Assembly: GCF_932526225.1 (NCBI RefSeq)
Contig: NC_064039.1
Location: 6,257,459 to 6,321,458 of the forward strand
Length of the DNA stretch: 64,000 bases
Reading direction: 5' to 3'
From: Nematostella vectensis
Lineage: Eukaryota
Under the pieces are notes generated by a model that had not been told where the DNA came from, ran no database searches, and worked only from the letters and a program-made list of their open reading frames with translations. Numbering within the stretch: position 1 is the first letter of the stretch; every line of letters starts with the position of its first letter. The translations under genes were made by a program, and so were the position numbers. Shown here piece after piece: positions 1 through 64,000 of this stretch.

Positions 1-257
1 AGACTTGAGAGCGAGCGATCAAGACGAAGCGCTCGGTTTGCGCCAGGCTGGTAGAGCGGGTATAATCAAAGATTAAGAGACTGCACTGAACAAAGGCACG
101 TCGACAACACAAACCAAGCCCTTATCTATACAATCACATTTCATAAATTCATTAGCTTGTAACCCTTTGCTCTCCAACCAACCATTTGAGACCAGCATTT
201 ACGGGCAACAATATCGAGCTCTAGTTCATTACCAGACAAGACCAAACATACACAATA

Positions 258-315
258 ATGTGGTCATTACGGACACACGGCACGGCGTACATCTTACTTC
301 TTCTAACGAACCAAG
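258..315 (+). CDS. putative first coding exon of a secreted-protein gene, encoding signal peptide MWSLRTHGTAYILLLLTNQ. It ends in phase 1 at a GTAAGA donor.
   Basis: ATG followed by a hydrophobic stretch; CCAAG|GTAAGA donor; the phase fits an acceptor at 548/549 joining the downstream ORF. Confidence 0.3.
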
Positions 316-548
316 GTAAGAGAATAAAGATTGCCGTACAAGAGATGGTATAGCCGTGCTGTATTTAACCTACAGATTGCATTTTTGCATGCGATGATCG
401 TAAAACCAACACTCGCTCAGTTAGCAATAAAAATCCAGGATAAGAGGATTTTATTGGTTATTCACACCGTTATTTTAGTGTGTGTTACAGCTGTCAATAA
501 TGGTTTGTGAGTTCTCACCGTGTGATCACAAAAACTCAGTTTTTCAGG

Positions 549-1175
549 GTCTAGGGAAGACGGACTTGGCCCTTGACTTAGATAACGGACGTGTTTATGG
601 AGGAAACCCTTACATAAAAATCCTCGATTCCCCCGGACCCTCTCATAAGCAAAGATGCTCTTCCCAGGCGCTTATCCGCTTGGACTTCAGCGGCCCTTAT
701 AAGAGAGTGAAGTTTGAATTATTCTATGGCGCGGAACCGAAACAATGGACGTTTTTGCTTTCCGATTCTCCGGCTGCGTACGGGTTTGGTGGTGACCACA
801 AGTACACCAGTAACTGTGCATCAATGCAGATCTTCAACAAACAGTTACGAATTTACAGCAACGTATTGCCGAATTACCGGAGACACAGCCTAAACGGCCA
901 ATCCCTCATGGATGTTATAGATGATGTGGTTAACAAAGGAACGAATATGACAGTCAACGCAAGCGATGAGATGCTTGCTTGGAAAACCAGAAGTGAGAAC
1001 TGGACTGAAGGTGACAGAATCCACAGCCCTTATTTGTTCACACTGGCTGGACAACAAACCGACTACGGGCCGAGAGAATATTTTCTTTACGTTGCGTTCA
1101 ACAGAGTTCCGTTAGGTGAATTTCATAATGGTTCCGGTCTCTGCCAAGTTCGTATTAACTTCAAAAGAAAACCAG
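549..1175 (+). CDS. second exon (~209 aa) of the secreted protein, unknown beta-rich extracellular domain
   Basis: long ORF 482..1180 preceded by pyrimidine tract and TTTTTCAG acceptor. Phase is compatible with exon 258..315. Possible donor CAG|GTTAGT at 1176, or direct stop at 1178. Confidence 0.4.
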
Positions 1176-4100
1176 GTTAGTAAAGGTGAAAGCTTTCAGC
1201 TTTAATTTTGTTTTCTTTTGCTAATTGTTGTTCTTTGTATTGAGCTTGCGCTTAACGCACTCGACTTGTGTTATTTCTATTGACTCAGTCACTGTGTCTG
1301 GAGGGGGGTTCTCAGCTTATTCACACTTAATCGGAAGTGAGACAAACAAACGCAGCATTAGCGTAGTTTAATTTAAACAAACAATAACATTATGGATTAT
1401 TGATGTTTATAAGCACTGTGTTTATCACGCGTCTAATAGAGATTCATGCCAACGTAGCGCGGAGAAGAGAGATATTAACGCTCGTTAGCACATCAGAACA
1501 GACAGACACATTATACGGGGAATAGATCAAAGAACAGCCCCATATATGATGATAGCTGTTAATACCATTAAGATTAGTGTAGGCACGAACTTCGTGCATT
1601 TATTAACAAGATATACGAGACCCCTTGGAGAAAATGCAGTTTATCTGTAAAAACTTGCGGGTCGAATTGCAAGGGAAAATCATTGAGGACATGAAGATAT
1701 TTTCTCGTTTATCTCTGATGATGTCGTCTGATACGGCGATAGGGAATGGCTATCTATGAGTGTGCTACTTCTACGTCAATTACACATATGGAAAATGTAA
1801 GACTAGAACTAACACCGAGCAAATTACAGACAGTCACTTAAATACGCATCTCCTTTACGTTGAACCATACGGAGCTAGTCTTGAGATAAGGGTTTATTTT
1901 TAGGCTCGAGTTGGATTAGCTTTCGTTGCGCTATGTTGGCGTTAGCCTTTAGTAGTTTATAGATTACAGCTCTATTAATTTGATGACCGGCGTAACGTGT
2001 CAAACTATGTTATTTAACTCTAATCATCCACTCCAGCAGAGGAATGCACAAGCAATTGCAACAATTTATCTCACGCATTTTTGTCGGGGAGCTTTTGTAA
2101 TCGCCACATGACAGTTTACGCCGCGTTGTCATGTTTCAGACTTCGAATGAACGCGCTAACAGGATCGATAATTCCGCCTGTGATTTTGTTACAAAAGCCT
2201 CCTGCCGAACAACAGTGTGCCGACAGAGACATGCAAACCAGATGAAAGAATGAATCGGGGACCAGGAGAGAAACTATGACAAAAAAGCGGCGGCAATTAC
2301 TGAACGCGTGCTCTCCCCCCAAATAACTAGAGCGTGGACATCCACAGATGGAAAAATAAACACCGCCATTATTAGACTGTGAACCAATTCTAGCTAAAAG
2401 CCGAGTGAATTTGGTGATGGCTATATAAAAGACGCTATTAGAAATACCGGTGTCGAAGCATTTTGTGTCTGAAATCGCTATTAAGTTTGGACGTTAGATC
2501 ATAATGAAAATTGAATCCATTTACTTGTACTTAGCGATGTGATACGAAACATGCGTTGTTCTTTTCGCGCGAGTATTTCGTCAACTATTTTCTATTGGCT
2601 TTGTGCGTAACTAAATCCATCTGGGTCTCTTTCAAGATCCGATGCTGGGGGGTCATGCCGTGCTTGCGACAGCGGGAGAGTCTGGAAATCTATGTTTCTC
2701 GTTTCACGACGAAATCAGGCCTTGGGACATGCGTCTCAAAACGACTTTTCTAGAAAATTACCTTCTCAAACTAGGGGATTTGCGCGCATTTAACAGATAA
2801 ACCACTTGAATTAACTAGAGAAGCTGATTTCCTAATGGAAAGGCTTTCTCTTTGAAGGAGCGATAAACCCTCCTTATAGACATCGGATTAATGCACTTAT
2901 TTAAAACACTGTTTTTCGAAAGCGTACTCATTACTGAATTCCGTCAACGCCAAAGACTTCGTTGTGAAGACTATAAATTAAAGCAAATTCATATTCTGAG
3001 TGTAGTTTTTTTGTTATTTGCTATATCAGGGATTGAAGAGTTCGTCACGAGGTGAAAATTGTCCTGTAGTTCACAAATTAGAAACTGCTTGACCTTTGAA
3101 AATGTGTACTCTACTAAAAGCTGAGAAAAACTCGAGGAATGAGGCGAGGAACTAAAAGAATGGAGATCAGGTCAACACACATAGGTTTTTTTGGGAGAAT
3201 ACGTTCGCCAAAATTAAACAATTGTTTAGTCAAAAAGAACACTTTAACTGACTGTGCCCATAATAATCGATCATATTTGGAAGATTAGAGCTCTATATTA
3301 TTTAACCTTTGAATAAGACTGCTACAATTACCTATTGTTGACAATATAAAACTTTATCTGATAAAAAAAGTATGGAAAATAGAATTTTACAAATCCATAA
3401 TACAGCTGTTACGCGCGTTTTTTCGCGCCAACTAAATTCCAATGCCCATATTTAGGATGAGTTGCTTCGTCTCGTTAAAAAAAGGATTAAAGTTAGTTTG
3501 TTTTTAAGAGGTCTGTCGAGGAGGTTTTGAAATACGCAGATTGAAGTTATTTTTCTCCAAAATGACAAAGCGTACTCCCTTTGCGATGCGAAAGCTAAAA
3601 TTTGCAACACAACGTTCCCATATCACTTGTCCCTCTGTCGTGAGAATTGCCCTTAAATGTCAAAGGGACGACTCGGGATTGATAAGAGGACTTTAGACGG
3701 TAAGCCTAGCGTTATAATTCCCCAAACCGGATCCATCGAGAAATCATCAAGTGAAAATCTTAAAATCAACTACCTTTTTTAGATCACTTGAGCTTCAGAA
3801 TGCTTTCGCGTTTGAGGTCAAGTAAGTTTTTACTTTATCCGTGTGAGTTTCTGCTATCTCTGCTTTGATAAAAGTGTCAATAGGAAATCGGGCTTAGCCG
3901 AGGATAACCTCTACGTTGTTACTTTTATAAGGATGGTGCAAATTAAAAATCACGGCATTTTTTTTTTACCGAACTCATTCATAATCCGCGCTTGTCGCTA
4001 AAAGTTGTCCCCAGAAGGAGGGGGTGGGGAGCTGGTGTAAGTTCAGGTTTTAAGCAACCAATCGTGAGCCGGAAAATACGTATTGGCATGACAGAAGGAT

Positions 4101-4957
4101 CACATTAACGGAGTCAATCTCCCTTGAACCAATAGAAAGTCTATTACCCAAACCATTTTTATCCCTCTTATATTTTATAGTTTTCTTTATAACAATGATT
4201 AATGAATTACATAAAAATGAGATAAAAGAAAGATAAAGAAAATCTAACCACACAGGAAGTCGTAATCTTTAGGTGGGTCAATGAATTGCACATTTGTTCA
4301 ACACTAAGGAGATGCCTCTGAACGCACTTCCGCTTCCGCTGTTTTCAAGTTATGTCCTTAGTGATTAACTGGCTGCTTTATTCATTGTTTTCTCGTATTA
4401 TTAGATAAAAACGTTTGCGCACAAAAATTCCATCTTTGCCCTAAGCACTAAAAAAAGTTCTTGTTGCAATGAACTGGCTGCTACTCGACTAATGATTTTC
4501 TCTTATTTTAGGTCCGATTCATACGTCGCGCTCCAGCCGTACTGAATCTAATTGTCTATTTGTATCCACACAAATACTTCGGGCTTAACGTTGATTCGGA
4601 CGTCGCACTCAATATGTCGCGAGTATTAAAAGTTGACTCGATACAGAGTTTCTTTTGCCAAAAGTAAAACAAACATGGTAATCGATTCATCACATTTAAA
4701 GCTCGACGTTTGAATCGGGGTCGTGCTTTTGCCGTGCAGCACAACTGGTGCAGCCGCGCTTAGTGCCGTGCCGAACTCAATTCTGCCGTTCCGAACTTAT
4801 GTGCGCAATTCAAACAAGTGGATTCGGCACAGTAGGAGCGCGACGTAGAAATCGGGCCTTAGATGCGACTGCACAAAGAATAACTACTAACCTTTGTCAT
4901 ATGAATGCAAAGTCCTACTAACTGGTTACGGTACGGTATTGGGTACTCTTATTCGCA

Positions 4958-5084
4958 GATAACAGCGTTTGCGCAAAGATTCGCCACCTTTGCCATAAGC
5001 ACGCGGATTGCAGAAATACAGATGCTGGCTACCGGTGCATGTGCAAACCAGGCTTTGTCGGCAATGGAGTCAGCTCGTGCAAAG
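4958..5084 (+). CDS. EGF-like domain exon of a SCUBE-like host gene (D)NSVCAKIRHLCHKHADCRNTDAGYRCMCKPGFVGNGVSSCK. Phase 1-1 exon with GC donor AG|GCAAGT. Coordinates +/-2.
   Basis: EGF cysteine pattern C..C....C......YxCxCxxGFxGNG..C; TTCGCAG acceptor; symmetric phase-1 exon typical of EGF modules. Confidence 0.45.
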
Positions 5085-5776
5085 GCAAGTCAATCAATGT
5101 CAGAGAATGAGGAAATCGCAGAAATTAGTAGTGGAAAGGGGCGGGAAAGAGGGGAGACGGGAAGGGAAAAAGCGATAATGAAAACTGTCACGGGGTATAC
5201 TATGCTGTCGCAGCACAGGCCCGGAGCCAGGATTTTAAGCGGGGGGTTTCGTTTAACCATAAAACGGACCATTTTCTCTAAGGTAGCTCATCCTAGCTCG
5301 CAGTTCAATTTTCCTTCATCAGAGCGGACCTTCCAGTCGTGTGGGACCCCCCTGGCTACGGGCCTGCAGCAGATCTAGTAGCATAGGTTAGGCATAGGTA
5401 CGTGGCGTGACGTGACAGGGTGGAGGTCGTGCGATGTTGAGTGGCGTGACTTTTTAGTGATGACACAATGAACATGTTTGATAGTTGACACTACGTGACA
5501 CTAAGTGACATGATATGACAGTATAAAATATAGAGAATAATTAATGTAAAACACCGATGTGCCAGGTGACTCACGTGACGCGAATAACATGATTGGGTAA
5601 CTTGAAAGTATTTCGTGACAACGGCGTGGTGAGTCTTTCGCGAAACAACAAGAGACGTGACATGGCAGTGTGACATGTGGCGCGGCAGTCGTGATGCTAG
5701 CAGGTCATTCATAAGTGCTATGGATGTCGTGACGAGTGTGACCGTCACGCGTAACGCGCGACACTGTTCTTTATAG

Positions 5777-5899
5777 ATTTGGATGAGTGCGAGTTGAATA
5801 ATGGTGATTGCCAGCAATCCTGCCATAACTTGGAAGGAAGCTACATCTGCAGATGTAATAGAGGATACACACTGCTCCCTAACGGCCGAGACTGTACTG
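5777..5899 (+). CDS. calcium-binding EGF (cbEGF) exon: DLDECELNNGDCQQSCHNLEGSYICRCNRGYTLLPNGRDCT
   Basis: D-x-D-E-C cbEGF signature and six-Cys pattern; TTATAG acceptor, G|GTAAGT donor, phase 1-1. Confidence 0.55.
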
Positions 5900-5982
5900 G
5901 TAAGTATCACTATCCAGACAGACGTAAAATGTTTAGTATTAATGTTTAGTTTGCAATATTTTTTTTTATCATGATTGTACAG

Positions 5983-6102
5983 AGAGGAGCCCTGGAAGCA
6001 ATTTGATCAGTCAGAGAATTCGCTTGAGATTCCATGTGGGACAGTGCGCAAAACGCAAATGGAGAAAGCTATTTCTGGACGAGCTGAAAAGTAAACTTCT
6101 CA
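5983..6102 (+). CDS. putative small exon (ERSPGSNLISQRIRLRFHVGQCAKRKWRKLFLDELKSKLL) linking the cbEGF exon (phase 1) to the spacer exon (phase 2)
   Basis: GTACAG acceptor and CAG|GTAAGG donor; its phases reconcile the reading frames of neighbouring exons. Confidence 0.3.
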
Positions 6103-6547
6103 GGTAAGGACTACACGAAAACCTTACATTTGAAAACCTTACATTTGAACACAACATTCAACAATAACGCCCTACAGAGGCGACTTTCATTATCTGATGA
6201 GACAGTTCAACGACCATGCGCGATACGTTACATTTCACACGAAAGCAAAGCTCCTTGAGCAGCAACGCATACTCTGTCTATACAGCGCTTTTGTAGTAGA
6301 TATACGCTATTTCTCATAGAGTTTCGAAAATCCTTTTGAGCCCCTCACTTTTAGGCCAGCTCTGCAGCCCTTGATAGCAACTACATGGTGGAAAAAAATC
6401 TTCAACGAATCAATTTCTATTTATTCTCTGAACTTGTGCGTGATACTATAGTAGCTGCTGATTAAACTCTGTTTTTTTTATCGTAAATAAACTTACTAAA
6501 TTCTTCGCATACCATGAACTTGAAAACACTTTTTTGTCTTGTTGCAG

Positions 6548-6872
6548 TCGGCAGGTGTGTAAGTTCCCCTGCGCCATCCACGGCTTGTCGCTCAAATGCC
6601 GATCAAGGAGAACTGAGATGGTGGCTAACTTCGAGTTCAGACTTGACGAGAGTGTTATCTTCACGTCTCGCTTGTGTAACAATAGCTGCCTGCGATGCGA
6701 GGTAGAGAAAGGACTGCAGAAGTTCATAGCGGACTTGAGGCAGCTTGCTTCCAGTGATAAGTTCAACGTGACCCTGTCGGGTCAGGTTTTTACGGTCAAC
6801 GGAAAACCCATAAAAGTACCACGACTGCGCAACGCCTGTCCTCAAGGAAGACGGCGCAAAAACAAAAGACTC
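6548..6872 (+). CDS. spacer-region exon of SCUBE-like gene with N-glycosylation sites and an RRRKNKR basic (furin-like) stretch
   Basis: ORF 6534..6932, TTGTTGCAG acceptor, CTCG|GTAAGC donor. Confidence 0.5.
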
Positions 6873-6934
6873 GGTAAGCGAATGACTTCAATGATAGTAC
6901 TATACATTTCCATCGCCCATATGTGTGAGTAAAG

Positions 6935-7060
6935 CGAGCCCTATCCTCGGGGACCCAGGGCGTTTCGGAGATCGGGCACACAGGGAGCGCGCGAAAAGAA
7001 AGACCTGTGTGCCCGATCTCCGCGACGCCCTGGGTCCCCGAGGATGAGCGAGCCCCATGG
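6935..7060. repeat. intronic near-perfect inverted repeat: ~40-bp arms, ~21-nt loop, able to form a long hairpin
   Basis: arm CTCGGGGACCCAGGGCGTTTCGGAGATCGGGCACACAG versus its reverse complement downstream, 2 mismatches. Confidence 0.6.
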
Positions 7061-7261
7061 CGGCTGTGTTGTAGGCGCCCCCATCGTCAAAGGGAGGGGA
7101 GACGAGGGAGGGACTTTTTAGCTCCCCGTGCAATCGAAAGGATGCAAAGCTAAAGACTCTCTATAGGCAGAGAGGTAGCAAAACTGCAAAGCATTGGTGC
7201 ACGCCGACATTGGGAGATAAACATCATTCCCCTTTCACGCTTGAGCTTGGCTATCCTTTAT

Positions 7262-7560
7262 GTCTCATATTCAGGATACGATAGCCACACCCCTAGCCAA
7301 AATCACGGATAGCCACACCCCTAACCATACTCACGGAAAGCCACACCCCTAACAATACTCATGGAAAGCCACACCTCTAACCACACTCACGGATAGCCAC
7401 ACCCCTAACCATACACACGGATAGCCACACCATAATACTCACGGATAGCCACACCCCTAACCATACCTACGGATAGCCACACCCCTAACCAGGCTCACGG
7501 ATAGCCACACGCCTAACTATATTCACGGATGGCCACTTTCCTAACCATACTCACGGATGG
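7262..7560. repeat. minisatellite, ~24-bp unit CACGGATAGCCACACCCCTAACCA x ~12
   Basis: direct tandem repetition visible in sequence. Confidence 0.85.
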
Positions 7561-7578
7561 CATGGATTGTCGTTGCAG

Positions 7579-7740
7579 CTGGATGCCATCCTGGTATGTA
7601 CTTTGACATCTTCCTGCGGAGATGTGTCAATTGCACACGAGGATCCTTCCAGCCTCAACGCTCGGAGACCTTCTGCTTTCGCTGTCCTGGCAACAAGACG
7701 ACGCTGTACTCTGGCGCACGTGACCTGTCTCAGTGTAGAG
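7579..7740 (+). CDS. Cys-rich ephrin-receptor-like/GCC2-GCC3 (TNFR-like) repeat exon: (A)GCHPGMYFDIFLRRCVNCTRGSFQPQRSETFCFRCPGNKTTLYSGARDLSQCR
   Basis: GCxPGxY..C..C..G.F...C..CP.G spacing; CGTTGCAG acceptor; AGAG|GTATAT donor; phase 1-1. Confidence 0.55.
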
Positions 7741-7864
7741 GTATATGCGAGCAATATATAAAGGGGAAAACGAAAATCGGAAAAGAAAACCATTTATGTT
7801 GCTAACAGCAAGTAGGACAATAGTTTCCTATGGTAGAAAACATCTCATATATTATTGTATGCCT

Positions 7865-8040
7865 GCCTCACTTATAAAGAGGCGTAGCCAAGGGGTGGCC
7901 TAGGGGGACCCCCCCCCCCCTCTAGCAGCCAAAAATACAGTAAATGTATGAAACATTATCTAAAATACAGGAGAAAATGCCTTGAAAGGGCCTTTTGGGC
8001 CCCCTCCTGTTTAAAATCCTGGCTACGCCGCTGCTTATAT
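7865..8040. mobile_element. small MITE-like insertion with ~18-bp imperfect TIRs (…GGCGTAGCCA…/…TGGCTACGCC…). Second copy at ~12305..12480.
   Basis: terminal inverted repeats flanking ~140 bp of non-coding sequence, contains poly-C tract. Confidence 0.3.
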
Positions 8041-8446
8041 TATGTCCAAGCCAGATTAGCCTACGTGTAGCCGCTGACTCGCGAAACAGCGGCTACACGT
8101 AGGCTAAAGCCAGATAGGCCACATAAATAAATTGCACATCCAGACACTAGGCTTACGGGGGTACTGCACATCTTGTCACTTCTGTAATACTTGCATTGCC
8201 TGTCCAGGGATTATAGAGTGCCAACACAGGAATTACACAGTGCCTGAAATAATAAATGGTGGGATCAGAATTTTGCACTATATAAACACCAAGCTGCATG
8301 TCCTTTTTTGTCTTGTAGACAAAGATAATAATACTATTTCGGGCTGTATATTAGCCACGCATTATGTGTGTTGGGGGAGGGGGCAGAATTTGTAAACGAT
8401 TTGTTGAATGTAGCTCCTAACCTTATTAAAGTATCTGCCAAAATTG

Positions 8447-8565
8447 GCTTGCAAGTACTGATTGGCTCAGAATGGTTTTACTGACGACACAGAAAACCAA
8501 AACAAATCGTGTTTGAAAAAAGCGGGTCGCGATACAACGGATTCGACAGTAATGTATGCACTCTC
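8447..8565. repeat. ~120-bp dispersed repeat (…GATTGGCTCAGAATGGTTTTACTGACGA…CGATACAACGGATTCGACAGTAAT…). Copies at 12883..13000 and 31577..31690.
   Basis: three copies >90% identical, one inside an MVP intron. Confidence 0.7.
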
Positions 8566-8577
8566 TTTGTTTCCATA

Positions 8578-8929
8578 GAAACAAAATGCGGTGGAAACCT
8601 GACATCAATGTCAGGCGTCATAACATCCCCAAACTACCCCGACGCCTACCCTCGCTTCCTGGAATGTACCTGGACAATCCATCCGCGAAGAGGGCGCAAC
8701 ATCTTGCTTCTTATTCCAAGTATCTCGCTTCCGACCACGCCCGACTGCTCGGACTATCTGACGATGCGGGAGAGTTCGAGTCCTTACTCTGTGTTTACAT
8801 ATTACGCGTGTGAGTCCTTCGATCAGCCCGTGGCGTTAGTGTCACGCTCCAAGAACCTCCATATCAAGTTTAAGTCGAGCCAGAACAGCATGGCGGAGGG
8901 ATTCAAAATATTTTATGTCACATTTGAAG
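8578..8929 (+). CDS. CUB domain exon: ETKCGGNLTSMSGVITSPNYPDAYPRFLECTWTIHP…GFKIFYVTFEG
   Basis: CUB signature CGG.(L/F)T...G.I.SPNYP..YP....C.W.I and conserved Cys pairs; TCCATAG acceptor; GAAG|GTAGGT donor. Confidence 0.65.
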
Positions 8930-9006
8930 GTAGGTGTCCTTTCCTTAGCTACGCACGTTTGGGTTCTTTGATTAAAAACAACAGCATTTTTACCTGTGTT
9001 TTTTAG

Positions 9007-9086
9007 AGCGTTTCAGGAACATTGTGAAACACATCGTTGAAGACGGGGAGTTGTATGCAAATGAAACAAACAGACGACTGCTTCAG
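9007..9086 (+). CDS. short exon ERFRNIVKHIVEDGELYANETNRRLLQ
   Basis: TTTTAG acceptor, CAG|GTGGGA donor, phase 1 to 0, duplicated intact in copy 2. Confidence 0.4.
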
Positions 9087-9659
9087 GTGGGAACAACAAT
9101 ATCAAATTGTTTGACTAGACAGGTCCCTGGACATTGAAAGTTTTCTTGTCGGCTGTAAAAGTCCAGCATTTCTCAATTCTTTTAAATTTTGTTATCTCAG
9201 GTACGGAGTGGAATCCCTCACTTTGTTCAAGCATTCACCATTTCTCAAGCCCTTATAATTTTGTCAATCTCAGGGACGGATCCAGGGTTGAACCCGTTTT
9301 ATATGAAAAATTTCAGGTTACACTTTATCCTCGACCTCCTTTAATCGTTCAATTGTTTGCAAGTCTTTGTTATAGTCACCTCCCCCTCAGGTTGTCAAGA
9401 TCAGCCTTACTATATAAAGGCCTCCCCATAAAACAATGCTGAGTGTTATGGGACTCCAGGCACGAGGCAAAGAGCGGGGCTCTGGGCCCGTATCCCCTCC
9501 CAATATTTTCAGAATTGTAAGGAATGGACCAGTAAGGGCGTGGCTGTGCCCTCCAATATTTTCTTAATGTTTTTGTATCGTGCCCCCAATATTTAGAGGC
9601 CTGCTACAGGTCTACACTGCCATGATGGTAACTCGATCAATTTTAATTCTCTTTGACAG

Positions 9660-9857
9660 GATGAGACTCTTGTGCGCCAAATTCTGGACGTGATAGTAGA
9701 CCCATCGAGCTTTGAATATTCAATCAGCTCCAATCGCTTACACAGCAAGATTCCAAGTGGATTGCTAAAGTTCATTGAAAATAAAGTGTACGACTTTTTC
9801 TCGAACGTCAGTCCTTACAGGAAAAAGCGAGCAACACAGAGATCAACTTTCGTCTGA
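9660..9857 (+). CDS. terminal coding exon of SCUBE-like gene (DETLVRQILDVIVDPSSFEYS…RKKRATQRSTFV*)
   Basis: TTTGACAG acceptor, in-frame stop TGA at 9855-9857. Confidence 0.5.
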   Translation, partial: DETLVRQILDVIVDPSSFEYSISSNRLHSKIPSGLLKFIENKVYDFFSNVSPYRKKRATQRSTFV

Positions 9858-12022
9858 TTCGTTACCTGTTTGTAGTGTTCAATTACAAGTAGTTGGCTCT
9901 GTCCTCAGTTAGGAGCTTAATAGGACAAGTGATCATAGGAAACGATCAATAAACGACGGGCATTAAAAGGGTATTGGAAGCAGAAAGACAGATCTAGGAA
10001 CTGGAATGTGTTTCCAAATGACTTTAGTGGCCTTTAAGCCTTGGCACACTGTAAGCAGACAGATGGGTATTATGATACTTCCTAGAATAAGTTATAGGGG
10101 TCAGAGATGACAAGAGAATAATAAGAGTAGAGAAAATACAGAATGGAGCTCTTCCTACAGCTTATGAAAAGCCAATTTTGAAGTTGAGTATACTAGAATT
10201 ATGTGAATTTTACAAAGGGACTCAGTTTAGCTCGATAGTGCTAGACAGTGATTAGTTTGTATGGATTTTATTGTTTTAATACTGACAGATATAGAATGGA
10301 TTCAACTGAGATAAAGCCAGAAGTTGATACTAAATGAAAGACATTTCCCTAAGTAAAACCACACAAAGGACACATTTTCTTTTTTAAGAGTAGTAGACCT
10401 AGGCAAGACCCTCTGGGTCAACCAGTAATCATGGCTAAGATATCAGATACCATAAAGGCCTGTCATGTTAATTTTACTAAATTAAAATAAATAGATAAAT
10501 ACTGTTAAGGATTAAACTGCAAGTTTATCACCCCCCCTCCCCCCAAAAAAGCATTGTATTTTTGTAGAAACATTGGTTGATATACTTTATCTATGGGTCT
10601 GATTCTGAGAGGCTGGGTTGTGTTCTAATTAGGACACAAGCACAATGCAAACATTTGTTTCCATTTTGAAATGGGAATGTAAGTGAACACAATCTGGTTG
10701 ATGTCCTTGCATTTTGTGCTTAACTGTATCATTAAGTGAGACAAGATTTCTTTTACATTTATCTAGTACATATTAAGCATGTTTACAGTTCTTATGAGAC
10801 CATATAAGGTTTATTACAAAGTAGACCTTTTACAATTTATCAGACTTGAGCTTGTACATAAAATAAAGTTAAACAAATACAAGAAAAAGCTTGCAAAAAA
10901 AAAACAATGACTTCATTTATTGGGCACAACTTCTTAATGCACTTGTGTAATATTGCCAACAGCCACACCCGCCACAATTGTAAATAAATCTGCTTTGATA
11001 CCTAGTCCTTTATGGGAGATTGTGGCTCTGACTTAAAAGTCTATAAGCGGTTTCTCCTTTCTATAAGTGACTATAGGTTCATTAAAGATTCTAGCCGTAT
11101 GAGGCTGAGATCCGTGATAAGTTGCCAGTTTTTTATAAGAATCTTTAGAAGATTCTGCTTAGCCGGGTGGAACCTCATGACAAAATGTTTAGATTCGTTT
11201 ATTAGATGCCATGTTTGCCTCAAAACGCATTTTGCCTGTCCGTGAATTCAACACTCGCCGTTATGTATGTTGTGAAATCGCGTAACCGTATCTAGAATGA
11301 GTTGCGGATTTCGGCTTAGAAGGTGGCAAGTGAGGGATTTGTTCTCAAAGGAGGCCATCTCCCTAGACACAAACCCTTCTTATAACTAAGAGGGTGGCAA
11401 GAGGAGGGAATGCGTGTACTGAAAAGTTTCCTTAAGCTATGGACATCAAGGATATTTAAATCAATGAATCTTTCGCCCTTTTATAGACTTCTGATGAAGT
11501 AAATAAAGTGTGTAGTGTCTTTGAGATTACTCGAGATTACACTTTTGCTTGAGCGTTATATGCCGACGATATACGCTAGACGTGGTTTATGAGGTGACAA
11601 AAACTTTAGGTGACATATTATATGTCTTTGTAGTGGAATTTGTCGTTCTTTAATGTTTCACGTCTATAGGAGCGTTGCTCGACCTGACATAAGCGCTTTC
11701 TTTGTGCATGTTAAGTTTCTTAGAGTTATTTAGGACATATCTGCAGTACAGCTCACTCCTCAGTTTTAATAGATTTCTTAAAATCAAACAGGAAGATTTG
11801 AGGCTGCCGAGAATCGCCACTGTAACTCGTAGAATTCAAAGTGCACTTTGGCTAAATCTGGCTTTTTCTGAGAGAGGGCTCGCTCATCTCGTCTAAGGTG
11901 CCTTCCGATGTCATCGTTTGATGAAAAATCGGCGGGCGGTTATAGCGTTTACACCCCTAACTATACTCACGGATGGCCACTTTCCTAACCATACTCACGG
12001 ATGGCATGGATTGTCGTTGCAG

Positions 12023-12184
12023 CTGGATGCCATCCTGGTATGTACTTTGACATCTTCCTGCGGAGATGTGTCAATTGCACACGAGGATCCTTCCAGTCTC
12101 AACGCTCGGAGACCTTCTGCTTTCGCTGTCCTGGCAACAAGACGACGCTGTACTCTGGCACACGTGACCTGTCTCAGTGTAGAG
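12023..12184 (+). CDS. duplicate copy of the Cys-rich (GCC2/GCC3-like) exon. It could be an extra in-gene repeat, an alternative 3' exon set or a young pseudo-exon.
   Basis: ORF 12001..12249 is 2 aa different from 7557..7805; splice sites conserved. Confidence 0.35.
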
Positions 12185-13014
12185 GTATATGCGAGCAATA
12201 TATAAAGGGGAAAACGAAAATCGGAAAAGAAAACTATTTATGTTGCTAACAGCAAGTAGGACAATAATTTCCTATGGTAGAAAACATCATATATTATTGT
12301 ATGCCTGCCTCACTTATAAAGAGGCGTAGCCAAGGGGTGGCCTAGGGGACCCCCCCTCTAGCAGCCAAAAATACAGTAAATGTATGAAACATTATCTAAA
12401 ATACAGGAGAAAATGTCTTGAAAGGGCCTTTTGGGCCCCCTCCTGTTTAAAATCCTGGCTACGCCGCTGCTTATATTATGTCCAAGCCAGATTAGCCTAC
12501 GTGTAGCCGCTGACTCGCGAAACAGCGGCTACACGTAGGCTAAAGCCAGATAGGCCACATAAATAAATTGCACATCCAGACACTAGGATTACGGGGGTAC
12601 TGCACATCTTGTCACTTCTGTAATACTTGCATTGCCTGTCCAGGGATTATAGAGTGCCAACACAGGAATTACACAGTGCCTGAAATAATAAATGGTGGGA
12701 TCAGAATTTTGCACTATATAAACACCAAGCTGCATGTCCTTTTTTGTCTTGTAGACAAAGATAATAATACTATTTCGGGCTGTATATTAGCCGCGCATTA
12801 TGTGTGTTGGGGGAGGGGGCAGAATTTGTAAACGATTTGTTGAATGTAGCTCCTAACCTTATTAAAGTATCTGCCAAAATTGGCTTGCAAGTACTGATTG
12901 GCTCAGAATGGTTTTACTGACGACACAGAAAACCAAAACAAATCGTGTTTGAAAAAAGCGGGTCGCGATACAACGGATTCGACAGTAATGTATGCACTCT
13001 CTTTGTTTCCATAG

Positions 13015-13365
13015 AAACAAAATGCGGTGGAAACCTGACATCAATGTCAGGCGTCATCACATCCCCAAACTACCCCGACGCCTACCCTCGCTTCCTGGAA
13101 TGTACCTGGACAATCCATCCGCGAAGAGGGCGCAACATCTTGCTTCTTATTCCAAGTATCTCGCTTCCGACCACGCCCGACTGCTCGGACTATCTGACGA
13201 TGCGGGAGAGTTCGAGTCCTTACTCTGTGTTTACATATTACGCGTGTGAGTCCTTCGATCAGCCCGTGGCGTTAGTGTCACGCTCCAAGAACCTCCATAT
13301 CAAGTTTAAGTCGAGCCAGAACAGCATGGCGGAGGGATTCAAAATATTTTATGTCACATTTGAAG
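13015..13365 (+). CDS. duplicate copy of the CUB exon
   Basis: identical protein apart from 1 substitution; donor GAAG|GTAGGT conserved. Confidence 0.35.
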
Positions 13366-13432
13366 GTAGGTGGGGTAGGCACGTTTGGGTTCTTTGATTA
13401 AAAACAACAGCATTTTTACCTGTGTTTTTTAG

Positions 13433-13512
13433 AGCGTTTCAGGAACATTGTGAAACACATCGTTGAAGACGGGGAGTTGTATGCAAATGAAACAAACAGA
13501 CGACTGCTTCAG
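13433..13512 (+). CDS. duplicate copy of the short exon
   Basis: identical to 9007..9086. Confidence 0.3.
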
Positions 13513-14085
13513 GTGGGAACAACAATATCAAATTGTTTGACTAGACAGGTCCCTGGACATTGAAAGTTTCTTGTCGGCTGTAAAAGTCCAGCATTTCTCA
13601 AATCTTTTAAATTTTGTTATCTCAGGTACGGAGTGTAATCCCTCAATTTGTTCAAGCATTCACCATTTCTCAAGCCCTTATAATTTTGTCAATCTCAGGG
13701 ACGGATCCAGGGTTGAACCCGTTTTATATGAAAAATTTCAGGTTACACTTTATCCTCGACCTCCTTTAATCGTTCAATTGTTTGCAAGTCTTTGTTATAG
13801 TCACCTCCCCCTCAGGTTGTCAAGATCAGCCTTACTGTATAAAGGCCTCCCCATACAACAATGCTGAGTGTTATGGGACTCCAGGCACGAGGCAAAGAGC
13901 GGGGCTCTGGGCCCGTATCCCCTCCCAATATTTTCAGAATTGTAAGGAATGGACCAGTAAGGGCGTGGCTGTGCCCTCCAATATTTTCTTAATGTTTTTG
14001 TATCGTGCCCCCAATATTTAGAGGCCTGCTACAGGTCTACACTGCCATGATGGTAACTCGATCAATTTTAATTCTCTTTTGACAG

Positions 14086-14283
14086 GATGAGACTCTTGTG
14101 CGCCAAATTCTGGACGTGATAGTAGACCCATCGAGCTTTGAATATTCAGTCAGCTCCAATCGCTTACACAGCAAGATTCCAAGTGGATTGCTAAAGTTCA
14201 TTGAAAATAAAGTGTACGACTTTTTCTCGAACGTCAGTCCTTACAGGAAAAAGCGAGCAACACAGAGATCAACTTTCGTCTGA
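14086..14283 (+). CDS. duplicate copy of the terminal exon with stop
   Basis: ORF 14098..14283 is near-identical to 9672..9857. Confidence 0.35.
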   Translation, partial: DETLVRQILDVIVDPSSFEYSVSSNRLHSKIPSGLLKFIENKVYDFFSNVSPYRKKRATQRSTFV

Positions 14284-15904
14284 TTCGTTACCTGTTTGTA
14301 GTGTTCAATTACAAGTAGTTGGCTCTGTCCTCAGTTAGGAGCTTAATAGGACAAGTGATCATAGGAAACGATCAATAACCGACGGGCATTATAAGGGTAT
14401 TGGAAGCAGAAAGACAGATCTAGGAACTGGAATGTGTTTCCAAATGACTTTAGTGGCCTTTAAGCCTTGGCACACTGTAAGCAGACAGATGGGTATTATG
14501 ATACTTCCTAGAATAAGTTATAGGGGTCAGAGATGACAAGAGAATAATAAGAGTAGAGAGAATACAGAATGGAGCTCTTCCTACAGCTTATGAAAAGCCA
14601 ATTTTGAAGTTGAGTATACTAGAATTATGTGAATTTTACAAAGGGACTCAGTTTAGCTCGATAGTGCTAGACAGTGATTAGTTTGTATGGATTTTATTGT
14701 TTTAATACTGACAGATATAGAATGGATTCAACTGAGATAAAGCCAGAAGTTGATACTAAATGAAAGACATTTCCCTAAGTAAAACCACACAAAGGACACA
14801 TTTTCTTTTTTAAGAGTAGTAGACCTAGGCAAGACCCTCTGGGTCAACCAGTAACCATGGCTAAGATATCAGATACCACAAAGGCCTGTCATGTTAATTT
14901 TACTAAATTAAAATAAATAGATAAATACTGTTAAGGATTAAACTGCAAGTTTATCACCCCCCTCCCCCCCAAAAAACATTGTATTTTTGTAGAAACATTG
15001 GTTGATATACTTTATCTATGGGTCTGATTCTGAGAGGCTGGGTTGGGTTCTAATTAGGACACAAGCACAATGCAAACATTTGTTTCCATTTTGAAATGGG
15101 AATGTAAGTGAACACAATCTGGTTGATGTCATTGCATTTTGTGCTTAACTGTATCATTAAGTGAGACAAGATTTCTTTTACATTTATCTAGTACATATTA
15201 AGCATTTTTACAGTTTTTATGAGACCATATAAGGTTTATTACAAAGTAGACCTTTTACAATTTATCAGACTTGAGCTTGTACATAAAATAAAGTTAAACA
15301 AATACAAGAAAAAGCTTGCAAAAAAAAAAACAATGACTTCATTTATTGGGCACAACTTCTTAATGTACTTCCCGATGTACAAACACTCAGGACATTCAAA
15401 CAATTAAATGTTTTTTTTATATGGTACATAACAGAAATGATATTTTTTCTTAAAGGAAAACAAGTAAAACATCTGCATATAATTCTAAGTAAAGTGTTTC
15501 AGAGAAGCATATAAATAATAAAACATGAGACTTGGTAAGAACAAATAATTACATATTTCACTTAAATCAAGAAATTTTTAAATTCCAAAACACACAACTT
15601 TCAAAATTCTCTAGGTAATTTCATTGCAAAAGTGATTTTATTTCTCAGCAAAGTGTGTCATCTGTGTACACCCTGTACCATGCAGACTAAAGCAAAGAAG
15701 GGTAGGATATACATACATGGAGGCCTTATGTATGATGTGAAATGAATAAAATTTAAGCTTTTTTTAGAGCTTTGAGATTTAGAATTTTATTTTGTTTGCT
15801 GTTTTGAAGCAATCACAGTGCTCTCTTACTGGTTAGCATTGGTTGAAATTGTGTAAAAAAAATAAGAATTTTGAGGTGAGAGCATATTGCACCATTGCAT
15901 CTTC

Positions 15905-16299
15905 TCACAATAGAGCATCTCTGCCTTCTCTTTGCTTAGACAGTTCCTTCTTCACAAGCTTTTCAAGTTCAAATAGATGATTGTCACACTGATGATCATG
16001 TTCTGTAATTTTTTCAATTACTGCAGCAAGGTTTAAGAGGTACTCAGAGTTTTTGCCACTTGTACCTTTAGAGTGAGCTATTTGATAAGCTATCTCAGGC
16101 AAGGGTGCTGGACCAAGATAAAACTCATTTTCTTGAGTAGCAACATAAAGCATCACCTGAAATTGCTCTTCTAAATTACCACTTGGATGGAACGTTGTAA
16201 AACCAGCAGTGTATCCATCCTTTTCTCTGATATCAAGGTACCTCAGAACACTTGGTACATCTTGAGCATCAACTTGATAGGAAATACCCCAAACTGTGC
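15905..16299 (-). CDS. CHAC: ChaC-family gamma-glutamylcyclotransferase, last exon (STVWGISYQVDAQD…YLGPAPLPEIAYQI…HLFELEKLVKKEL…*)
   Basis: strong similarity to ChaC C-terminal half (YLGPAPL, EHLF.LEKLV motifs); TTTACATTTAG acceptor on minus strand. Confidence 0.75.
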
Positions 16300-16760
16300 T
16301 CTAAATGTAAAACAGAGTTATGTTTCCTTTTCCATGGTGTGTCACTGGGGCATAATTTGAAAAAGTTGACAAACCACATCAGGTACCACATATCAGGTAC
16401 CACTCAACCAATGCCTTCCGTTCACTAAATGGCCCCCATCTCTCCCCTTTACTGATATCCATAGAATCATAGAGCATTGGCATCGATTCTGTCTGTCCCC
16501 TTCCTACCCTTTCAACAACGACAGATAAGCACCCCAACCTCGATGAGCCACTGGGCTTTTCAATGAACAAAAAGTACCCCAACCTCGATGAACCACGGGG
16601 CTTTTCAATCATTTTCAGTAGTGGATTTGTTGTTGAGCTGTTGTCATTGGGACTATTTGGTGGACTTGTAAGGTTTAGGGTGTAACCTAAACTTGAAGCC
16701 TAAGCAGTTTATATGTTATATTAACTTAAGTAACGTAATAAATTTGCTGTGTAACACTAC

Positions 16761-16796
16761 CTTGGAATCTGGCAGTAGCGTTGCCACTCTCCCTGG
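16761..16796 (-). CDS. CHAC: ChaC micro-exon 2, PGRVATLLPDSK
   Basis: matches the conserved ChaC PGRVVTLVEDPE segment; flanked by CCAG acceptor and AAG|GTAGTG donor; restores frame between exon 1 and last exon. Confidence 0.55.
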
Positions 16797-16878
16797 CTGG
16801 AAAAAAATCACATTGGATATGAAATCTTCAAGTTATGGCAGTCGTTTAATAGAAAATCTGACGCTGAATACTTAGTAC

Positions 16879-17058
16879 CTTTCCTGGAACTCCACGGTGG
16901 TCACAGCTGCCTTGATAAAATTTTCGCACATATCCCTTGATGTAGCCGGCGACTTTCTTCTTGTAAGGAAAATCGACCTTCCAAACCAGAGAACCATAGC
17001 CGAAGATCCAAAGATCTTGGCCTTCTTCAAGAACAAAATTGTCGCCAGTCATATTCAA
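16879..17058 (-). CDS. CHAC: ChaC exon 1 ([32 protein letters not shown]…DHRGVPGK)
   Basis: ChaC N-terminal signature (W)IFGYGSL(I/V)WK..FPY and DHRG.P; donor AAG|GTACTA; ChaC2-like short N-terminus. Confidence 0.8.
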
Positions 17059-17230
17059 TTAGTTGTTAATGGCTTGAAATAATGCGTATACTTATCCATA
17101 GGGCTAAGTACCTGTAATAAATCAAAACAACAATAAATAAAAAACGCCATAACCACCGTTTTGGACCGAGAAAGACTGGGTCTATTATAAGCCGCTGGCT
17201 TAGAATTCGTAGGCTCGCATTTCGTTCCAC
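17059..17230. promoter_or_regulatory. 172-bp head-to-head intergenic region, presumptive bidirectional promoter of ChaC (-) and UMPS (+)
   Basis: divergent start codons 17058 and 17231. Confidence 0.4.
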
Positions 17231-18664
17231 ATGTTCAAAATGGCGGGAGAAAACGATGAAGCTCTGATCGCACAACTGTTCGAAATTAACGCCTTCAAGT
17301 TTGGCAAATTTACGCTTAAAAGCGGCATAGACTCCCCAGTGTATATCGACCTTCGTGTCATCGTCTCGTACCCTGATGTCCTTCAGAGCGTTAGTAAGCT
17401 GATGTGGAATGTTGTCTCGGATGCCGGTTTAAAGTTCGACGTGATTTGCGGTGTCCCTTACACCGCACTGCCTATCGCTTCATGCATGTCCGTCAATAAT
17501 AATGCGCCCATGGTGATGAGACGAAAGGAGGCCAAAAGCTATGGAACGAAGAAGCTCATCGAAGGGCATTTTGAAGAAGGGTCAACTTGTCTAGTGATTG
17601 AGGATATCGTTACTAGTGGGTCTAGCGTACTGGAGACTGTTGAGTCGCTGACTTCTGTAAAGTTACAAGTCACTGACACTGTGGTTTTACTTGATCGTTG
17701 CCAGGGAGGGAAGGATAAGCTGGATTGTGCAGGAATTAGGCTACACTCTTTGTTTACCTTGCCTAGAGTGTTAAAAGTCCTACATGCACAAGGCAAAGTC
17801 GATGATGCAGTTGTGGAGAGTGTTAGGGAATTTCTTGAGGCTAACCAGTTTAAAGCTACGTCAGATGTAACTCCAGTGCCACCGAAAGGGAGAGATCTTA
17901 GTTTTCTTAAGCGACTTGAGATGAGTAGCAATCCTGTAGCCAAGAAAGTGTTTAAGATAATGCATTCCAAGGAAACAAATCTGGCAGTGTCTGTTGATCT
18001 CACTAAAAGTGGCAACATTCTAAACCTTGTCAATCAAGTTGGCCCTCATGTTTGCATAGTCAAGACGCATGTAGACATCATTGAAGATTTCACTCCTGGT
18101 TTTGTGGCTTCATTGCAAAATCTAGCTACCAAGCACAACTTTTTGATATTTGAGGACAGAAAGTTTGCAGACATTGGTAACACAGTGAAACATCAGTACA
18201 GCAAAGGTATATACCACATTTCTGACTGGGCTCATATCACCAATGCCCACCCTGTTCCTGGAGAAGGAGTCATAACTGGACTTAAAGAAATAGGGGCACC
18301 CAAAGGGAACGGGTGTCTGATTATAGCAGAGATGAGTGCAAAGGGAAATTTTGCTAATGGCGAATACACAAAAGCAGCGATTGAGATGGCAAAAAATCAC
18401 CAAGATTTTGTATTTGGGTTCATCAGTATTGGAAGTATCGTAGATGACCCTGGCTTCGTCCACATGACACCTGGGGTCAAGCTTATCAAGGGGGGTGATG
18501 CTTTAGGTCAGCAGTACTTGACACCAGAGGAGGTTGTCGGCAAGAAGGGGAGTGATGTCATAATTGTGGGGCGTGGGATATATGAAGCTGAAAATCCTGC
18601 TTCTGCTGCCATTGAGTATAAAGAAGCTGCCTACAAGGCCTACCTACAGAGAATTACCAAGTAA
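17231..18664 (+). CDS. UMPS: uridine monophosphate synthase (orotate phosphoribosyltransferase plus orotidine-5'-phosphate decarboxylase), intronless 477-aa ORF
   Basis: colinear similarity to metazoan UMPS through both domains (FKFG.F.LKSG…VCGVPYTALP…IEDVVTSGSSVLETV; KETNL..S.D…HV.I…F.LIFEDRKFADIGNTVK.QY…PGVQL…GDALGQQY…IIVGRGI). Confidence 0.95.
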   Translation: MFKMAGENDEALIAQLFEINAFKFGKFTLKSGIDSPVYIDLRVIVSYPDVLQSVSKLMWNVVSDAGLKFDVICGVPYTALPIASCMSVNNNAPMVMRRKEAKSYGTKKLIEGHFEEGSTCLVIEDIVTSGSSVLETVESLTSVKLQVTDTVVLLDRCQGGKDKLDCAGIRLHSLFTLPRVLKVLHAQGKVDDAVVESVREFLEANQFKATSDVTPVPPKGRDLSFLKRLEMSSNPVAKKVFKIMHSKETNLAVSVDLTKSGNILNLVNQVGPHVCIVKTHVDIIEDFTPGFVASLQNLATKHNFLIFEDRKFADIGNTVKHQYSKGIYHISDWAHITNAHPVPGEGVITGLKEIGAPKGNGCLIIAEMSAKGNFANGEYTKAAIEMAKNHQDFVFGFISIGSIVDDPGFVHMTPGVKLIKGGDALGQQYLTPEEVVGKKGSDVIIVGRGIYEAENPASAAIEYKEAAYKAYLQRITK

Positions 18665-20817
18665 GGACCTGTGCCTACATAGAGTATAGAAAAAATAAAA
18701 ACTCTAGCATGATATGCTATTATATCCATCCATAAAAGAAATACATTTTTGCATTTTAGAATTGCAATGTGAGTAGCTAAGAACATACACTGCCAGGTGA
18801 CAGTTGATAACTTGAATTTTTTATTCCTGTGTCAGCACTGGCTTAGGGAACCATGTTTCCATGTGCTGTTCAAGATGCAAATGAACATGAAACAATCAAC
18901 TTGGCTTAATTGCCTGTATTTGCATTTGGAAAGGGAGATGAAGGAACAGGGCCTGCTGTAAACCTTAGTCAAGTTGTGTAGATACTTTCAGTAATGTGAA
19001 ACAAAAAACAAACAAAAATGGTACAAAATAGACGTTAAGAAATATAAGTATATTGTTTTGTTGCTTTCTTGCATTCTCGCCCATTTTTATTATTATTTAT
19101 TATTATTATTTGCTGGTCATAAAGTTTGTCATATTTTGTAAGCACATGCTTGGGAAGAGGTGTGATTTTTTGTCTCACAGCTCAAAGTAATGATTCACAT
19201 ACAGTATGAAGGAAAGCACTAAGCTGCAATGGAATGTAAAAGTTATTCTTGGTTTTCTATTGGTAAATAGCTTGAAATCCTAAAGAATACAGTAGCAATA
19301 GGCATTTAGTTTAGACATTTGATTTCAGTAAATATTTAGAATAAAATATATGTGAGGAATGTTTGTTCTCTCTTACCCCTATCAGCTGAAAAATACAGTA
19401 AATAATTGTTTAGATGTTTCCCAGTAAAATAAATTTGCTTTCATCTAAGTTTTTCCCTATGTTTGAATGTACTGTAAGCATTTCACAAATACTATAACAA
19501 AAATATAATTGAAATCATAGGGATATGTTTGTTGATAAAGTCCTATTGTTGTTGCTTTTATTTTTAAAAGTGATGCTACAAAGAAAAAACTTATTGGCAG
19601 TGCAATTGGCTTCCTAGAATATCTAAGGTAATAGTATATGTCTTTTTCTGGGAATATTATTCATCTACAAATGGATAAATTTTGTAGCTCCAGTGTCTTT
19701 TGAACTGCAAATGTTTGCATTTATTATGTCACTGGTTTGTGGCTTTTGTATAATATAGTCACTGTTGAGTGCTGAGAAGGTTTTAGATTAAAAACAAGAA
19801 GAGAAGAAGAACTAGATAAAAAATTGTGGCTGTACTTTATTCGACAACTGTAAAATGTGTTATTTTAGTCCATAATATGTTCATAAACATTTATATTTTT
19901 TACAGCCATATACAGCAATCAATAGATTCTAGGGATTAGAGCAGACTATATGAAGTTAAGGCTAGATGGCACTTTCCATAGCACTTTGTAATTTGTAATC
20001 TGTTTGAATGGGTCCACCATTCAATAATGATATTCTCATCATCATCTCCTCCTCATACAAGAATAATATTGTATATTGATAATATAGGAATTTTATTGTC
20101 TTTTTTTTCTTTTTCTAATGTCTAAATATTTCTTCATGTTGTCATATTGTCACTCTTCCATCCCTTTCTTATTCTTCTGCTGAGCTTTTTTGTCTGCTTC
20201 ATGTGATCTGATAAAAATGAACAAAAACAGCATTAAATGTATACACATTTACAAGCCATCTTGAACCAAAGTATCTACCTAGGAGGGGGGGGGGGTTAGA
20301 AAATAATAACCTTTGTACTGTACTGTGTGTATCAAGTAAAATATGTAGAGACAAACCCATTTTTAACTGTTTTGTGTTGGGGAGGATGGAGGGTTTTAGA
20401 TAAAAAAGTACAGTACAAAGCTTTTTTTTATTGAAGAACCACAAAAACATCAACTTGCATAATTTCTGAATCTGCCAGCACCTCCCCACAATAAGCTCCC
20501 AGCAATGGCACTGTTTCAGTATTGTTTTTGGAGGTACTGTACTGCGAATGAATGAATTTAGAAAACTGTCCTTCTAGCAGCTGAAATGTTGAATTACAAA
20601 GTGCAGGTACAATGTGGTCAAGTCAAAGGCACAGGAAGGCAACACATAGCTGATATACATGTTTGACTATACTTAGATTGAAATCGTTGTTTCTTGTTTG
20701 GAAGGAGAACCCAGAGAACAAGGAGAAAAGCTATTGAAGCAAAGGCCTGGGAGAACCAAAAAAACTCAACTTACAAAATTGGAACCCAAGCTATTACTGC
20801 TATTACTGCTTCCACTA

Positions 20818-20978
20818 CCTTAGCATGATCTCTGTGCAGTGTGCAATTTTGTCCCAGTCATAGTTAGTCACTTTGCTCAGCTCGTTTGTCCAAGATGGGA
20901 TCAAGTTGAGGCAGATGCGTGATGCTGCTATACAAGACGATGTTATCAAGGATGGGGAAAATGAAAGGAATGTATGAT
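20818..20978 (-). CDS. CCNJ: cyclin J exon 3 (second cyclin fold: DHTFLSFSPSLITSSCIAASRICLNLIPSWTNELSKVTNYDWDKIAHCTEIML). Further 3' exons not resolved.
   Basis: matches CCNJ [30 protein letters not shown]…YSWD; TTTACAG acceptor; CTAAG|GTAGTG donor. Confidence 0.6.
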
Positions 20979-21401
20979 CTGTAAATAGAAAAAAAAACCT
21001 TTTAGAACAAAGCAAGTAATTTGGTATACATTAAAACTCAGTTGGCTAAGGAGAAACAATATTCAGTAGGAGTTAGTGTGGACTGCAAGAATTTTATAGG
21101 AGGGGTAATGCAAGCATTGAATCTCTTATTTTGAAGTGGAAGAGGGTGTTGTACCCTTGGCCCATCCTTGGTAGATCCACCTAAAACAATATCTAAGAAA
21201 TCATGTATTTCCAGCTTTTTAATGGATTTTAAAGAAATTTCCTGTATTCAATAAAAAAAATAAAATTTCTTTATAATAGATGTTAGAGGGTATAATAAGC
21301 CATTTTGAAGGTTGGTGTATTTTAAATAAAACCTCTCTAATAATAGTTGTAGAAAATTATTACAGTAAAGTTTGGAGTTTTGGCTGATGAAATGAACCCA
21401 C

Positions 21402-21680
21402 CTTGAAAGGATATTTCCAAAAAGTAGTAGACATATTTCCGTAGGTAGGTGCTTGTCTTTTTATAGTCTATTGTCATCTCAGACTCTTTGTAATCTATGG
21501 TTGCCTTAGCCAAGTAATATTCCAGAAATTGCACGGGGGTTGGTAGGTCTATATTCCAATTAAAGAATTCTAATAGGAGCAATTCCATTTGATGGTATTC
21601 AGCATGCTGGTAAGTGTTATTTACAAATTTGTTGAGAGTCGAGATGTCTGGTATCTGGTTCTCGTTTTCATCAAACTTTG
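21402..21680 (-). CDS. CCNJ: cyclin J exon 2 (KFDENEN…HQMELLLLEFFNWNIDLPTPVQFLEYYLAKA…YLRKYVYYFLEISFQ)
   Basis: MELLLLE(T/F)F.WN..LPT…F(I/L)EYYL and Y..YFLE.S.Q are CCNJ hallmarks. Confidence 0.65.
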
Positions 21681-22072
21681 CTGTGAAGAAAAGAAAATAT
21701 AAATTATATAGAATCGTCTTTTTTTTGTTAGTATTTGACGCAATAAAACCTTGACGTTATTGATGTATCCCTAAGCATTTGAGAGAATCGGATTCCATGG
21801 AAGTTTTTTTGTCTGCATCAGCAGCAAGATAACTTATTGAATAATTTTACATTGGTAACTTCTTGAATAATTTTACATTGGTTTGGTTCTGTTTGATCCT
21901 GCTCGCTAAGCTATTGAAGAATGCGCAAAAGTTCAATTCTACATAAATCTTTAATGATGTTTAAATAGTTAAAACAAAGAATTCATGTAGATGGATCTTT
22001 TTGTTATTCAATAAGTCAACAAATCTCTCGCGAGCGAAGTACTTTTTTAACTTATTTCACAACAAATCTCAC

Positions 22073-22346
22073 CTGCAAGCAACAAGGCAGTCAACGCCAA
22101 GAGGTGAAGCTGCGACTCTTGAATTATGAACTTATCCATAAAGAAATCCATATAGTAAATAGCCAGGTGAACTACACCATGAGATGAACCAAGTTTTTCT
22201 CCTATCACAGCCAACCAATCAACCAAATAACGACGAATCTTAAGCTGAGGCGAAGCCGCCATAAAATTCGGAATGCGAGCTTCTTTCTCTCTCAAAACCT
22301 CGTGGATATCTGAAGCTAGTGAAGATGACGAACATTCTTCTACCAT
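22073..22346 (-). CDS. CCNJ: cyclin J exon 1 (MVEECSSSSLASDIHEVLREKEARIPNFMAASPQLKIRRYLVDWLAVIGEKLGSSHGVVHLAIYYMDFFMDKFIIQESQLHLLALTALLLA)
   Basis: near-colinear with human CCNJ N-terminal cyclin box (LAADIHQALR.KE…QSPQLSLRRYFADLIAIV…HLAVYLLDLFMDRY…QQLHLVALSCLLLA); donor GCAG|GTGAGA. Confidence 0.8.
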
Positions 22347-22822
22347 TATAGACGCCTAGTATCATCCAAAGGGTAAGTTTAGCCGTATAGTATTCAAACC
22401 AATCCGGCAAACAAATCTAGAGAGACAGAAAACTAGCTCACCACGCGGGAGCCAAATATTCTGTTGCGTCTTCGCGTTGCCGACTTTTTTTTCATTTCGC
22501 ATTTCGCGGGAAATTTGTAGGCGTCCAAATAAGGGCTTTACTGCCTTATATGGTAAAGTTAGCTACTTAGCTTTCCTACCGAATTTGTATCAATTTTTTA
22601 TTTGAAAATAGCCATTCTAGGCATACTATTCCACAAAAAATAGGTAAGTTGGTAAGTATCACAAATACCTTTTCGTTTGAGAAATTGCGATTCTTATGTT
22701 TTTGCGACCCTGTGTTTTCCCATAACACCCCGCGGGCCTCAAGGCTTCTTGTTTTGCTTGGCTTGCAGGAAGTTTGGGAAGTTTTCAGTTCTTCGTCGTT
22801 CTTATTCGCCATTTTTACAAAC

Positions 22823-22876
22823 ATGAGTAATGTTGTGCGAATACAGCCGTTGCAGTACGTCCACGTACAGGATCTG
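22823..22876 (+). CDS. MVP: MVP exon 1 (start codon)
   Basis: ATG…GATCTG|GTATGC. Confidence 0.8.
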
Positions 22877-25800
22877 GTATGCAAACGGCCTCAACACCAA
22901 AAGATTCTTTCCTTCACTGTAGTTATTTTATCATAGTCCTTCAGCCGTATTAATTTTCCGGTTTGCTTTCGATAAAAAAAAGCTTCTTATTTCTTATACT
23001 TAATTATATTGTAAACAAAGTACACCACCCCCATTACAAAAGCGTTCTTTAGCGATAATTGCAAGTCATTTTGTATTTAAATTTAAAGCTGGTCTATCCA
23101 GAGACACACAAAACTGCATTTTTTTGTATTGCATTTAAGCTCATTTTCTTCTCTCATCAAATAAACGATAATATGTTCTTATTGCAAACAAATATTAACC
23201 ACTGCTTTGTATCTTGGTAGATTTTTAAGTGAGAAAATATTTAACTTAAAAAAAATAATTCTTGACACTTTTGTATTCTTAACTGTAGAATACCAACATC
23301 ACCGTGCTGGAGGTTGGCCCAAAATGCATGATACTACAGGATAATTATGTATTGGTGAAAGGTCCTTTGCCGTTCATCGTGGTACCCCCTGGGCATTACT
23401 GCGTTATTGAAAACCCTGCCACGTGAGTATCTGCATGCACTGTCCCCAAATCTGGACACTCCCCCACCCATAGGCCCAAGTTTATGGACCTAGAAATGGA
23501 CCACAGTCTATAAAACCAGACAAGGACTTCCCAGTCTGAGTGGGGATAAATACTAGATATAATAGTTTCACATTTTGGGAATGTATGGATACCACTTGAA
23601 TGTTGAGGTAATTTTGGTCACATATGGAGCCATAAAGATGTCCATGTTGTCCATTGGTTTAGGGAAATTTAATTAACCAAGATTTCATTTTGATAGTAAA
23701 AAAACTAAAAAAATATGCACCAGAGAATGCTGCTACATATAAGGCCCTTGCTCATTTTGGAAAAAAATATCCAAATTTGTTTCAAATGGTCAGAAATGTA
23801 CTAAAATAAACACATTATAAAAAAAATTGATTTATCTAAGAAAAGAAGACCTTATTGTGCATGCTTTTGATTTTAGTGATACCCATGAACCAGGCAAGCT
23901 GAGCAATCTACGCCATGGTTATAGAGAAATGAGGTTCCATAAGGTAAGATATTAAATTGTGTTGATTTTTGCTCAAAGAATTATTCATAAATTTTGAAAA
24001 TTGGGATTTTTCATTAAAGGAGCCCTTTCCACTTTATCCTGGAGAGATTCTTGTTGGAGTGACTGATGAAAAAGGTTAGTTGTTCTTCTGTCAGTTTTTG
24101 ACAAATATTGTGTAATGGAAATTGTCATGAAGTATAGGAAGGCAGCTAGGCAGAATTAGGTGAGGAAGGTGTACAGTCCTATGTACCATATGGAAAAAGG
24201 ATAGTATTTGTGGATCATTCAATAACAAATTACCCACTTTTTGTGGAAAACACACAAACTATAAGCACCCCCCCCCCCATGTACACACCTAATCAGGGAC
24301 TTGTATGGTACACAGCAGCAATGTTAGTGTGGACTATGCTTGTTTTTGTTTTGCAAATGTTAGAATATATCTTTGAATGTATGATAGCAATCATGGATAA
24401 AAAAGCATCAAAAATGAAAAAAAGTAAAACAGGTGTAGCAAGGATTGATCTTAACTGTTCTATTTCTGCAATTAAAACATCCCTGTTTTCTATTTCTCAA
24501 GACTATTATAAAGCCATCAAGAAAGTTCCTGTCATAGCACCAGACCAAGGACTAAGGCTATGTGCCACTGTGGATCACATAGATGGGGAGGTGCAGCGAG
24601 TAGCAGGAGAAATGTGGCAACTTGAAGGCCCACTCACCTACCATCCAACTCCATATGCAGTGAGTATCCCTTACCTACCATCAAACCTATATGATGCAGT
24701 GAGTATCCCTTACTTACCATCCAACTCCATGATGCAGTGAGTATCTCTTACCTATCAGCCAACTCCATGATGCAGTGAGTATCTCTTACCTATCATCCAA
24801 CTCCATATGCAGTGAGTATCCCTTACCTATCAGCCAACTCCATATGCAGTGAGTATCCCTTACCTACCATCCAACTCCATATGCAGTGAGTATCCCTTAC
24901 CTATCAGCCAACTCCATGATGCAGTGAATATCCCTTACCTATCAGCCAACTCCATATGCAGTGAGTATCCCTTACCTATCAGCCAACTTCATATACAGTG
25001 AGTATCCCTTACCTATCAGCCAACTCCATATGGAGTGAGTACCCCTTACCTACCATCCAACTCCATGATGCAGTGAGTATCCCTTACCTACCATCAAACC
25101 TATATGATGCAGTGAGTATCCCTTACCTATCAGCCAACTCCATATGGAGTGAGTATCCCTTACCTACCATCCAACTCTATATGCAGTGAGTATCCCTTAC
25201 CTACCATCAAACCTATATGATGCAGTGAGTATCCCTTACCTATCAGCCAACTCCATATGGAGTGAGTATCCCTTACCTATCAGCCAACTCCATATGCAGT
25301 GAGTATCCCTTACCTATCAGCCAACTCCATGATGCAGTGAGTATCCCTTACCTATCATCCAACTCCATATGCAGTGAGTATCCCTTACCTAACAGCCAAC
25401 TCCATATGGAGTGAGTATCCCTTACCTACCATCCAACTCCATGATGCAGTGAGTATCCCTTACCTATCAGCCAACTCCATGATGCAGTGAGTATCCCTTA
25501 CCTATCAGCCAACCTCATATGCAGTGAGTAGCCCTTACCTATCAGCCAACTCCATATGCAGTGAGTATCCCTCACTTACCACCCAATTCCATATGCACAA
25601 AAGGAAAAGGTTAGGCTGTTTAGGGGTTGTTTTGTATTTAAAAGGTATTCAGGTATTTTGTTTCTTCTACTTTGTTGACAGGAAGTGACATCAACCATCA
25701 AAGCCAGCATTATCCACCCTGGGGAGGCAATAAGGCTCAAAGCAAAGCAAGATCTAATAGACAAACATGGAAAGTAAGAAGTCTAAAATAAGATATAATT

Positions 25801-28800
25801 AATAATAGCAATGACCTATCACAAATAAGTCATATTCGACCTCACTGCTTGGCATACACTAGCAGGGGTGGGTCCGGGGATTTTTGAAGGGAAAGAGGGT
25901 GGATAGGTGTGAAGGCAACCTCCGCAGCACCCCCTTGATCCACTACTACCTAGCTACAAGCACACAATTCTTTATTCACAGATACTTAAAAATAATATTA
26001 TTTTAATTGGGGCATACTGTTTTCAGAGCCACACCTTTGCACATAACATGTTTATTAATCTGGTTATCAATCAGGTTATACACCTATAGCAATTAAGGTG
26101 ATCTATAAAAAATGGAAAATGATCAATGCCAAACACCACTGGTCAATGAAAACAAGTCTTGTATCTGTTTATAACATTTAGTGGGGCTAAATCATAGCAA
26201 TAGCAGGCCACATAAGATTGGGGGAGGGGGGCACAATACAACAACATTAAGAAAATATTTGGGGGGGGGACGCCCCTATTGGTAATTTCCTTATAATTTT
26301 TGAAAATATTGGTGGGGGTCACATGCCCCCAGTGCCCCACCCCCTGCTATGGCAATGTAATGAATGAATGAATTTTTAATACAAGAAAACATTATTATTT
26401 GCCAAACTTTGTTCCATCCATTCTCTTATAGTCAAACTTTATTGAAATAGGGGAATATGATGTTGGGGAAATAAAACTTGTTACCACCTCGCCTTTAAAA
26501 TGAACTCTGCTTCTGGGTGTTGTCTTAGGAAACGAGTTACTGGTGAGGAGTGGCTGGTGCGGGAGCCAGGTGCTTATTTGCCAGGAATCTTTGAACAGGT
26601 GTGAATCAGTGGAAAAAAAACTAGTGTGTTCATAGTAAAGTTGATTTCTCTTCGTGCAACTATGTAGTGAAAGGACCACTGGGCCCCAATTGGTCTTTTG
26701 TGAGCTCTTGTGAGCATTTGCTGTAAAAGCACCCTAAAATATTGTGAACAATTGGACATTGCTGGAAATTAAAATATTTGCTTTGGAATCGTAAACAATC
26801 TGTAGTAAAAAAGTCAAGCATGTGGACATTGGAAAAGAAATGCATACAAGCATCCAAACTTTTAAAATTTATGGGACCATTAAGGCCCTTTTGGATAAGA
26901 AACTTACTTCTTGCCTTCCGCTGACCATATATTTGCAGGTCAAAGGTGTCCAGGGAGCCTACACACTTACTCTCGAAAATGCCTTGCATATGATGGCCAA
27001 GGAAACATGTACTGATGGCCTCGGGAAGAAAAGGTGATTGCATATTATTACTCAACTTTTGCTTAAGAGTCGCATGTACTTATCTAGGAAAGTGTTCTCA
27101 AATTGCGATAAAAAGAGGCATTGATTGTAAAAGCGATGCCTGATTTAGAGGGTCATGGAACAATAGCAGATGTTCATAGGCCTTTAGTATGAGTTAGATC
27201 CACGACACCGGAAAGAGGATGATGGTTTGTGCATGTCTGATTGCACACACATCCATTTCTTGCAGATATCACATTGTTTTTAGGACAGCATTTCATGCTT
27301 TCCCTTGCCCCAACAGGATCTGGCACTGGCAAAAATAAGTTTGGATACAGAATGAAGCATACAGAAGCCAGTGCTACCGGAATCGTAGACCTAAATCACC
27401 CTTTTGTTTCTATGGAAGGGGGATCTTTCTCTCATTACTGTACAACTGCAGCAAACCTTTAATTGTATACCCTTGAATACCATGTATCTTAGATATCAAT
27501 TATAGAAACTATTAACTTTCTAGTTTTGTTCAGCATTTGGCCTATTCAATGAAGATAGTTTTGTTCAGCATTTGACCTATTCAATGAAGACTAGTGATGA
27601 AAAACACTTGGTCAAAGCCATCTCTTTGGTTTTGCTTTTAATGTACAAGCTGATGTAACATCTCCTCTGGTCTTGCCCTCTAGAAATGCTGGTGATGAGT
27701 GGCTTGTCACCATAGATGATACTGAATCTTATATCCCAGAGGTTTCCGAGGTGAGATCATGGCCCCAATGTTTTAGATTTCCACTTTTCTCATGCTATGA
27801 TAAGGTTCTTCTAATCACACTGACTGAGAAATAAGCGCAAAAAACTTTCCCGTCAAGAATATACATTTAAGTAGCTTGTGATTGGAAATAATTGATGAGA
27901 TTCTGTAGGCTGCTTACATTTGAGTTGCCAATTAAACAAAATTCAGCCTATATACATAGAGCTTGTGTTCTTGTGGGCTAGTTTTGGGGTCCAAAAATAT
28001 GGGGCTGTGTGAAAATGTGCTTTTTGATGGTAGTAGTGATCTTAATCACATTCTTTCTTTGTAGCACTTAGTTAAGCAAGTCAGCAAGACAATCCTGAAG
28101 AAAAGCCAGTTTTGTGTGGTCTTAGATCCAGTCAACAGCAAAGGGAAAAATCAGCTGGGCAAAAAAGAGCTGCGTAAGGGGGTCATTTCCTTCTTCTTGC
28201 ATCCAGGTAAACACCGGTGTATAGATTACATATCTTTGCTCAAAAGTGTGATAGATGATTTTGTTTCTTAAGGATAATTGCATGCTCATAGACTACACGC
28301 CATGCCTCACCTCAAACGTCCAGTTCAACTTTGCAATATAAAATTATGTGATTTTTTGGGTGGCAAACACGCCGAAACAGAAATGGCCGTGTCCCTCGCA
28401 CCAGAGAGCGACGAAAAGATAAAATCTGTCAATGAAAATGATTTTTTAGGGATGAGTACGTCGTTTTTTATTGTAATTATATGTCACCAAAAGACGGAGC
28501 ATGCGCGAGTCCAAAAAGTCACTTGATCTTCTAGTGCATGTCGCCCTCTCTACCTTGACAAGGCTTTTCATTTTAATTTGTCTTTTGTGTTTTACACAGT
28601 AAGGTTTAGATTTCAAAGGGAATGGATTATTACTCAATACAAAGGCAGTAGGCAATTACTTGGACATTGGCTTGGCTTAGGGCTCGTCTCACTATATCTG
28701 ATACATGATTTTCTATATTACATCAGGCGAGTCTCTCGAAGCGGGGGTACAGACCGCCCACATCCTTGAAGCCGATGAGTCGCTTGTCCTGTCAGCTGTC

Positions 28801-31800
28801 AACAAGTTTAAGGACAATTCTTATCCTAAAGGTAAAAGCATGTTTTTTTTTTTTGTCGTCAATCATAATTCCAACTGATATAAACATATGCGTGCATTGC
28901 TCATGGATTCCAATTATTATTCCTGCCCATTCCCATTTGCTTTCTCAAAATTCCAATTGACAACGTGTGTCTTCAAGCATTTGCGCGTCTTTACCAGGAG
29001 ATTTCTCTTAATTTCCTCATGATTTCTAATGACGCGTGCTTGCTTATCATCACGGTGCATCGCTTATTGTTTTCTTTTTCTTTGATGGTTTCCTATTGAT
29101 GACATGCGTTCGTTGATAATCAGCGTGTACTTAACCATCGTTGCTTATTCTTTTCTTATAATTTCAATTGATGACGCACGTTCCTTTATCATTAGCGCAT
29201 ATTGCTCATTGTTTTCTCATAATTCCAATTCGTGATTTGCGTTCTTTTTAGCATTAGCGCGTATTGCTCGTTGGTTTCTCATAATTCCAATTGATAAAGC
29301 GCGTTCTTTTATCATCAGCGCGTATTGCTTATTGTTTTCTCATAATTCCTATTGCTAACGCGCGTTCTTTAAGCATTTTCGCGTATTACTCATTGTTTTC
29401 TTAAAATTCCTATTCATGACGCGCGTTCTTTTAGCATCAGCGCGTATTGCTCATTGTTTTCTCATAATTCCAATTCGTGATGTACGTTCTTCTAAGCATT
29501 AGCGCGTATTGCTCAATGTTTTCTCATAATTTCAATTGCTAACGCGCGTTCTTTTATCATCAGCGCGTATTGCTTATTGTTTTCTCATAATTCTTATTGA
29601 TAAAGCGCGTTCTTTTATCATTAGCGCGTATTGCTCATTGTTTTCTCATAATTCCTATTGATGAGGAGGTTATCATATAAAAGAAATAAATGAATGCTAT
29701 GCTATGCTCTGGCTTACGGATAACACGGAATAGTTAAACCTCATCAATAAAGCGAATACAGTAGATGCCTTCTCTTGTATCGTGCGAGTATTAGTGACCA
29801 CAATAATGAGCATATAATCAAATGAAATGGGTATTTGAGATCCAAGGTGCCTCTTGACGGTGATAAACCCATCTCGAGCATATTTTATTTGATCCCTCAG
29901 AACCGGTTACCCGTCTTCCTGGTGATCGATGGATGATTCTCGGCCCCATGGATTACGTACCTCCAATCGAGGTCAAGATTATCGCCAGGAGGTATCGTAT
30001 AATATTCTATTTATACAGGTGAATGTATTGCTGGCTTGTGTACAGTGTATTCTAGGCTAAAGGCTTACGTATCATTGTAAAACCGACGTCGCGAGCGACG
30101 CCTGTCACTTTTATAGGCATACTATATCGTCAGACTAACTAAAACAAGTGCTGACAATTTTGACTTTCAGGAAAAACAATTTTGCTTAAAGCCGCATTGT
30201 CACCAGTTTACTTCCGGTCGATTATGTAACAATCTCCGATGATTTTTAACGGAAAACGCGAACAATATTTCAAAATATTTAAGGCAGTGTGTCTATTGGA
30301 AGTTTCTTCGAGGATGTGATCGATAATTTAGAGCAGATGGCCTGTTGAATATCTCGGATTTTAATAGATCCTTTTGTCTTTTAACGGTTAAGGTTTCCGT
30401 CGGACCTCCGGAAGTAAACTGGTGACAATGCGGCTTTAACTAGAATGTTTCTACCTATACTTAACATAGCATTATTGTTGTATTTTAGGAAAGCGATTCC
30501 CTTGAATGAAAATGAAGGCGTATATGTGCGAGATACACAAAGTGGAGCTGTAAGTCATGGTCATACCAAAGCCATGCGCGAGTTTCCTGCGATTAATATT
30601 ACAATAGGGGACTTGCGCTAAGAGATCACGTGACTGTTTGGGTGGCAAACGCTCAGGCTTTAAGCGGCAAAATAACAGCAACAAAAAGCAACTTATCAGC
30701 GCTCACGTGAAAAGCCAGAATTCTTTTCTGTCAGAAAGTTTCATTTAAAGATTTTATTTTTTCGTCGTTCTCTTGTGTGACGGGCGCAGTCATTTCTGGT
30801 TTTGTTTGTTTTATTATTTTGTTTTGAATCTGCCAACCAGAAAGGTCACGTGATCTCTTAGCGGCTATTTATTGTATTTGTAGGTACGCGCCGTTATGGG
30901 TCCTCAGTCATATCTCCTCAACACATTTGAGGAGCTCTGGGAGAAGGAACTCCCCGATGACATGGAAAAAATTCTCAGGTGGGATCATCTGTCACCGCTA
31001 ATCTGAGTTGTGCATATTTTAAATTGTTTGGTTTTCCTTTAAGCACACAGTCCATTCTATTCTTGAGTGAGAGTACTTTCTTGAGTGAGAGTACTTTCAA
31101 ATCAGACAACAGTTCCCGGTATAGACGTCCATATTGTCTACAATACTCAACCAAACATTGTGATGTTAAAATCCGTACATGTTATTGGTTCTTTTGTTGG
31201 TCGTTATAGTTAATGGCATGGCATTACTGTCGAATCCGTTGTATCGCGACACTGCTCTTCAAAACATCGATTTGTTGTTGTCTTTTGGGGTTTTCTGTTC
31301 CGCCTGTCAAATTATTCTAAGCCAATCAGATTCATGCCATCTCTCGCCTAGTGGAGTAAGTACGCAGCTGCTTTGTCTCCTATTATCTTTGTTTTACAAA
31401 GGAGTTCTTTTGTCTCTATTCTTCTCGTTCTTTGTGTCGAGGTGCGAATATTGTTCATTTGCCCAATCAAATTGCAGCTTGTAAGAGCTGCGTACTGACC
31501 CGCCTAGTGCAGTTGCCTGGCTTTCTGTTGCAAAACTGTCTTGTTTTTGTCCAGAGGATAGCCAGGGAAGTGCACAAAGCAAGACTCTGATTGGCTCAGA
31601 ATGGTTTTACTGACGAAACAGAAAACCAAAACAAATCGTGTTTTGAAAAAGTGGGTCTCGATACAACGGATTCGACAGTAATCCATTTACATGCCCTTTA
31701 GCAAATATAATAAATACTTTTTAGAATTTTCTATTTTCATGGTTTAGAGATTTGTACCCCTATTTTGTTTGCAGACAAGGTGGGGGCTTTGGCTCTGAGG

Positions 31801-34800
31801 ATATCCGCAAGTTGGCTTACTTTGAGTCATCAATCGATCCTGCCCTCGCCAAACATGGTGTAAGCTTGACATACCACACCCATGTCCGCTACATGTGGCT
31901 AAACACCACGCCCATCCAATCTCATGCCAATCCTACCACACCCATGTCTGCTACCTCTGGCTAAACACCACGCCCATCCAATATCATGCCAATCCTACCA
32001 CACCCATGTCTGCTACCTATGGCTAAACACCACGCCCATCCAATCTGATGCCAACCCTACCACACCCATGTCCGCTACCTCTGGCTAAACACCACGCCCA
32101 TCCAATCTCATGCCAATCCTACCACACCCATGTCTGCTACCTCTGGCTAAAGACCACGCCCATCCAATCTGATGCCAATCCTACCACACCCATGTCCGCT
32201 ACATGTGGCTAAACACCACGCCCATCCAATCTGATGCCAACCCTACCACACCCATGTCCGCTACATGTGGCTAGACACCACGCCCATCCAATCTGATGCC
32301 AACCCTACCACACCCATGTCTGCTACCTATGGCTAAACACCACGCCCATCCAATCTCATGCCAACCCTACCACACCATTGTCCGCTACCTCTGGCTAAAC
32401 ACCACGCCCATCCAATCTCATGCCAACCCTACCACACCCATGCTCGTCCCCTTTGATTAAACACCAGGGACCAGTTCCTGAAAGGCCGATTAACTTAGCC
32501 CTAGATCAGCTGTAGATTAGCCTAATCCCGGGTTAAAATACGCTGATCGTGGGTTAGCTAACCTACGGATAACTCACACAAAGTTTGGGAGGCCTGTGTT
32601 ACGCCAACTAAACCGTAGGTTAGTGAGTTAACCCACCTCGCGAGTAGGGTTAGATTTTACCTTCAAACTAACCCAGAGTTAGCGTCAATGCGGGGGTGAA
32701 CATTTAATCGGGGTTAGGGCAAATTTATCCCTGGGTTAGCGCTAATCGGCTTTTCAGGAACCGGCCCCAGGAATACTAGAGCATTCCATCCAGGATTGTA
32801 ATAAAACTTGTGTTTTATATCCATCGTGTCTGACAACCCATCACGCCTCTCTCATAATCCCGGATACAACAGGACCCATTCTTCAAGGTTATTTCATGCA
32901 TTTTTCTCCCTTCCAGGGTCGTGATAAGACTCGTGTCGTAGTCTATAGGTGTCCTGGAAACACAGCTGTTCAGGTTAGCAAATTATTCATAGTTGTTTTG
33001 TTGTTGGCCTTAAGCCTCACTTAGCTCTTCTATTACAGGTATACGACTATCGCAGGAAATCAGCTCGATTCATATTTGGACCAGATTTGGTGAGTGACTT
33101 TACTCAAGTTATCTTCAAATACCCCCCCCCCCCCGCCCCTCCCCTCCCCCCCCCAATACAAGGATCACACCGCCTATTTCTTGTTGTTTTAGATGCGATT
33201 TATAAAAAAAAAAATATTCCTTCACGACTGAAGCCAAAACGTGTCTTCTGTTGATTACAGTATACGTTTTGACGATTAAAGCGACTCGATTCGTCCTGAT
33301 GAGCTCCATATTCCTCCATATGTCCGTCTCGTAGTGTTTTTAAGAACGACTGTTACGACTGGTATGACTATATGTCGCATGACTTCACTTACATAAAGTG
33401 TGTCTTGCAGGCGGTGCTTGGACCCCACGAGAGTTTTAATGTGCTGAGCCTTAGCGGTTAGTGTTCAACCCATGTTGTCATGCTAAAGGGGTGCTTAAAG
33501 GTGGTCTATAAAAAGGTGGTCGTTTCATACTATCGCATTGACTGAATTTAATGTAAAGCTGCATCGTCGACAGTTTACCTCAGGTCGAGTACGTAACAAT
33601 GTTAATGTCAAATAGCGCGGATTCTAATAGGTTCTATTGTCTTTTAACGCTTGAGCTTTCCGTCGGACCTTCAGAAGTAAACTGGTGACAATGCGTCTTT
33701 ATAAAGCATCTGTTGTTGTTTTAGATAGCCGTCATGAGTTTGATGTCATTATATTATTTAGCCGCTATTTTATTATATTTCTTCGATCAATAATCCCCTG
33801 CCTAGGAAATTAAATAGAGGTCGAACATGGGCAACCACATGTGGCCCACAGTATTGAAAGAGGCGCGAGGCGCACAATGGATTATATAGATCACTTTTTC
33901 TTTCCCAGTAACCATTGCACACCACGAAAAAAAGCTCGTCCTCCCGAGAACACCTTGCGTTCCTCTTATCCTGCTCTTCCTCACAGTTTTAGCTACTAAG
34001 TATAAGTCTGATCAAATATACTAAGTATAAGTCTGATCAAATATACTAAGTATAAGCCTGATCAAATATACTAAGTATAAGTCTGATCAAATATACTAAG
34101 TACAAGTCTGATCAAATATACTAAGTACAAGTCTGATCAAATGTACTAAGTACAAGTTTGATCAAATGTACTAAGTACAAGTCTGATCAAATGTACTAAG
34201 TATTAGTCTGATCGAATGTACTAAGTAAAAGTCTGATCAAATGTCTTTTGGCAGCCGGTAAGCCTAAACGTCCAAACGCCCTAAAGACAATCTGCCTGAT
34301 GCTAGGACCTGATTACATCACAGACTTGTTGGAGGTGAGCCCCCAGAAATTGTATCAGGAAAAAAATAAGCCCTTTTATAACAGTTAGGAGTATTTCACA
34401 CCTCAGTAACTCACAGACACCAAAAGCAAGAAAGTGTTTGACTTCTATTATTTTACAGCGCGAAAACCAGAGGCATTCTAATGTGTTGACGGTCTCGCGA
34501 AATACGTTTTGTCTAAAGATGTTAATGCTATTTTATCATAACTATTAGAACGTTGTGGTTGGAAATAGGGGCCTCGGGGGTCTATTGACACTCGCATAGG
34601 GCCTTGATTCGGGATTTCTGAATACCTACACTCGTGTTGCACATTTTAGGTGGAGACCACGGACCATGCAAGACTTCTGATCAAGATAGCCATGAACAAT
34701 TATTTCGACGTGAGTATCATAATGGTGTTCGTAAACTGCATGATATATATCCTGTATCTTTACTGATAAGGATTCGGTCGCATGTTAAAACGCGCTATGT

Positions 34801-37800
34801 ATTGACATATAAACGGAGTAAGGGCCATTTTTTAAGAAGTACTGTAGTACGATAACTCAGGAAATTAATGAGAACATAGCTTCTATAATCTATGGATTTT
34901 CCTCCTTCACATAGGTATGTCTTTATTGCAGGTTGATCCGTCTGATCCAGAAGCAGTGAAGGACATGTTTTCAGTACCAGACTTTATTGGATTCGTCTGC
35001 AAGAATATTGGTAAGTGTTTAAAGTTTATGATTCCTTTCCTCCCATCAACATTAGCGTTGTAAAAAGAGAGAAGATAAGATAGGAAAGAAAGTGAAGCTG
35101 TTGGAAATAACTTAAATTCTAGCTCTTAGGTTTGGTTTCAAGGTTAGGTGAAAAGTTCGAAAATGCTTGTCAGTACTGTATCTTTACGTGGCGTGGTTTT
35201 TCAGCGAGTCGCATCCGCGCTAATGTCGCGCAGGTGACGTTTGACGAGTTCCATCGCTACTCAGCCAAGATCATCAGGAAGGCGGTGTTTGGAGTGGATG
35301 AGAAAGGAAATGTCAGGAACAGACTGCGATTTGACGATAATCGATTGGTGAGTACTCATGATTTGGGTGTTTCAGCCACAAAGACTGCAAATAGAACATC
35401 CCAATTGACATATTGATATCGACAGAAGCAACAGAAAGTTAAACGTTTTTTATTATTATAAAGTTTTGCTCCACCCTAATGTAAGTTGGGTAGTATATGC
35501 TCAATTACGAGGGCTTAAATGAAAAGCCGTCTACATTACGGTAACGTTGGAAATAATCTCCCTCTACTCCCGGCTGCCCTTCGTTCTCCATACGTTTCTC
35601 TTGTGGGTCTGAATAGGGATGGTGATTGCATTCTCTTAGTGCAGCTTAATGTTTGCAACGGCTTTCACAAGTGACCATCCGCACGTCAATAGCCCTCGGC
35701 AGCATTCCCGTTTTGACGCACGTCTGTGGCTGTTTTCTATGCAGGTGGTGACTAACATAGATATCCAGAGCATCGAGCCTGTTGACCTGAATATGCGCGA
35801 CAGCCTCAGCAAGTCTGTGCAGATGGCCATTGAGATCTCCACAAAGTACGTCCATTACGTATAGACACCATACCACATTGAGATCTCCACAAGGTGCCTC
35901 CATTACCTATAAATTGCATACCACATCGTGATCTCAAAATAAATAGCATACTATCCATTACACTTCCATTTTTTTACCTCGTTCTCTAAAACGCTCCAGT
36001 GGTTTCGATTGTTTCAGGCAATGCCATGTATCAGTGTATTAGACAACCCCCCAGTAGTTCAACTCTCTTGTTTCGTCTAGATCTATTGAGATGGCTGCTG
36101 CACAGGAAGCCAAAAGAACGGAACAAGCTGCCCGAGGACAATTAGAACGACAAAAACTCACCAACGAAAAGGTAACTAAACTTATGAAACAAAAATACCA
36201 CCAGGAGGGTTCTGCCCATCTATTAGAACCATTTTGTGTCGTTGACATAGATTTTTGCATACAATGAATGGACTATAATTGTTTGCAGGATGCTGAGGCT
36301 GCCCGTAAGAACCTTTATGAGCTCCAGGCAATAACAGCAGCTGTAGAGTCGTCAGGGCAGACGAAAGCTGAGTCCAAGGTAAGGTGTCCATCTTACTCAT
36401 ATTTCTTTACCCCTTTTCTGTGGTCCTTCTACTTACTTTTTCCCTCCCCCTTCTTCCTCATTCACATCCCCCTTATTTACATCTTCTTTCCCTCACCCAA
36501 GCTTCATCCTCTGGATCCCTCATCCTCTTTCCCTCCTTCCTCCTCCACATCTCCCATACTCTTCTCCCCCTCCTTCTTCTTACACGTCTCCCATACTTTT
36601 TTCCCTCCCCCCTTCTTCCTCCTCCACGTCTCCCATACTTTCCCTCCCCCTTCTTCCTCCTTCACGTCTCCCATAATTTTTCCCTACCCCTTCTTCCTCC
36701 TTCACGTCTCTCATAATCTTTCCCTCCCCCTTCTTCCTCCTCCACGTCTCCCATACTCTTTCCCTCCCCCTTCTTCCTCCTTCACGTCTCCCATAATCTT
36801 TCCCTCCCCCTTCTTCCTCCTTCACGTCTCCCATACTCTTTCCCTCCCCCCTTCTTCCTCCTCCACGTCTCCCATACTCTTTCCCTCCCCTTCTTCCTCC
36901 TTCACGTCTCCCATACTCTTTTCCTCCCCCTTCTTCCTCCTCCATGTCTCCCATACTCTTTCCCTCCCCCTTCTTCTTCCTTCACATCTCCCATAATCTT
37001 TCCCTCCCCCTTCTTCCCCCTCCACGTCTCCCATACTCTTTCCCTCCCCCTTCTTCCTCCTTCACGTCTCCCATACTCTTTCCCTCCCCCTTCTTCCTCC
37101 TCCACGTCTCCCATACTCTTTCCCTCCCCCCTTCTTCCTCCTCCATGTCTCCCATAATCTTTCCCTCCCCCTTCTTCCTCCTTCACGTCTCCCATACTCT
37201 TTCCCTCCCCCTTCTTCCTCCTTCACGTCTCCCATACTCTTTCCCTCCCCCTTCTTCCTCCTTCACGTCTCCCATACTCTTTCCCTCCCCCTTCTTCCCC
37301 CTCCACGTCTCCCATACTCTTTCCCTCCCCCTTCTTCCTCCTCCATGTCTCCCATAATCTTTCCCTCCCCATTCTTCCTCCTCCACGTCTCCCATACTCT
37401 TTCCCTCCCCATTCTTCCTCCTCCACGTCTCCCATCTTCTTTTCCTTTCTTCTTCCTTTCTCCTTCACGTCTTCCATACTCTTTTATTTATCTCCATCTC
37501 CATTATCATCTTAATTCTTTATGTATTTTTCTAGGCAAAGGCGGAAAAACTCTTGATCGAAGGTCAAAGTGCGATAGAATGTAAGTTTAATTCAGGCGCA
37601 CCATCCGTTCACGGAGGATATGTTACTTGTTCGCGAATGAATGATCACAAATACGATATGTGGCCTAACTCAGTCAACGTTTCGATAACGAAAACCACAC
37701 CTAAAAACACACTTGCAACCTTATTATTAATCTATTTCTCAGCAACACCTTCATTTAGAGTTGTTAAAGTACCTGCGTAATTAATGCGTCCTTGACTTTA

Positions 37801-39229
37801 TCAGTGGCCAGGCTGAAGGCAGAAGCGGCGCAGATAGAACTACAAGCGGAGTTGGAATCAAGAAAGATAGTAAGTTTGGAGGGTAATCGTGCGAGAATCT
37901 TTTTCGCCAGGTGTTTTTTTCTCTTGTTATGAATGTAAACTTAACGGGATTTGATAAATGAAATGGTGCTAGCATTCCATTACATATCTTTTTCAATAAC
38001 TAGACAAAGAGCTTTGTAATATGATATAAATGATAATGCTGTATATGCATTGAAAAAAGTAAAAGCATCACACAACAGGGCGTCGGATGTTTGTCGTTCT
38101 ACAGAAACGCGAAGGGGAGCTCGACTTCCTTAAGAAGAAAAACGAACAGGAAATACAGCGTGCCAAAGAACTGGCGGCCGTGGAGGTGAGAGGTGTTTTG
38201 AGATGGTTGCTCTGTGTTGGTGTTGTGTGTTGTTGTAGGTGAGGTGTTGTGTGTCGTTTTAGGTAAGGTGTTGTGTGTTGTTGTAGGTGAGGTGTTGTGT
38301 TTTATTGTAGGTGAGGTGTTGTGTTTTGTTGTAGTTTAATTGTTGTGAGATGGTTGCTTTAGGGTTAGGTGTTGTGTGTTACTGTAGGTGAGGTGTTGTG
38401 TGTTGTTGTAGGTGAGGTGTTGTGTTGTGTTTTGTTGTAGGTGAGGTATTGTGAGATGGTTGCTGTAGGGTTAGGTGTTGCGTGTTGTTGTAGATGAGGT
38501 GTTGTGTTATGGATGATGTGGGTTTGTTGTTGTGAGTGATTGGTACTGTCTGTTGGAGTGTTGTCGGTTGAATGGTTGACGAAAAGCATTTTCCATCCCC
38601 AATTCAAGGTCGCCAAGTTCTCAGCCAAGGTGAAATCAATCAAGCCAAAAACAATCAGCAACATCGCTAAGTCAGGACCGCGCTCGAAGGTAAACAGCGA
38701 TAAGCGTTAATCTTTTTCTTTGTCGTGTTTTTCCAATAAAACGAACCCAACCTCAAATAGATACAGCGCTGGCAATTTTCAACGCAATGGGAAGTAGTCT
38801 TGCGCCACTACCAAACAGCTCCAGCATTTTTGGCAAACACCAAGGGCCCTTGCAAGAACCTTTTTTGGCGTGAGGGAGGGGGACGGGGGCATGGACAGTC
38901 CTTGTTTTCATATGTGGGGGGCCAGTAGGGCTGCGATTGGGGTGAAATCCATGGATACTAAGCATTGTCGCCAAGGACTCCTTTGTCTAGGATTAACCGA
39001 GAAGGGCCGTGCTAGCAGTGTAAAATTGTGCTGGCAGTTAAATGTATAGTGACGCAACAGTGAAGACAAAGCCATAGCTACCAATACTACAACTACTATT
39101 GCATGAAGTTTTATTCGGCTTACTCTCAACTCTCTCTCTTTCCTTTCAGGCGGAGTTGCTCCAGTCACTTGGAATAGAACAAGCTCTCATTACGGATGGC
39201 AAGACACCACTGAACTTGTTCCAATCAGG
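22823..39229 (+). CDS. MVP: major vault protein gene, at least 28 coding exons. 3' terminal exon(s) downstream of 39229 were not located. Example exons: 22823-22876, 23289-23422, 23877-23943, 24020-24074, ~25680-25790, ~26939-27032, ~27640-27750, ~28060-28210, ~28730-28840, ~29890-29990, ~30490-30560, ~30890-30990, ~31770-31860, ~32910-32970, ~33045-33095, ~34248-34330, ~34650-34720, ~34930-35020, 35205-35347, 35744-35846, ~36080-36170, ~36285-36378, ~37530-37580, ~37805-37870, ~38100-38190, ~38600-38690, ~39150-39229.
   Basis: exon translations match MVP along its whole length ([18 protein letters not shown] / [44 protein letters not shown] / [13 protein letters not shown] / …/ coiled-coil cap-helix exons [39 protein letters not shown]); canonical GT-AG boundaries at each. 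Confidence 0.9.
23289..23422 (+). CDS. MVP: MVP exon 2
   Basis: CTGTAG acceptor, AC|GTGAGT donor. Confidence 0.8.
23877..23943 (+). CDS. MVP: MVP exon 3
   Basis: TTTTAG acceptor, AAG|GTAAGA donor. Confidence 0.7.
24020..24074 (+). CDS. MVP: MVP exon 4 ([18 protein letters not shown])
   Basis: AAAG acceptor, AAAG|GTTAGT donor. Confidence 0.75.
24640..25595. repeat. intronic minisatellite, ~37-bp unit CAGTGAGTATCCCTTACCTATCAGCCAACTCCATATG x ~26
   Basis: direct tandem repetition. Confidence 0.9.
28960..29665. repeat. intronic minisatellite, ~60-bp unit (…CATTAGCGCGTATTGCTCATTGTTTTCTCATAATTCCAATTGATGACGCGCGTTCTTTTAT…) x ~11
   Basis: direct tandem repetition. Confidence 0.9.
30180..30440. mobile_element. 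MITE (~260 bp) with ~36-bp TIRs TTAAAGCCGCATTGTCACCAGTTTACTTCCGG… A related shorter copy lies at 33550..33705.
   Basis: perfect terminal inverted repeats at 30186-30222 and 30392-30437; second family member shares both termini. Confidence 0.6.
31875..32440. repeat. intronic minisatellite, ~60-bp unit (…CCACGCCCATCCAATCTCATGCCAATCCTACCACACCCATGTCCGCTACCTCTGGCTAAACA…) x ~9
   Basis: direct tandem repetition. Confidence 0.9.
32459..32768. mobile_element. MITE (~310 bp) with ~26-bp TIRs GG(A/G)CC(A/G)GTTCCTGAAA(G/A)GCCGATTA
   Basis: terminal inverted repeats immediately flanking non-coding GTTAG-rich interior; sits directly after the minisatellite. Confidence 0.55.
33550..33705. mobile_element. 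second, internally deleted member of the 30180..30440 MITE family
   Basis: shares both terminal ~40 bp and the internal TTGTCTTTTAACG segment. Confidence 0.5.
33985..34250. repeat. minisatellite, 26-bp unit CTAAGTATAAGTCTGATCAAATATA x ~10
   Basis: direct tandem repetition. Confidence 0.9.
36395..37460. repeat. CT-rich minisatellite, ~40-bp unit CTCCACGTCTCCCATACTCTTTCCCTCCCCCTTCTTCCTC x ~26
   Basis: direct tandem repetition; generates long spurious low-complexity ORFs on both strands. Confidence 0.9.
38195..38520. repeat. GT-rich minisatellite, ~30-bp unit GTAGGTGAGGTGTTGTGTGTTGTT
   Basis: direct tandem repetition. Confidence 0.85.
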
Positions 39230-39444
39230 TGGACAGATAAGTACAACAGTGTTACGCGGTGCGCCTTAAGAACAAAGTATACGGACGCTAAACAAACCCT
39301 AGAATAGCAAGCACATTATCAGTTAACGAAATCGCGAATGCCAAACAATCGAAAGACATTTAGCAGTTGTACATTATTTACTTCGATGACGTATGGAGAG
39401 GCCAAATCTCTCGAAATCAGAATTCAATTTTGCGCATGTGAACC

Positions 39445-40900
39445 TCCGTGCAAACGCTAAATTAGCCAGTGCTGCTGGCACAGCAATGTTAAATTAGCCA
39501 GTACTGCTGGCCTAGCAATGTTAAACTAGCCAGTACTGATGGCCTAGCAATGTTAAACTAGCCAGTACTGATGGCCTAGCAATGTTAAACTAGCCAGTAC
39601 TGATGGCCTAGCAATGTTAAACTAGCCAGTACTGATGGCCAAGCAATGTAAGATTAGCCAGTACTGCTGGCCTAGCAATGTTAGATTTGCCAGTACTGCT
39701 GGCCTAGCAATGTTAAATTAGCCAGTACTGCTGGCCTAGCAATGTTAAATTAGCCAGTACTGCTGGCCCAGCAATGTTAAATTAGCCAGTACTGCTGGCC
39801 CAGCAATGTTAAATTAGCCAGTACTGCTGGCCTAGCAATGTTAGATTAGCCAGTACTGCTGGCCTAGCAATGTTAAATTAGCCAGTACTGCTGGTCCAGC
39901 AATGTTAGATTAGCCAGTACTGCTGGCCAAGCAATGTTAAATAAGCCAGTACTGCTGGCCTAGCAATGTTAAATTAGCCAGTACTGCTGGCCCAGCAATG
40001 TTAAATTAGCCAGAACTGCTGGCCCAGCAATGTTAGATTAGCCAGTACTGCTGGCCCAGCAATGTTAAACTATCCAGTACTGCTGGCCTAGCAATGTTAG
40101 ATTAGCCAGTACTGCTGGCCCAGCAATGTTAGATTAGCCAGAACTGCTGGCCCAGCAATGTTAGATTAGCCAGTACTGCTGGCCTAGCAATGTTAAATTA
40201 GCCAGTACTGCTGGCCTAGCAATGTTAGATTAGCCAGTACTGCTGGCCTAGCAATGTTAAACTATCCAGTACTGCTGGTCCAGCAATGTTAGATTAGCCA
40301 GAACTGCTGGCACAGCAATGTTAAATTAGCCAGTACTGCTGGCCTAGCAATGTTAAATTAGCCAGTACTGCTGGCCTAGCAATGTTAAATTAGCCAGTAC
40401 TGCTGGCCTAGCAATGTTAAATTTGCCAGTACTGATGGCCCAGCAATGTTAAACTAGCCAGTAATGCTGGCCTAGCAATGTTAAATTTGCCAGTACTGCT
40501 GGCCTAGCAATGTTAAATTAGCCAGAACTGCTGGCACAGCAATGTTAAATTAGCCAGTACTGCTGGCCTAGCAATGTTAAATTAGCCAGTACTGCTGGCC
40601 TAGCAATGTTAAATTAGCCAGTACTGCTGGCCCAGCAATGTTAGATTAGCCAGTACTGCTGGCCCAGCAATGTTAAATTTGCCAGTACTGCTGGCCTAGC
40701 AATGTTAAATTAGCCAGTACTGCTGGCCTAGCAATGTTAAATTAGCCAGTACTGTTGGCCTAGCAATGTTAAATTAGCCATTACTGCTGGCCTAGCAATG
40801 TTAAACTAGCCAGTACTGCTGGCCCAGCAATGTTAGATTAGCCAGTACTGCTGGCCTAGCAATGTTAGATTAGCCAGTACCGCTGGCACAGCAATGCTGG
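39445..40900. repeat. minisatellite/satellite, ~37-bp unit TAGCAATGTTAAATTAGCCAGTACTGCTGGCC x ~39
   Basis: direct tandem repetition with point variants, no unique spacers. Confidence 0.9.
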
Positions 40901-41340
40901 CCCTGTTTCTACGCCATTTTGAAAGGCAGCTGTGGAAAGGCAGCTGTGGAGTTATTGGTCTACATGCCTTGTATCTTGTGGACCGAGCGTAGCTAATTAA
41001 GCGAAACTGGTCGACGTTGACGCTGTTTGCACGAGTTTGAGCATATCGTATAGATGCACTTCAACAAGAAATTCATAGAAAGGTAGCTTCTAATCACCTC
41101 TACAAATCTGAATGAATTAGATAAATTAAGAAATTTTCTCTTCTGAGGCATGGTCCCCAAGAGGTGTATAAAATAATATCTGTCAATAAGCATTCAATGC
41201 TGTTATCATGCATTATCATCATTTTTCTAATAAGAAAAAGTAATAAAACCCGATAACTCAGGTAAAGATCTATATGGCGTTTTTTTATAAATACAAAAAG
41301 CCCAAATATTAGTCGTATTCGTGAACCAGAAAAACGCAAT

Positions 41341-41442
41341 ACACCAAAAACTGGTGTTCGACTCTGCCAAATTTTCTTCTTTAATAAGACTTCCTCAGCG
41401 CTGACGAAAATTTGGCAGAGTCGAATACCAGTTTTTGGTGTA
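41341..41442. repeat. foldback hairpin: 36-bp inverted arms (1 mismatch) around a 30-nt loop
   Basis: ACACCAAAAACTGGTGTTCGACTCTGCCAAATTTTC … GAAAATTTGGCAGAGTCGAATACCAGTTTTTGGTGT. Confidence 0.7.
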
Positions 41443-43168
41443 TTTCCGTTTTATATAGAATCACTTAATATCTTTAGATAATTTACCTGTGTCCCTCGTA
41501 TAAGGACTCTCCACTATTTACATTATTAAAAAATTTCTTAACGAATTTTAATGCGCTAAAAAAGATGTCAGGAATTTTGTTTAACTTCTACAGGAAGAGC
41601 CGTTTCCGTTTGTTTTTCTGGATTCGCAGCATTAGAATGTTGCTTCGATGCGTCTCCCCAGACTGAAGCTCCATGGTCCATGAGTGGCTTTGTTAATGTG
41701 TTAGAAAATGTTTTCCGCACCATCGGTGACAGATATTTTTTTTACAGCGCTTTAGCAGTCCTAGCCGCTGTTGGCCTAGCAATCATTGATAAATGAAATA
41801 TAATTAGGATTGATAAAATAACAATGGGTCGAGAATTTATCCGGGTTGCGCCTCTTGTAGTTGAAAGTGACAAAGAAAGACTCCTTCCTATGAATACCAA
41901 CTGCTGTGGTCCTATCAGGGGTGTGCATCCGGTTTCAAAATTCTTATGGTTCACCAAATATATAAGCGCGAGTCCCGATATTAAGTCATGTTGTTACCCC
42001 GGGGTAAATTTCTGCCGTCAACGCAGGCTATCTCACCTAGGCTTAGCAATGGCAGGCGCAGCGGTTTTTAAAATCTTGCGCTTATGTTGTCCAATCCAGT
42101 TGCCTTGGATATACGGGAAGACCCTTCCGGTATTTCAGCACAAACTCCAGTGATATTTTTGCAATTTTGCATGTCTTATCCGTCGTTCTCAGATATTCTA
42201 AGCTCGATTTGGGGTCGCCATTTGAGGTGCTAGATCTTTGGGTAGATGCCATTGCACAAAGAATTGGTTAAAGCATCTGCAACGATAAGTGTGATCTTTT
42301 TTAAAGTCATTTCCAATTCTGATTTTAGTAGTCACTGCAGCTTTTCTTGAAGCACGGCCATAGTGTTCTTTAAATGTTTTAAATATTCTTTCGGACTTTT
42401 GCTGTTTTCCAGAGCATCCACGGGATATCCACAATTGGAGCCGTTCCTGATTTGCGGGTCTTTTGCAATAGGATATAAGGGTAACTTATCGATCCATATA
42501 TATCTGGTGTCATGCTTGGAGGTTGGGTCTGTCTTTTCACTCTTTTTTATCCAATGAGGCATGGAAATCCGCGACACCAATAAAAGTTCGATTGACAAGG
42601 TCTACAGCATCGTTAGGCTCATCAAACATGTACATGCCAGGGCGCTTGTTCCAGGTCAGATTGGAACGTGTCTTCGAAATTCTCAATGTGTCGCAGAGCG
42701 ATTTGTGATATAACCATGACCGTTTATCTGGCGATTTCTTTTTCGTACAACCCCCACTGGAAGGTGGTCTGAAATGGCGATATTGAATACTTCGTCTTTT
42801 ATCATACTTTAGCGGTGACTAGTGTACACGTGGTCAAGACATGATTTCGGCATGATGACGGCGTGAAACTGGTCAAGAGTGGGTATTCGAGCCCAGACTC
42901 CAGGGTGAAAGGGGGCGGAAATTGAATGAGCAGTGGGCTTCATTATATTTCCTCGTTTCGTGGACACTTCGAAACCATGTTATGAAAGTAGGTGTTTTCT
43001 GGATTAAGCCACAACTGCACTAGAAAGTATTTCTCAGGTCATAACAAATACAACAAGTTGAGAGAGTATCATGCATTTATCAGCGTCGTTTATTCAAAGG
43101 CTATTTAATACCTTAAGTACATTTTACAATTTGTTAACAAAATTTGCTAAAAAATGAACTAACATTTA

Positions 43169-43311
43169 GGCTTAGTTCAAACGTCGTATCATCCATGAGC
43201 CGTATTCAATGCAAATGCATGCAAATGAAGATGAAACAATCAACTCGATTCATTTGCATGCATTTGCGTTGAATACGGCTCATGGATAATACGACGTTTG
43301 AGCTTAGCCTT
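43169..43311. repeat. long foldback hairpin: ~62-bp arms (~95% complementary), ~20-nt loop
   Basis: AGGCTTAGTTCAAACGTCGTATCATCCATGAGCCGTATTCAATGCAAATGCATGCAAATGAA … reverse complement. Confidence 0.7.
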
Positions 43312-44039
43312 AACGAGATCTGAAAAATTGGCCCGACTGAAAACTGACTATTGCGCGATCTCAAGTGAATTTCAATTGAAGTGAAACGGTATAGGCTGCT
43401 TTCAAATACATGCCAACGGGATTACATGACCAAGAGTTAAACAAACAAAATTATATTTTAGCCTCAAGTATCTAGCCTCCCCAATTCCGCTGATATCCAA
43501 TGTCCTCCACCTCGCCTCATCCCTTTCCTTCTCCACCTTCCTCGGTCTTCTTCGTCTTTACGGTCGTCGATGCCTCTATCTTTCTGGAAATTTCTATCGG
43601 TCCGGCGGGCATTGCCACTTTTCTGGGAATTTTTATCGGTCCGGCTACCATTTCATCATCGGGCCTGCTGAAATATCAACTACTTTAGTCTGCGGTAAAG
43701 CTGGCAAACTAAGCACCAGTCATGTATGTAGAATGTACCCGGTGGCGTTTTTGTTTATTTCTGGGCAGTTTTGTTTGGTTGTACCGGGTACTCGTAGTTG
43801 TTCAGTAATGCGCTACGCAGGTTATATAGACTATTTCCGTGAAATCATCAAAGGGGGAGGGGGGAGGGGGGGAGACAAATTGAATGGGCGCATGCATTTC
43901 CCACAGCGAACTCAAGCTAAATGTAGAGCTTTGAAATTTAGACAAAAATAAACTTTCCAATGTAGCGTCGCGCGACACGTTAGGATGTGAAAAGAAAGAA
44001 TTATGGACAAACAAAATTAAACATATTTTAAATCACGCC

Positions 44040-44510
44040 GGCCTAGGAGAAATATGGTCAACCCCACCAGACACAGAAATATCAATAAATCTCATAAGAC
44101 AGAGACTGACAGATGTAGAACAATAAATTTGGCTAAATGAAATTTATAACGATGAAAGGAAGGACCCTCGACATAAAAACAAATTAAGAACATTTAGGAA
44201 ATTTAAGAGCGTTCACAATTACGAAGATTATCTCCCAAGTTAAAAATGTTAATCACACAATTGCACTAACAAAGCTTAGACTAAAGCAACCACAAATTAG
44301 CTATCGAAACAGGACGTCACACAAAACCGTACACTCCCCCTCAACAAAGAATGTGCCCAATATGCTTGGTCGAAGTCGAGGACGAGGAACACTTTATGAT
44401 AAAATGCCCGGCATATAGTGAATTGAGGAAACAAATGTATAGGGTTTTTCAATCCGCAACAAAACAGAATCTAAAAGCAATGCCTCCTGACATTTTTGAA
44501 GGTGATTAGT
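44040..44510 (+). mobile_element. decayed 3' fragment of a non-LTR (LINE, CR1/L2-like) retrotransposon ORF2, including the C-terminal CCHC tail (…LAIETGRHTKPYTPPQQRMCPICLVEVEDEEHFMIKCPAYSELRKQM…)
   Basis: characteristic ORF2 C-terminal motif R.C..C…EDE.HF...C..Y..LR preceded by frame-shifted ORF2-like text. Confidence 0.5.
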
Positions 44511-44769
44511 TTGAAACAGGAGAGTGCAACCAAATAAGAAATAGCTCAATTTGTTTGGGAAGCAACAAAAATAAGGGAAAGTGCTTTGTAATGAGAATTA
44601 TATAATCACATCGCTACAAAGTACGATGATAGAGAATTTATTGTAAATAGGAATATAATTAAATGCATTTAGAGCAACGCCCGTGAATCAAAGATGAAAA
44701 GCTGCCAAATAAAATCATTGAATGAATTGAATTGCATACCATTTTAAGAATAGTGTTTTTGAGACAGAA

Positions 44770-45748
44770 AATCGCCCCTGCTCATGGTTGCTCACTTCCG
44801 GTTTGCCAAGGAAACCCAGATGAACAGGGAACAAATTGAATGGGCGCATGCATTTTTTTTACGCTCGATATATTTATTTTTCAAGAATAGTGTTTCGTTT
44901 TAGTTTTTTTTACTGGATTCGTTAAGAGATTTCTTTATCCCAATCCAAGTCTTAATGGTATACATACCACCAGTACTCTTCCTGTTTGCTCGCCGATACA
45001 ACGTAACCATCTTCGCTTCTTGACTTGGCCTCGCTCCACCTTTGAAGATTGGGCTTGACATCGTTTGCGTCCTCTTTGCTCATGTTGCTGCTGAATTTAA
45101 AAATCATGAAAACACGAACTTTTACAACTAACTATTGGGGAATCTGGAGCGAGTTTAAAAGGTCGACTTTGCCTGATGTGAAAAACAAAACCTACAAGAC
45201 AGAGAAAAATGTGGGTGTTCGAGTGTACTGTAGCCTACCCCGTAGGCATCTCAAAGAGCATTCAACTGTTCAAAGAGCAATAGAGAAAAATTGCCCAACA
45301 CCGCCTGGTTGAACTCCCTGTGGAGTGCTCATGATTTCTCACTTCCGGTTTGCCAAGGAAACCCAAATCAAAGGGGAATAAATTGAATGGACGCATGCAT
45401 GGTTTTACGCTCGATATATTCATTTTTCAAGAATAGTGTTTCGTTCTAGATTTTTCTTACTGGATTCTTTTAGAGATTTCTTTATCCGTATCCAAGTTTA
45501 CACTGAAGAGTAGTGTGTTACCTTTCGGCCTTAGTCGGCTGAACATCGCTCAACTTTTCCAGATCAGGCTTGACATCCTTTGTGTCTTCTTTGCTCATGT
45601 TCCTGCTGACTCTAAAAATTATGAAAGCGTGAACTTTCACAATAAGCGGTATGGGGTAATCTGGAGAAGGTTGGAAGGTCGAATTTGTTTGATGTGAAAA
45701 AAAAAACCCTTCAAGACTGAGGAAAATGTGGGCTAAAGCCTTTCCCTC
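44770..45748. repeat. ~550-bp tandem repeat x ~1.8; the second unit is interrupted by the Polinton. The repeat resumes, diverged, after 62384, and a partial third copy lies at ~43850..43930.
   Basis: unit A 44775-45327 versus unit B 45328-45748 aligned; right flank 62384+ aligns to the remainder of unit A. Confidence 0.7.
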
Positions 45749-46300
45749 AGTAGTAGGGTTTTGGCGCAGCTGGCGCAACTTTTTGATCTCCCCAAATTTC
45801 ATTCCAAAAGTGGCGCAAAAGTCTCCGCACACCTCCGCCAAGCCTCGCGACCTGCGCATGCGCGAGTTTGCCAGAGATCTCTCGCACGACCAAGCCCACC
45901 TGTCAATCACTTTGTCACGTGACGGCCACGCCCACCTGTCAATCACTTTGTCACGTGACGGCCACGCCCACCTGTCAATCACTTTGTCACGTGATAGCCA
46001 CGCCCACCTGTCAATCATTTTGTAAAAAACCTGTCAATCACTTTGTCACGTGATGACCACGCCCACCTGTCAATCATTTTGTCAAAAACCTGTCAATCAC
46101 TTTGTCAAAAACCTGTCAATCACTTTGTCAAGAACCTGTCAATCACTTTGTCAAAAACCTGTCAATCACTTTGTCAAGAGCCTGTCAATCATTTTGTCAC
46201 GTGATAGCCAAGCCCACCTGTCAATCACTTTGTCACGTGCTGCACCTAGGGGGAGCCTGGGGGCTATTCTGGTCTAAAGACGTATGAGACCCTAGATAAA

Positions 46301-46561
46301 ATGACATTAAAGACGGAGGTGAAGATTAAAAACGGTGCGGCTACCGCCGGCGGTTGTTCGGTGCCGGAGGTGAACGTGAGTAACACTGCGGATGCGGGGC
46401 CTGAACACTGCTGTTGTAACGCTGATTACTATGAAGACTCAGAATACGGAAGCTTCGACCCCGTTGGGTTTGTGGCCGGAGCGGCGACAATTGTCCTTGG
46501 TGTTCTAGCAATGTTAGTCTCCATGCCACGGTATGGCGAAAAAAGATGGGTGAGATACTAG
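46301..46561 (+). CDS. small hypothetical membrane protein (86 aa, one TM) encoded inside the left-TIR-specific insertion
   Basis: ORF with upstream TCTAAAGACG promoter-like motif; TM FVAGAATIVLGVLAMLVSM. Confidence 0.3.
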   Translation: MTLKTEVKIKNGAATAGGCSVPEVNVSNTADAGPEHCCCNADYYEDSEYGSFDPVGFVAGAATIVLGVLAMLVSMPRYGEKRWVRY

Positions 46562-46703
46562 TCCACGGATGTGGTGCGGAGGCTTTAGACCGCACCGCCC
46601 CCACGCGGACCCCTTCGGAAGTCTTAGCAACCACACACATCACACCCAGAGGGAGCTCGAGGGGCTAGCCTCTCAGCTTCACATCTAAAAAAGCTTTTGA
46701 AAA

Positions 46704-46716
46704 GTGGTTTAAAGAC
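46704..46716 (+). promoter_or_regulatory. conserved promoter motif GTGGTTTAAAGAC 18 nt upstream of the TFIIB-like gene ATG
   Basis: identical motif and spacing at 47752-47764 (ankyrin), 48651-48663 (Cys-rich) and reverse-complement 61839-61852 (pPolB). Confidence 0.6.
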
Positions 46717-46733
46717 ATGAACAGTTTAATAAA

Positions 46734-47660
46734 ATGGAGGAACGAACAGTTGAACGTACGGCTGAAGATCGGTCACCACCACCATATAATATCCTCGGCG
46801 GACCGGTGCCTGAGATTAACGCCCCCACCCTCATGCCGGAATTTGCACTGTTTGACCGAGCCCTCACCGAATACGAGACTAGTAGAGCCTCCTTGGGAGA
46901 CGAGGATAGTAGTAACACCCTTTGCAATCATGGCGACCTAGTCACAGAGGACGGGGTCACTAGTTGCTTAGAGTGCGGGGAACAGATGCAGCGCGTGATC
47001 GCGCACGAAAGGGAATGGGGTTTTTACGGACATTCCGACGGCGAACGGTCTTCGGATCCAAGTCGGGTCCAGGTACGTAGGTCTGAGGATAGAAATATTG
47101 ACAAGGATGTGGAGAACATGGGTTTTAGCGGGGTAATTGTATCCAAAGCTAACGAGATATACACTCAGGTGACGAAAGGCCAGATTTTTCGCGGCGACCC
47201 ACGGAAGGCGGTCGTCTTTGCGTGTATCTACTACGCCTACAAGATGTCCGGTAAGTGTCAGACACCGAAAACCTTGATGGAAACTTTTGGATTGAGCAGG
47301 AAGAGTTGCCTTAAGGGTCTAAAAATCTTTAGTATTAACGTGCCTAAAGATTACTTACTACACGGAACGTCTCCCACCGTCGTGGACCACATTCACGATG
47401 TGATGGATAGATTCTCGGCGTCCCCCGCACAGAAGGGAGAGGTGGTCCAGCTCTACTACAGATCTAAGAACCGCTCGTCTGAGTTGAATCGCGCTCGCCC
47501 ACAATCCTTTGCGGTCGCTTTAACCTATTACTGGGTACGGCTAAAGGGGGTCGATATTACACTTAAAAAATTCTCCGAAAGAACGGGCGTCTCCGAGTTA
47601 ACCATCAGTAGGAAAGCGAGAGAAGTGGCCACAGTCCTGGGTACGCCTGGTGTGGTATGA
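46734..47660 (+). CDS. TFIIB-like transcription initiation factor (N-terminal Zn ribbon C-x-H-x15-C-x2-C, B-reader/linker, two cyclin-like repeats, C-terminal HTH)
   Basis: LCNHGDLVTEDGVTSCLECGEQ…EREWGFY parallels TFIIB [24 protein letters not shown]…GSEWRTF; core ANEIYTQV…AVVFACIYYAYKMSG…TLMETFGLSRKSCLKGLKIF parallels TFIIB cyclin repeat 1. Confidence 0.8.
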   Translation: MEERTVERTAEDRSPPPYNILGGPVPEINAPTLMPEFALFDRALTEYETSRASLGDEDSSNTLCNHGDLVTEDGVTSCLECGEQMQRVIAHEREWGFYGHSDGERSSDPSRVQVRRSEDRNIDKDVENMGFSGVIVSKANEIYTQVTKGQIFRGDPRKAVVFACIYYAYKMSGKCQTPKTLMETFGLSRKSCLKGLKIFSINVPKDYLLHGTSPTVVDHIHDVMDRFSASPAQKGEVVQLYYRSKNRSSELNRARPQSFAVALTYYWVRLKGVDITLKKFSERTGVSELTISRKAREVATVLGTPGVV

Positions 47661-47664
47661 TGTT

Positions 47665-47688
47665 TCCTGATTTCCAGAGAAATCAGGA
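47665..47688 (+). terminator. perfect 10-bp stem/4-nt loop hairpin 5 nt after the TFIIB-like stop codon (TCCTGATTTC-caga-GAAATCAGGA)
   Basis: seen in sequence; a similar hairpin follows the Cys-rich gene. Confidence 0.35.
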
Positions 47689-47751
47689 TTTCCAGAAAAC
47701 TGTCAGTTCGGAGTAGATGTGAATTAACACGTCTAAAGAAATTCGAAAAAA

Positions 47752-47764
47752 GTGGTTTAAAGAC
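47752..47764 (+). promoter_or_regulatory. promoter motif GTGGTTTAAAGAC 18 nt upstream of ankyrin gene ATG
   Basis: see 46704. Confidence 0.6.
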
Positions 47765-47781
47765 GTGGATGTAATAACAAA

Positions 47782-48606
47782 ATGGATATGCAAAGTGCTG
47801 GAAGTCTTACAAATCTCACCGTGGAGGATCAAGCCGCCACCTTAGCGAGGTGGGGAGCCGCAGACTTTGACGCCGTTATGGAGCGCGCGGCGTGGGAGGG
47901 GTGCGTCGAGACCGTGAGGTTGTGTAAGAGTTGGGGTGCGACGGATTTCGAAAAGCCGATGGTCAGGGCCGCAATGAACGGCCACACCGAGATCGTTAAG
48001 ATGTGTTGTGAGTCGGGCGCCTGTGACTTCGTGTATCCAGCGTCCATGGCCGCGAAAGGCGGGCACGTAGAGGTTTTGAAGGTGATGGGCGAGTATTGTG
48101 CCGACGGAGGAGAGGCCATGACCGAGGCCATGGGTGCTGCGGCGGCGGAAGGTCAGGTGGGGGTTGTTGAGTTGTTGATAGATCTAGGTGTCGATGTCGA
48201 TGTCGGTTGGGCCACCGCTGAGGCGGCGTACAATGGGCACGTTGAGGTTCTGAAGCTGCTGAGAGAAAACTTCTGGGAGTTTGACCCGGACTATGCTATA
48301 ACACCAGCCATCGAATCTCGCAACCTCGAGATTGTGAGGTTGTGCTTGGAGTGGGGCGCGACCGATCTCATTGTACATATGAACTACGCACGGTTTTGGC
48401 ATCTGCATAAGATTTTCGCGGTGCTACGTGCGGCGTGGGGGTGGAGTCTTGTGCATGAGGAGCTCCCGGAGAAGCTACACAAGGTGAGATTCCGTAGAAA
48501 GCTGGAGGACGAACTAATGCCAGTAGCTTGGCATCCGGACAGGTTTTGGGATTGGTGCATGGATGAGCAAGAGAAGGAAATGTTGGGAGAATGCTTCGCC
48601 AGGTAG
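47782..48606 (+). CDS. ankyrin-repeat protein (at least 5 ANK repeats: …AAMNGHTEIVKMCCESGA…, AAKGGHVEVLKVM, AAAEGQVGVVELLIDLGVDV, AAYNGHVEVLKLL, …NLEIVRLCLEWGA)
   Basis: repeated ~33-aa ANK consensus (A.-G----V--LL--GA). Confidence 0.8.
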   Translation: MDMQSAGSLTNLTVEDQAATLARWGAADFDAVMERAAWEGCVETVRLCKSWGATDFEKPMVRAAMNGHTEIVKMCCESGACDFVYPASMAAKGGHVEVLKVMGEYCADGGEAMTEAMGAAAAEGQVGVVELLIDLGVDVDVGWATAEAAYNGHVEVLKLLRENFWEFDPDYAITPAIESRNLEIVRLCLEWGATDLIVHMNYARFWHLHKIFAVLRAAWGWSLVHEELPEKLHKVRFRRKLEDELMPVAWHPDRFWDWCMDEQEKEMLGECFAR

Positions 48607-48650
48607 ACGCCGACCGGCTAGAAGGCGGGTATCGCGTGTTGGATTGAAAA

Positions 48651-48663
48651 GTGATTTAAGGAC
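48651..48663 (+). promoter_or_regulatory. promoter motif GTGATTTAAGGAC abutting the first ATG of the Cys-rich gene. The 60 bp around it duplicates the pPolB promoter/5' end.
   Basis: AAAGTGATTTAAGGACATGACCGGTTTGATAGAAATGGAGAAC versus AAAGTGGTTTAAAGACATGACTGGTTTGATAGAAATGGAGAAC (pPolB). Confidence 0.6.
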
Positions 48664-49011
48664 ATGACCGGTTTGATAGAAATGGAGAACCAAACGGTGA
48701 AAGACTCGAAAGTATCCCCCGTAAAGCGAACAACGGATTATAAGTGTCTTCATGGCAGAGTGAAATATTATTGCAAAGATTGTCACGGATCGCAAATCTG
48801 CCCTCACAACCGGAGAAAAACGCGGTGCAGAGAATGTAACGGCGGTAGCATTTGTGAGCACAGACGAGCAAGATATGTCTGTAAAGACTGCAAGGGGAAA
48901 GGGATGTGTGAACACAGCAAACAGAGACCCTTTTGTAAGTTATGCGGAGGGTCTCAAATATGCGAACACGATAGACAAAAGCACCATTGCAGAACGTGTA
49001 ACGGAAATTAA
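48664..49011 (+). CDS. basic Cys-rich protein with four tandem zinc-knuckle-like modules C-x2-C-x5/6-C-x-H-x6-C. Putative nucleic-acid-binding/core protein. N-terminal MTGLIEMEN shared with pPolB.
   Basis: CKDCHGSQICPHNRRKTRC / CRECNGGSICEHRRARYVC / CKDCKGKGMCEHSKQRPFC / CKLCGGSQICEHDRQKHHC; K/R/H-rich. Confidence 0.65.
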   Translation: MTGLIEMENQTVKDSKVSPVKRTTDYKCLHGRVKYYCKDCHGSQICPHNRRKTRCRECNGGSICEHRRARYVCKDCKGKGMCEHSKQRPFCKLCGGSQICEHDRQKHHCRTCNGN

Positions 49012-49026
49012 CATTGACCCACTCAG

Positions 49027-49053
49027 TTTTGTAACGCGTCTCACGTTACAAAA
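49027..49053 (+). terminator. 10-bp stem hairpin (TTTTGTAACG-cgtctca-CGTTACAAAA) 16 nt after the Cys-rich gene stop
   Basis: seen in sequence. Confidence 0.35.
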
Positions 49054-49208
49054 CACATACATTCCTAATCACCCTAACAACTAGCGATTCTGAAAATAGG
49101 TTTTGTATTTACATTGAGAGTTCGCGGTCGCCAGGGTGGTCTGGTATGCACGTGAACAGGTATTGTCTTCTTGCGGTACGTCACATCCGTCCACATGCAC
49201 CCCGCATG

Positions 49209-50735
49209 TTACCGGAATAGATACCAAGCTAAACCAGCCGTAAAGGCTGTGATCGTGACAAGGTTATTTTCGTGCTGCGTGTTCGTGGGTTTAATCACGT
49301 CCGGCTTTGGGTTAGTTTTCGCCTCCGGTTCCGGTTTGTGAGCCGTGACTGACTCGGTATGAGGTAACACAATCTTTGAATGACCCATATTATGTTTAGG
49401 GATCGTTTTTATCTCGTTATTTATCGGATTCAGCCCCAGTTTCATATCAGTGGTGGCTTTTTGTAACTTGTTATTATAGCCAGCGATCGAAGTGTTGTTA
49501 TTTATCACAAGATACGATGGACTTAACCAACAGCCGAGGGCGAAAGCTAGGTCTAGTTTTTGTCTCGCCTGTTGTAAAGCAAACTGATACCGTTGTATAC
49601 TTTTCGATATACTGTTTTCCACCACCGCGCTTTCGAAGAGTTTCGTGAAGACCTGTTTCGTTTCCTGAGCTGAACCGCTATCGCCGACGATTGACGACCG
49701 GGTCTGAACTTGCGCGCCTAGAATACAGTAGACAAAGGCTTCGATGCTCTGGTTTATCCTAGACAACCCAGCTTTGGTTAACCCCATTGATTTTTCCGGA
49801 AAGAACCACTCATACTGAAACCCAGTTCTAAGGTCTTTCAGGTACTCGATCTCAAAGTGATTCATGTGTTCGTGGTCGCTTTTGGCAGCGTCCCATTCGT
49901 CGTGTAATTGATCAATGGTGCCATAAGGCTTATACTTGTCGTTAGAAGATGACAAGCCGTGATAATCATAATTATAAACGTTCCCTAACCCGTGATTTAT
50001 CGGTCTGAGGAACCGGAAATCGTCACCAGTTCGGAATTCTGTTCTTAGTTTTTGGTAAGCCGCTTCGCTGTAAAAGTTTTTATTCCAACTAAAGAGCCTA
50101 TCTTTTGGAAGAGGGCATTGTAGCTCGTTTAATATTCGTCTGATAGTGAAAATGATGTGAAATCTGTAGAATGACCCCACTTGAGAGTCGTCAATCATGT
50201 CACGCGTCACACCACATCCAGCAGTCGCGCAAAACATAGCAAAATTTAAGGCTTGACTCCAATAACTGAGGTTTGGGGCGTCGAGCCACCTACTAGCCTC
50301 CTTTGCTGTTCTGAATACTAGCAAGCTGTCGGTGAATATGTCCCTAAAAACAAAGTGTGTCTTCACCTTTGGTGTTATAAAAACATTAAAAGAGACGTAA
50401 TTATTTCTCGTAGGGTTTTCGTCCCACGGCAATATCTTGTACTCTGCACGCGCGTCTAGTCTGTATTGTTTTGGGAACCCAAACAGTTGCTGGATCGTTT
50501 CCTTGTATGCTTGTGTGTCGTCGGCGACTAGAAAATCCTGGATATTCTCGGGTTTCCAGCTATTACCAGGGAAGTGATATAACGTTTTGACTAGATTCCC
50601 ATTCTTGTCGAATGGATCGTATTCGTCCCCATTGAAAACGAATTGCACATTGCCGTGCCCGTCGGCAGAGAACCTGAAGCGTGAGTAGTAGGGGTACCTT
50701 TTCACAAATTCTGTAAACTTCATCTTATATGACAT
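49209..50735 (-). CDS. hypothetical 508-aa protein with C-terminal transmembrane anchor (LVTITAFTAGLAWYLFR); no recognisable family
   Basis: long intact ORF with GATTTAAAAACATC promoter-like motif upstream; second in-frame ATG (M5) has the canonical spacing. Confidence 0.6.
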   Translation of the reverse strand: MSYKMKFTEFVKRYPYYSRFRFSADGHGNVQFVFNGDEYDPFDKNGNLVKTLYHFPGNSWKPENIQDFLVADDTQAYKETIQQLFGFPKQYRLDARAEYKILPWDENPTRNNYVSFNVFITPKVKTHFVFRDIFTDSLLVFRTAKEASRWLDAPNLSYWSQALNFAMFCATAGCGVTRDMIDDSQVGSFYRFHIIFTIRRILNELQCPLPKDRLFSWNKNFYSEAAYQKLRTEFRTGDDFRFLRPINHGLGNVYNYDYHGLSSSNDKYKPYGTIDQLHDEWDAAKSDHEHMNHFEIEYLKDLRTGFQYEWFFPEKSMGLTKAGLSRINQSIEAFVYCILGAQVQTRSSIVGDSGSAQETKQVFTKLFESAVVENSISKSIQRYQFALQQARQKLDLAFALGCWLSPSYLVINNNTSIAGYNNKLQKATTDMKLGLNPINNEIKTIPKHNMGHSKIVLPHTESVTAHKPEPEAKTNPKPDVIKPTNTQHENNLVTITAFTAGLAWYLFR

Positions 50736-50813
50736 ATAAGATGTTTTTAAATCAGTCCTTTACGCATCTCAATTCATAGATCCATCCGACGGGAGTTCTC
50801 TCGTACAGAAATT

Positions 50814-51419
50814 TCACCGAGCGGGTCGACTCGCCAGGTCTTTCAAAATCTCTTCTCTTACTGTTTCCCTCAGCTTGGTAATGTTTACGTTTTTTTCGTC
50901 CTCTCTTACCGACTTTTGACGGATCTGGAGCTTTAGAGCCTCAAACTTGTCCACCTCGTTCAAGATTAAAGAGAACTCTTCGTCTGATATTTTGTTGTCT
51001 TTTAAAGCTTTAGAGACCAGGTCGCGTATGCTATTTACTTTTGCCTTTGCCATCGCCGCTGTTTGGTCGTGCTTGGAGACTTTTTGCGACAGCCGTTTAG
51101 AAACCGCCGCACAGCCTACAGACGTAAGACCGAAAACACCGGCCAAAGCACCCAACGGAACTCCGACGACGATACCAAAACCTGACAGAGAAGTCCCCAA
51201 ACCACTAGACCCAAGAATGACGGATAAGAGTCCTAAGACCACACTTAACTTTGAAAACACGCTCTGCCCTCGTTTATACTTTTTCCTCACGTTCTCGTAA
51301 TGTTTAACTTCTTGCTCCAAACTTCCCAAAACATCGTGGGTCTTTTGGAGTCTGAAGTTATCACCCGAGGGGCTGACCCCTCGGGGTACGTTCGGGTAGA
51401 TTGAGTTGTACTCTTCCAT
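50814..51419 (-). CDS. hypothetical membrane protein (201 aa, two glycine-zipper TM helices, C-terminal coiled coil)
   Basis: ORF plus upstream CACTTAAAGAAT motif. Confidence 0.55.
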   Translation of the reverse strand: MEEYNSIYPNVPRGVSPSGDNFRLQKTHDVLGSLEQEVKHYENVRKKYKRGQSVFSKLSVVLGLLSVILGSSGLGTSLSGFGIVVGVPLGALAGVFGLTSVGCAAVSKRLSQKVSKHDQTAAMAKAKVNSIRDLVSKALKDNKISDEEFSLILNEVDKFEALKLQIRQKSVREDEKNVNITKLRETVREEILKDLASRPAR

Positions 51420-51446
51420 AGCTTTATTATGGGGAGAATTTATTCT

Positions 51447-52070
51447 TTAAGTGATTTCTAAAATTAGACGTATCGGGTAGAGACCGCGCTCTATTGTGTT
51501 TCCGTCACCACCCTTTATACTAAGACGGAGACTACTCACGTAACCGACTGATGTGGTGCTAACCCGTACCGGATCGCTTGGATTGAGGTATATCTTTCCT
51601 TCATCAAGCTCTACACTTGCTAGGATTTGTGAGGGCGCCCCTTGTTGGAGGGAGTCAGACGCGTTCACAAGATCGCAGTGGATAAAAATAGCCTCGTGAC
51701 CTATCATCTTTATCTCGTGGCGAGTGTTTGCTTCCAGCTCCCTGGTCTTGAGTCCTAACAGGCAGGCGAGCGGCTCATTCAACGCGACGTTCCGGTGAAC
51801 TTCGAGTGACGAGTCTCTAATAGAGACTGACTTTTCACCAAGACGCATACCCCCATCTATTTGACGTTTTAGCGTCTCGATCGTATACTGCCCCGCGGGG
51901 ATCCTAAGGATAATGTTCTCACCGTCGGAGACCGTTCCCTCGCTTGAGAGACTGTTACAACGATTATGAAACGCACATCCTCGCAGCGCGATAAACCGCG
52001 GCTTTTCAATAGGTTGTTCTAAATAGACAGTAAAGTCACCAACGTTTCCTTCAATGTAGAGTAATACCAT
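51447..52070 (-). CDS. hypothetical beta-rich 207-aa protein; candidate single-jelly-roll minor capsid (penton) protein
   Basis: size, position in the virion-gene block and alternating hydrophobic pattern; upstream GATTTAAAAGGAGAC motif. No motif-level recognition. Confidence 0.45.
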   Translation of the reverse strand: MVLLYIEGNVGDFTVYLEQPIEKPRFIALRGCAFHNRCNSLSSEGTVSDGENIILRIPAGQYTIETLKRQIDGGMRLGEKSVSIRDSSLEVHRNVALNEPLACLLGLKTRELEANTRHEIKMIGHEAIFIHCDLVNASDSLQQGAPSQILASVELDEGKIYLNPSDPVRVSTTSVGYVSSLRLSIKGGDGNTIERGLYPIRLILEIT

Positions 52071-52073
52071 TTG

Positions 52074-53096
52074 TTATGATTTCCGTCTCCTTTTAAATCG
52101 TTCTACGGAATACAGGACGACAGCGACGATGAGAAGCCATGCGTTTTTAGCTAAAAAGCCAACAACTTCACCTGCCGTTCTAAATATGAAACTAGCTATA
52201 GCACCAACCATTCCTGGGAGTATTTCTCCTAATTTTTTGCCTATTGTTTTCAGACCATTTCCAACACCTTTTGCAACACTAGTCAGCCCAGCTTTCAGAT
52301 TAGAGACAATAACACCGATAACAACGCCCACAGCGGTAACGACAGCAGCGACTGTAAATCCGTATTTCTTAAAAATCGCTTTGACACGATCTTTCAACGA
52401 CATTCTCTCTTCAAGATTTTCTCTCTCCAATTGATTCTCTTCCAAAGTCTCATCTATGACAGAATTTCTTTCGCTGAGCTCTTCATTTTTACGATCTATA
52501 GCTCTTAGTCTTTCTTGGTTAGTTGTTTCACTTCGTTCCTCATTATTTTTTCTCATTTGCTCGGTGTTTCTCTCTTCTTCTTCTCTGAGTGTATTACCTG
52601 TAGCGTCTAGTTCATCGAGTTGAATCTGAATTTGCTTGTACTTTCCGGATCTGATTTTGTCGTCAACACTCTTCCGCACCGTTCTATCCTCATTATACAA
52701 CCTTTCTGGTCTAGTCCAACCACCTTTTCTCGCAGAATAGAAGGAAATGAATTGTTTTCCTCTCTCATCCGTTGAAATCTGAACTAGATTTTCATCAAGA
52801 TCTGGATATTTCGATAACAAAAGGTCTACCCTAAGTGTGTCCGTTGAAGGAGAACCTCCCATATTCTGTAACTCCATGTACTCGGGGACAGCCCTCCCGG
52901 GGTTTCGTGTTTTCCATAAGTCAGTCAACCTCCTACTCACATAGCTTGCACCTCTACCAAATCTGTTTGAAATCCTTTCATTCCATGATTCTCTTCCCTC
53001 ACCATCGTTTGGAATAAGAGAGTCATAATCTTCGTCTACAGTAGTATTCAAATCTTCTCTACCTTCTTCTGTTGTGGGATCAAAATCTATATCCAT
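52074..53096 (-). CDS. hypothetical 340-aa protein: acidic N-terminus, E/R-rich coiled coil, C-terminal multi-TM region
   Basis: ORF plus upstream GACTTAAAGATTT motif. Confidence 0.55.
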   Translation of the reverse strand: MDIDFDPTTEEGREDLNTTVDEDYDSLIPNDGEGRESWNERISNRFGRGASYVSRRLTDLWKTRNPGRAVPEYMELQNMGGSPSTDTLRVDLLLSKYPDLDENLVQISTDERGKQFISFYSARKGGWTRPERLYNEDRTVRKSVDDKIRSGKYKQIQIQLDELDATGNTLREEEERNTEQMRKNNEERSETTNQERLRAIDRKNEELSERNSVIDETLEENQLERENLEERMSLKDRVKAIFKKYGFTVAAVVTAVGVVIGVIVSNLKAGLTSVAKGVGNGLKTIGKKLGEILPGMVGAIASFIFRTAGEVVGFLAKNAWLLIVAVVLYSVERFKRRRKS

Positions 53097-53140
53097 TTCT
53101 TATTTTGTTTGAAAATAAGAAATCTTTAAGTCGTGCCAGC

Positions 53141-53557
53141 TCATATCCACCTACTCGCTACATAGCCAAGGGCTAACATTCCACCTCCAACGTACGCCAT
53201 CTCTCCCATCTTTTGGTTGCTACTTGGTCTGTAGTAATCTGAGAGCTCAGGCTCTTTCAAATCAAAATCTGGATGTGTTTGAGCGTATAGTTTGAAAGCC
53301 TCATCCGTCTCTTTATCGTTCTCATCCGCACGAACTTTATCGTTGTATTGTTCAGTCAACCAATCCTGGTATTCCTGTCTTTTTTTCTGCCAATCACCCA
53401 TTGCTTGTTGATACTTTTCAAGCGCTTTATCGTGTCTTATTTTTTCTTTATCAACATGAGTAGCGTCAGAAGACAAGTATCTCGCTAGGTAACTCCCTCC
53501 GACAAACGCCGTCGCATTAATAAAAGCCCCACCAATCATAAATGCTATACTCGCCAT
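53141..53557 (-). CDS. hypothetical membrane protein (138 aa; N- and C-terminal TM segments)
   Basis: ORF plus upstream CGACTTAAAGATC motif 19 nt from ATG. Confidence 0.5.
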   Translation of the reverse strand: MASIAFMIGGAFINATAFVGGSYLARYLSSDATHVDKEKIRHDKALEKYQQAMGDWQKKRQEYQDWLTEQYNDKVRADENDKETDEAFKLYAQTHPDFDLKEPELSDYYRPSSNQKMGEMAYVGGGMLALGYVASRWI

Positions 53558-53589
53558 TTATTAATCAATCTATAAGATCTTTAAGTCGC

Positions 53590-53814
53590 CTACAGCGGTT
53601 TTGGCAAAATCTTTTGTGTTTCCAGATAATCTTTCAGATACATACTACCGGACAGGACAGCAACCCATTTAGCGTAGTTTGTAACACTTGACGAAGGGTC
53701 GCTGATGAATGACTCTTTCATAGCCTTTTTAGCAACATAACCCACGCCGGCGGCTAATCCGATGATGACTGCTGAGTCGGTGATCGTTTTCACAAGTTTG
53801 TTTTCAGTTGACAT
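53590..53814 (-). CDS. hypothetical small membrane protein (74 aa)
   Basis: ORF plus upstream GATTTAAAGATTATC motif, preceded by the 30-bp palindromic element. Confidence 0.45.
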   Translation of the reverse strand: MSTENKLVKTITDSAVIIGLAAGVGYVAKKAMKESFISDPSSSVTNYAKWVAVLSGSMYLKDYLETQKILPKPL

Positions 53815-53849
53815 GATTTTATTTATTACAGATTCAGATAATCTTTAAA

Positions 53850-54311
53850 TCACAACATTCCTATTTTTGGCGTCGCGTTCGGGAGGCTAGCCCCTCGAGC
53901 TCCCCCTAGGTGGGAGGTGGGTCTCCCAAGAGTTTCGGCCTCGTTGACGTTAATCTTAGACGGCTCGCCCTCTTTCTTTTTGTAAAAACGCATATACATA
54001 TCCAATGCGGTGAGCCCTATTCCAACTAGAGCCAGTACAGTTGTAAACGATAGCTCTGGAATCCAAGCGTCCGAGAGGCTATCCCCTCGAGCTCCCTCTT
54101 GGTGGGGTGTCTCTGCTCGTGCAGCGTCTTCTGAACTCGCCTCCGCCTCGCGTTTCATCTCCCTAGCAAGTGCTTCTCTACACCTCCTATTATATTCGGC
54201 AACTCTCTTACCAGAAGCGACTTTTATAGGATCTTTCTCCTTAGCGGCACTCTTCTTCCTGGGGGGAGGGTCCTTTGTGATTTGCTCAACCTCTTGATTT
54301 TCGTCAGACAT
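53850..54311 (-). CDS. hypothetical 153-aa protein, basic N-terminus plus one TM
   Basis: ORF plus upstream GATTTAAAGATTC motif. Confidence 0.5.
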   Translation of the reverse strand: MSDENQEVEQITKDPPPRKKSAAKEKDPIKVASGKRVAEYNRRCREALAREMKREAEASSEDAARAETPHQEGARGDSLSDAWIPELSFTTVLALVGIGLTALDMYMRFYKKKEGEPSKINVNEAETLGRPTSHLGGARGASLPNATPKIGML

Positions 54312-54453
54312 GATTCTTTACTCACTGAATAAAGAATCTTTAAATCACATCATGCTCAAGAGCTTGCTCAGTTGTGCTCAAGAGCTTGCTCAGGTGTGCT
54401 CAAGAGCTTGCTTAGGTGTGCTCAGGTGTGCTCAAGAGTTTGCTTAGGTGTGC

Positions 54454-54981
54454 TCAGGTGTGCTCAAGAGTTTGCTCAGTTGTGCTTGAAACTTCTTGAA
54501 GTTTGTTGGAAGTCTCCTGTGAAGGTGTTAGTTTAACATGCTTAGCGACCCGAAAGATGGCACTAGCAAGTGCTACCATCCTTCCTCCCTTCAATACCAA
54601 GAGACCTGCAAAGTTTGACAATTCGCGTTTAACCAACTCGTCGTTCTGTAAGTCTTTGCTAAGCGCTTCGGTGTCATCTACAGGAACCACGTAGGAAATG
54701 ACTTGAGACACCACTTGAAGTGCTGATTCTACTAATCCATCAGTAACTTGTTTGCCTAAGACAGTCTGGTAGCGAACAAAGTACTTTTCGACGTCTTTCG
54801 CCGGGAGCTTCTTGATGTCCCCTAAACTCATGTCCACACCAAGAAATTCCTTCGTAGTCCCAAGAGATGCGAGAATAGCCAGCGATTCTCGTTTGACTTC
54901 AACATCGTCTTCGAGAGGCTCACCCTTCGAGCTCCCCTTAGACTTAGGCTCCTCTTCCATATAATCCTCAATGCTTGCCAT
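54454..54981 (-). CDS. hypothetical 175-aa acidic protein (likely start MASIEDYMEEE…; the six-frame ORF extends to 55047)
   Basis: AAGTGGTTTAAAAACATC motif lies 25 nt upstream of the internal ATG at 54981, and the 30-bp palindrome abuts it. Confidence 0.5.
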   Translation of the reverse strand: MASIEDYMEEEPKSKGSSKGEPLEDDVEVKRESLAILASLGTTKEFLGVDMSLGDIKKLPAKDVEKYFVRYQTVLGKQVTDGLVESALQVVSQVISYVVPVDDTEALSKDLQNDELVKRELSNFAGLLVLKGGRMVALASAIFRVAKHVKLTPSQETSNKLQEVSSTTEQTLEHT

Positions 54982-55043
54982 CTTATTTTGTAAGTAGACC
55001 AAGATGTTTTTAAACCACTTCGAGGGGTCAGCCCCTCGAGCTC

Positions 55044-55670
55044 TCACCGCGTGGCAGGAATCTCCAAATAACGTTGGAATGGATGTCGTAGGCAGAAACA
55101 GAGTCTGGAATACTTTTCAGTTTTCAGCAGTTCTACAAACTTTTTACGAGTCTCAACGTCTAAGTCACCCCCATAATCTTCAAACAGTGTTTTGGTACCG
55201 ATTTGAGATGGATTATGGAATGTAACCACACAGGCGACGTTATCACGGAAGGGCTTTGCTATGGATGTTAATTGTTGCGTCAATACCCACACTGATAATC
55301 CTTCGTGTCTCCCTGAGAACGCTAAATTGATAAACTTGTTCGAGCGTTGCTTTAGATCTTTCGATACAGCACAGTCATCCAAAACGAGTAACGTATTTGT
55401 ACCAGAAAATAGCACCGCACAATCTGTTAGTAACTCGTTAATCTCATCGGTGTTACTAGCATCCGGCGATAATACCAAGAAACGTTTATCTCCGTGAGCA
55501 AATCTACGATAGGACTTGTTTTTCGCATAAGTCGGACAAATCAACACAATGTATTCAAACACATGCCGGAACGGCCCTCGGAGCTGTTCCGTGAGGTACT
55601 TTGTCTTCCCACAATTAGTAGGTCCTGTGATAATACAATGAAAAGGAACTTTTTCCCGTAATTCTTCCAT
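55044..55670 (-). CDS. FtsK/HerA-superfamily (A32-like) genome-packaging ATPase; Walker A GPTNCGKT, Walker B LLVLDD. Likely start MEELREK (the ORF call 55044..55691 starts on a non-ATG codon).
   Basis: P-loop and hhhhDD motifs, ~210 aa, location next to capsid gene as in Polintons/virophages. Confidence 0.85.
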   Translation of the reverse strand: MEELREKVPFHCIITGPTNCGKTKYLTEQLRGPFRHVFEYIVLICPTYAKNKSYRRFAHGDKRFLVLSPDASNTDEINELLTDCAVLFSGTNTLLVLDDCAVSKDLKQRSNKFINLAFSGRHEGLSVWVLTQQLTSIAKPFRDNVACVVTFHNPSQIGTKTLFEDYGGDLDVETRKKFVELLKTEKYSRLCFCLRHPFQRYLEIPATR

Positions 55671-55698
55671 TCTTTTTGTATTATCACACAAGTCCTTT

Positions 55699-56937
55699 TT
55701 AATACATGATTGCTCTCAAATTCGAGTTCATAACCTCCATCAACGCGTCGGCTACTACAAACATGTAGCAGGTGATGTTTCCCGTTCCTCCAACTTTTCG
55801 TTTCATCTCGAGTTTTACTCCGTCTCGCGTGTTGTTCAAGACCAGACCTCCTCCGTGAATGCTGTTATCTGGGTGTGCCCTCAAGTCGACCCACAGAGCA
55901 AACTTGTTATTAGCGTAAAAATCCTTTTGCTTGACACCCTCTCTACCGAAACGTTTCTTTACCGACTCCCAGAGGTCCGGCGGTGTCATCCCCTTGGAGT
56001 AGAGACGGTTTGGCATGCCATCCACATTAATGTTGATCGATGTGATGCTTGGATTGACAAACTTTTCGGAATCCCTTGCTCCTCCGGTGTAGCTCTCTGT
56101 GAACAGGCACAATATCCCTGTCATTGACCTCCTCGGCAGATTAATGTGCTCGTTTATGACACCATCATTAGGTTTGGAGATGGTGAACGTTTTGTGGAGA
56201 ATGACGTTCTCGTAAAAGAATCCTCTACCAACCTGATAAGCCGACAACGCCTCACGAGCTAAGTATTCACTTGAGATGCAAGCATATTCCAACTCGAGGT
56301 TTGTGATTGTGTACGTTGGAGTCTTGACCGTGTCAGCATAAACAACGACGTCGGAAACTGGGGCTAGAGTAATTTCAAAGATTAGCGGATGAGGTAACGC
56401 CTTTGGATAAAAGACCCCATGCTCGCCGAGAATAGGATGGTCGAGTGGAATGCAGTACTTGGTGTTGTGAACTGCTGCAAGAGCTACTTCCTTAGCATCT
56501 GATGTCGCTTTGTCACCTGCATTTGTCCTGAGCTTCCTCATGTTCTCAGAGGAGATACCTTGTTTTATTCTATCCTCACGATCTTCAGCTTGTAAGTATA
56601 AGTCGTGATAGGTTTGGAAGAGATCGTATCTTTGAGTATCCTGTAGTGTTTCTCCACCGAAAAGAATCTTGAGCCTTGACACTAGGTTCCGGCCAACGTT
56701 GTTGACGAGAGTATTATTCGCGTGTCCTGTGACGTTTAAGTCAAATAGTAAGGATACACTACCTGGAACAATCACTACATTTTCAGCAAGTTTTGGAATA
56801 TTTATATAGAGGGTTTCTCCAGGACTTGCCGATGAGGGATTGAATGTAATCCGATTCAGCGACGATTCCGCTTTCAGGCCGAAGGGTTCCCGTGGGATCC
56901 TGTTTGGGTTAATTTTTTCTGATATCGCTTGTGCCAT
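55699..56937 (-). CDS. putative double-jelly-roll major capsid protein (412 aa)
   Basis: beta-rich 45-kDa protein immediately upstream of the packaging ATPase, the conserved MCP position in Polintons; no direct motif proof. Confidence 0.55.
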   Translation of the reverse strand: MAQAISEKINPNRIPREPFGLKAESSLNRITFNPSSASPGETLYINIPKLAENVVIVPGSVSLLFDLNVTGHANNTLVNNVGRNLVSRLKILFGGETLQDTQRYDLFQTYHDLYLQAEDREDRIKQGISSENMRKLRTNAGDKATSDAKEVALAAVHNTKYCIPLDHPILGEHGVFYPKALPHPLIFEITLAPVSDVVVYADTVKTPTYTITNLELEYACISSEYLAREALSAYQVGRGFFYENVILHKTFTISKPNDGVINEHINLPRRSMTGILCLFTESYTGGARDSEKFVNPSITSININVDGMPNRLYSKGMTPPDLWESVKKRFGREGVKQKDFYANNKFALWVDLRAHPDNSIHGGGLVLNNTRDGVKLEMKRKVGGTGNITCYMFVVADALMEVMNSNLRAIMY

Positions 56938-56970
56938 CTTTTATTTTAAGAAAAGAGAGATAATCTTTAA
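56938..56970. promoter_or_regulatory. 33-bp bidirectional promoter between MCP (-) and integrase (+): TTTTAAGAAAAGAGAGATAATCTTTAAA carries the TTTAAAGA-type motif in both orientations
   Basis: palindromic arrangement TTTAAGA…TCTTTAAA. Confidence 0.5.
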
Positions 56971-57963
56971 ATGAGTAACGAAAGCAGGTTATCAAAAATA
57001 TACTATTCCACCGATGGATACTGGAAAGGGTATTCAGCTATTTATAAGTTAGCTAGTGTCGCTAAAGTCAGTGAAGCCGAGGCTAAGAGGTGGCTTGAAA
57101 AACAGGCGTTGTGGCAGATCTATCTCCCAGCTCCAAAGTATGTCCCCAGACCGCATTGGACTGTGAATAAACCTAATCAGATTCACCAAGCCGATCTGTT
57201 GTTTATGCCCCACGATAACGTAGGCAGAAAAACCTACCGTTACGCGTTGGTCGTGATTGATATTGCCTCGAGATATAAAGATGCAGAAGCACTGACTACC
57301 AAGGATTCGAGTGGAATTGCTAAAGGGTTTGAAAAGATATACTCCAGAAAACTTAAATGGCCTCATACGGTGATTGTCGATCCGGGGACAGAATTTAGGG
57401 GAGAGGTAACGAAGATTATGAAAAAGAAGGGGGTTACCATCCAGCGAAGCGAAGCTGGGAACCATCGCGCACAGGCTTTTGTCGAACGCGCCAATAGAAC
57501 ACTGGCGGAGAGGTTGTTTTCTTATCAGTATGCTCAAGAAATGATTAGCGATGATCGGTCCAGAGTTTGGGTGAAACGATTGCCAGATGTTTTGAAGACT
57601 CTGAATAGTCAACCCATAAGAATTACTGGCAAAGAGCCTGTAAAATCTATTGGTTTGAAAGAGGTTGATATTGACCCTCCAACGTATAAGCGGCCTGTTG
57701 GACTTGACGAAGTTAGACTACCACCAGGGGTTAGAGTTAGATATCTATTAGCTCCTGGAGAAGAGGAAGGAGGTGAACGCAGACGAGCCACAGACCCCAT
57801 TTGGAGTTTGAAAGTGTTTGATCTATCACGCAGTGTTGTTTCGGTTGGGCAGCCTGTGTTGTACTACCTCTCCGAAGGCGCTCCAAGGAGGTCGTTCGTT
57901 AGGGAAGAACTTCAAGTCGTCCCTGAAGATACTGAGCCACCACCTAATAGCGTTCTGAAATGA
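56971..57963 (+). CDS. retroviral-type (rve) DDE integrase with C-terminal extension
   Basis: catalytic triad context HQADLLF (D) … VIVDPGTEF (D) … NHRAQAFVERANRTL (E); ~35-aa D-E spacing. Confidence 0.9.
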   Translation: MSNESRLSKIYYSTDGYWKGYSAIYKLASVAKVSEAEAKRWLEKQALWQIYLPAPKYVPRPHWTVNKPNQIHQADLLFMPHDNVGRKTYRYALVVIDIASRYKDAEALTTKDSSGIAKGFEKIYSRKLKWPHTVIVDPGTEFRGEVTKIMKKKGVTIQRSEAGNHRAQAFVERANRTLAERLFSYQYAQEMISDDRSRVWVKRLPDVLKTLNSQPIRITGKEPVKSIGLKEVDIDPPTYKRPVGLDEVRLPPGVRVRYLLAPGEEEGGERRRATDPIWSLKVFDLSRSVVSVGQPVLYYLSEGAPRRSFVREELQVVPEDTEPPPNSVLK

Positions 57964-60900
57964 CCGTGAGCGAAGGTGTGAATACCATCATCACAGATGA
58001 CCCGTTTATCATCCTCATGAGATAGAGCGACCTTGTTCACCGTTTCAGTGTAAACATCATGCTTATGACTTCTGATGACATTCATAAGTCTCATCTGAGG
58101 TTTCTTACCAAATAAGCAATCCTTGTAGTCATCGAAACCGATGCTCTTCTTGACGACTGCTCTCTTGACGCCCTTGCATTTCTTTTCTTCTTTACCTTCA
58201 TCCATCTTGTACGAGTAAAGTTTGGCCCTCAGTCCTACAAATTCTGTGATTTGCTGGCCCCCAGCCTCATCTTTAAACATTCCGATGACTTTCTTGTTCA
58301 CACCCACCTCAATACCAGATGGGTGACCCTTCGGAAAGTTGCTGGTGTCGAACATGGACCTCACATCCCCGCTGATGTCCTCGTAAAAGTCTTTCGTCTC
58401 GATCTCATACATCAGGCTGTCAGTATCAGTGAATAAGAGCTTTGCATCCTCACCGTACTTAGGCTTGACGAAGTTGTAGTGGAAATCGTACATGAGCGTC
58501 TTACTCAGGTCCAGAATGGACATACCCAAGTAGACAGGCTTGTTGAAGATCAGCTTTGTCTTCTTCATGTGGATGGCGGCTAGATTCTCGCAAAAGATGG
58601 TGCGATGTTGATAGTTCGGCTTTGATATGAGCTTCTTGGCCTGCTTCTCGTCCGTCACCAACCGAATGTCCACCCTGTTCCTAATGTTCTCCATAGTCTT
58701 ACCAAAGACGGAGTTGTTCATTAACTTGAAAAAATCTTTCTCAAAATCGTTTGTCGCCTTGGCTCTCAGATCGGTGTTCAAGTCAATGTAGGGCTCCAGC
58801 CAAGCAGACTCCTCAAAAGTGACACCCCTGTGAATCTTGGTGACTTTTAGCCCAAAACTCACATAAAGTCTCAGAGTCTCATGGTGGATAACGTACTTTG
58901 TCTTGTCGTTAAGGTTGGGGACCAACTTGTCCACATTGCCTAGCCCGATAGATTCCGGGGCTAGTGGGTAATCGTTGTGTAAGTCATGTAGGTGGTGAGG
59001 GTACTCCAAGTCAACCTCCAGAATGCATGGGCGGTCTCTCCAACCTGACAGCTCTTGGTCACCCATCCACCTGAAACCGTGAGTCGGTAAAGGGTTGCTC
59101 ATCGCCCAGCCATACAAATTGTTAGCATCAAGGTAGGTGATATATTTTGTGGGTAGGTCAGGGTCATACTCCTTCATGTAAGGGTTATTTGCCTCCCCAT
59201 GTCTGTTGCTTATCATGGAGACACCCCCACGGATGCCCTTCTCAATCATGAGCAACATGTCATAGTCCGTTAGAAGCTCTAGCCTCACCTTGGTGGTCTT
59301 CAACGCTGCATCCCAAGCCAACCCTGGCGCTGTGTAGTACCAAGCGGGGTCCAGACCGTAATTCTTGAGACAAACGTCCCTAAAGTTCTCGAAAACGTCA
59401 GCTAAAAGCAACACATCCGACTCTAGGTACAGATTGTGGTAATCCCTCATGGTCCCCATCCCAAAGGCCTCCCACACTCTCCGCGCGTGCAGGTGATCCT
59501 CCTCCGATATGTCGGTGTCGTTGAGTTTGGAGTGGAACGCCTCTCTCTGTGGGAGCTGTGTTGCGTCGAGCTTGCTAAAGCCGTCGAACCAGTCGTAAGG
59601 GAAAACACCCTTCCTCAACAACAGCTGAAGCTCCTCCCCCTCATAGTACTCCGCCAGGTTTTTGAAGCACTCCCTTGACATATTACCCACTAGACTGTCG
59701 AGACTGGCCGACATAAACCTGAAACTGTCGATAAATCTGATATCACGTTTAACATCAATCTTGTTGCCCTCCTTGTTCGTGAAACTGTCGACTACAATCT
59801 GTTTTGTGAAAGAAATATACTTTTCCTCGTTATTAGGTATACAGTTTATTTTACCTTCCGATGTACCAAGGTTCTTGATAAATAGATGGCTGTCGTACCC
59901 AGACAGATTGTGAAAGATAACAGGAAAGAACTTTGGAATTTTGTGATCTAAGTTGCATGCGTTGTGAGCAGCACCTCTGTACTTCCCTGTAAGGTGGCAA
60001 TGGTCCAAAACCTTGTCTTCCCCTAATTCACCCTCACAGATGTGGCAGTGAGTGGCGTCGTTATAGGCGATTTTGTCCTTCGGAGTCATTTTCACCTTCT
60101 TAGGGAACCTGAACTTATCATAAATTTTCTTAATGTCTGACTCCAAAGACTCTACGAAAAGCTGTGGGATATCTTCGTCTGGAGATTCAGCTGTGTATCG
60201 TACAAGCTCGGATGGGGATATATCTCCGTCGAAACACTTGATGAGATAGCAGAAACCAGACGGTTTGTGTTTCTGGTATTGCTTAGTGAAGCTTTTACTC
60301 TCATCTGGGGAGCATGTGTCTATATTCTCTGTGAAGCTCTCAAAGTCGGCGTAGACAACAAAGGGGACACGCATTTTTCTGTTGTAGTTTTTGAATTTAA
60401 TGTGGGGTAGATTTCCATCCTTATCTATCTTAGGCATCTCTATTCCAACCGCTTCATGATTGCCGCAGCATTCAGAATGTTTTTCTAATGATTGTTTGCA
60501 CCGAAACGAGTTCAGACATCTACAGCATAAAAAACGAGTATGATGAAACTCATCAATTTGAGTAGATACTAATCTCATCATATTCTTTATCCAGCAGTAA
60601 TGATTCGTCTCATCATCCGAGATGAGAAGTAAGTTGATTGCATTATCTGGATCCTTCTCACTGATTCTCAATGGATATATTTTGGTTTCGTATCCAAACA
60701 CATTAACCGTATACTGGTTCTGTTTCTCGAACTTGTCAATCTGTTTTAGTGAGACGGGGAACTCTATCCCTGACCAGTCGAATTTCTCAGAGCTCTCTAT
60801 CATTTGTTTACTGAACCTTTGAGGATCTTTCTCCCTAGGATACACAGCAGAGGTTACTGCCCACTTGAAACATTCGTGATCATTCTCGTTCTTAACATTG

Positions 60901-61838
60901 ATGATCGCCTTCTTAGACGCTAGTTTCAGCGGCAGCGGAATATAGGAAGACCCAGAAAGCGGTTCAAAGGGATCTATGTTGATGTCAAAGTATTCCACTT
61001 GGTCAAACTGCCATCCGGAGCCTTGCTTCTGGAACAGCTCAACTAATCCGAGTAAATAATTTGTCATCGTATCGAACAAATCAGAGAGATCAGTCGACTC
61101 TGTCACAATCTCGGGCTTCTCTGTATGAAAATATCCCAGTTCTTCTTCGATCTGAGCTGTAGCCGGATCCTCTTTTATAAACCCGCAAGTAAAGATAAAC
61201 TTCACTTTGATAGGCTTTTTTTGTCGACTGATGAGCTCTAAGACTTTCGGTTTGATTCTGGCGATGAATGTCTTGGGGTCGTAACCTCTCTGCCCGGCTA
61301 TTCCGTGGGTTTTAAGATACCCCTTCAACGCCGTCTGTTGTTCCTTGGGTGTGAAGCGATCTTCCACCTCCTCGTGTAGACGCTTAATCCTCTCCTTCAG
61401 ACGTTCGACCCGTTTATCTGCAGCCTCTTTGACGGTCTTTTTGACGGGCTCGGGGACATAAGATAGTATCCAATCCGCAAACTTGTCTAACTCGCTCTTG
61501 ATCAAGTTGGCCGCCCTGTTTGCAAAATGCTTGAGTGATTGGACGCGGGAACTCCGTGGGGGTTGGGAGGGTTTTAGAATAGGGACATTAATCTCAGGTA
61601 TCGGGCCGTCGAGAATACTCTCCGACGTGTTGGACGGGGTAATGCGGGGTGGTCGTGGCAGCCCTTTGACAAGTTTGGGTAAAGGAACCCGTCGGGGTGG
61701 TGGTGGTGGTGACGTGCTGGTCAGCGCCCCGACGAGCTCGTCTCTCCGCATCCAGTAATATCTTGGGATACCCCGCTCCTTGGCGAGGGCTTTCAGATCT
61801 TTCACCTTCAGGTTCTCCATTTCTATCAAACCAGTCAT
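57912..61838 (-). CDS. protein-primed family B DNA polymerase (1308 aa) with N-terminal SAP motif, proline-rich linker, TPR1-like N-terminal region, exonuclease and polymerase domains
   Basis: Pol motifs YLDANNLYGWAMS (motif A), KLMNNSVFGKTMEN (motif B), LLFTDTDSLMYEI (motif C); SAP LKVKDLKALAKERGIPRYYWMRRDELVGAL. Confidence 0.95.
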   Translation of the reverse strand: MTGLIEMENLKVKDLKALAKERGIPRYYWMRRDELVGALTSTSPPPPPRRVPLPKLVKGLPRPPRITPSNTSESILDGPIPEINVPILKPSQPPRSSRVQSLKHFANRAANLIKSELDKFADWILSYVPEPVKKTVKEAADKRVERLKERIKRLHEEVEDRFTPKEQQTALKGYLKTHGIAGQRGYDPKTFIARIKPKVLELISRQKKPIKVKFIFTCGFIKEDPATAQIEEELGYFHTEKPEIVTESTDLSDLFDTMTNYLLGLVELFQKQGSGWQFDQVEYFDINIDPFEPLSGSSYIPLPLKLASKKAIINVKNENDHECFKWAVTSAVYPREKDPQRFSKQMIESSEKFDWSGIEFPVSLKQIDKFEKQNQYTVNVFGYETKIYPLRISEKDPDNAINLLLISDDETNHYCWIKNMMRLVSTQIDEFHHTRFLCCRCLNSFRCKQSLEKHSECCGNHEAVGIEMPKIDKDGNLPHIKFKNYNRKMRVPFVVYADFESFTENIDTCSPDESKSFTKQYQKHKPSGFCYLIKCFDGDISPSELVRYTAESPDEDIPQLFVESLESDIKKIYDKFRFPKKVKMTPKDKIAYNDATHCHICEGELGEDKVLDHCHLTGKYRGAAHNACNLDHKIPKFFPVIFHNLSGYDSHLFIKNLGTSEGKINCIPNNEEKYISFTKQIVVDSFTNKEGNKIDVKRDIRFIDSFRFMSASLDSLVGNMSRECFKNLAEYYEGEELQLLLRKGVFPYDWFDGFSKLDATQLPQREAFHSKLNDTDISEEDHLHARRVWEAFGMGTMRDYHNLYLESDVLLLADVFENFRDVCLKNYGLDPAWYYTAPGLAWDAALKTTKVRLELLTDYDMLLMIEKGIRGGVSMISNRHGEANNPYMKEYDPDLPTKYITYLDANNLYGWAMSNPLPTHGFRWMGDQELSGWRDRPCILEVDLEYPHHLHDLHNDYPLAPESIGLGNVDKLVPNLNDKTKYVIHHETLRLYVSFGLKVTKIHRGVTFEESAWLEPYIDLNTDLRAKATNDFEKDFFKLMNNSVFGKTMENIRNRVDIRLVTDEKQAKKLISKPNYQHRTIFCENLAAIHMKKTKLIFNKPVYLGMSILDLSKTLMYDFHYNFVKPKYGEDAKLLFTDTDSLMYEIETKDFYEDISGDVRSMFDTSNFPKGHPSGIEVGVNKKVIGMFKDEAGGQQITEFVGLRAKLYSYKMDEGKEEKKCKGVKRAVVKKSIGFDDYKDCLFGKKPQMRLMNVIRSHKHDVYTETVNKVALSHEDDKRVICDDGIHTFAHGHFRTLLGGGSVSSGTT

Positions 61839-62383
61839 GTCTTTAAACCACTTTTCAAAAGCTTTTTTAGATGTGAAGCTTAGAGGCTAGCCTCCCGAGC
61901 TCCCCCTAGGTGCGACACGTGACAAAGTGATTGACAGGTGGGCTTGACTATCACGTGACAAAGTGATTGACAGGTTCTTGACAAAATGATTGACAGGTTC
62001 TTGACAAAATGATTGACAGGTTTTTTACAAAGTGATTGACAGGTGGGCGTGGCTATCACATGACAAAGTGATTGACAGGTTTTTGACAAAGTGATTGACA
62101 GGTGGGCTTGGCCGTCACGTGACAAAGTGATTGACAGGTTTTTTACAAAGTGATTGACAGGTGGGCTTGGCTATCACGTGACAAAGTGATTGACAGGTGG
62201 GCTTGGCTATCACGTGACAAAATGATTGACAGGTGGGCTTGGTCGTGCGAGAGATCTCTGGCAAACTCGCGCATGCGCAGGTCGCGAGGCTTGGCGGAGG
62301 TGTGCGGAGACTTTTGCGCCACTTTTGGAATGAAATTTGGGGAGATCAAAAAGTTGCGCCAGCTGCGCCAAAACCCTACTACT
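61839..62383. repeat. right TIR (545 bp) with ~12 TGATTGACAG-containing subrepeats and 4-5 CACGTG boxes
   Basis: reverse complement of left TIR. Confidence 0.9.
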
Positions 62384-62479
62384 CCCTCAAGCATCTTAGA
62401 GAGCCCTCAAAAGAGAGACAAAAAAATAACACTTTGCAAATAAAAACAAATTCTAGGGTTGTTTAGAATAAGATTGATT

Positions 62480-62990
62480 TGGAATTTTATTAATAAATCC
62501 ATTAACATTTCCACTTTGCAAATATAAATAGAATAAAGTAGAGGAAAGAATGCGGACCTATTTATGGTAAGTAGTAGACACCGGATATCATTAATATACT
62601 CCGCATTCCTGAGTACCGAAGTGTAGTACTGTAGTACTGTACCCTGAGCACCAGAACCTCCATTAACATTTCCACTTTGCAAATATATATAGAATAGAGT
62701 AGAGGAAAGAATGCGGACCTATTTATGGTAAGTAGTAGACACCGGATATCATTAATATACTCCGCATTCCTGAGTACCGAAGTGTAGTACTGTAGTACTG
62801 TACCCTGGGCACCAGAACCTCCATTAACATTTCCACTTTGCAAATATATAGAATAGAGTAGAGGAAAGAATGCGGACCTATTAATGGTAAGTAGTAGACA
62901 CCGGATATCATTAATATACTCCGCTTTCCTGAGTACCGAAGGGTAATACTGTTCCCCTGGTACCAGACCCTCCACACTTCTCTCGTCCAG
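62480..62990. repeat. ~180-bp satellite x ~2.8, each unit containing an internal 8-10-bp inverted repeat (GAATGCGGA…TCCGCATTC); a diverged partial unit lies at 63150-63230
   Basis: direct tandem repetition. Confidence 0.8.
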
Positions 62991-63104
62991 TCACGGGCTG
63001 TAGGATAATTTGACTCCGAAATAAAGTCTAATGTCTTGTTAGTGTTGAATAAGCACGTATTCCTACTTTGATGCTACCTGGTAATAAATGAGTAAATCGA
63101 CCAC

Positions 63105-63150
63105 CTCGACCCCCAGCGGCGCGTTTTTTCTCTTCCCCGCCGCTGGGGGT
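63105..63150. repeat. GC-rich 12-bp stem hairpin CCCCCAGCGGCG-cgttttttctcttcc-CGCCGCTGGGGG
   Basis: seen in sequence. Confidence 0.5.
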
Positions 63151-64000
63151 GGAGGTGGTACGAATGCGGAACTGTTTAAAACATAAATTAGACACACCAG
63201 CAAACATCATCAATAAGCTCCGCATTCTAAGGGGTATTGTTTTAAAATAATTTTTCTCGTATAGAGTGTATTTGCAAAAATCTAAAACACATAGTCCATT
63301 GTTTCGTCGCACAGCTCACATATTTTCCATAAATTCAATCCTTATTAGATAAAATTCCAAGCTTTGCGCAAACGGTAGCTATAACCCACGGTAAGCTGCT
63401 AGAAAACTCCAGGAAAGAACATTTTCTGCCTTATTATGCTCCAAAAAAAAGAACAGCCAAGCCTCAACTGAAAATAAGAAGTTCTTATAAAGTTGTCATT
63501 GATTGTACGCAAGCAGATAATATATATATTTTTTTAATTAAATGATATGTTATAGGAAAAGTAATTTTCCTCGTAAGTAATTAGTACATTTAGTTAGCAC
63601 TAATACACTATAATCTCTTATTTTTTATGCTTGCTTGAACACGACATTTGGAATATTACATTTTGTGTTCCACACCGGGTAATGAAAACGACCCTTCAAT
63701 AGAAACGATGGTGTAAAAATGTGCGCTTTTAATGATATCCTAAATTCGACCAAATTAACCTAGAGGAGGTGGGATTCATATAACAAGAAATATGTGCACG
63801 CTCAGAAGTTATTAGACTACCCTGTTTCCAGAGCCTCGAACGTCTCTTAGTGGGCAGCGCGGCAATAGGGGGGATGGGACCGCCTTTTATCTTCTCAGTA
63901 CATTATAAAACGCTCGCATTTGACCATAAAATAAAACTCAAAAAGCATGCGAGTAGATCGATGCTTTTTAGAATATTTTTCTAATAAAATGGCTCCAAGC

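What the first reader, a model, noticed from the sequence alone, without database searches (positions are those of the whole stretch)
46734..47660. Polinton-encoded TFIIB-like general transcription factor
The 308-aa ORF has a TFIIB-type zinc ribbon with the unusual C-x-H…C-x2-C ligand pattern (CNHGDLVTEDGVTSCLECGE), closely paralleling TFIIB [24 protein letters not shown]. It also has a B-reader-like EREWGFY segment, two cyclin-like repeats and a C-terminal HTH. TFIIB homologues are known from nucleocytoplasmic large DNA viruses, but I am not aware of them as Polinton/Maverick cargo. Together with the element-wide promoter motif (next finding), this suggests the transposon carries its own transcription-initiation specificity factor.
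Basis: partly seen in the sequence, partly recalled or inferred. Interest (0 to 1): 0.85.

Follow-up and report, generated by a model that had tools for sequence, protein, structure and literature searches.

The report
Giant-virus TFIIB captured by a Polinton
A virus-like jumping gene (Polinton) in the sea anemone Nematostella carries its own copy of the basic transcription-start factor TFIIB, and that copy came from giant viruses rather than from the host, which hints that this animal element may share or exploit a giant-virus gene-expression system.

Summary
ORF 46734-47660 (+) encodes a 308-aa full-length TFIIB-family protein: a zinc ribbon (C64-x-H66...C78-x2-C81), an EW...DPSRV reader segment and two cyclin repeats. 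Support comes from Pfam TFIIB (35 bits, cut-off 23.6) and Foldseek top hits to TFIIB chains in Pol II pre-initiation complexes. The gene lies inside a bona fide 16.6-kb Polinton (45749-62383) with AG...CT termini, ~500-bp TIRs, a target-site duplication, pPolB, an rve integrase, a capsid gene and an A32 ATPase.

It is 50-71% identical to TFIIB genes on giant-virus contigs and nests inside that family (181/200 bootstraps). Three related Polintons from other genomes lack the gene. Its promoter, start codon and first 33 codons are a copy of the element's own pPolB 5' end. Nematostella holds dozens of intact copies, with the core conserved.

Nearly every element gene is preceded by TTTAAAGA 26-34 nt before the ATG. 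The related giant viruses have a TTTAAA[AG] box at the same spacing. The likely function is element-encoded initiation at these promoters. Whether the partner polymerase is a giant-virus RNAP or host Pol II is unresolved.

The parts
45749..62383 (.). Complete Polinton/Maverick insertion (16,635 bp), 5'-AG...CT-3' termini, flanked by target-site duplication CCCTC(A)
45749..46261 (.). Left terminal inverted repeat, containing 23/36/59-nt tandem repeats (unit ACCTGTCAATCACTTTGTCACGTG...)
61894..62383 (.). Right terminal inverted repeat
46640..46733 (+). TFIIB promoter/leader. It is a copy of the pPolB upstream region (105 nt, 88.6% identical) and includes GTGGTTTAAAGAC (TTTAAAGA at 46708-46715), 26 nt before the ATG
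   Evidence: (I5)
46734..47660 (+). TFIIB-like gene, 308 aa plus stop
46734..46832 (+). Nematostella-specific N-terminal extension (residues 1-33), derived from the pPolB 5' coding region. M1 corresponds to pPolB M7, and ILGGPVPEINAPTLMP matches pPolB residues 74-90. The giant-virus start Met is retained as M34
46917..46997 (+). Zinc ribbon (residues 62-88; ligands C64, H66, C78, C81)
46998..47108 (+). B-reader/B-linker-like segment (residues 89-125; HEREWGFY...DPSRVQVR). This copy has G96 where the family has an invariant R
47109..47657 (+). Two cyclin-fold repeats (about residues 126-210 and 211-308) with a C-terminal helix-turn-helix (SELTISRKAREV)
47782..48606 (+). Ankyrin-repeat gene (274 aa). 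It is the second lineage-specific cargo gene and has the same GTGGTTTAAAGAC promoter (47756-47763)
48664..49011 (+). Cys-rich 115-aa gene that starts with a copy of the pPolB start (MTGLIEMEN). It is conserved in related Polintons L087 and L088
   Evidence: (I15)
55044..55691 (-). A32-type packaging ATPase
   Evidence: Pox_A32, 43.4 bits, cut-off 22.8
55699..56937 (-). Major capsid protein; promoter CATTTAAAGATT at 56964-56971
56971..57963 (+). rve-family integrase
   Evidence: rve, E=9.9e-8
57912..61838 (-). [quoted passage not shown]
   Evidence: (motifs YADFESF, DANNLYG, KLMNNSVFGKT, FTDTDS read directly)
53590..53814 (-). Unannotated 74-aa membrane-protein ORF, preceded by ATTTAAAGATT (53842-53849)

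Best explanation
The gene is a giant-virus (Nucleocytoviricota) TFIIB that was captured by one lineage of Nematostella Polintons. Shown: it belongs to a TFIIB family found on giant-virus contigs and nests inside it. Related Polintons lack it. Its promoter, start codon and first 33 codons are a duplicate of the element's own pPolB 5' end, joined just upstream of the giant-virus start Met. Its base composition matches the element. Many intact copies exist, and they keep the family-invariant core. Inferred: the protein works as the element's own transcription-initiation factor. Its cyclin core would bind a TBP-bent TATA-like box, TTTAAAGA, which sits about 26-34 nt before almost every element ATG. 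Its ribbon and reader would recruit a multisubunit RNA polymerase and set a start site close to the box. My preferred version is that the partner is a giant-virus-type RNA polymerase in a co-infected cell. The Polinton would then behave like a virophage that carries a copy of its helper's initiation factor, so that its own genes are transcribed by, or compete for, the viral machinery. The identity and origin of the gene are near certain (about 0.95). An initiation role at the element's promoters is about 0.6. The giant-virus polymerase version is about 0.4.
For: Family membership. Giant-virus relatives: more than 100 proteins at 50-71% identity. They lie next to Rpb2, Rpb10, an NIF phosphatase and P9_TM on contigs of up to 366 kb. 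All 80 IMG/VR loci are GVMAGs or long viral contigs of up to 505 kb. Nesting: the Nematostella clade is monophyletic in 194/200 bootstraps, falls outside all other sequences in only 9/200, and groups with near giant-virus sequences to the exclusion of all sequences below 45% identity plus human TFIIB in 181/200. Lineage-specific capture: Polintons L086-L088 (capsid protein 69-85% identical) share ten or more genes but have no TFIIB or ankyrin gene. Chimeric 5' end. Constraint: about 89% of 71 giant-virus-invariant residues are kept, against about 56% matches at variable columns; the ribbon and first cyclin repeat vary least among copies; there are at least 33 distinct intact 307-308-aa copies. 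Composition: GC3 is 0.56, like the element, against 0.17-0.41 in the giant viruses. Promoters: the motif statistics are. In 1,269 giant-virus upstream regions TTTAAAG peaks 26-28 nt before the ATG, is strand-specific, and precedes the TFIIB gene itself in six loci; the same loci also carry the mimivirid early motif AAAATTGA at -50 to -41. Precedents: virophages and integrated virophage-like elements copy their helper's promoters, Polinton-like viruses carry VLTF3, and viral TBP/TFIIB are the proposed late-promoter factors in ASFV.
Against: No giant virus of Nematostella or of any cnidarian turned up, and no giant-virus sequence lies in this window. The TTTAAAGA motif is already present in the TFIIB-less relatives L086 and L087, so it did not arrive with the gene. 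TTTAAA is also a generic TATA-like box, which makes the promoter match only moderately specific. The element encodes its own DNA polymerase and integrase and shows no recognisable TBP. The phylogeny is neighbour-joining only. With a single distant outgroup, nesting was supported in only about 68-74% of bootstraps. The 150 added representatives carry no annotation. No expression or transcription-start data were available.
Confidence: 0.4

Rival explanations
1. Same origin, different partner. The captured viral TFIIB works in the nucleus with host TBP and host RNA polymerase II. It replaces host TFIIB on the element's TTTAAAGA promoters, and its divergent B-reader shifts start-site choice closer to the box. 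This would give the Polinton autonomous, host-TFIIB-independent expression.
For: The element is integrated in nuclear DNA and is replication-competent on paper, with pPolB and an integrase. The motif predates the capture and is TATA-like. The gene has been resident long enough for its composition to match the element. No cnidarian giant virus is known.
Against: The ribbon, the polymerase-docking module, is unchanged at all giant-virus-invariant positions, and the protein is only 28% identical to human TFIIB. With the first T of the box 26-28 nt before the ATG, the canonical metazoan TATA-to-start distance of about 30 nt (established knowledge) would place the start at or past the start codon. 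The same unusual spacing is seen in the giant viruses.
Confidence: 0.35
2. Decoy or defence. The Polinton-encoded TFIIB is a competitor that titrates the giant-virus RNA polymerase or TBP. This would damp giant-virus gene expression, to the benefit of the element and its host, as proposed for integrated virophages.
For: High similarity to giant-virus TFIIB with the ribbon intact. R96G, at an otherwise invariant reader residue, occurs in the most abundant subfamily. Integrated virophages are known to act as inducible antiviral defence.
Against: Four of the six Nematostella sequences compared keep R96. The DNA- and TBP-binding cyclin core is the best conserved part, as expected for a working factor. 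Nothing points specifically to inhibition.
Confidence: 0.1
3. Passenger gene. The TFIIB gene was captured by chance and is carried along without any function for the element.
For: Related Polintons do without it. No expression data are available. Some copies carry non-conservative changes, such as Y98R, R253C and L286P.
Against: There are dozens of intact full-length copies. About 89% of the family-invariant residues are retained despite about 30% overall divergence, and variability is lowest in the ribbon and first cyclin repeat. The gene sits behind an intact copy of the element's strongest-consensus promoter.
Confidence: 0.1
4. Host gene, host-gene capture, or an assembly or contamination artefact.
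For: The top database hits are N. vectensis RefSeq proteins named 'transcription initiation factor IIB-like'.
Against: Identity to human TFIIB is 28%, against up to 71% to giant-virus proteins. The gene lies inside the TIRs of a TSD-flanked element and is fused to element-derived 5' sequence. Its composition is element-like, not giant-virus-like. It is present in many copies.
Confidence: 0.01

Closest known systems
TFIIB homologues of Nucleocytoviricota (giant-virus core gene; e.g. ASFV C315R, and the TFIIBs of marseilleviruses and mimivirids)
   Same: The architecture is the same (ribbon, reader, two cyclin repeats). The protein is 50-71% identical to an uncultured giant-virus clade and shares its family-specific N-terminal helix and C-x-H ribbon. 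In ASFV, the viral TBP/TFIIB pair is the proposed late-promoter factor.
   Different: It is encoded by a 16.6-kb integrating Polinton in an animal genome, not by a giant virus. It has a 33-residue N-terminal extension derived from pPolB. Every named viral TFIIB in BFVD is at most 24% identical, so the donor clade is known only from metagenomes.
Cellular TFIIB / archaeal TFB / Brf
   Same: The fold and domain order are the same. The best solved-structure matches are TFIIB in Pol II pre-initiation complexes and TFB-TBP-DNA. The EW...DPSRV reader signature aligns with human SEWRTF...DPSRV.
   Different: It is about 28% identical to human TFIIB. The first ligand spacing is C-x-H rather than C-x2-H. 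There is an extra helix before the ribbon. The recognition helix differs (human ...TIRQSYR, here ...TISRKARE), so a different flanking-element specificity is likely.
Virophages and integrated virophage-like or Polinton-like elements that copy their giant virus's promoters (Sputnik, mavirus/EMALEs, PgVV)
   Same: It is a small capsid-encoding element integrated in a host genome, and nearly every gene carries one short promoter motif that resembles a promoter class of giant viruses. Some Polinton-like viruses also carry a giant-virus-type transcription factor, VLTF3. The capsid protein of N. vectensis Polinton-3 was earlier noted as the best match to the PgVV capsid protein.
   Different: The host is a metazoan. 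No helper virus is known. The element has pPolB and an rve integrase like classic animal Polintons. The factor it carries is the general initiation factor TFIIB, which I did not find reported for any virophage, Polinton-like virus or Polinton.

Membership tests
TFIIB/TFB/Brf family | N-terminal zinc ribbon with four metal ligands | tested here: met
   C64, H66, C78 and C81 are invariant in 47 sequences. The model has three beta-strands at 69-87. Pfam Zn_Ribbon_TF matches 32/47 family members at E<=1 (best 3.7e-4), although the window protein itself does not reach it.
TFIIB/TFB/Brf family | B-reader/B-linker between the ribbon and the core | tested here: inconclusive
   HEREWGFY...DPSRV aligns with human GSEWRTF...DPSRV, but this stretch is not significant on its own. 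The model is unstructured there (pLDDT<50 for 91-118). E94, W95, P109, R111 and V112 are invariant in the family. The window copy has R96G.
TFIIB/TFB/Brf family | Two tandem cyclin-fold repeats (TFIIB core) | tested here: met
   Pfam PF00382 gives 35 bits against a cut-off of 23.6, with two stretches. All 47 members match. The core superposes on the TFB/TFIIB cores 1ais_B, 1c9b_A and 1vol_A at 3.8-4.4 A over 178-184 columns.
TFIIB/TFB/Brf family | Binds TBP-DNA and recruits a multisubunit RNA polymerase | not testable with these tools
   This needs biochemistry or complex modelling.
Polinton/Maverick | [quoted passage not shown] | tested here: met
   The 1308-aa ORF has readable Exo I (YADFESF), motif A (DANNLYG), motif B (KLMNNSVFGKT) and motif C (FTDTDS) (direct reading). 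Homologues lie next to rve and capsid genes in L086-L088. Pfam itself hit only the Rho_N/SAP and endonuclease VII parts.
Polinton/Maverick | Retrovirus-like (rve) integrase | tested here: met
   Pfam rve E=9.9e-8, 32.6 bits, exactly at the cut-off. The gene is conserved in L086-L088.
Polinton/Maverick | Terminal inverted repeats, 5'-AG...CT-3' ends, 5-6-bp target-site duplication | tested here: met
   The TIRs are 45749-46261 and 61894-62383. The ends read AGTAGTAGGG...CCCTACTACT. CCCTC(A) lies on both flanks.
Polinton/Maverick | Capsid module (double jelly-roll MCP, A32 ATPase); adenain-like protease (common, not defining) | tested here: inconclusive
   The ATPase is met (43.4 bits, cut-off 22.8). 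The MCP gives only a weak Capsid_N hit (E=0.0036, below cut-off), but 755 homologues were found, some with PF16903. No protease was recognised by Pfam in the ORFs scanned. The penton protein was not identified.
Virophage-like dependence on a giant virus | Promoters that match a promoter class of the helper virus | tested here: inconclusive
   The element has TTTAAAGA 26-34 nt before the ATGs. The TFIIB-donor-type giant viruses have TTTAAA[AG] 22-34 nt before about 15% of ORFs, in a strand-specific way. However, the box is TATA-like and no specific helper is known.
Virophage-like dependence on a giant virus | Replication or expression only during giant-virus co-infection | not testable with these tools
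   No helper virus, expression data or culture system is available. The literature search found none for Nematostella.

The most novel reading that the evidence does not exclude
This animal Polinton family may be a virophage-like parasite, or a host-protective antagonist, of an as yet undiscovered giant virus that infects Nematostella or a close associate. On this reading its TTTAAAGA promoters are read by the giant virus's transcription machinery, and one lineage has stolen the helper's TFIIB to pre-empt or hijack the viral RNA polymerase. It would be the first evidence of a virophage-giant virus relationship in a metazoan, and of a mobile element carrying a general initiation factor.
Probability: 0.3. 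Interest if true: 0.9.

Novelty: new variant of a known kind. Interest (0 to 1): 0.75.

Why it matters
Polintons are thought to be the ancestors or close kin of virophages, adenoviruses and giant viruses, yet how they express their genes in animals is essentially unknown. This case offers a defined promoter motif together with a cognate-looking initiation factor that the element encodes itself, so the question becomes directly testable by 5'-end mapping, DNA binding and knock-down in a tractable model cnidarian. The giant-virus origin of the factor shows that a giant virus and an animal Polinton once shared a cell. That bears on two open questions: whether animal Polintons interact with giant viruses as protist virophages do, and whether giant viruses infect cnidarians. 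The analysis also exposes a second, TATA-like promoter class (TTTAAA[AG] about 27 nt before the ATG) in a large uncultured giant-virus clade. A published analysis of a related virus, PgV, could not detect middle or late promoter motifs.

Tried and rejected
(1) Fetching the loci of the other Nematostella copies (P0001, P0002, P0004) failed, because they are not in the position index. dN/dS and a direct check that every paralogue sits in a Polinton were therefore impossible, and I used protein-level conservation instead.

(2) The first k-mer enrichment was swamped by AT-rich words. Position- and strand-resolved counts were needed.

(3) The first NJ trees, with only human TFIIB as outgroup, were ambiguous: the Nematostella clade fell outside all giant-virus sequences in 77/300 bootstraps. 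Adding 150 diverse representatives resolved this.

(4) tblastn of all the other element proteins against the 85 giant-virus loci found nothing. Close-relative scans of IMG/VR with the ankyrin and capsid proteins found essentially nothing. So there is no evidence that other genes came from giant viruses. The ankyrin gene's nearest relatives are another Polinton (L090, 31-33% identity) and a 687-kb contig rich in ankyrin paralogues, and its origin is left open.

(5) Attempts to assign the GVMAGs to a family from paper supplements failed. BFVD gave no close named virus. 'Imitervirales-like' rests only on the AAAATTGA early motif.

(6) I considered that ILGG|P in the extension is an adenain-type cleavage site. 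I rejected this because GG is not conserved among copies (IPDG in P0002 and P0004).

(7) I looked for a TBP-like gene in the element. No Pfam hit appeared.
Full report
**Observation.** Pfam finds the TFIIB repeat with E=1.5e-8 and 35 bits, above the curated cut-off of 23.6. A sequence search of the PDB gives human TFIIB as best hit. It aligns residues 122-296 to the cyclin core and, more weakly, residues 63-114 to the ribbon and reader (CNHGD...CLECGE...EREWGFY...DPSRV against CPNHPD...CPECG...SEWRTF...DPSRV). A profile of 47 family members improves this to 3.4e-8 and also recovers archaeal TFB. An AlphaFold2 model (mean pLDDT 74; 80-96 over the core) has a three-stranded ribbon at 69-87 and ten helices at 133-302. 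Its best solved-structure matches are TFIIB chains in human and yeast Pol II pre-initiation complexes and TFB-TBP-DNA complexes (core rmsd about 4 A), followed by Brf1/Brf2 and only then cyclins. The ligand pattern is C64-x-H66...C78-x2-C81, invariant across the family. Human TFIIB has C-x2-H, so the spacing differs by one residue.

**Context.** The gene is inside a complete Polinton.
- Inverted repeats of about 500 bp (45749-46261 and 61894-62383) are built partly from 23/36/59-nt tandem units.
- The ends read 5'-AGTAGTAGGG...CCCTACTACT-3', and CCCTC(A) is duplicated on both flanks.
- Inside are an rve integrase, a Pox_A32-type ATPase, a capsid-like gene and a 1308-aa ORF with readable family-B polymerase motifs. 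That ORF also has an N-terminal SAP/Rho_N domain and an endonuclease-VII-like insert.
- The flanking DNA is host-like and includes an intronless UMP synthase gene at 17231-18664.
- The host is Nematostella vectensis. The closest proteins are N. vectensis RefSeq entries named 'transcription initiation factor IIB-like', with at least 33 distinct 307-308-aa sequences in one 90% cluster plus four more clusters at 83-89% identity.

**Origin.**
- Beyond the Nematostella copies there is a jump to more than 100 metagenome proteins of about 275 aa at 50-71% identity. Those I looked up lie on contigs of 14-366 kb next to RNA polymerase subunits Rpb2 and Rpb10, an NIF-type phosphatase and a P9_TM gene.
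- All 80 related loci in IMG/VR are giant-virus MAGs or long viral contigs of up to 505 kb. An exhaustive profile search finds 2,034 cluster representatives, 315 of them below 1e-30.
- The protein is 28% identical to human TFIIB. Named viral TFIIBs in BFVD (marseilleviruses, mimivirids, pithoviruses, iridoviruses, the ASFV-like C315R) match in fold but are at most 24% identical. The donor clade is therefore uncultured.
- Its loci carry the mimivirid early promoter AAAATTGA at -50 to -41 (documented for mimivirus and mesomimiviruses). This suggests Imitervirales but does not prove it.
- In neighbour-joining trees the Nematostella sequences are monophyletic. With one distant outgroup, nesting inside the giant-virus sequences was supported in only 68-74% of bootstraps.
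- With 150 diverse representatives added, the clade fell outside all others in 9/200 bootstraps. It grouped with the near giant-virus sequences, to the exclusion of everything below 45% identity plus human TFIIB, in 181/200.
- The capsid gene has hundreds of 62-85% identical relatives on Mb-scale contigs. Three such related Polintons share pPolB, integrase, capsid, ATPase and six or seven further ORFs, and two also share the Cys-rich gene. None has a TFIIB or ankyrin gene.
- Capture from a giant virus into the Nematostella Polinton lineage is therefore the parsimonious reading.

**How it was captured.**
- The 105 nt upstream of the gene are 88.6% identical to the region upstream of pPolB at the other end of the element, including GTGGTTTAAAGACATG.
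- The TFIIB start codon corresponds to the second ATG (M7) of pPolB. A 1-nt indel puts the first ATG out of frame.
- Residues 19-35 (NILGGPVPEINAPTLMP) match pPolB residues 74-90 (65% identity, E=2e-6). These are the only two occurrences of that motif in the window.
- The giant-virus protein's own start (MSEF...) is retained as M34-PEF.
- The gene is therefore a chimera: an element-derived promoter and 33 codons joined to a complete giant-virus ORF.
- Its GC3 (0.56) matches the element (pPolB 0.57) and not the giant viruses (0.17-0.41), so it is neither a contaminant nor a very recent arrival.

**Is it maintained?** The six Nematostella sequences compared keep about 89% of the 71 residues that are invariant among 41 giant-virus homologues, against about 56% matches at variable columns. 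Most changes are conservative. Among copies, the ribbon (7.7% pairwise difference) and first cyclin repeat (6.0%) vary least, and the extension varies most (21.8%). In the window copy and the most abundant subfamily, the invariant R of the EWR reader motif is G96.

**Promoters.**
- Nearly every element gene has nTGA-TTTAAAGA-(C/T) just upstream. [TC]TTAAAG[AG] starts 8-36 nt before 8 of 15 ATGs, where a random position has probability 0.008 (P about 1e-13). A relaxed pattern fits 14 of 15, and an unannotated 74-aa ORF has the motif too.
- The distance from the first T to the ATG is 26-34 nt for 10 genes. It is 9 nt for pPolB and the Cys-rich gene, which becomes 27 nt if their second ATG is used.
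- In 1,269 unique upstream regions from the giant-virus loci, TTTAAAG peaks 26-28 nt before the ATG while its reverse complement is flat. TTTAAA[AG] at 22-34 nt precedes about 15% of ORFs in near, middle and distant relatives alike. The largest gene family carrying it is the TFIIB gene itself.
- So the element's promoter resembles, in sequence and spacing, a second promoter class of the viruses that donated its TFIIB.
- Two cautions apply. The box is TATA-like and therefore partly generic. The TFIIB-less relatives L086 and L087 already have it, so the motif predates the capture.
- The spacing is too short for the canonical metazoan TATA-to-start distance of about 30 nt (established knowledge). 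That argues for a non-canonical start-site geometry, which is the property the TFIIB reader controls.

**Mechanism.**
- Shown: identity, origin, chimeric structure, copy number, the conservation pattern and the promoter motif.
- Inferred: the protein nucleates initiation on TBP-bound TTTAAAGA boxes in front of the element's genes.
- The partner polymerase is open. I favour a giant-virus-type RNAP in a co-infected cell (about 0.4). The reasons are that the docking ribbon is unchanged, the promoter class and spacing are shared, and integrated virophages and Polinton-like viruses are known to rely on helper transcription and sometimes carry VLTF3.
- A decoy role and a passenger gene are minor alternatives. 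A host gene or an artefact is excluded.

**Novelty.** RefSeq already labels these proteins TFIIB-like. I found no paper connecting TFIIB with Polintons, Mavericks, virophages or Polinton-like viruses. This is a new variant of known kinds: a Polinton with cargo, and a small element tied to giant-virus transcription. The variant is an animal Polinton carrying a giant-virus general initiation factor behind its own promoter.

**Limits.** Only NJ phylogeny was used. There were no DNA-level data for the other copies, no expression data and no taxonomic placement of the donor clade.

Noticed in passing
giant-virus loci L001-L085 (e.g. L009 minus-strand ORF at 3735; L010 plus-strand ORF at 6962): A large uncultured giant-virus clade has two position-specific upstream motifs. 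One is the known mimivirid early motif AAAATTGA at -50 to -41. The other is a TATA-like TTTAAA[AG] box 22-34 nt before about 15% of ORFs, including its own TFIIB gene in six loci. A published analysis of the related PgV could not find middle or late motifs.
   Followed up: partly
window 46790-46835 (+) and 61588-61617 (-): A short peptide motif, [IL]L[GD]GP[IV]PEIN[AV]P[TI]L[MK]P, occurs only twice in the window, in the TFIIB N-terminal extension and in pPolB residues 74-90. It is retained (with changes) in the other Nematostella TFIIB copies. It could be a functional linear motif for targeting or packaging, or just a remnant of the duplication.
   Followed up: partly
window 61820-61838 (-) and 48664-48684 (+): pPolB and the Cys-rich ORF both begin MTGLIEMEN, directly after TTTAAAGAC. 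The motif-to-ATG spacing, and the frameshifted copy upstream of TFIIB, suggest that the second ATG (M7) is the real start codon.
   Followed up: partly
window 48664-49011 (+): The 115-aa Cys-rich protein is made of repeated C-x2-C...G-x2-IC-x-H units and has no Pfam hit. It is conserved in related Polintons L087 and L088, so it is older cargo than TFIIB. From memory it resembles the cysteine-rich repeat proteins of algal giant viruses; this was not tested.
   Followed up: partly
window 47782-48606 (+); L090 8001-8705; L091: The ankyrin-repeat gene next to TFIIB is also absent from the three related Polintons. Its nearest relatives are a 31-33% identical gene in a more distant Polinton (L090) and ankyrin paralogue arrays on a 687-kb gene-dense contig (L091). 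Its origin is unresolved.
   Followed up: partly
window 47019-47021 (codon 96 of the TFIIB gene): The window copy and the most abundant Nematostella subfamily have Gly where all giant-virus homologues, four other Nematostella sequences and human TFIIB have the Arg of the EWR B-reader motif. This residue region governs start-site selection in cellular TFIIB.
   Followed up: no
window 45886-46199 and 61956-62242: The TIRs are largely built from tandem 23/36/59-nt units that contain ACCTGTCAATCACTTTGTCACGTG (with a CACGTG palindrome). They may be binding sites for a terminal or replication protein or a host bHLH factor.
   Followed up: no
window 54353-54486: A tandem repeat array of 22/32/54-nt units (TGCTCAAGAGCTTGCTCAGGTG) lies between ORF197 and the ORF153 promoter, inside the element.
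   Followed up: no
window 53590-53814 (-): An unannotated 74-aa ORF with a predicted membrane segment is preceded by ATTTAAAGATT. A gene of the same size sits at the same position in L087.
   Followed up: partly
window 59946-60077 (-), pPolB residues 587-630: The polymerase ORF carries an endonuclease-VII-like (HNH-type) segment (Pfam E=7.8e-6) and an N-terminal SAP/Rho_N DNA-binding domain. Pfam did not recognise the polymerase domain itself.
   Followed up: no
window 36531-37484 and 38190-38500: A strong GC/AT-skew anomaly is explained by a 40-nt x 24 C/T-rich minisatellite, followed by a G/T-rich 24-nt repeat array. This is ordinary satellite DNA in the host flank. The 242-aa ORF at 36268-36996 overlaps it and is probably spurious.
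   Followed up: yes
window 17231-18664 (+): An intronless 477-aa UMP synthase (OPRT plus OMP decarboxylase) is present, a host gene that marks the flank as eukaryotic chromosomal DNA.
   Followed up: partly
proteins P0176, P0187, P0188 (JGI metagenome contigs of 1.2-6.6 kb): TFIIB in the same >=90%-identity cluster as P0001 (P0176), and 95%-identical capsid proteins of this Polinton (P0187, P0188), also occur on short environmental metagenome contigs. This could be Nematostella eDNA or free particles of the element.
   Followed up: no

What the first reader, a model, noticed from the sequence alone, without database searches (positions are those of the whole stretch)
48600..61900. Cys-rich zinc-knuckle gene shares its promoter and first 9 codons with pPolB (5' duplication / promoter capture)
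The ~60 bp at 48640-48700 (AAAGTGATTTAAGGACATGACCGGTTTGATAGAAATGGAGAACC) are almost identical to the pPolB 5' region (reverse complement of 61800-61860). Both proteins therefore begin MTGLIEMEN before diverging (…QTVKDSK versus …LKVKDLK). The Cys-rich protein then consists of four C-x2-C-x5/6-C-x-H-x6-C modules in a very basic context, consistent with a DNA-condensing or core/packaging protein co-expressed with the polymerase.
Basis: seen in the sequence. Interest (0 to 1): 0.55.

Follow-up and report, generated by a model that had tools for sequence, protein, structure and literature searches.

The report
Maverick terminal repeat encodes shared gene heads
The stretch shared by the small cysteine-rich gene and the DNA polymerase gene of this sea-anemone virus-like transposon is a leftover of the element's terminal inverted repeat, which in close relatives still supplies the same promoter, start codon and DNA-binding N-terminus to both end genes; the same effect is known from linear mitochondrial plasmids, but I found no report of it for Mavericks.

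Summary
In detail: 48644-48712 (+) matches 61790-61858 (-) at 87% over 69 nt, with none expected by chance. It is not a private two-gene duplication. The window holds a complete 16.6-kb Maverick/Polinton of Nematostella vectensis (45749-62383).

In three related anthozoan elements the Cys-rich gene is the first gene at one end and pPolB the first at the other. There the terminal inverted repeat (TIR) runs from the terminus through a promoter-like box and into the first 41-64 codons of both genes. Identity is 95-100% within an element and 68-82% between elements. Both proteins therefore share an N-terminal module: a Rho_N/SAP-type helix hairpin plus an ILDEPIPEINVP motif.

In the window this end was remodelled. 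A giant-virus-like TFIIB gene is fused in frame behind a 33-codon module remnant and now sits at the TIR edge. An ankyrin gene carries another copy of the box. The Cys-rich gene lies 2.9 kb inside and keeps only the box, the start codon and about 10 module codons.

The conserved start is the second ATG (MEN...); "MTGLIE" is probably 5' leader. The core TTTAAAGA box is generic (12 of 16 genes).

The Cys-rich protein has five C-x-H-x6-C-x2-C units and resembles uncharacterised giant-virus proteins. A core or packaging role is unsupported.

The parts
45744..45748 (.). Left copy of the target-site duplication (CCCTC)
   Evidence: the flank ends ...TTTCCCTC before AGTAGTAGG; the same CCCTC follows the right end
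45749..46261 (+). Left TIR, outer part. Terminus AGTAGTAGG, then 23/36-nt tandem units CCTGTCAATCACTTTGTCA(CGTGATAGCCAAGCCCA)
   Evidence: I1-I4: 92-97% complementary to 61894-62383
46262..46639 (+). 378-bp segment that splits the left TIR. It carries an 86-aa ORF (46301-46561, C-terminal hydrophobic stretch) and is bounded by two copies of CCTAGGGGGAGCYYGGGGGCTA
   Evidence: (I4 and I5 both use 61894-61915)
46640..46754 (+). Left TIR, inner part: the head of the TFIIB-like gene. Identical to the pPolB head from -60 to -18 (43/43), decaying after the box
   Evidence: I5 (115 nt, 83%); segment table
46734..47660 (+). TFIIB-like gene (308 aa; identical to XP_048581547.1). Codons 1-33 (46734-46832: MEERTVE..SPPPYNILGGPVPEINAPTL) are a module remnant fused in frame to a complete TFIIB-like protein whose canonical start is M34 (46833, MPEFALFDRALTEYE)
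47745..47781 (+). Ankyrin-gene head: the same 17-nt box (17/17) with only weakly similar flanks; GTG where the others have the first ATG
   Evidence: (D8)
47782..48606 (+). Ankyrin-repeat gene (274 aa)
48644..48712 (+). An in-frame but non-conserved ATG lies at 48664
   Evidence: (I16)
48682..49011 (+). Cys-rich ORF from the conserved start (109 aa; 115 aa from 48664). Five C-x-H-x6-C-x2-C units lie at 48745-48999. About 55 module codons are missing relative to P0001
57912..61820 (-). [quoted passage not shown] Residues 1-82 (61575-61820) form the full N-terminal module: helix hairpin, Pro-rich linker and SILDGPIPEINVPIL
   Evidence: (Rho_N, residues 7-38)
61790..61858 (-). pPolB head that matches the Cys-rich head
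   Evidence: I16
61801..62383 (-). Right TIR. Outer part 61894-62383; the inner part continues without interruption to about 61801, which is inside the pPolB ORF
   Evidence: I1-I5
62384..62388 (.). Right copy of the target-site duplication (CCCTC)

Best explanation
The shared stretch is a relic of a gene head encoded in the terminal inverted repeat (TIR). In this anthozoan Maverick/Polinton lineage the two outermost genes both read inward: pPolB at one end and a helix-hairpin + Cys-repeat gene at the other. The TIR runs from the AGTAG terminus through about 145-160 bp of leader, which contains a promoter-like box ((A)AAAGTGG-TTTAAAGA) about 28-31 nt before the ATG, and on into the first 41-64 codons of both genes. 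Both genes therefore receive the same promoter, the same start codon (ATGGAG, MEN...) and the same N-terminal module: a Rho_N/SAP-type helix hairpin, a disordered linker and an ILDEPIPEINVP motif. Whatever process keeps the TIRs alike also keeps the two heads alike. I infer terminal recombination or gene conversion, as proposed for protein-primed linear plasmids. In the Nematostella element of the window the left end was later rebuilt. A 378-bp segment split the TIR. A giant-virus-type TFIIB-like gene was fused in frame behind a shortened module and now occupies the TIR edge. An ankyrin gene acquired a copy of the box. The Cys-rich gene, now 2.9 kb from the terminus and outside the homogenised zone, lost about 55 codons of the module, keeping the box, spacer, start codon and about 10 codons. 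Shown here: the homology, the TIR extents, the grouping by element and the fusion architecture. Inferred: that the box is a promoter, the homogenisation mechanism, and the order of events.
For: (1) The element is defined as 45749-62383, with AGTAGTAGG termini, roughly 500-bp TIRs and a CCCTC duplication. It carries pPolB motifs in canonical order, an rve integrase, an A32-type ATPase and a capsid-like protein. The host is identified by an exact match of the TFIIB-like ORF to N. vectensis XP_048581547.1 and by 89% and 80% pPolB matches. (2) The closest homologues of the Cys-rich ORF (P0001-P0006, P0027; 109-177 aa) have an N-terminal Rho_N domain plus NILDEPIPEINVP before the repeats. P0001 versus the window pPolB N-terminus gives 54% identity over 82 columns, E 4e-24. 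(3) In the L005/L006 element the two ends are 100% identical for 268 nt starting exactly at the terminus: 144 nt upstream plus 124 nt (41 codons) of both genes. Similarity then ends abruptly. In L004 the figures are 99/100 upstream and 183/192 over the first 64 codons, then random-level. In L001-L003 the Cys-rich ATG lies about 140-165 bp from an AGTAG terminus. (4) Modules group by element, not by gene: 98-100% within an element and 68-82% between elements over the first 105 nt. (5) In the window, the TFIIB head matches pPolB 43/43 at -60..-18 and continues the TIR (I5, 79). Its first 33 codons retain SPPP and NILGGPVPEINAPTL (E 4e-05 versus pPolB), while family relatives align only from about residue 33-64 and start M[TS]DFxLF.. 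= M34. (6) The published analogue: in linear mitochondrial plasmids the DNA-polymerase and RNA-polymerase genes at opposite ends are homogenised so that their first 32-72 residues are identical (PMC3673629).
Against: I could not retrieve other Nematostella copies. The order of events (TIR-embedded Cys-rich head ancestral, window arrangement derived) therefore rests on three related elements plus partial views of three more, not on a rooted phylogeny. Across the spacer and start the Cys-rich head is closer to pPolB (16/17 and 27/33) than the TFIIB head is (12/17 and 23/38), even though the TFIIB head now lies at the TIR edge. This could mean later conversion between the Cys-rich and pPolB heads rather than simple decay. 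There are no transcript data, so the promoter role of the box and the choice of ATG are inferred from conservation only. The small internal matches used to argue for several deletions (GTATCCC, CGTAAAGCGAAC) are short enough to be chance.
Confidence: 0.85

Rival explanations
1. Recent promoter capture, the reader's view: the Cys-rich gene lately copied about 60 bp (promoter plus 9 codons) from the pPolB gene within this element, and nothing more was ever shared.
For: The 69-nt match is 87% identical and stops abruptly on both sides. The Cys-rich head is the window copy most like pPolB across the spacer and start.
Against: Relatives of the Cys-rich gene carry the full 65-residue module homologous to pPolB, inside the TIR. 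The window ORF still aligns with them on both sides of the gap (MENQTVKD.. and ..VKRTTDYKC versus ..LDKTTTNKC). Two more genes carry the same head.
Confidence: 0.08
2. Only a generic promoter or initiator consensus is shared: every gene of the element uses the same short box, and the apparent extension into coding sequence is chance or a translation-context constraint.
For: [TC]TTAAA[GA][AG] lies 14-40 nt before the ATG of 12 of 16 genes, against 0.2 expected. It is also present in L004 and L006.
Against: The generic box is 8 nt, whereas the match here is 69 nt. The 22-mer spanning spacer, ATG and codons occurs exactly twice, with 0 expected. In relatives the identity continues for 124-192 nt of coding sequence, including synonymous sites.
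Confidence: 0.02
3. Ongoing ectopic gene conversion among dispersed heads: the four heads in the window are kept similar by continuing conversion because a shared N-terminal tag or promoter is selected, not because of TIR history.
For: The Cys-rich head is better conserved against pPolB than the TFIIB head in the spacer and start. The module remnant is retained in a 33-member cluster of 307-308-aa TFIIB-like proteins.
Against: The window heads are only 65-87% alike outside the 17-nt core, far below the 95-100% seen for heads that lie inside TIRs. The Cys-rich gene lost the helix hairpin and the PIPEINVP motif, so no common tag is maintained.
Confidence: 0.05

Closest known systems
Subtelomeric gene homogenisation in linear mitochondrial plasmids with TIRs and protein-primed DNA polymerases (Brassica napus, Pichia kluyveri, Podospora anserina plasmids; Smith & Keeling 2013, PMC3673629)
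   Same: The TIRs extend into the 5' ends of the two different, inward-reading terminal genes, one of which is the protein-primed DNA polymerase. The first 32-72 residues of the two proteins are therefore identical. Here the figure is 41-64 codons.
   Different: The replicon is a nuclear, integrating, capsid-encoding Maverick of an animal. The partner gene is a helix-hairpin + Cys-repeat protein, not an RNA polymerase. In the window the head has also been copied internally to further genes, and one copy has decayed.
Maverick/Polinton elements of animals (Kapitonov & Jurka 2006, from my own knowledge; Barreat & Katzourakis 2021, PMC8097293; Polinton-3_NV of Nematostella is mentioned in PMC4028283)
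   Same: pPolB, rve integrase, A32-type ATPase and a capsid gene. (AGT)2-type end motif, TIRs within the published 46-1447 bp range, and a short target-site duplication.
   Different: The papers I read describe TIRs as flanking repeats and do not mention TIRs that overlap coding sequence or shared N-termini. The TFIIB-like, ankyrin and Cys-repeat accessory genes are not among the vertebrate core genes listed there.
Giant-virus proteins with the same Cys-repeat array (BFVD: Pithovirus LCPAC304 'DnaJ central domain protein' A0A481Z8I3; Pithovirus LCPAC404 'Endonuclease' A0A481ZHE8; E5ERF0; D2TFP8)
   Same: Foldseek E 3.5e-11 to 2e-08, 41-52% identity over 86-92 columns with the repeat array of P0001. 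The 18-residue unit has the same CxxCxG signature.
   Different: Those proteins are 290-400 aa with other domains. None is functionally characterised, and the names are automatic.
Rho_N / SAP / HeH-LEM helix-extension-helix nucleic-acid-binding motifs
   Same: Pfam Rho_N hits: 9.2e-10 for P0001 and 4.6e-05 for the window pPolB. The AF2 helix hairpin superposes on the Rho N-terminal domain and the FAN1 SAP domain at about 1 Å over 32 residues.
   Different: Here it heads a polymerase and a zinc-repeat protein. No binding target is known.

Membership tests
Maverick/Polinton | [quoted passage not shown] | tested here: inconclusive
   Exo I, II, III and motifs A (DANNLYG), B (KLMNNSVFG) and C (TDTDS) are present in canonical order. 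Pfam, PHROGs and PDB sequence searches give no polymerase hit. Protein priming itself cannot be tested here.
Maverick/Polinton | Retrovirus-like (rve) integrase | tested here: met
   PF00665 at 9.9e-08, 32.6 bits, which equals the gathering score
Maverick/Polinton | Capsid module: A32-type packaging ATPase and a double jelly-roll capsid protein | tested here: inconclusive
   Pox_A32 at 3.7e-11, met. Capsid_N only 0.0036, below the cut-off. No adenain-type protease was detected.
Maverick/Polinton | TIRs with AG/AGT end motif and a 5-6-bp target-site duplication | tested here: met
   TIRs 45749-46261 / 61894-62383 at 92-97%; AGTAGTAGG termini; CCCTC on both sides. The end motif agrees with PMC8097293.
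TIR-embedded, homogenised heads of terminal genes (as in linear plasmids) | The TIR covers the 5' coding ends of two different terminal genes, giving identical N-termini | tested here: met
   Met in the relatives: L005/L006, 268 nt identical including 41 codons; L004, 183/192 over 64 codons. In the window it is met only partly: the TIR reaches the TFIIB-like and pPolB start regions, and the Cys-rich gene is now internal.
TIR-embedded, homogenised heads of terminal genes (as in linear plasmids) | Concerted evolution: heads more alike within an element than between elements | tested here: met
   98-100% within and 68-82% between
Retroviral-type CCHC zinc knuckle (C-x2-C-x4-H-x4-C) | CCHC spacing and a Pfam zf-CCHC match | tested here: not met
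   The spacing is C-x-H-x6-C-x2-C (or C-x2-C-x5-C-x-H) with an 18-residue period. No Pfam hit at E <= 0.1.
DnaJ central cysteine-rich domain (CxxCxGxG) | Four CxxCxGxG motifs forming two zinc centres; Pfam PF00684 | tested here: inconclusive
   CxxCxG is present in the units, and the best BFVD match is named 'DnaJ central domain protein'. There is no Pfam hit and each unit also has a C-x-H pair, which DnaJ lacks.
Adenovirus protein VII / Mu or protamine-like core proteins | Sequence or fold similarity; an Arg-rich unstructured protein in the late/structural gene block | tested here: not met
   No Pfam, PHROG, PDB or BFVD match to such proteins. The protein is predicted to be folded (pLDDT about 96 over the repeats). 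Its gene sits at the terminus with the polymerase-type head, not among the capsid genes.
Rho_N / SAP helix-extension-helix domain (the N-terminal module) | A Pfam match and a two-helix hairpin | tested here: met
   Met for pPolB and the relatives of the Cys-rich gene. Not met for the window's Cys-rich ORF itself, which retains only about 10 residues of it.

The most novel reading that the evidence does not exclude
The TIR-borne head works as a portable expression-and-tagging cassette: promoter box, start codon and an N-terminal helix hairpin with the PIPEINVP motif. Any gene that lands at the element's edge is automatically co-expressed with, and tagged like, the polymerase. This lineage used the cassette to domesticate cargo, including a giant-virus-type TFIIB that may itself read the element-wide TTTAAAGA-type promoters. 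The element would then bring its own initiation factor for its own promoters.
Probability: 0.15. Interest if true: 0.7.

Novelty: new member of a known kind. Interest (0 to 1): 0.5.

Why it matters
It explains an odd local similarity by a general structural rule: in this Maverick lineage the terminal repeats are not just flanks but encode the promoters and N-terminal domains of both end genes. This has four consequences.

- It gives sequence evidence that Maverick ends behave like the ends of protein-primed linear plasmids, whose ends are homogenised across coding sequence. That fits the proposed but undemonstrated linear, protein-primed replication of these elements.
- It shows how new cargo genes can be plugged in behind a ready-made head.
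- It flags about 30 N. vectensis RefSeq 'transcription initiation factor IIB-like' genes as transposon cargo and not host genes.
- It corrects the likely start codons of pPolB and the Cys-rich ORF.

Tried and rejected
- Pfam and PHROGs on the Cys-rich ORF gave nothing.
- A PDB sequence profile search with the family alignment gave only weak zinc-ribbon ribosomal proteins L37e and S27e (E 0.05-0.8), which I treat as noise from CxxC spacing.
- The afdb50 library was unavailable.
- I first recalled the EsV-1-7 repeat of brown-algal viruses as a candidate. I dropped it because its remembered spacing (C-x4-C-x16-C-x2-H) does not fit and no tool supported it.
- LxCxE 'Oncoid'-type motifs (PMC8502044) are absent from the sequence.
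- Exact look-ups of the window's Cys-rich ORF, of two Nematostella pPolB relatives and of the TFIIB-like protein in the contig index all failed, so other N. vectensis copies could not be compared.
- Pfam (also at E <= 10 on the C-terminal 762 aa), PHROGs and phmmer against the PDB failed to recognise the polymerase domain. The assignment rests on motifs and context.
- I considered the TTTAAAGA box as a TATA box. Its 27-36-nt distance to the ATG would leave almost no 5' UTR, so its exact role (TATA-like or initiator-like) stays open.
Full report
**1. The observation**

The region 48644-48712 (+) and the reverse complement of 61790-61858 align without gaps at 87% over 69 nt (I16). The 22-mer GGTTTGATAGAAATGGAGAACC is present exactly twice in the 64-kb window, and the 25-nt upstream pattern three times. 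None is expected in dinucleotide-preserving shuffles. Read from the first ATG, both ORFs start MTGLIEMEN. It is incomplete, however: the core AAAAGTGRTTTAARGAC occurs four times in the window, each time just upstream of a gene.

| Box position | Strand | Gene |
|---|---|---|
| 46700 | + | TFIIB-like ORF, 46734-47660 |
| 47748 | + | ankyrin ORF, 47782-48606 |
| 48647 | + | Cys-rich ORF |
| 61855 | - | polymerase ORF |

**2. The setting**

The window contains a complete Maverick/Polinton at 45749-62383 (16,635 bp). Both termini read AGTAGTAGG. The TIRs are 45749-46261 and 61894-62383, are 92-97% alike, and are built largely of 23/36-nt tandem units. The element is flanked by CCCTC on both sides. 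Its recognisable genes are:

- an rve integrase and an A32-type ATPase, plus a weak capsid match;
- a 1302-aa ORF with all family-B exonuclease and polymerase motifs in canonical order. No profile library recognises the polymerase domain.

The host is Nematostella vectensis. The TFIIB-like ORF is identical to XP_048581547.1/XP_048584879.1, and the polymerase is 89% and 80% identical to two N. vectensis proteins.

**3. What the Cys-rich gene looks like elsewhere**

Its closest homologues (64-69% identity; P0001-P0006 and others) are 156-177 aa. Before the Cys repeats they carry an N-terminal Rho_N domain followed by NILDEPIPEINVP. That N-terminus is homologous to the N-terminus of the window's polymerase: MENLKVKDLKALAKERGIPRYY...SILDGPIPEINVPIL, 54% identity over 82 columns, E 4e-24. 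Pfam places Rho_N at polymerase residues 7-38.

A profile of this module finds 601 proteins. The sampled ones are either polymerase N-terminal fragments or module + Cys-repeat proteins. The window's Cys-rich ORF keeps only MENQTVKDSK at one side and ..VKRTTDYKC at the other. About 55 residues are missing.

**4. Why the two genes share a head**

In related, complete elements the Cys-rich gene is the first gene at one terminus and the polymerase the first at the other, and both read inward.

- **L005/L006** (one contig): the two ends are 100% identical for 268 nt starting exactly at the terminus. This covers 144 nt of leader plus 124 nt (41 codons) of both genes, after which similarity stops.
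- **L004**: 99/100 upstream and 183/192 over the first 64 codons, then random-level similarity.
- **L001-L003**: the Cys-rich ATG lies about 140-165 bp from an AGTAG terminus.

Over the first 105 coding nucleotides, the heads of the two genes are 98-100% identical within an element but only 68-82% identical between elements. The heads therefore evolve in concert, as parts of the TIR.

This is the situation described for linear mitochondrial plasmids. There, DNA-polymerase and RNA-polymerase genes at opposite ends are homogenised so that their first 32-72 residues are identical, and gene conversion between the ends is the proposed cause (PMC3673629). I found no mention of this for Mavericks in the papers I read. 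That search was limited.

**5. What happened in the window**

The left TIR is split by a 378-bp segment (46262-46639) that carries an 86-aa ORF. Beyond it the TIR resumes at 46640-46754. This stretch matches the polymerase head perfectly from -60 to -18 (43/43) and then decays (I5).

This head now drives the TFIIB-like gene. Its first 33 codons (MEERTVE..SPPPYNILGGPVPEINAPTL) are a shortened module (E 4e-05 against the polymerase). The conserved TFIIB-like family aligns only from about residue 33-64, and its canonical N-terminus M[TS]DFxLF[ED]xALxEYE corresponds to M34 of the window protein. The gene is therefore a complete TFIIB-like gene fused in frame behind a head remnant. The fusion is multi-copy: its 90% cluster has 33 members of 307-308 aa. 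The 15 listed are 14 N. vectensis RefSeq proteins and one JGI metagenome protein.

The ankyrin gene has the 17-nt box (17/17) with weak flanking similarity. The Cys-rich head begins only at -39 but is the best match to the polymerase across the spacer (16/17) and the first 33 nt (27/33). I read it as the former TIR edge, now stranded 2.9 kb inside the element and decaying. Later conversion with the polymerase head cannot be excluded.

**6. Which ATG is used**

The first ATG (GACATGA) is in frame in the polymerase and the Cys-rich gene. Elsewhere it is not conserved:

- out of frame in the TFIIB head and GTG in the ankyrin head;
- a 3-codon uORF in L001 and L004, out of frame in L002, and absent in L003 and L005/L006;
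- ATT in one Nematostella paralogue.

RefSeq starts both the TFIIB-like protein and P0153 at the second ATG. The conserved start is AAAATGGAG, which is a good Kozak context (from my own knowledge). 'MTGLIE' is most likely leader.

**7. Generic versus specific promoter signal**

An 8-nt box [TC]TTAAA[GA][AG] lies 14-40 nt upstream of the ATG, on the coding strand, for 12 of 16 genes. Random placement gives 0.2 on average and at most 2. The same box is visible before most genes of L004 and L006. The box is thus an element-wide, family-wide core signal. The four heads share a longer version of it plus, in three cases, coding sequence. Whether the box acts as a TATA-like or an initiator-like element cannot be decided without transcript ends.

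**8. The Cys-rich protein**

It has five C-x-H-x6-C-x2-C units at an exact 18-residue period and pI 9.4.

AlphaFold2 on the family alignment, with P0001 as the target, gave a confident helix hairpin (pLDDT above 92), a disordered linker, and a confident repeat array (pLDDT about 96). Each 18-residue unit forms a short hairpin plus one helical turn. From the secondary-structure register I infer one zinc site per unit, formed by C-x-H and the following C-x2-C. Coordinates were not inspected.

The PDB holds no counterpart for the array. Predicted giant-virus proteins do match it, at E 3.5e-11 to 2e-08 and 41-52% identity. One is named 'DnaJ central domain protein' and one 'Endonuclease'.

My best guess is a nucleic-acid-binding accessory protein that is co-expressed with the polymerase and originally shared its DNA-binding head. 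It would more likely act on the element's DNA in replication or transcription than as a virion core protein. Confidence in that functional guess is low, about 0.3. Nothing links it to adenovirus VII/Mu or to protamines.

**9. Verdict**

The finding is real and is explained by a known kind of process in a new setting. It is a tidy and moderately surprising structural feature of anthozoan Mavericks, with an interesting secondary story: head reuse for captured cargo, including a TFIIB whose closest relative outside cnidarians (52% identity) lies on a giant-virus-like contig.

Noticed in passing
window 46243-46270(+), 46637-46675(+), 61915-61875(-), 55055-55016(-), 54946-54907(-), 54106-54067(-), 53914-53875(-): A palindrome-rich 30-40-nt motif, CCTAGGGGGAGCTCGAGGGGCTAGCCTC, occurs seven times, always in the sense of the local genes. 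It lies upstream of five gene starts but also inside two coding regions, in two different reading frames. It therefore looks like a DNA-level element (a binding site or a small insertion). Its function is unknown.
   Followed up: partly
window 45749-62383 (all gene starts); also L004 and L006: An element-wide box [TC]TTAAA[GA][AG] lies 14-40 nt before the ATG of 12 of 16 genes (0.2 expected) and is conserved in related elements. Each gene seems to have its own compact promoter, with almost no room for a 5' UTR if the box is TATA-like.
   Followed up: partly
window 46734-47660 (+): The TFIIB-like ORF is identical to N. vectensis RefSeq proteins named 'transcription initiation factor IIB-like' and belongs to a 33-member 90% cluster. 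These annotated 'host' genes are Maverick cargo. The closest relative outside cnidarians (P0273, 52% identity) sits on a giant-virus-like contig (L007: Rpb10, KilA-N, P9_TM and NIF neighbours).
   Followed up: partly
L001 8069-9838: A related element copy is inserted into a tandem 5S rDNA array: four intact 5S genes at a 441-bp period, with the next one interrupted a few bases after its start by the AGTAGTAGG terminus.
   Followed up: partly
window 61575-61640 (-), 46785-46832 (+); P0001, P0034-P0080: A conserved short motif, [IV][LM]D[EQ]P[IV]PEI[ND][IV]P[IV]L, lies in the disordered linker after the helix hairpin. It is kept in pPolB, in relatives of the Cys-rich gene and in the TFIIB-like fusion, and is tandemly amplified ((EIMDEP..)n) in some polymerase fragments. 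It looks like a docking motif for an unknown partner.
   Followed up: no
window 46262-46639 (+): A 378-bp segment splits the left TIR. It carries an 86-aa ORF (46301-46561) with a C-terminal hydrophobic stretch and its own TCTAAAGAC box, and is bounded by two copies of a roughly 20-nt repeat.
   Followed up: no
window about 59950-60080 (-), pPolB residues about 587-630: The polymerase ORF contains an Endonuclease VII-like (HNH-type) insert between the N-terminal region and the exonuclease II motif (Pfam 7.8e-06; PHROG 1.9e-07).
   Followed up: no
window 40000-41035: A 32-bp-period satellite (TGCTGGCCTAGCAATGTTAR..., about 30 copies) lies upstream of the element. Further 160-bp and 547-bp repeats flank it at 62498-62978 and 44779-45700.
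   Followed up: no

Follow-up and report, generated by a model that had tools for sequence, protein, structure and literature searches.

A conserved gene block beside the capsid genes of a Polinton-3_NV element in Nematostella vectensis, tentatively read as a late module for a virion with an internal membrane

The window, by which we mean the whole 64,000-nucleotide stretch of Nematostella vectensis contig NC_064039.1 that was analysed, contains eight consecutive minus-strand open reading frames (ORFs) at 49209-55047 (508, 201, 207, 340, 138, 74, 153 and 175 aa), which raise the question of whether they build part of a virus particle, and whether that particle contains lipid. The original prediction placed the eight ORFs between accessory genes and the genes for a packaging ATPase and the major capsid protein (MCP), and this layout was confirmed, with TFIIB-like, ankyrin and Cys-rich genes on one side and the A32 ATPase and MCP on the other. 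We tentatively favour the view that the block is a conserved late (virion-morphogenesis) core module of Polinton-3_NV, with an internal-membrane mechanism as the best explanation.

The block belongs to an integrated element with the following framework features.

45749-62383: complete, integrated element of the Polinton-3_NV type, 16,635 bp, intact
55699-56937, minus strand: MCP, double jelly roll, PLV/PgVV-like, with a weak Pfam Capsid_N match
55044-55691, minus strand: A32-type genome-packaging ATPase (Pfam Pox_A32, E 3.7e-11), probable start ATG 55670, homologues aligning from M8

Terminal inverted repeat (TIR) arms of ~510 nt with 92-97% identity lie at 45749-46261 and 61894-62383, the termini read AGTAGTAGGG, and a direct 5-bp CCCTC repeat is present on both flanks; the target-site duplication of Polintons is usually 6 bp. 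TIRs and a short target-site duplication identify the element as a Polinton/Maverick, and it is also a named Repbase Polinton, as its MCP is identical to that of 'Polinton-3_NV' (PMC4028283, supplement 5), for which the consensus is 16,575 bp. In addition to the ATPase, that description (Krupovic, Bamford and Koonin 2014) includes a polymerase and an integrase. The window element encodes an rve integrase (Pfam E 9.9e-8), and we took a 1308-aa ORF at 57912-61838 as the polymerase (PolB); Pfam matched no polymerase domain in this ORF; its counterpart in a related locus (L005; alignment at 24.8% identity over 597 aa, E 1e-27) carries DNA_pol_B_2. Polinton-3_NV is an integrated virus that combines a protein-primed PolB and rve integrase with a small PLV-like double-jelly-roll MCP. 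An adenain-type maturation protease is typical of group 1 Polintons, although not universal. In this element it is absent, with no Peptidase_C5-like match in any ORF, in agreement with Table S1 of PMC4028283.

The eight block genes and their promoter boxes are as follows, with hydrophobic segments called from a Kyte-Doolittle hydropathy scan rather than a dedicated transmembrane predictor.

49209-50735, minus strand: p508, 508 aa, alpha/beta globular domain (1-440), P/K-rich disordered linker (443-486), hydrophobic tail anchor (487-507)
50814-51419, minus strand: p201, two glycine-rich transmembrane helices (~55-105, conserved in alignment), preceded by an N-terminal helix and followed by a C-terminal helical region
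51447-52070, minus strand: p207, penton (minor capsid protein, Polinton PX family), single jelly roll
52074-53096, minus strand: p340, N-terminal part acidic, with coiled coil and variable; C-terminal membrane domain (~110 aa) conserved
53141-53557, minus strand: p138, a glycine-rich hydrophobic helix at each terminus, charged helical middle
53590-53814, minus strand: p74, small membrane protein, hydrophobic segment 10-28, one or perhaps two segments
53850-54311, minus strand: p153, conserved basic N-terminal domain, one transmembrane helix (~87-107), variable C-terminus
54454-54981, minus strand: p175, acidic helical protein, always directly downstream of the ATPase by synteny
53842-53849, minus strand: TATA-like promoter box TTTAAAGA, 35 nt upstream of the p74 ATG
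50744-50751, 51444-51451, 52090-52097, 53123-53130, 53578-53585, 54337-54344, 55007-55014 and 56964-56971, minus strand: equivalent promoter boxes

Each ORF had been credited with its own promoter of one sequence type. This holds for the degenerate motif YTTAAARR, found 16-35 nt upstream of the ATG in all eight, whereas the exact TTTAAAGA precedes p74 and p153 only. The motif occurs 16 times in the element, 12 of them preceding a gene's ATG by 9-35 nt on the coding strand against a background expectation of ~0.3, and the distance from box to gene is unchanged in related elements. This MCP-type box is common to the block genes.

The 207-aa protein changes how the block must be read. It aligns over its full length with the PX protein of Polinton-N1B_NV (BLASTP E 1e-26, 29% identity) and matches 11 PX proteins, including the Tlr penton, at an hhalign probability of 99.1% (E 5.9e-19), and it has a single jelly-roll fold like that of solved pentons. 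Homologues (in L003, L004, L005, L009, L033, L046, L047, L053-L055, L062 and others) always lie inside the MCP/ATPase module, their position within it shifting. We conclude that p207 is the capsid vertex (penton) protein, a soluble jelly roll that was earlier overlooked; the element had been scored penton-negative as well as protease-negative (PMC4028283). The original prediction that no block protein matches a known Polinton protein is therefore incorrect, and the block replaces the usual minor-capsid/protease region only in that the protease is missing, since the minor capsid gene is present as p207. Assignment to ordinary soluble virion proteins, which had been named as grounds for rejecting the membrane idea, applies to p207 alone. 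For the other seven ORFs we found no published description in the literature searched.

As predicted, neither p207 nor p175 has a true transmembrane segment. The p175 start is ATG 54981, where homologues begin at the equivalent position (the mechanical GTG-start ORF is 197 aa), and neither PDB nor Pfam gave a match. Five of the six proteins predicted to be membrane-spanning (p201, p340, p138, p74 and p153) have strong, conserved segments, and the hydropathy scan thus supports a dense membrane-protein module; the glycine-zipper-like motifs ascribed to all six are confined to the hydrophobic segments of p201, p340, p138 and p74. The p340 protein has 1,401 homologues; in 118 of 120 of them a pair of strong hydrophobic segments keeps a constant spacing from the C-terminal end, and p340 itself has two strong segments and one weaker one. 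The p138 protein is 51-66% identical in five related loci (L001-L005), and p74 is the most conserved block gene, 96% identical in L002. No Pfam family or solved structure matched the six small non-penton proteins, p201 included, and the seven non-penton family profiles found nothing below E 0.03 among PDB sequences, where the p340 profile gave chance-level matches only. A SLATT two-transmembrane pore domain was considered for p201 and rejected, as no SLATT family appeared in the Pfam matches of 8 family members at E up to 10.

The sixth protein, p508, is tail-anchored and of unrecognised fold. Its tail falls below the usual Kyte-Doolittle threshold, yet a helix is predicted at residues 487-507, and the tail is kept in 94 of 110 full-length homologues. 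The linker differs wholly between elements, P/K-rich in the window copy and composed of HNST repeats in L009, while the tail is conserved. At least 2,900 cluster representatives make up the family. It matched neither a Pfam family nor a solved structure, and its structural model resembled no solved or predicted viral fold, fusogens included.

Loss of the ORFs in sister copies had been set as a refuting observation, and the opposite was found. Wherever a related element extends far enough, all eight families accompany the MCP and A32 ATPase, arranged in one of two fixed gene orders; this covers 7 independent elements from eukaryote assemblies and sufficiently long metagenome contigs (80 read of the 312 MCP relatives found). 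The accessory region differs between related elements. An intact genome of 13,934 bp with exact 117-nt TIRs (L009) contains PolB, integrase, MCP, ATPase, seven block families detected by HMM and about three other ORFs, with a p74-like ORF of 76 aa in the p74 position. Where dN/dS was measurable in the block it ranged over 0.03-0.29 (p74 0.03, p153 0.15-0.17, p340 0.21, p175 0.29; MCP 0.075 for comparison), and pN lies far below pS in the remaining genes. The block genes are under purifying selection, their hydrophobic segments are retained at 30-40% sequence identity, and each ORF has homologues in hundreds or thousands. As the block is both syntenic and selectively maintained, refutation by non-conservation fails. 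Counting against a virion, the lineage has so far been seen only in host genomes or host-associated metagenomes, with no relatives found in IMG/VR viral contigs or a phage collection.

The module comprises the penton p207, p175, five small integral membrane proteins (p153, p74, p138, p340 and p201) and the tail-anchored p508, and it always stands alongside the MCP, penton and packaging ATPase. We consider a virion-associated role, possibly with an internal membrane, to be the best reading, and infer both the location in the virion and the presence of lipid; a lipid membrane under the capsid is plausible. The element encodes the set expected of an internal-membrane virus, namely a double-jelly-roll MCP (assigned from the literature and the weak Capsid_N match), a jelly-roll penton and an FtsK/A32 ATPase, together with several small integral membrane proteins in the structural module (five families and one tail-anchored, by hydropathy scan). 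In such a scheme each gene would be driven by the TATA-like box that precedes its ATG by ~30 nt, and the membrane proteins would insert into a host (ER-type) membrane. The MCP and penton could then assemble an icosahedral shell upon this membrane, leaving a lipid layer inside the particle, as PRD1, PM2 and chloroviruses have. With its C-terminal anchor in the membrane, p508 may reach the shell or vertex through its flexible linker, the basic domain of p153 may face the DNA, and p175, a soluble helical protein putatively coupled to the A32 ATPase, may help it package the genome. PRD1 itself, with a 15-kb genome, makes its membrane-containing capsid out of MCP, penton and ATPase plus numerous small membrane proteins. 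The 16.6-kb window element is similar in genome size, and like PRD1, PM2 and chloroviruses has many small integral membrane proteins in its late module; however, its seven non-penton families have no detectable sequence similarity to the membrane proteins or minor capsid proteins of PRD1, PM2, PBCV-1 or any other solved structure.

Polinton virions have never been observed (10.64898/2026.06.19.733378), and several alternatives must be weighed. The strongest of these, which we nonetheless regard as unlikely, is a membrane-free capsid that packages the hydrophobic proteins for a membrane-active role in the core or in entry (the 'Macc' class) and frees them in the endosome to breach the host membrane. 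Adenovirus protein VI/X and polyomavirus VP2 are likened to this role, and no membrane is present in the capsids of virophages and adenoviruses, which are the closest relatives on the Polinton side with solved structures. The Macc class was put forward for adintoviruses along with other midsize linear DNA viruses. Late ORFs that are small, hydrophobic and holin-like form a recognised polyphyletic class in related viruses (PMC11071296, PMC8502044), and conservation of the block with capsid genes is compatible with any structural role. The Macc and Cah classes of adintoviruses or 'meldviruses' likewise comprise unannotated hydrophobic and helical ORFs among the late genes of Polinton-related animal viruses, but their definition by predicted fold is loose, and an adenain protease and pX/pVI-like domains usually occur with them. 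In contrast, the window element lacks the protease that would free lytic peptides, and encodes a fixed, conserved set of five or six distinct families. Their transmembrane helices and hairpins are full-length and glycine-rich, and they far outnumber the one or two amphipathic lytic peptides known from membrane-free capsids. Such hairpins and a tail anchor would also be hard to keep soluble without lipid.

Somewhat less probable still is that these are non-structural membrane proteins, absent from the particle, that remodel host membranes for assembly or replication sites, act as viroporins or serve egress or cell-to-cell spread. The conservation and selection data also fit this, and the coiled-coil N-terminal part of p340, which varies from 0 to ~300 aa among homologues, would be more easily tolerated outside a fixed-size shell. 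However, the genes are interleaved with the penton, adjoin the MCP and ATPase and have the MCP-type promoter box in common; the minimal 13.9-kb genome gives about half its genes to the block families; and host-interaction genes (ankyrin, Cys-rich, TFIIB-like) occupy a separate, variable region.

An external envelope with an entry or fusion apparatus, also raised in the original prediction, appears improbable. Its appeal is that p508 joins a large domain, a flexible stalk and a membrane anchor, that p340 combines a coiled coil with membrane segments, and that nematode Mavericks are reported to carry a captured fusogen glycoprotein (10.1101/2022.07.12.499685). However, p508 and p340 both lack an N-terminal signal peptide, the bulk of a tail-anchored protein faces the cytosol rather than the lumen or exterior, and p508 has only two conserved cysteines. 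A class I-III fusion glycoprotein is not supported for either: the p508 model shows no fusogen fold, and the p340 profile gave no PDB match better than chance. Chance or decaying ORFs in a dead transposon copy are effectively refuted: fragmented copies are common among the relatives in other genomes (L007, L029, L062), but here all eight ORFs are intact, with abundant homologues, conserved gene order and dN/dS well below 1.

Among the nearest comparable systems are the polinton-like viruses (PLVs) of protists (PgVV/Gezel-14T, the TVS1 group; 'Aquintoviruses'), the small MCP of the window element being closest to that of PgVV (PMC4028283). Cnidarian A32 ATPases are also reported to group with PLVs (10.64898/2026.06.19.733378), which likewise combine MCP, penton and A32 ATPase in a module that needs no maturation protease (PMC4642659). 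Unlike PLVs, the window element has a protein-primed PolB and rve integrase, is integrated in an animal genome, and has no relatives found in IMG/VR and no recognised lipase or Tlr6F, and its membrane-protein set is not reported for PLVs. It is plausible, and we advance it with reserve, that the particles of this cnidarian Polinton lineage resemble those of PRD1 or chloroviruses in having an internal membrane, and that they use a fixed and undescribed set of five small membrane proteins and a tail-anchored, new-fold p508 linking membrane to shell or vertex. If so, no earlier membrane-containing representative of the Polinton/PLV assemblage would be known from animals, and the lineage would stand structurally between small PLVs and the giant viruses that contain membranes.

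Three smaller observations concern the ends and repeats of these elements. An 86-aa ORF predicted inside the left TIR in fact lies at 46301-46561, outside the repeated part: the TIR (45749-46261) is on one side of it and a copy of the PolB promoter segment (46640-46754) on the other. No fetched locus has a homologue. Counting against the virion reading, TIR-ended contigs can derive from integrated multi-copy elements; L062 ends at TIRs and its genes are fragmented. Finally, a 22-nt tandem repeat of about six copies at 54353-54486 spans the 3' end of p175 and the region upstream of the p153 promoter.

The 412-aa capsid protein adjoining the eight-gene block is identical to the major capsid protein (MCP) of Polinton-3_NV in supplement 5 of PMC4028283, and the block's 508-aa protein (p508; block proteins are named by length) has its best homologue, 95% identical, in Nematostella vectensis. 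The integrated element is present in the window as a single copy with terminal inverted repeats (TIRs) composed of 23-59-nt sub-repeats; the sequence at its termini is AGTAGTAGGG, with CCCTC directly repeated on the two flanks.

Features of the Polinton-3_NV copy
45749-62383, element of 16,635 bp with TIRs of about 510 nt at both ends
46301-46561, 86-aa ORF with a single strongly hydrophobic segment, preceded at 27 nt by a TCTAAAGA box
Plus strand, TFIIB-like, ankyrin and Cys-rich proteins
49209-55047, minus strand, eight block ORFs (p508, p201, p207, p340, p138, p74, p153, p175)
MCP, A32-type packaging ATPase and rve integrase (INT)
57912-61838, 1308-aa ORF, assigned as protein-primed polymerase (PolB)

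All eight block ORFs are present as described in the original prediction, with p175 starting at the ATG at 54981 (175 aa) in agreement with the starts of its homologues. Although a Pfam search of the 1308-aa ORF gave no polymerase domain, we call it PolB because an ORF aligning to it in a distant related locus (L005) carries DNA_pol_B_2 and the element is a named Polinton. Further features of this ORF are an N-terminal SAP/Rho_N-like DNA-binding motif (E 4.6e-5) and, at residues 587-630, a segment resembling Endonuclease VII (E 7.8e-6). No adenain-type protease was found among the element's genes, which agrees with the 2014 scoring of Polinton-3_NV as MCP +, penton -, ATPase +, protease - (PMC4028283, Table S1). 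The 86-aa ORF does not sit inside the TIR, where it had been placed, but is flanked by the repeated TIR segment on one side and by a promoter segment that has been duplicated on the other; its status as a true gene is uncertain since it has no homologue among 90 fetched loci. Within the TIRs, sub-repeats of 23, 36 and 59 nt (45886-46199 and 61956-62242) contain ACCTGTCAATCACTTTGTCACGTG, including a CACGTG palindrome, and may be bound by the integrase or a terminal protein.

The exact form, TTTAAAGA, of the promoter type originally assigned to each block gene is not enriched across the whole window (10 matches vs 6.2 expected), whereas a degenerate YTTAAARR box does occur upstream of all eight ORFs. 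Of the 16 boxes of this kind within the element, twelve precede a start codon by 9-35 nt on the coding strand, among them those of the eight ORFs and MCP; the chance expectation is about 0.3. In related elements T(T/C)TAAAGA is found at equal distance, and a more distant lineage has a different motif. The promoter of MCP and the block genes can be written (T/C)TTAAAGATT, about 30 nt upstream. A second flavour, AAAAGTGGTTTAAAGAC, often directly abutting the ATG, is found at 46640-46754, 47720-47781, 48640-48712 and 61790-61915, upstream of the TFIIB-like, ankyrin, Cys-rich and PolB genes. The two flavours suggest early and late gene classes; the element's own TFIIB-like factor matches Pfam TFIIB at E 1.5e-8. 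An inverted 69-nt segment (48644-48712 and 61790-61858, 87% identical) is common to the Cys-rich 115-aa gene and PolB, whose products both begin MTGLIEMEN. As the segment spans the promoter and first codons, the 5' end has been duplicated between these genes. A 22-nt tandem repeat, TGCTCAAGAGCTTGCTCAGGTG, in about six copies (54353-54486), reaches into the 3' end of p175 and lies immediately upstream of the promoter of p153.

The 207-aa ORF is a penton gene. Its sequence pattern agrees with that of the PX proteins (the Polinton penton family) in the supplement of PMC4028283, and BLASTP aligned it over its full length to the PX protein of Polinton-N1B_NV (E 1e-26). When the p207 family profile was aligned with one made from eleven canonical PX/penton proteins, the Tetrahymena Tlr penton among them, hhalign gave a probability of 99.1% (E 5.9e-19). 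The AlphaFold model of p207, built with nine close sequences, is poor overall (pLDDT 53.6); the four best matches of its beta core among 48,164 chains are pentons.

Structure matches of the p207 beta core
PBCV-1 P1, 10.1
PBCV-1 P1v1, 9.7
Mavirus penton, 9.0
EhV-201 penton, 8.3
Sputnik and fowl adenovirus pentons, 6.9

Two parts of the original prediction therefore fail, namely that no ORF of the block matches a known Polinton protein and that the block has replaced the minor capsid gene. We found no published description of a Polinton-3_NV penton, and its location here removes the apparent anomaly of a 'missing' penton.

In the search for N. vectensis sister copies, exact-sequence look-ups returned no record of the window p508 or of two NCBI paralogues and, with one copy in the window, decay was therefore tested on related elements. 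These comprised contigs encoding p508 homologues and 80 of 312 metagenome contigs with MCP relatives, in which block genes were located by HMM and phmmer searches of ORFs. The block recurs in other elements in two gene orders:

Order A (this element): PolB, INT(-), MCP, ATPase, p175, p153, p74, p138, p340, [penton], p201, p508
Order B: p201(-), penton(-), p508, p340(-), MCP, ATPase, p175, p153, p74, p138, INT, PolB(-)

The expected neighbours are present in every sufficiently long contig among those fetched, while the accessory region differs from element to element. A minimal gene set is illustrated by an intact metagenomic contig (L009, 1-13934; 13,934 bp, GC 33%) bounded by exact inverted repeats of 117 nt, which encodes PolB, integrase, MCP and ATPase, HMM matches to seven block families, a p74-like 76-aa ORF at the p74 position and only about three further ORFs, thus almost no accessory genes. 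Contigs of the L009 type occur in JGI metagenome 3300040779, and siblings of 13.97-14.2 kb came from other samples.

Against the closest relative (L002), dN/dS was well below 1 in the genes listed, in line with purifying selection.

dN/dS by gene
p74, 0.03
MCP, 0.075
INT, 0.10
ATPase, 0.11
p153, 0.17
p340, 0.21
p175, 0.29

For p138, p201 and p508, synonymous sites are saturated in this comparison, with pN still far below pS. Together with the size of the p508 family (more than 316 proteins and at least 2,918 cluster representatives) and the p340 family (1,401 proteins in a 90%-identity collection), these sequence comparisons exclude decay or chance origin of the block ORFs. Synonymous difference to the same relative (49209-57963) is 0.41-0.53 from integrase through p74 and 0.72-0.93 from p138 through p508, a mosaic implying that recombination took place within the module, with its breakpoint between p74 and p138. 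One related locus carries two p508 genes in tandem (L001, 7875-10483). In another, a single ORF joins the ATPase to a p175 homologue (L005, 14308-15186); we discounted this as a sign of functional coupling and regard it as probably a deletion because its ATPase part is truncated.

A Kyte-Doolittle scan bore out the predicted membrane segments of the five smaller proteins: two in p201, two strong and one weaker C-terminal segment in p340, one at each end of p138, one or perhaps two in p74, and one in p153. As predicted, p207 has none and p175 only a charge-interrupted amphipathic stretch. The tail of p508 falls below the usual hydropathy threshold, although it is modelled by AlphaFold as a helix (487-507) after a disordered P/K-rich linker and is conserved, with a hydrophobic ...AGLAWYLFR-type tail ending 94 of 110 full-length homologues. 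The architecture conserved in p508, with no signal peptide and with a globular domain joined through a flexible linker of low complexity and varying composition (HNST repeats in L009) to a C-terminal anchor, is that predicted for a tail-anchored protein whose bulk would lie on the cytosolic side of a membrane. Conservation in p340, p201 and p138 is highest in the hydrophobic segments, which are retained in L009 at 30-40% identity. In p340, the C-terminal membrane domain (about 110 residues) is conserved and follows an acidic coiled-coil part of 0 to about 300 residues, a variation in length that argues against a length-determining (tape-measure) role. p153 combines a conserved basic domain with one membrane helix, and the p175 gene always directly follows the ATPase gene.

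None of the seven non-penton proteins had a significant match in Pfam or in profile searches of PDB sequences; for the six small ones, Pfam searches with single sequences and all family members gave chance-level matches only. p508 had no protease match, and its conserved Q161, C169/C174 and H193 lie in helices of a non-papain fold, so that we reject it as a substitute cysteine protease. Pfam searches of family members gave no support for p201 as a SLATT protein, and hhalign comparisons led us to reject paralogy among the membrane families.

We conclude that the block is very probably a core virion and assembly module. Seven proteins are co-inherited with MCP, penton and packaging ATPase: five are integral to the membrane, one is tail-anchored and one is soluble. 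All seven share the MCP promoter type, and they account for about half of the genes of the minimal genome. In PRD1, PM2 and chloroviruses, a membrane loaded with proteins is the platform on which MCP, penton and packaging ATPase assemble; for PRD1, a genome of 15 kb suffices. The membrane proteins of the block could, by analogy, populate a host-derived membrane that would become the internal layer of the particle, with p508 bridging membrane and shell or vertex and the basic domain of p153 facing the DNA. We tentatively favour this full reading, giving it nearly an even chance; the membrane-containing virion as such is unproven. Against it count the lack of detectable homology to known virion membrane proteins and the fact that Polinton/Maverick particles have never been observed (10.64898/2026.06.19.733378). 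It is further weakened because no free-virus relatives were found in IMG/VR by scans with the p508 profile, MCP sequence and MCP profile, or in a phage collection by tblastn. TIR-ended contigs as proof of free linear genomes count less because one of them (L062) is TIR-ended yet has fragmented genes; such contigs can originate from integrated multi-copy elements. The same proteins could instead be membrane-lytic core proteins packaged in a lipid-free capsid (the 'Macc' idea, PMC11071296), which we consider rather unlikely, and slightly less probable still are non-structural proteins for membrane remodelling or egress. An external envelope with a fusogen is very improbable, given that p508 and p340 lack signal peptides and that the p508 model matches no fusogen fold.

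Polinton/Maverick architecture has so far been deduced solely from the MCP, penton, ATPase and protease genes because particles have not been seen. The block supplies an explicit set of components, open to test, for a particle that may contain a membrane, from a lineage without protease and always with six membrane-anchored proteins and one soluble ATPase partner. Polinton-3_NV itself is already known, and its MCP was noted as closest to that of the PLV PgVV (PMC4028283); some cnidarian A32 ATPases group with PLV-type 'Aquintoviruses' (2026 preprint, 10.64898/2026.06.19.733378), and PLV-type modules normally lack a protease (PMC4642659), as does this element. Hydrophobic late ORFs have been reported generically for adintoviruses and related viruses (PMC8502044, PMC11071296). 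We found no published description of the five membrane proteins, p508 and p175 as a fixed set or of their universal co-occurrence with this capsid lineage. The PLV-type capsid link bears on the kinship of small membrane-free and large membrane-containing double-jelly-roll viruses, and p508 and p340, as large unnamed families, could be used as virus-group markers in cnidarian genomes and coral metagenomes.

Outside the element, host-side tandem arrays occur at 36531-37484 (40 nt x 24), 39458-40896 (32 nt x 45) and 62498-62952 (161 nt x 2.8), the first of which coincides with a strong GC-skew excursion.
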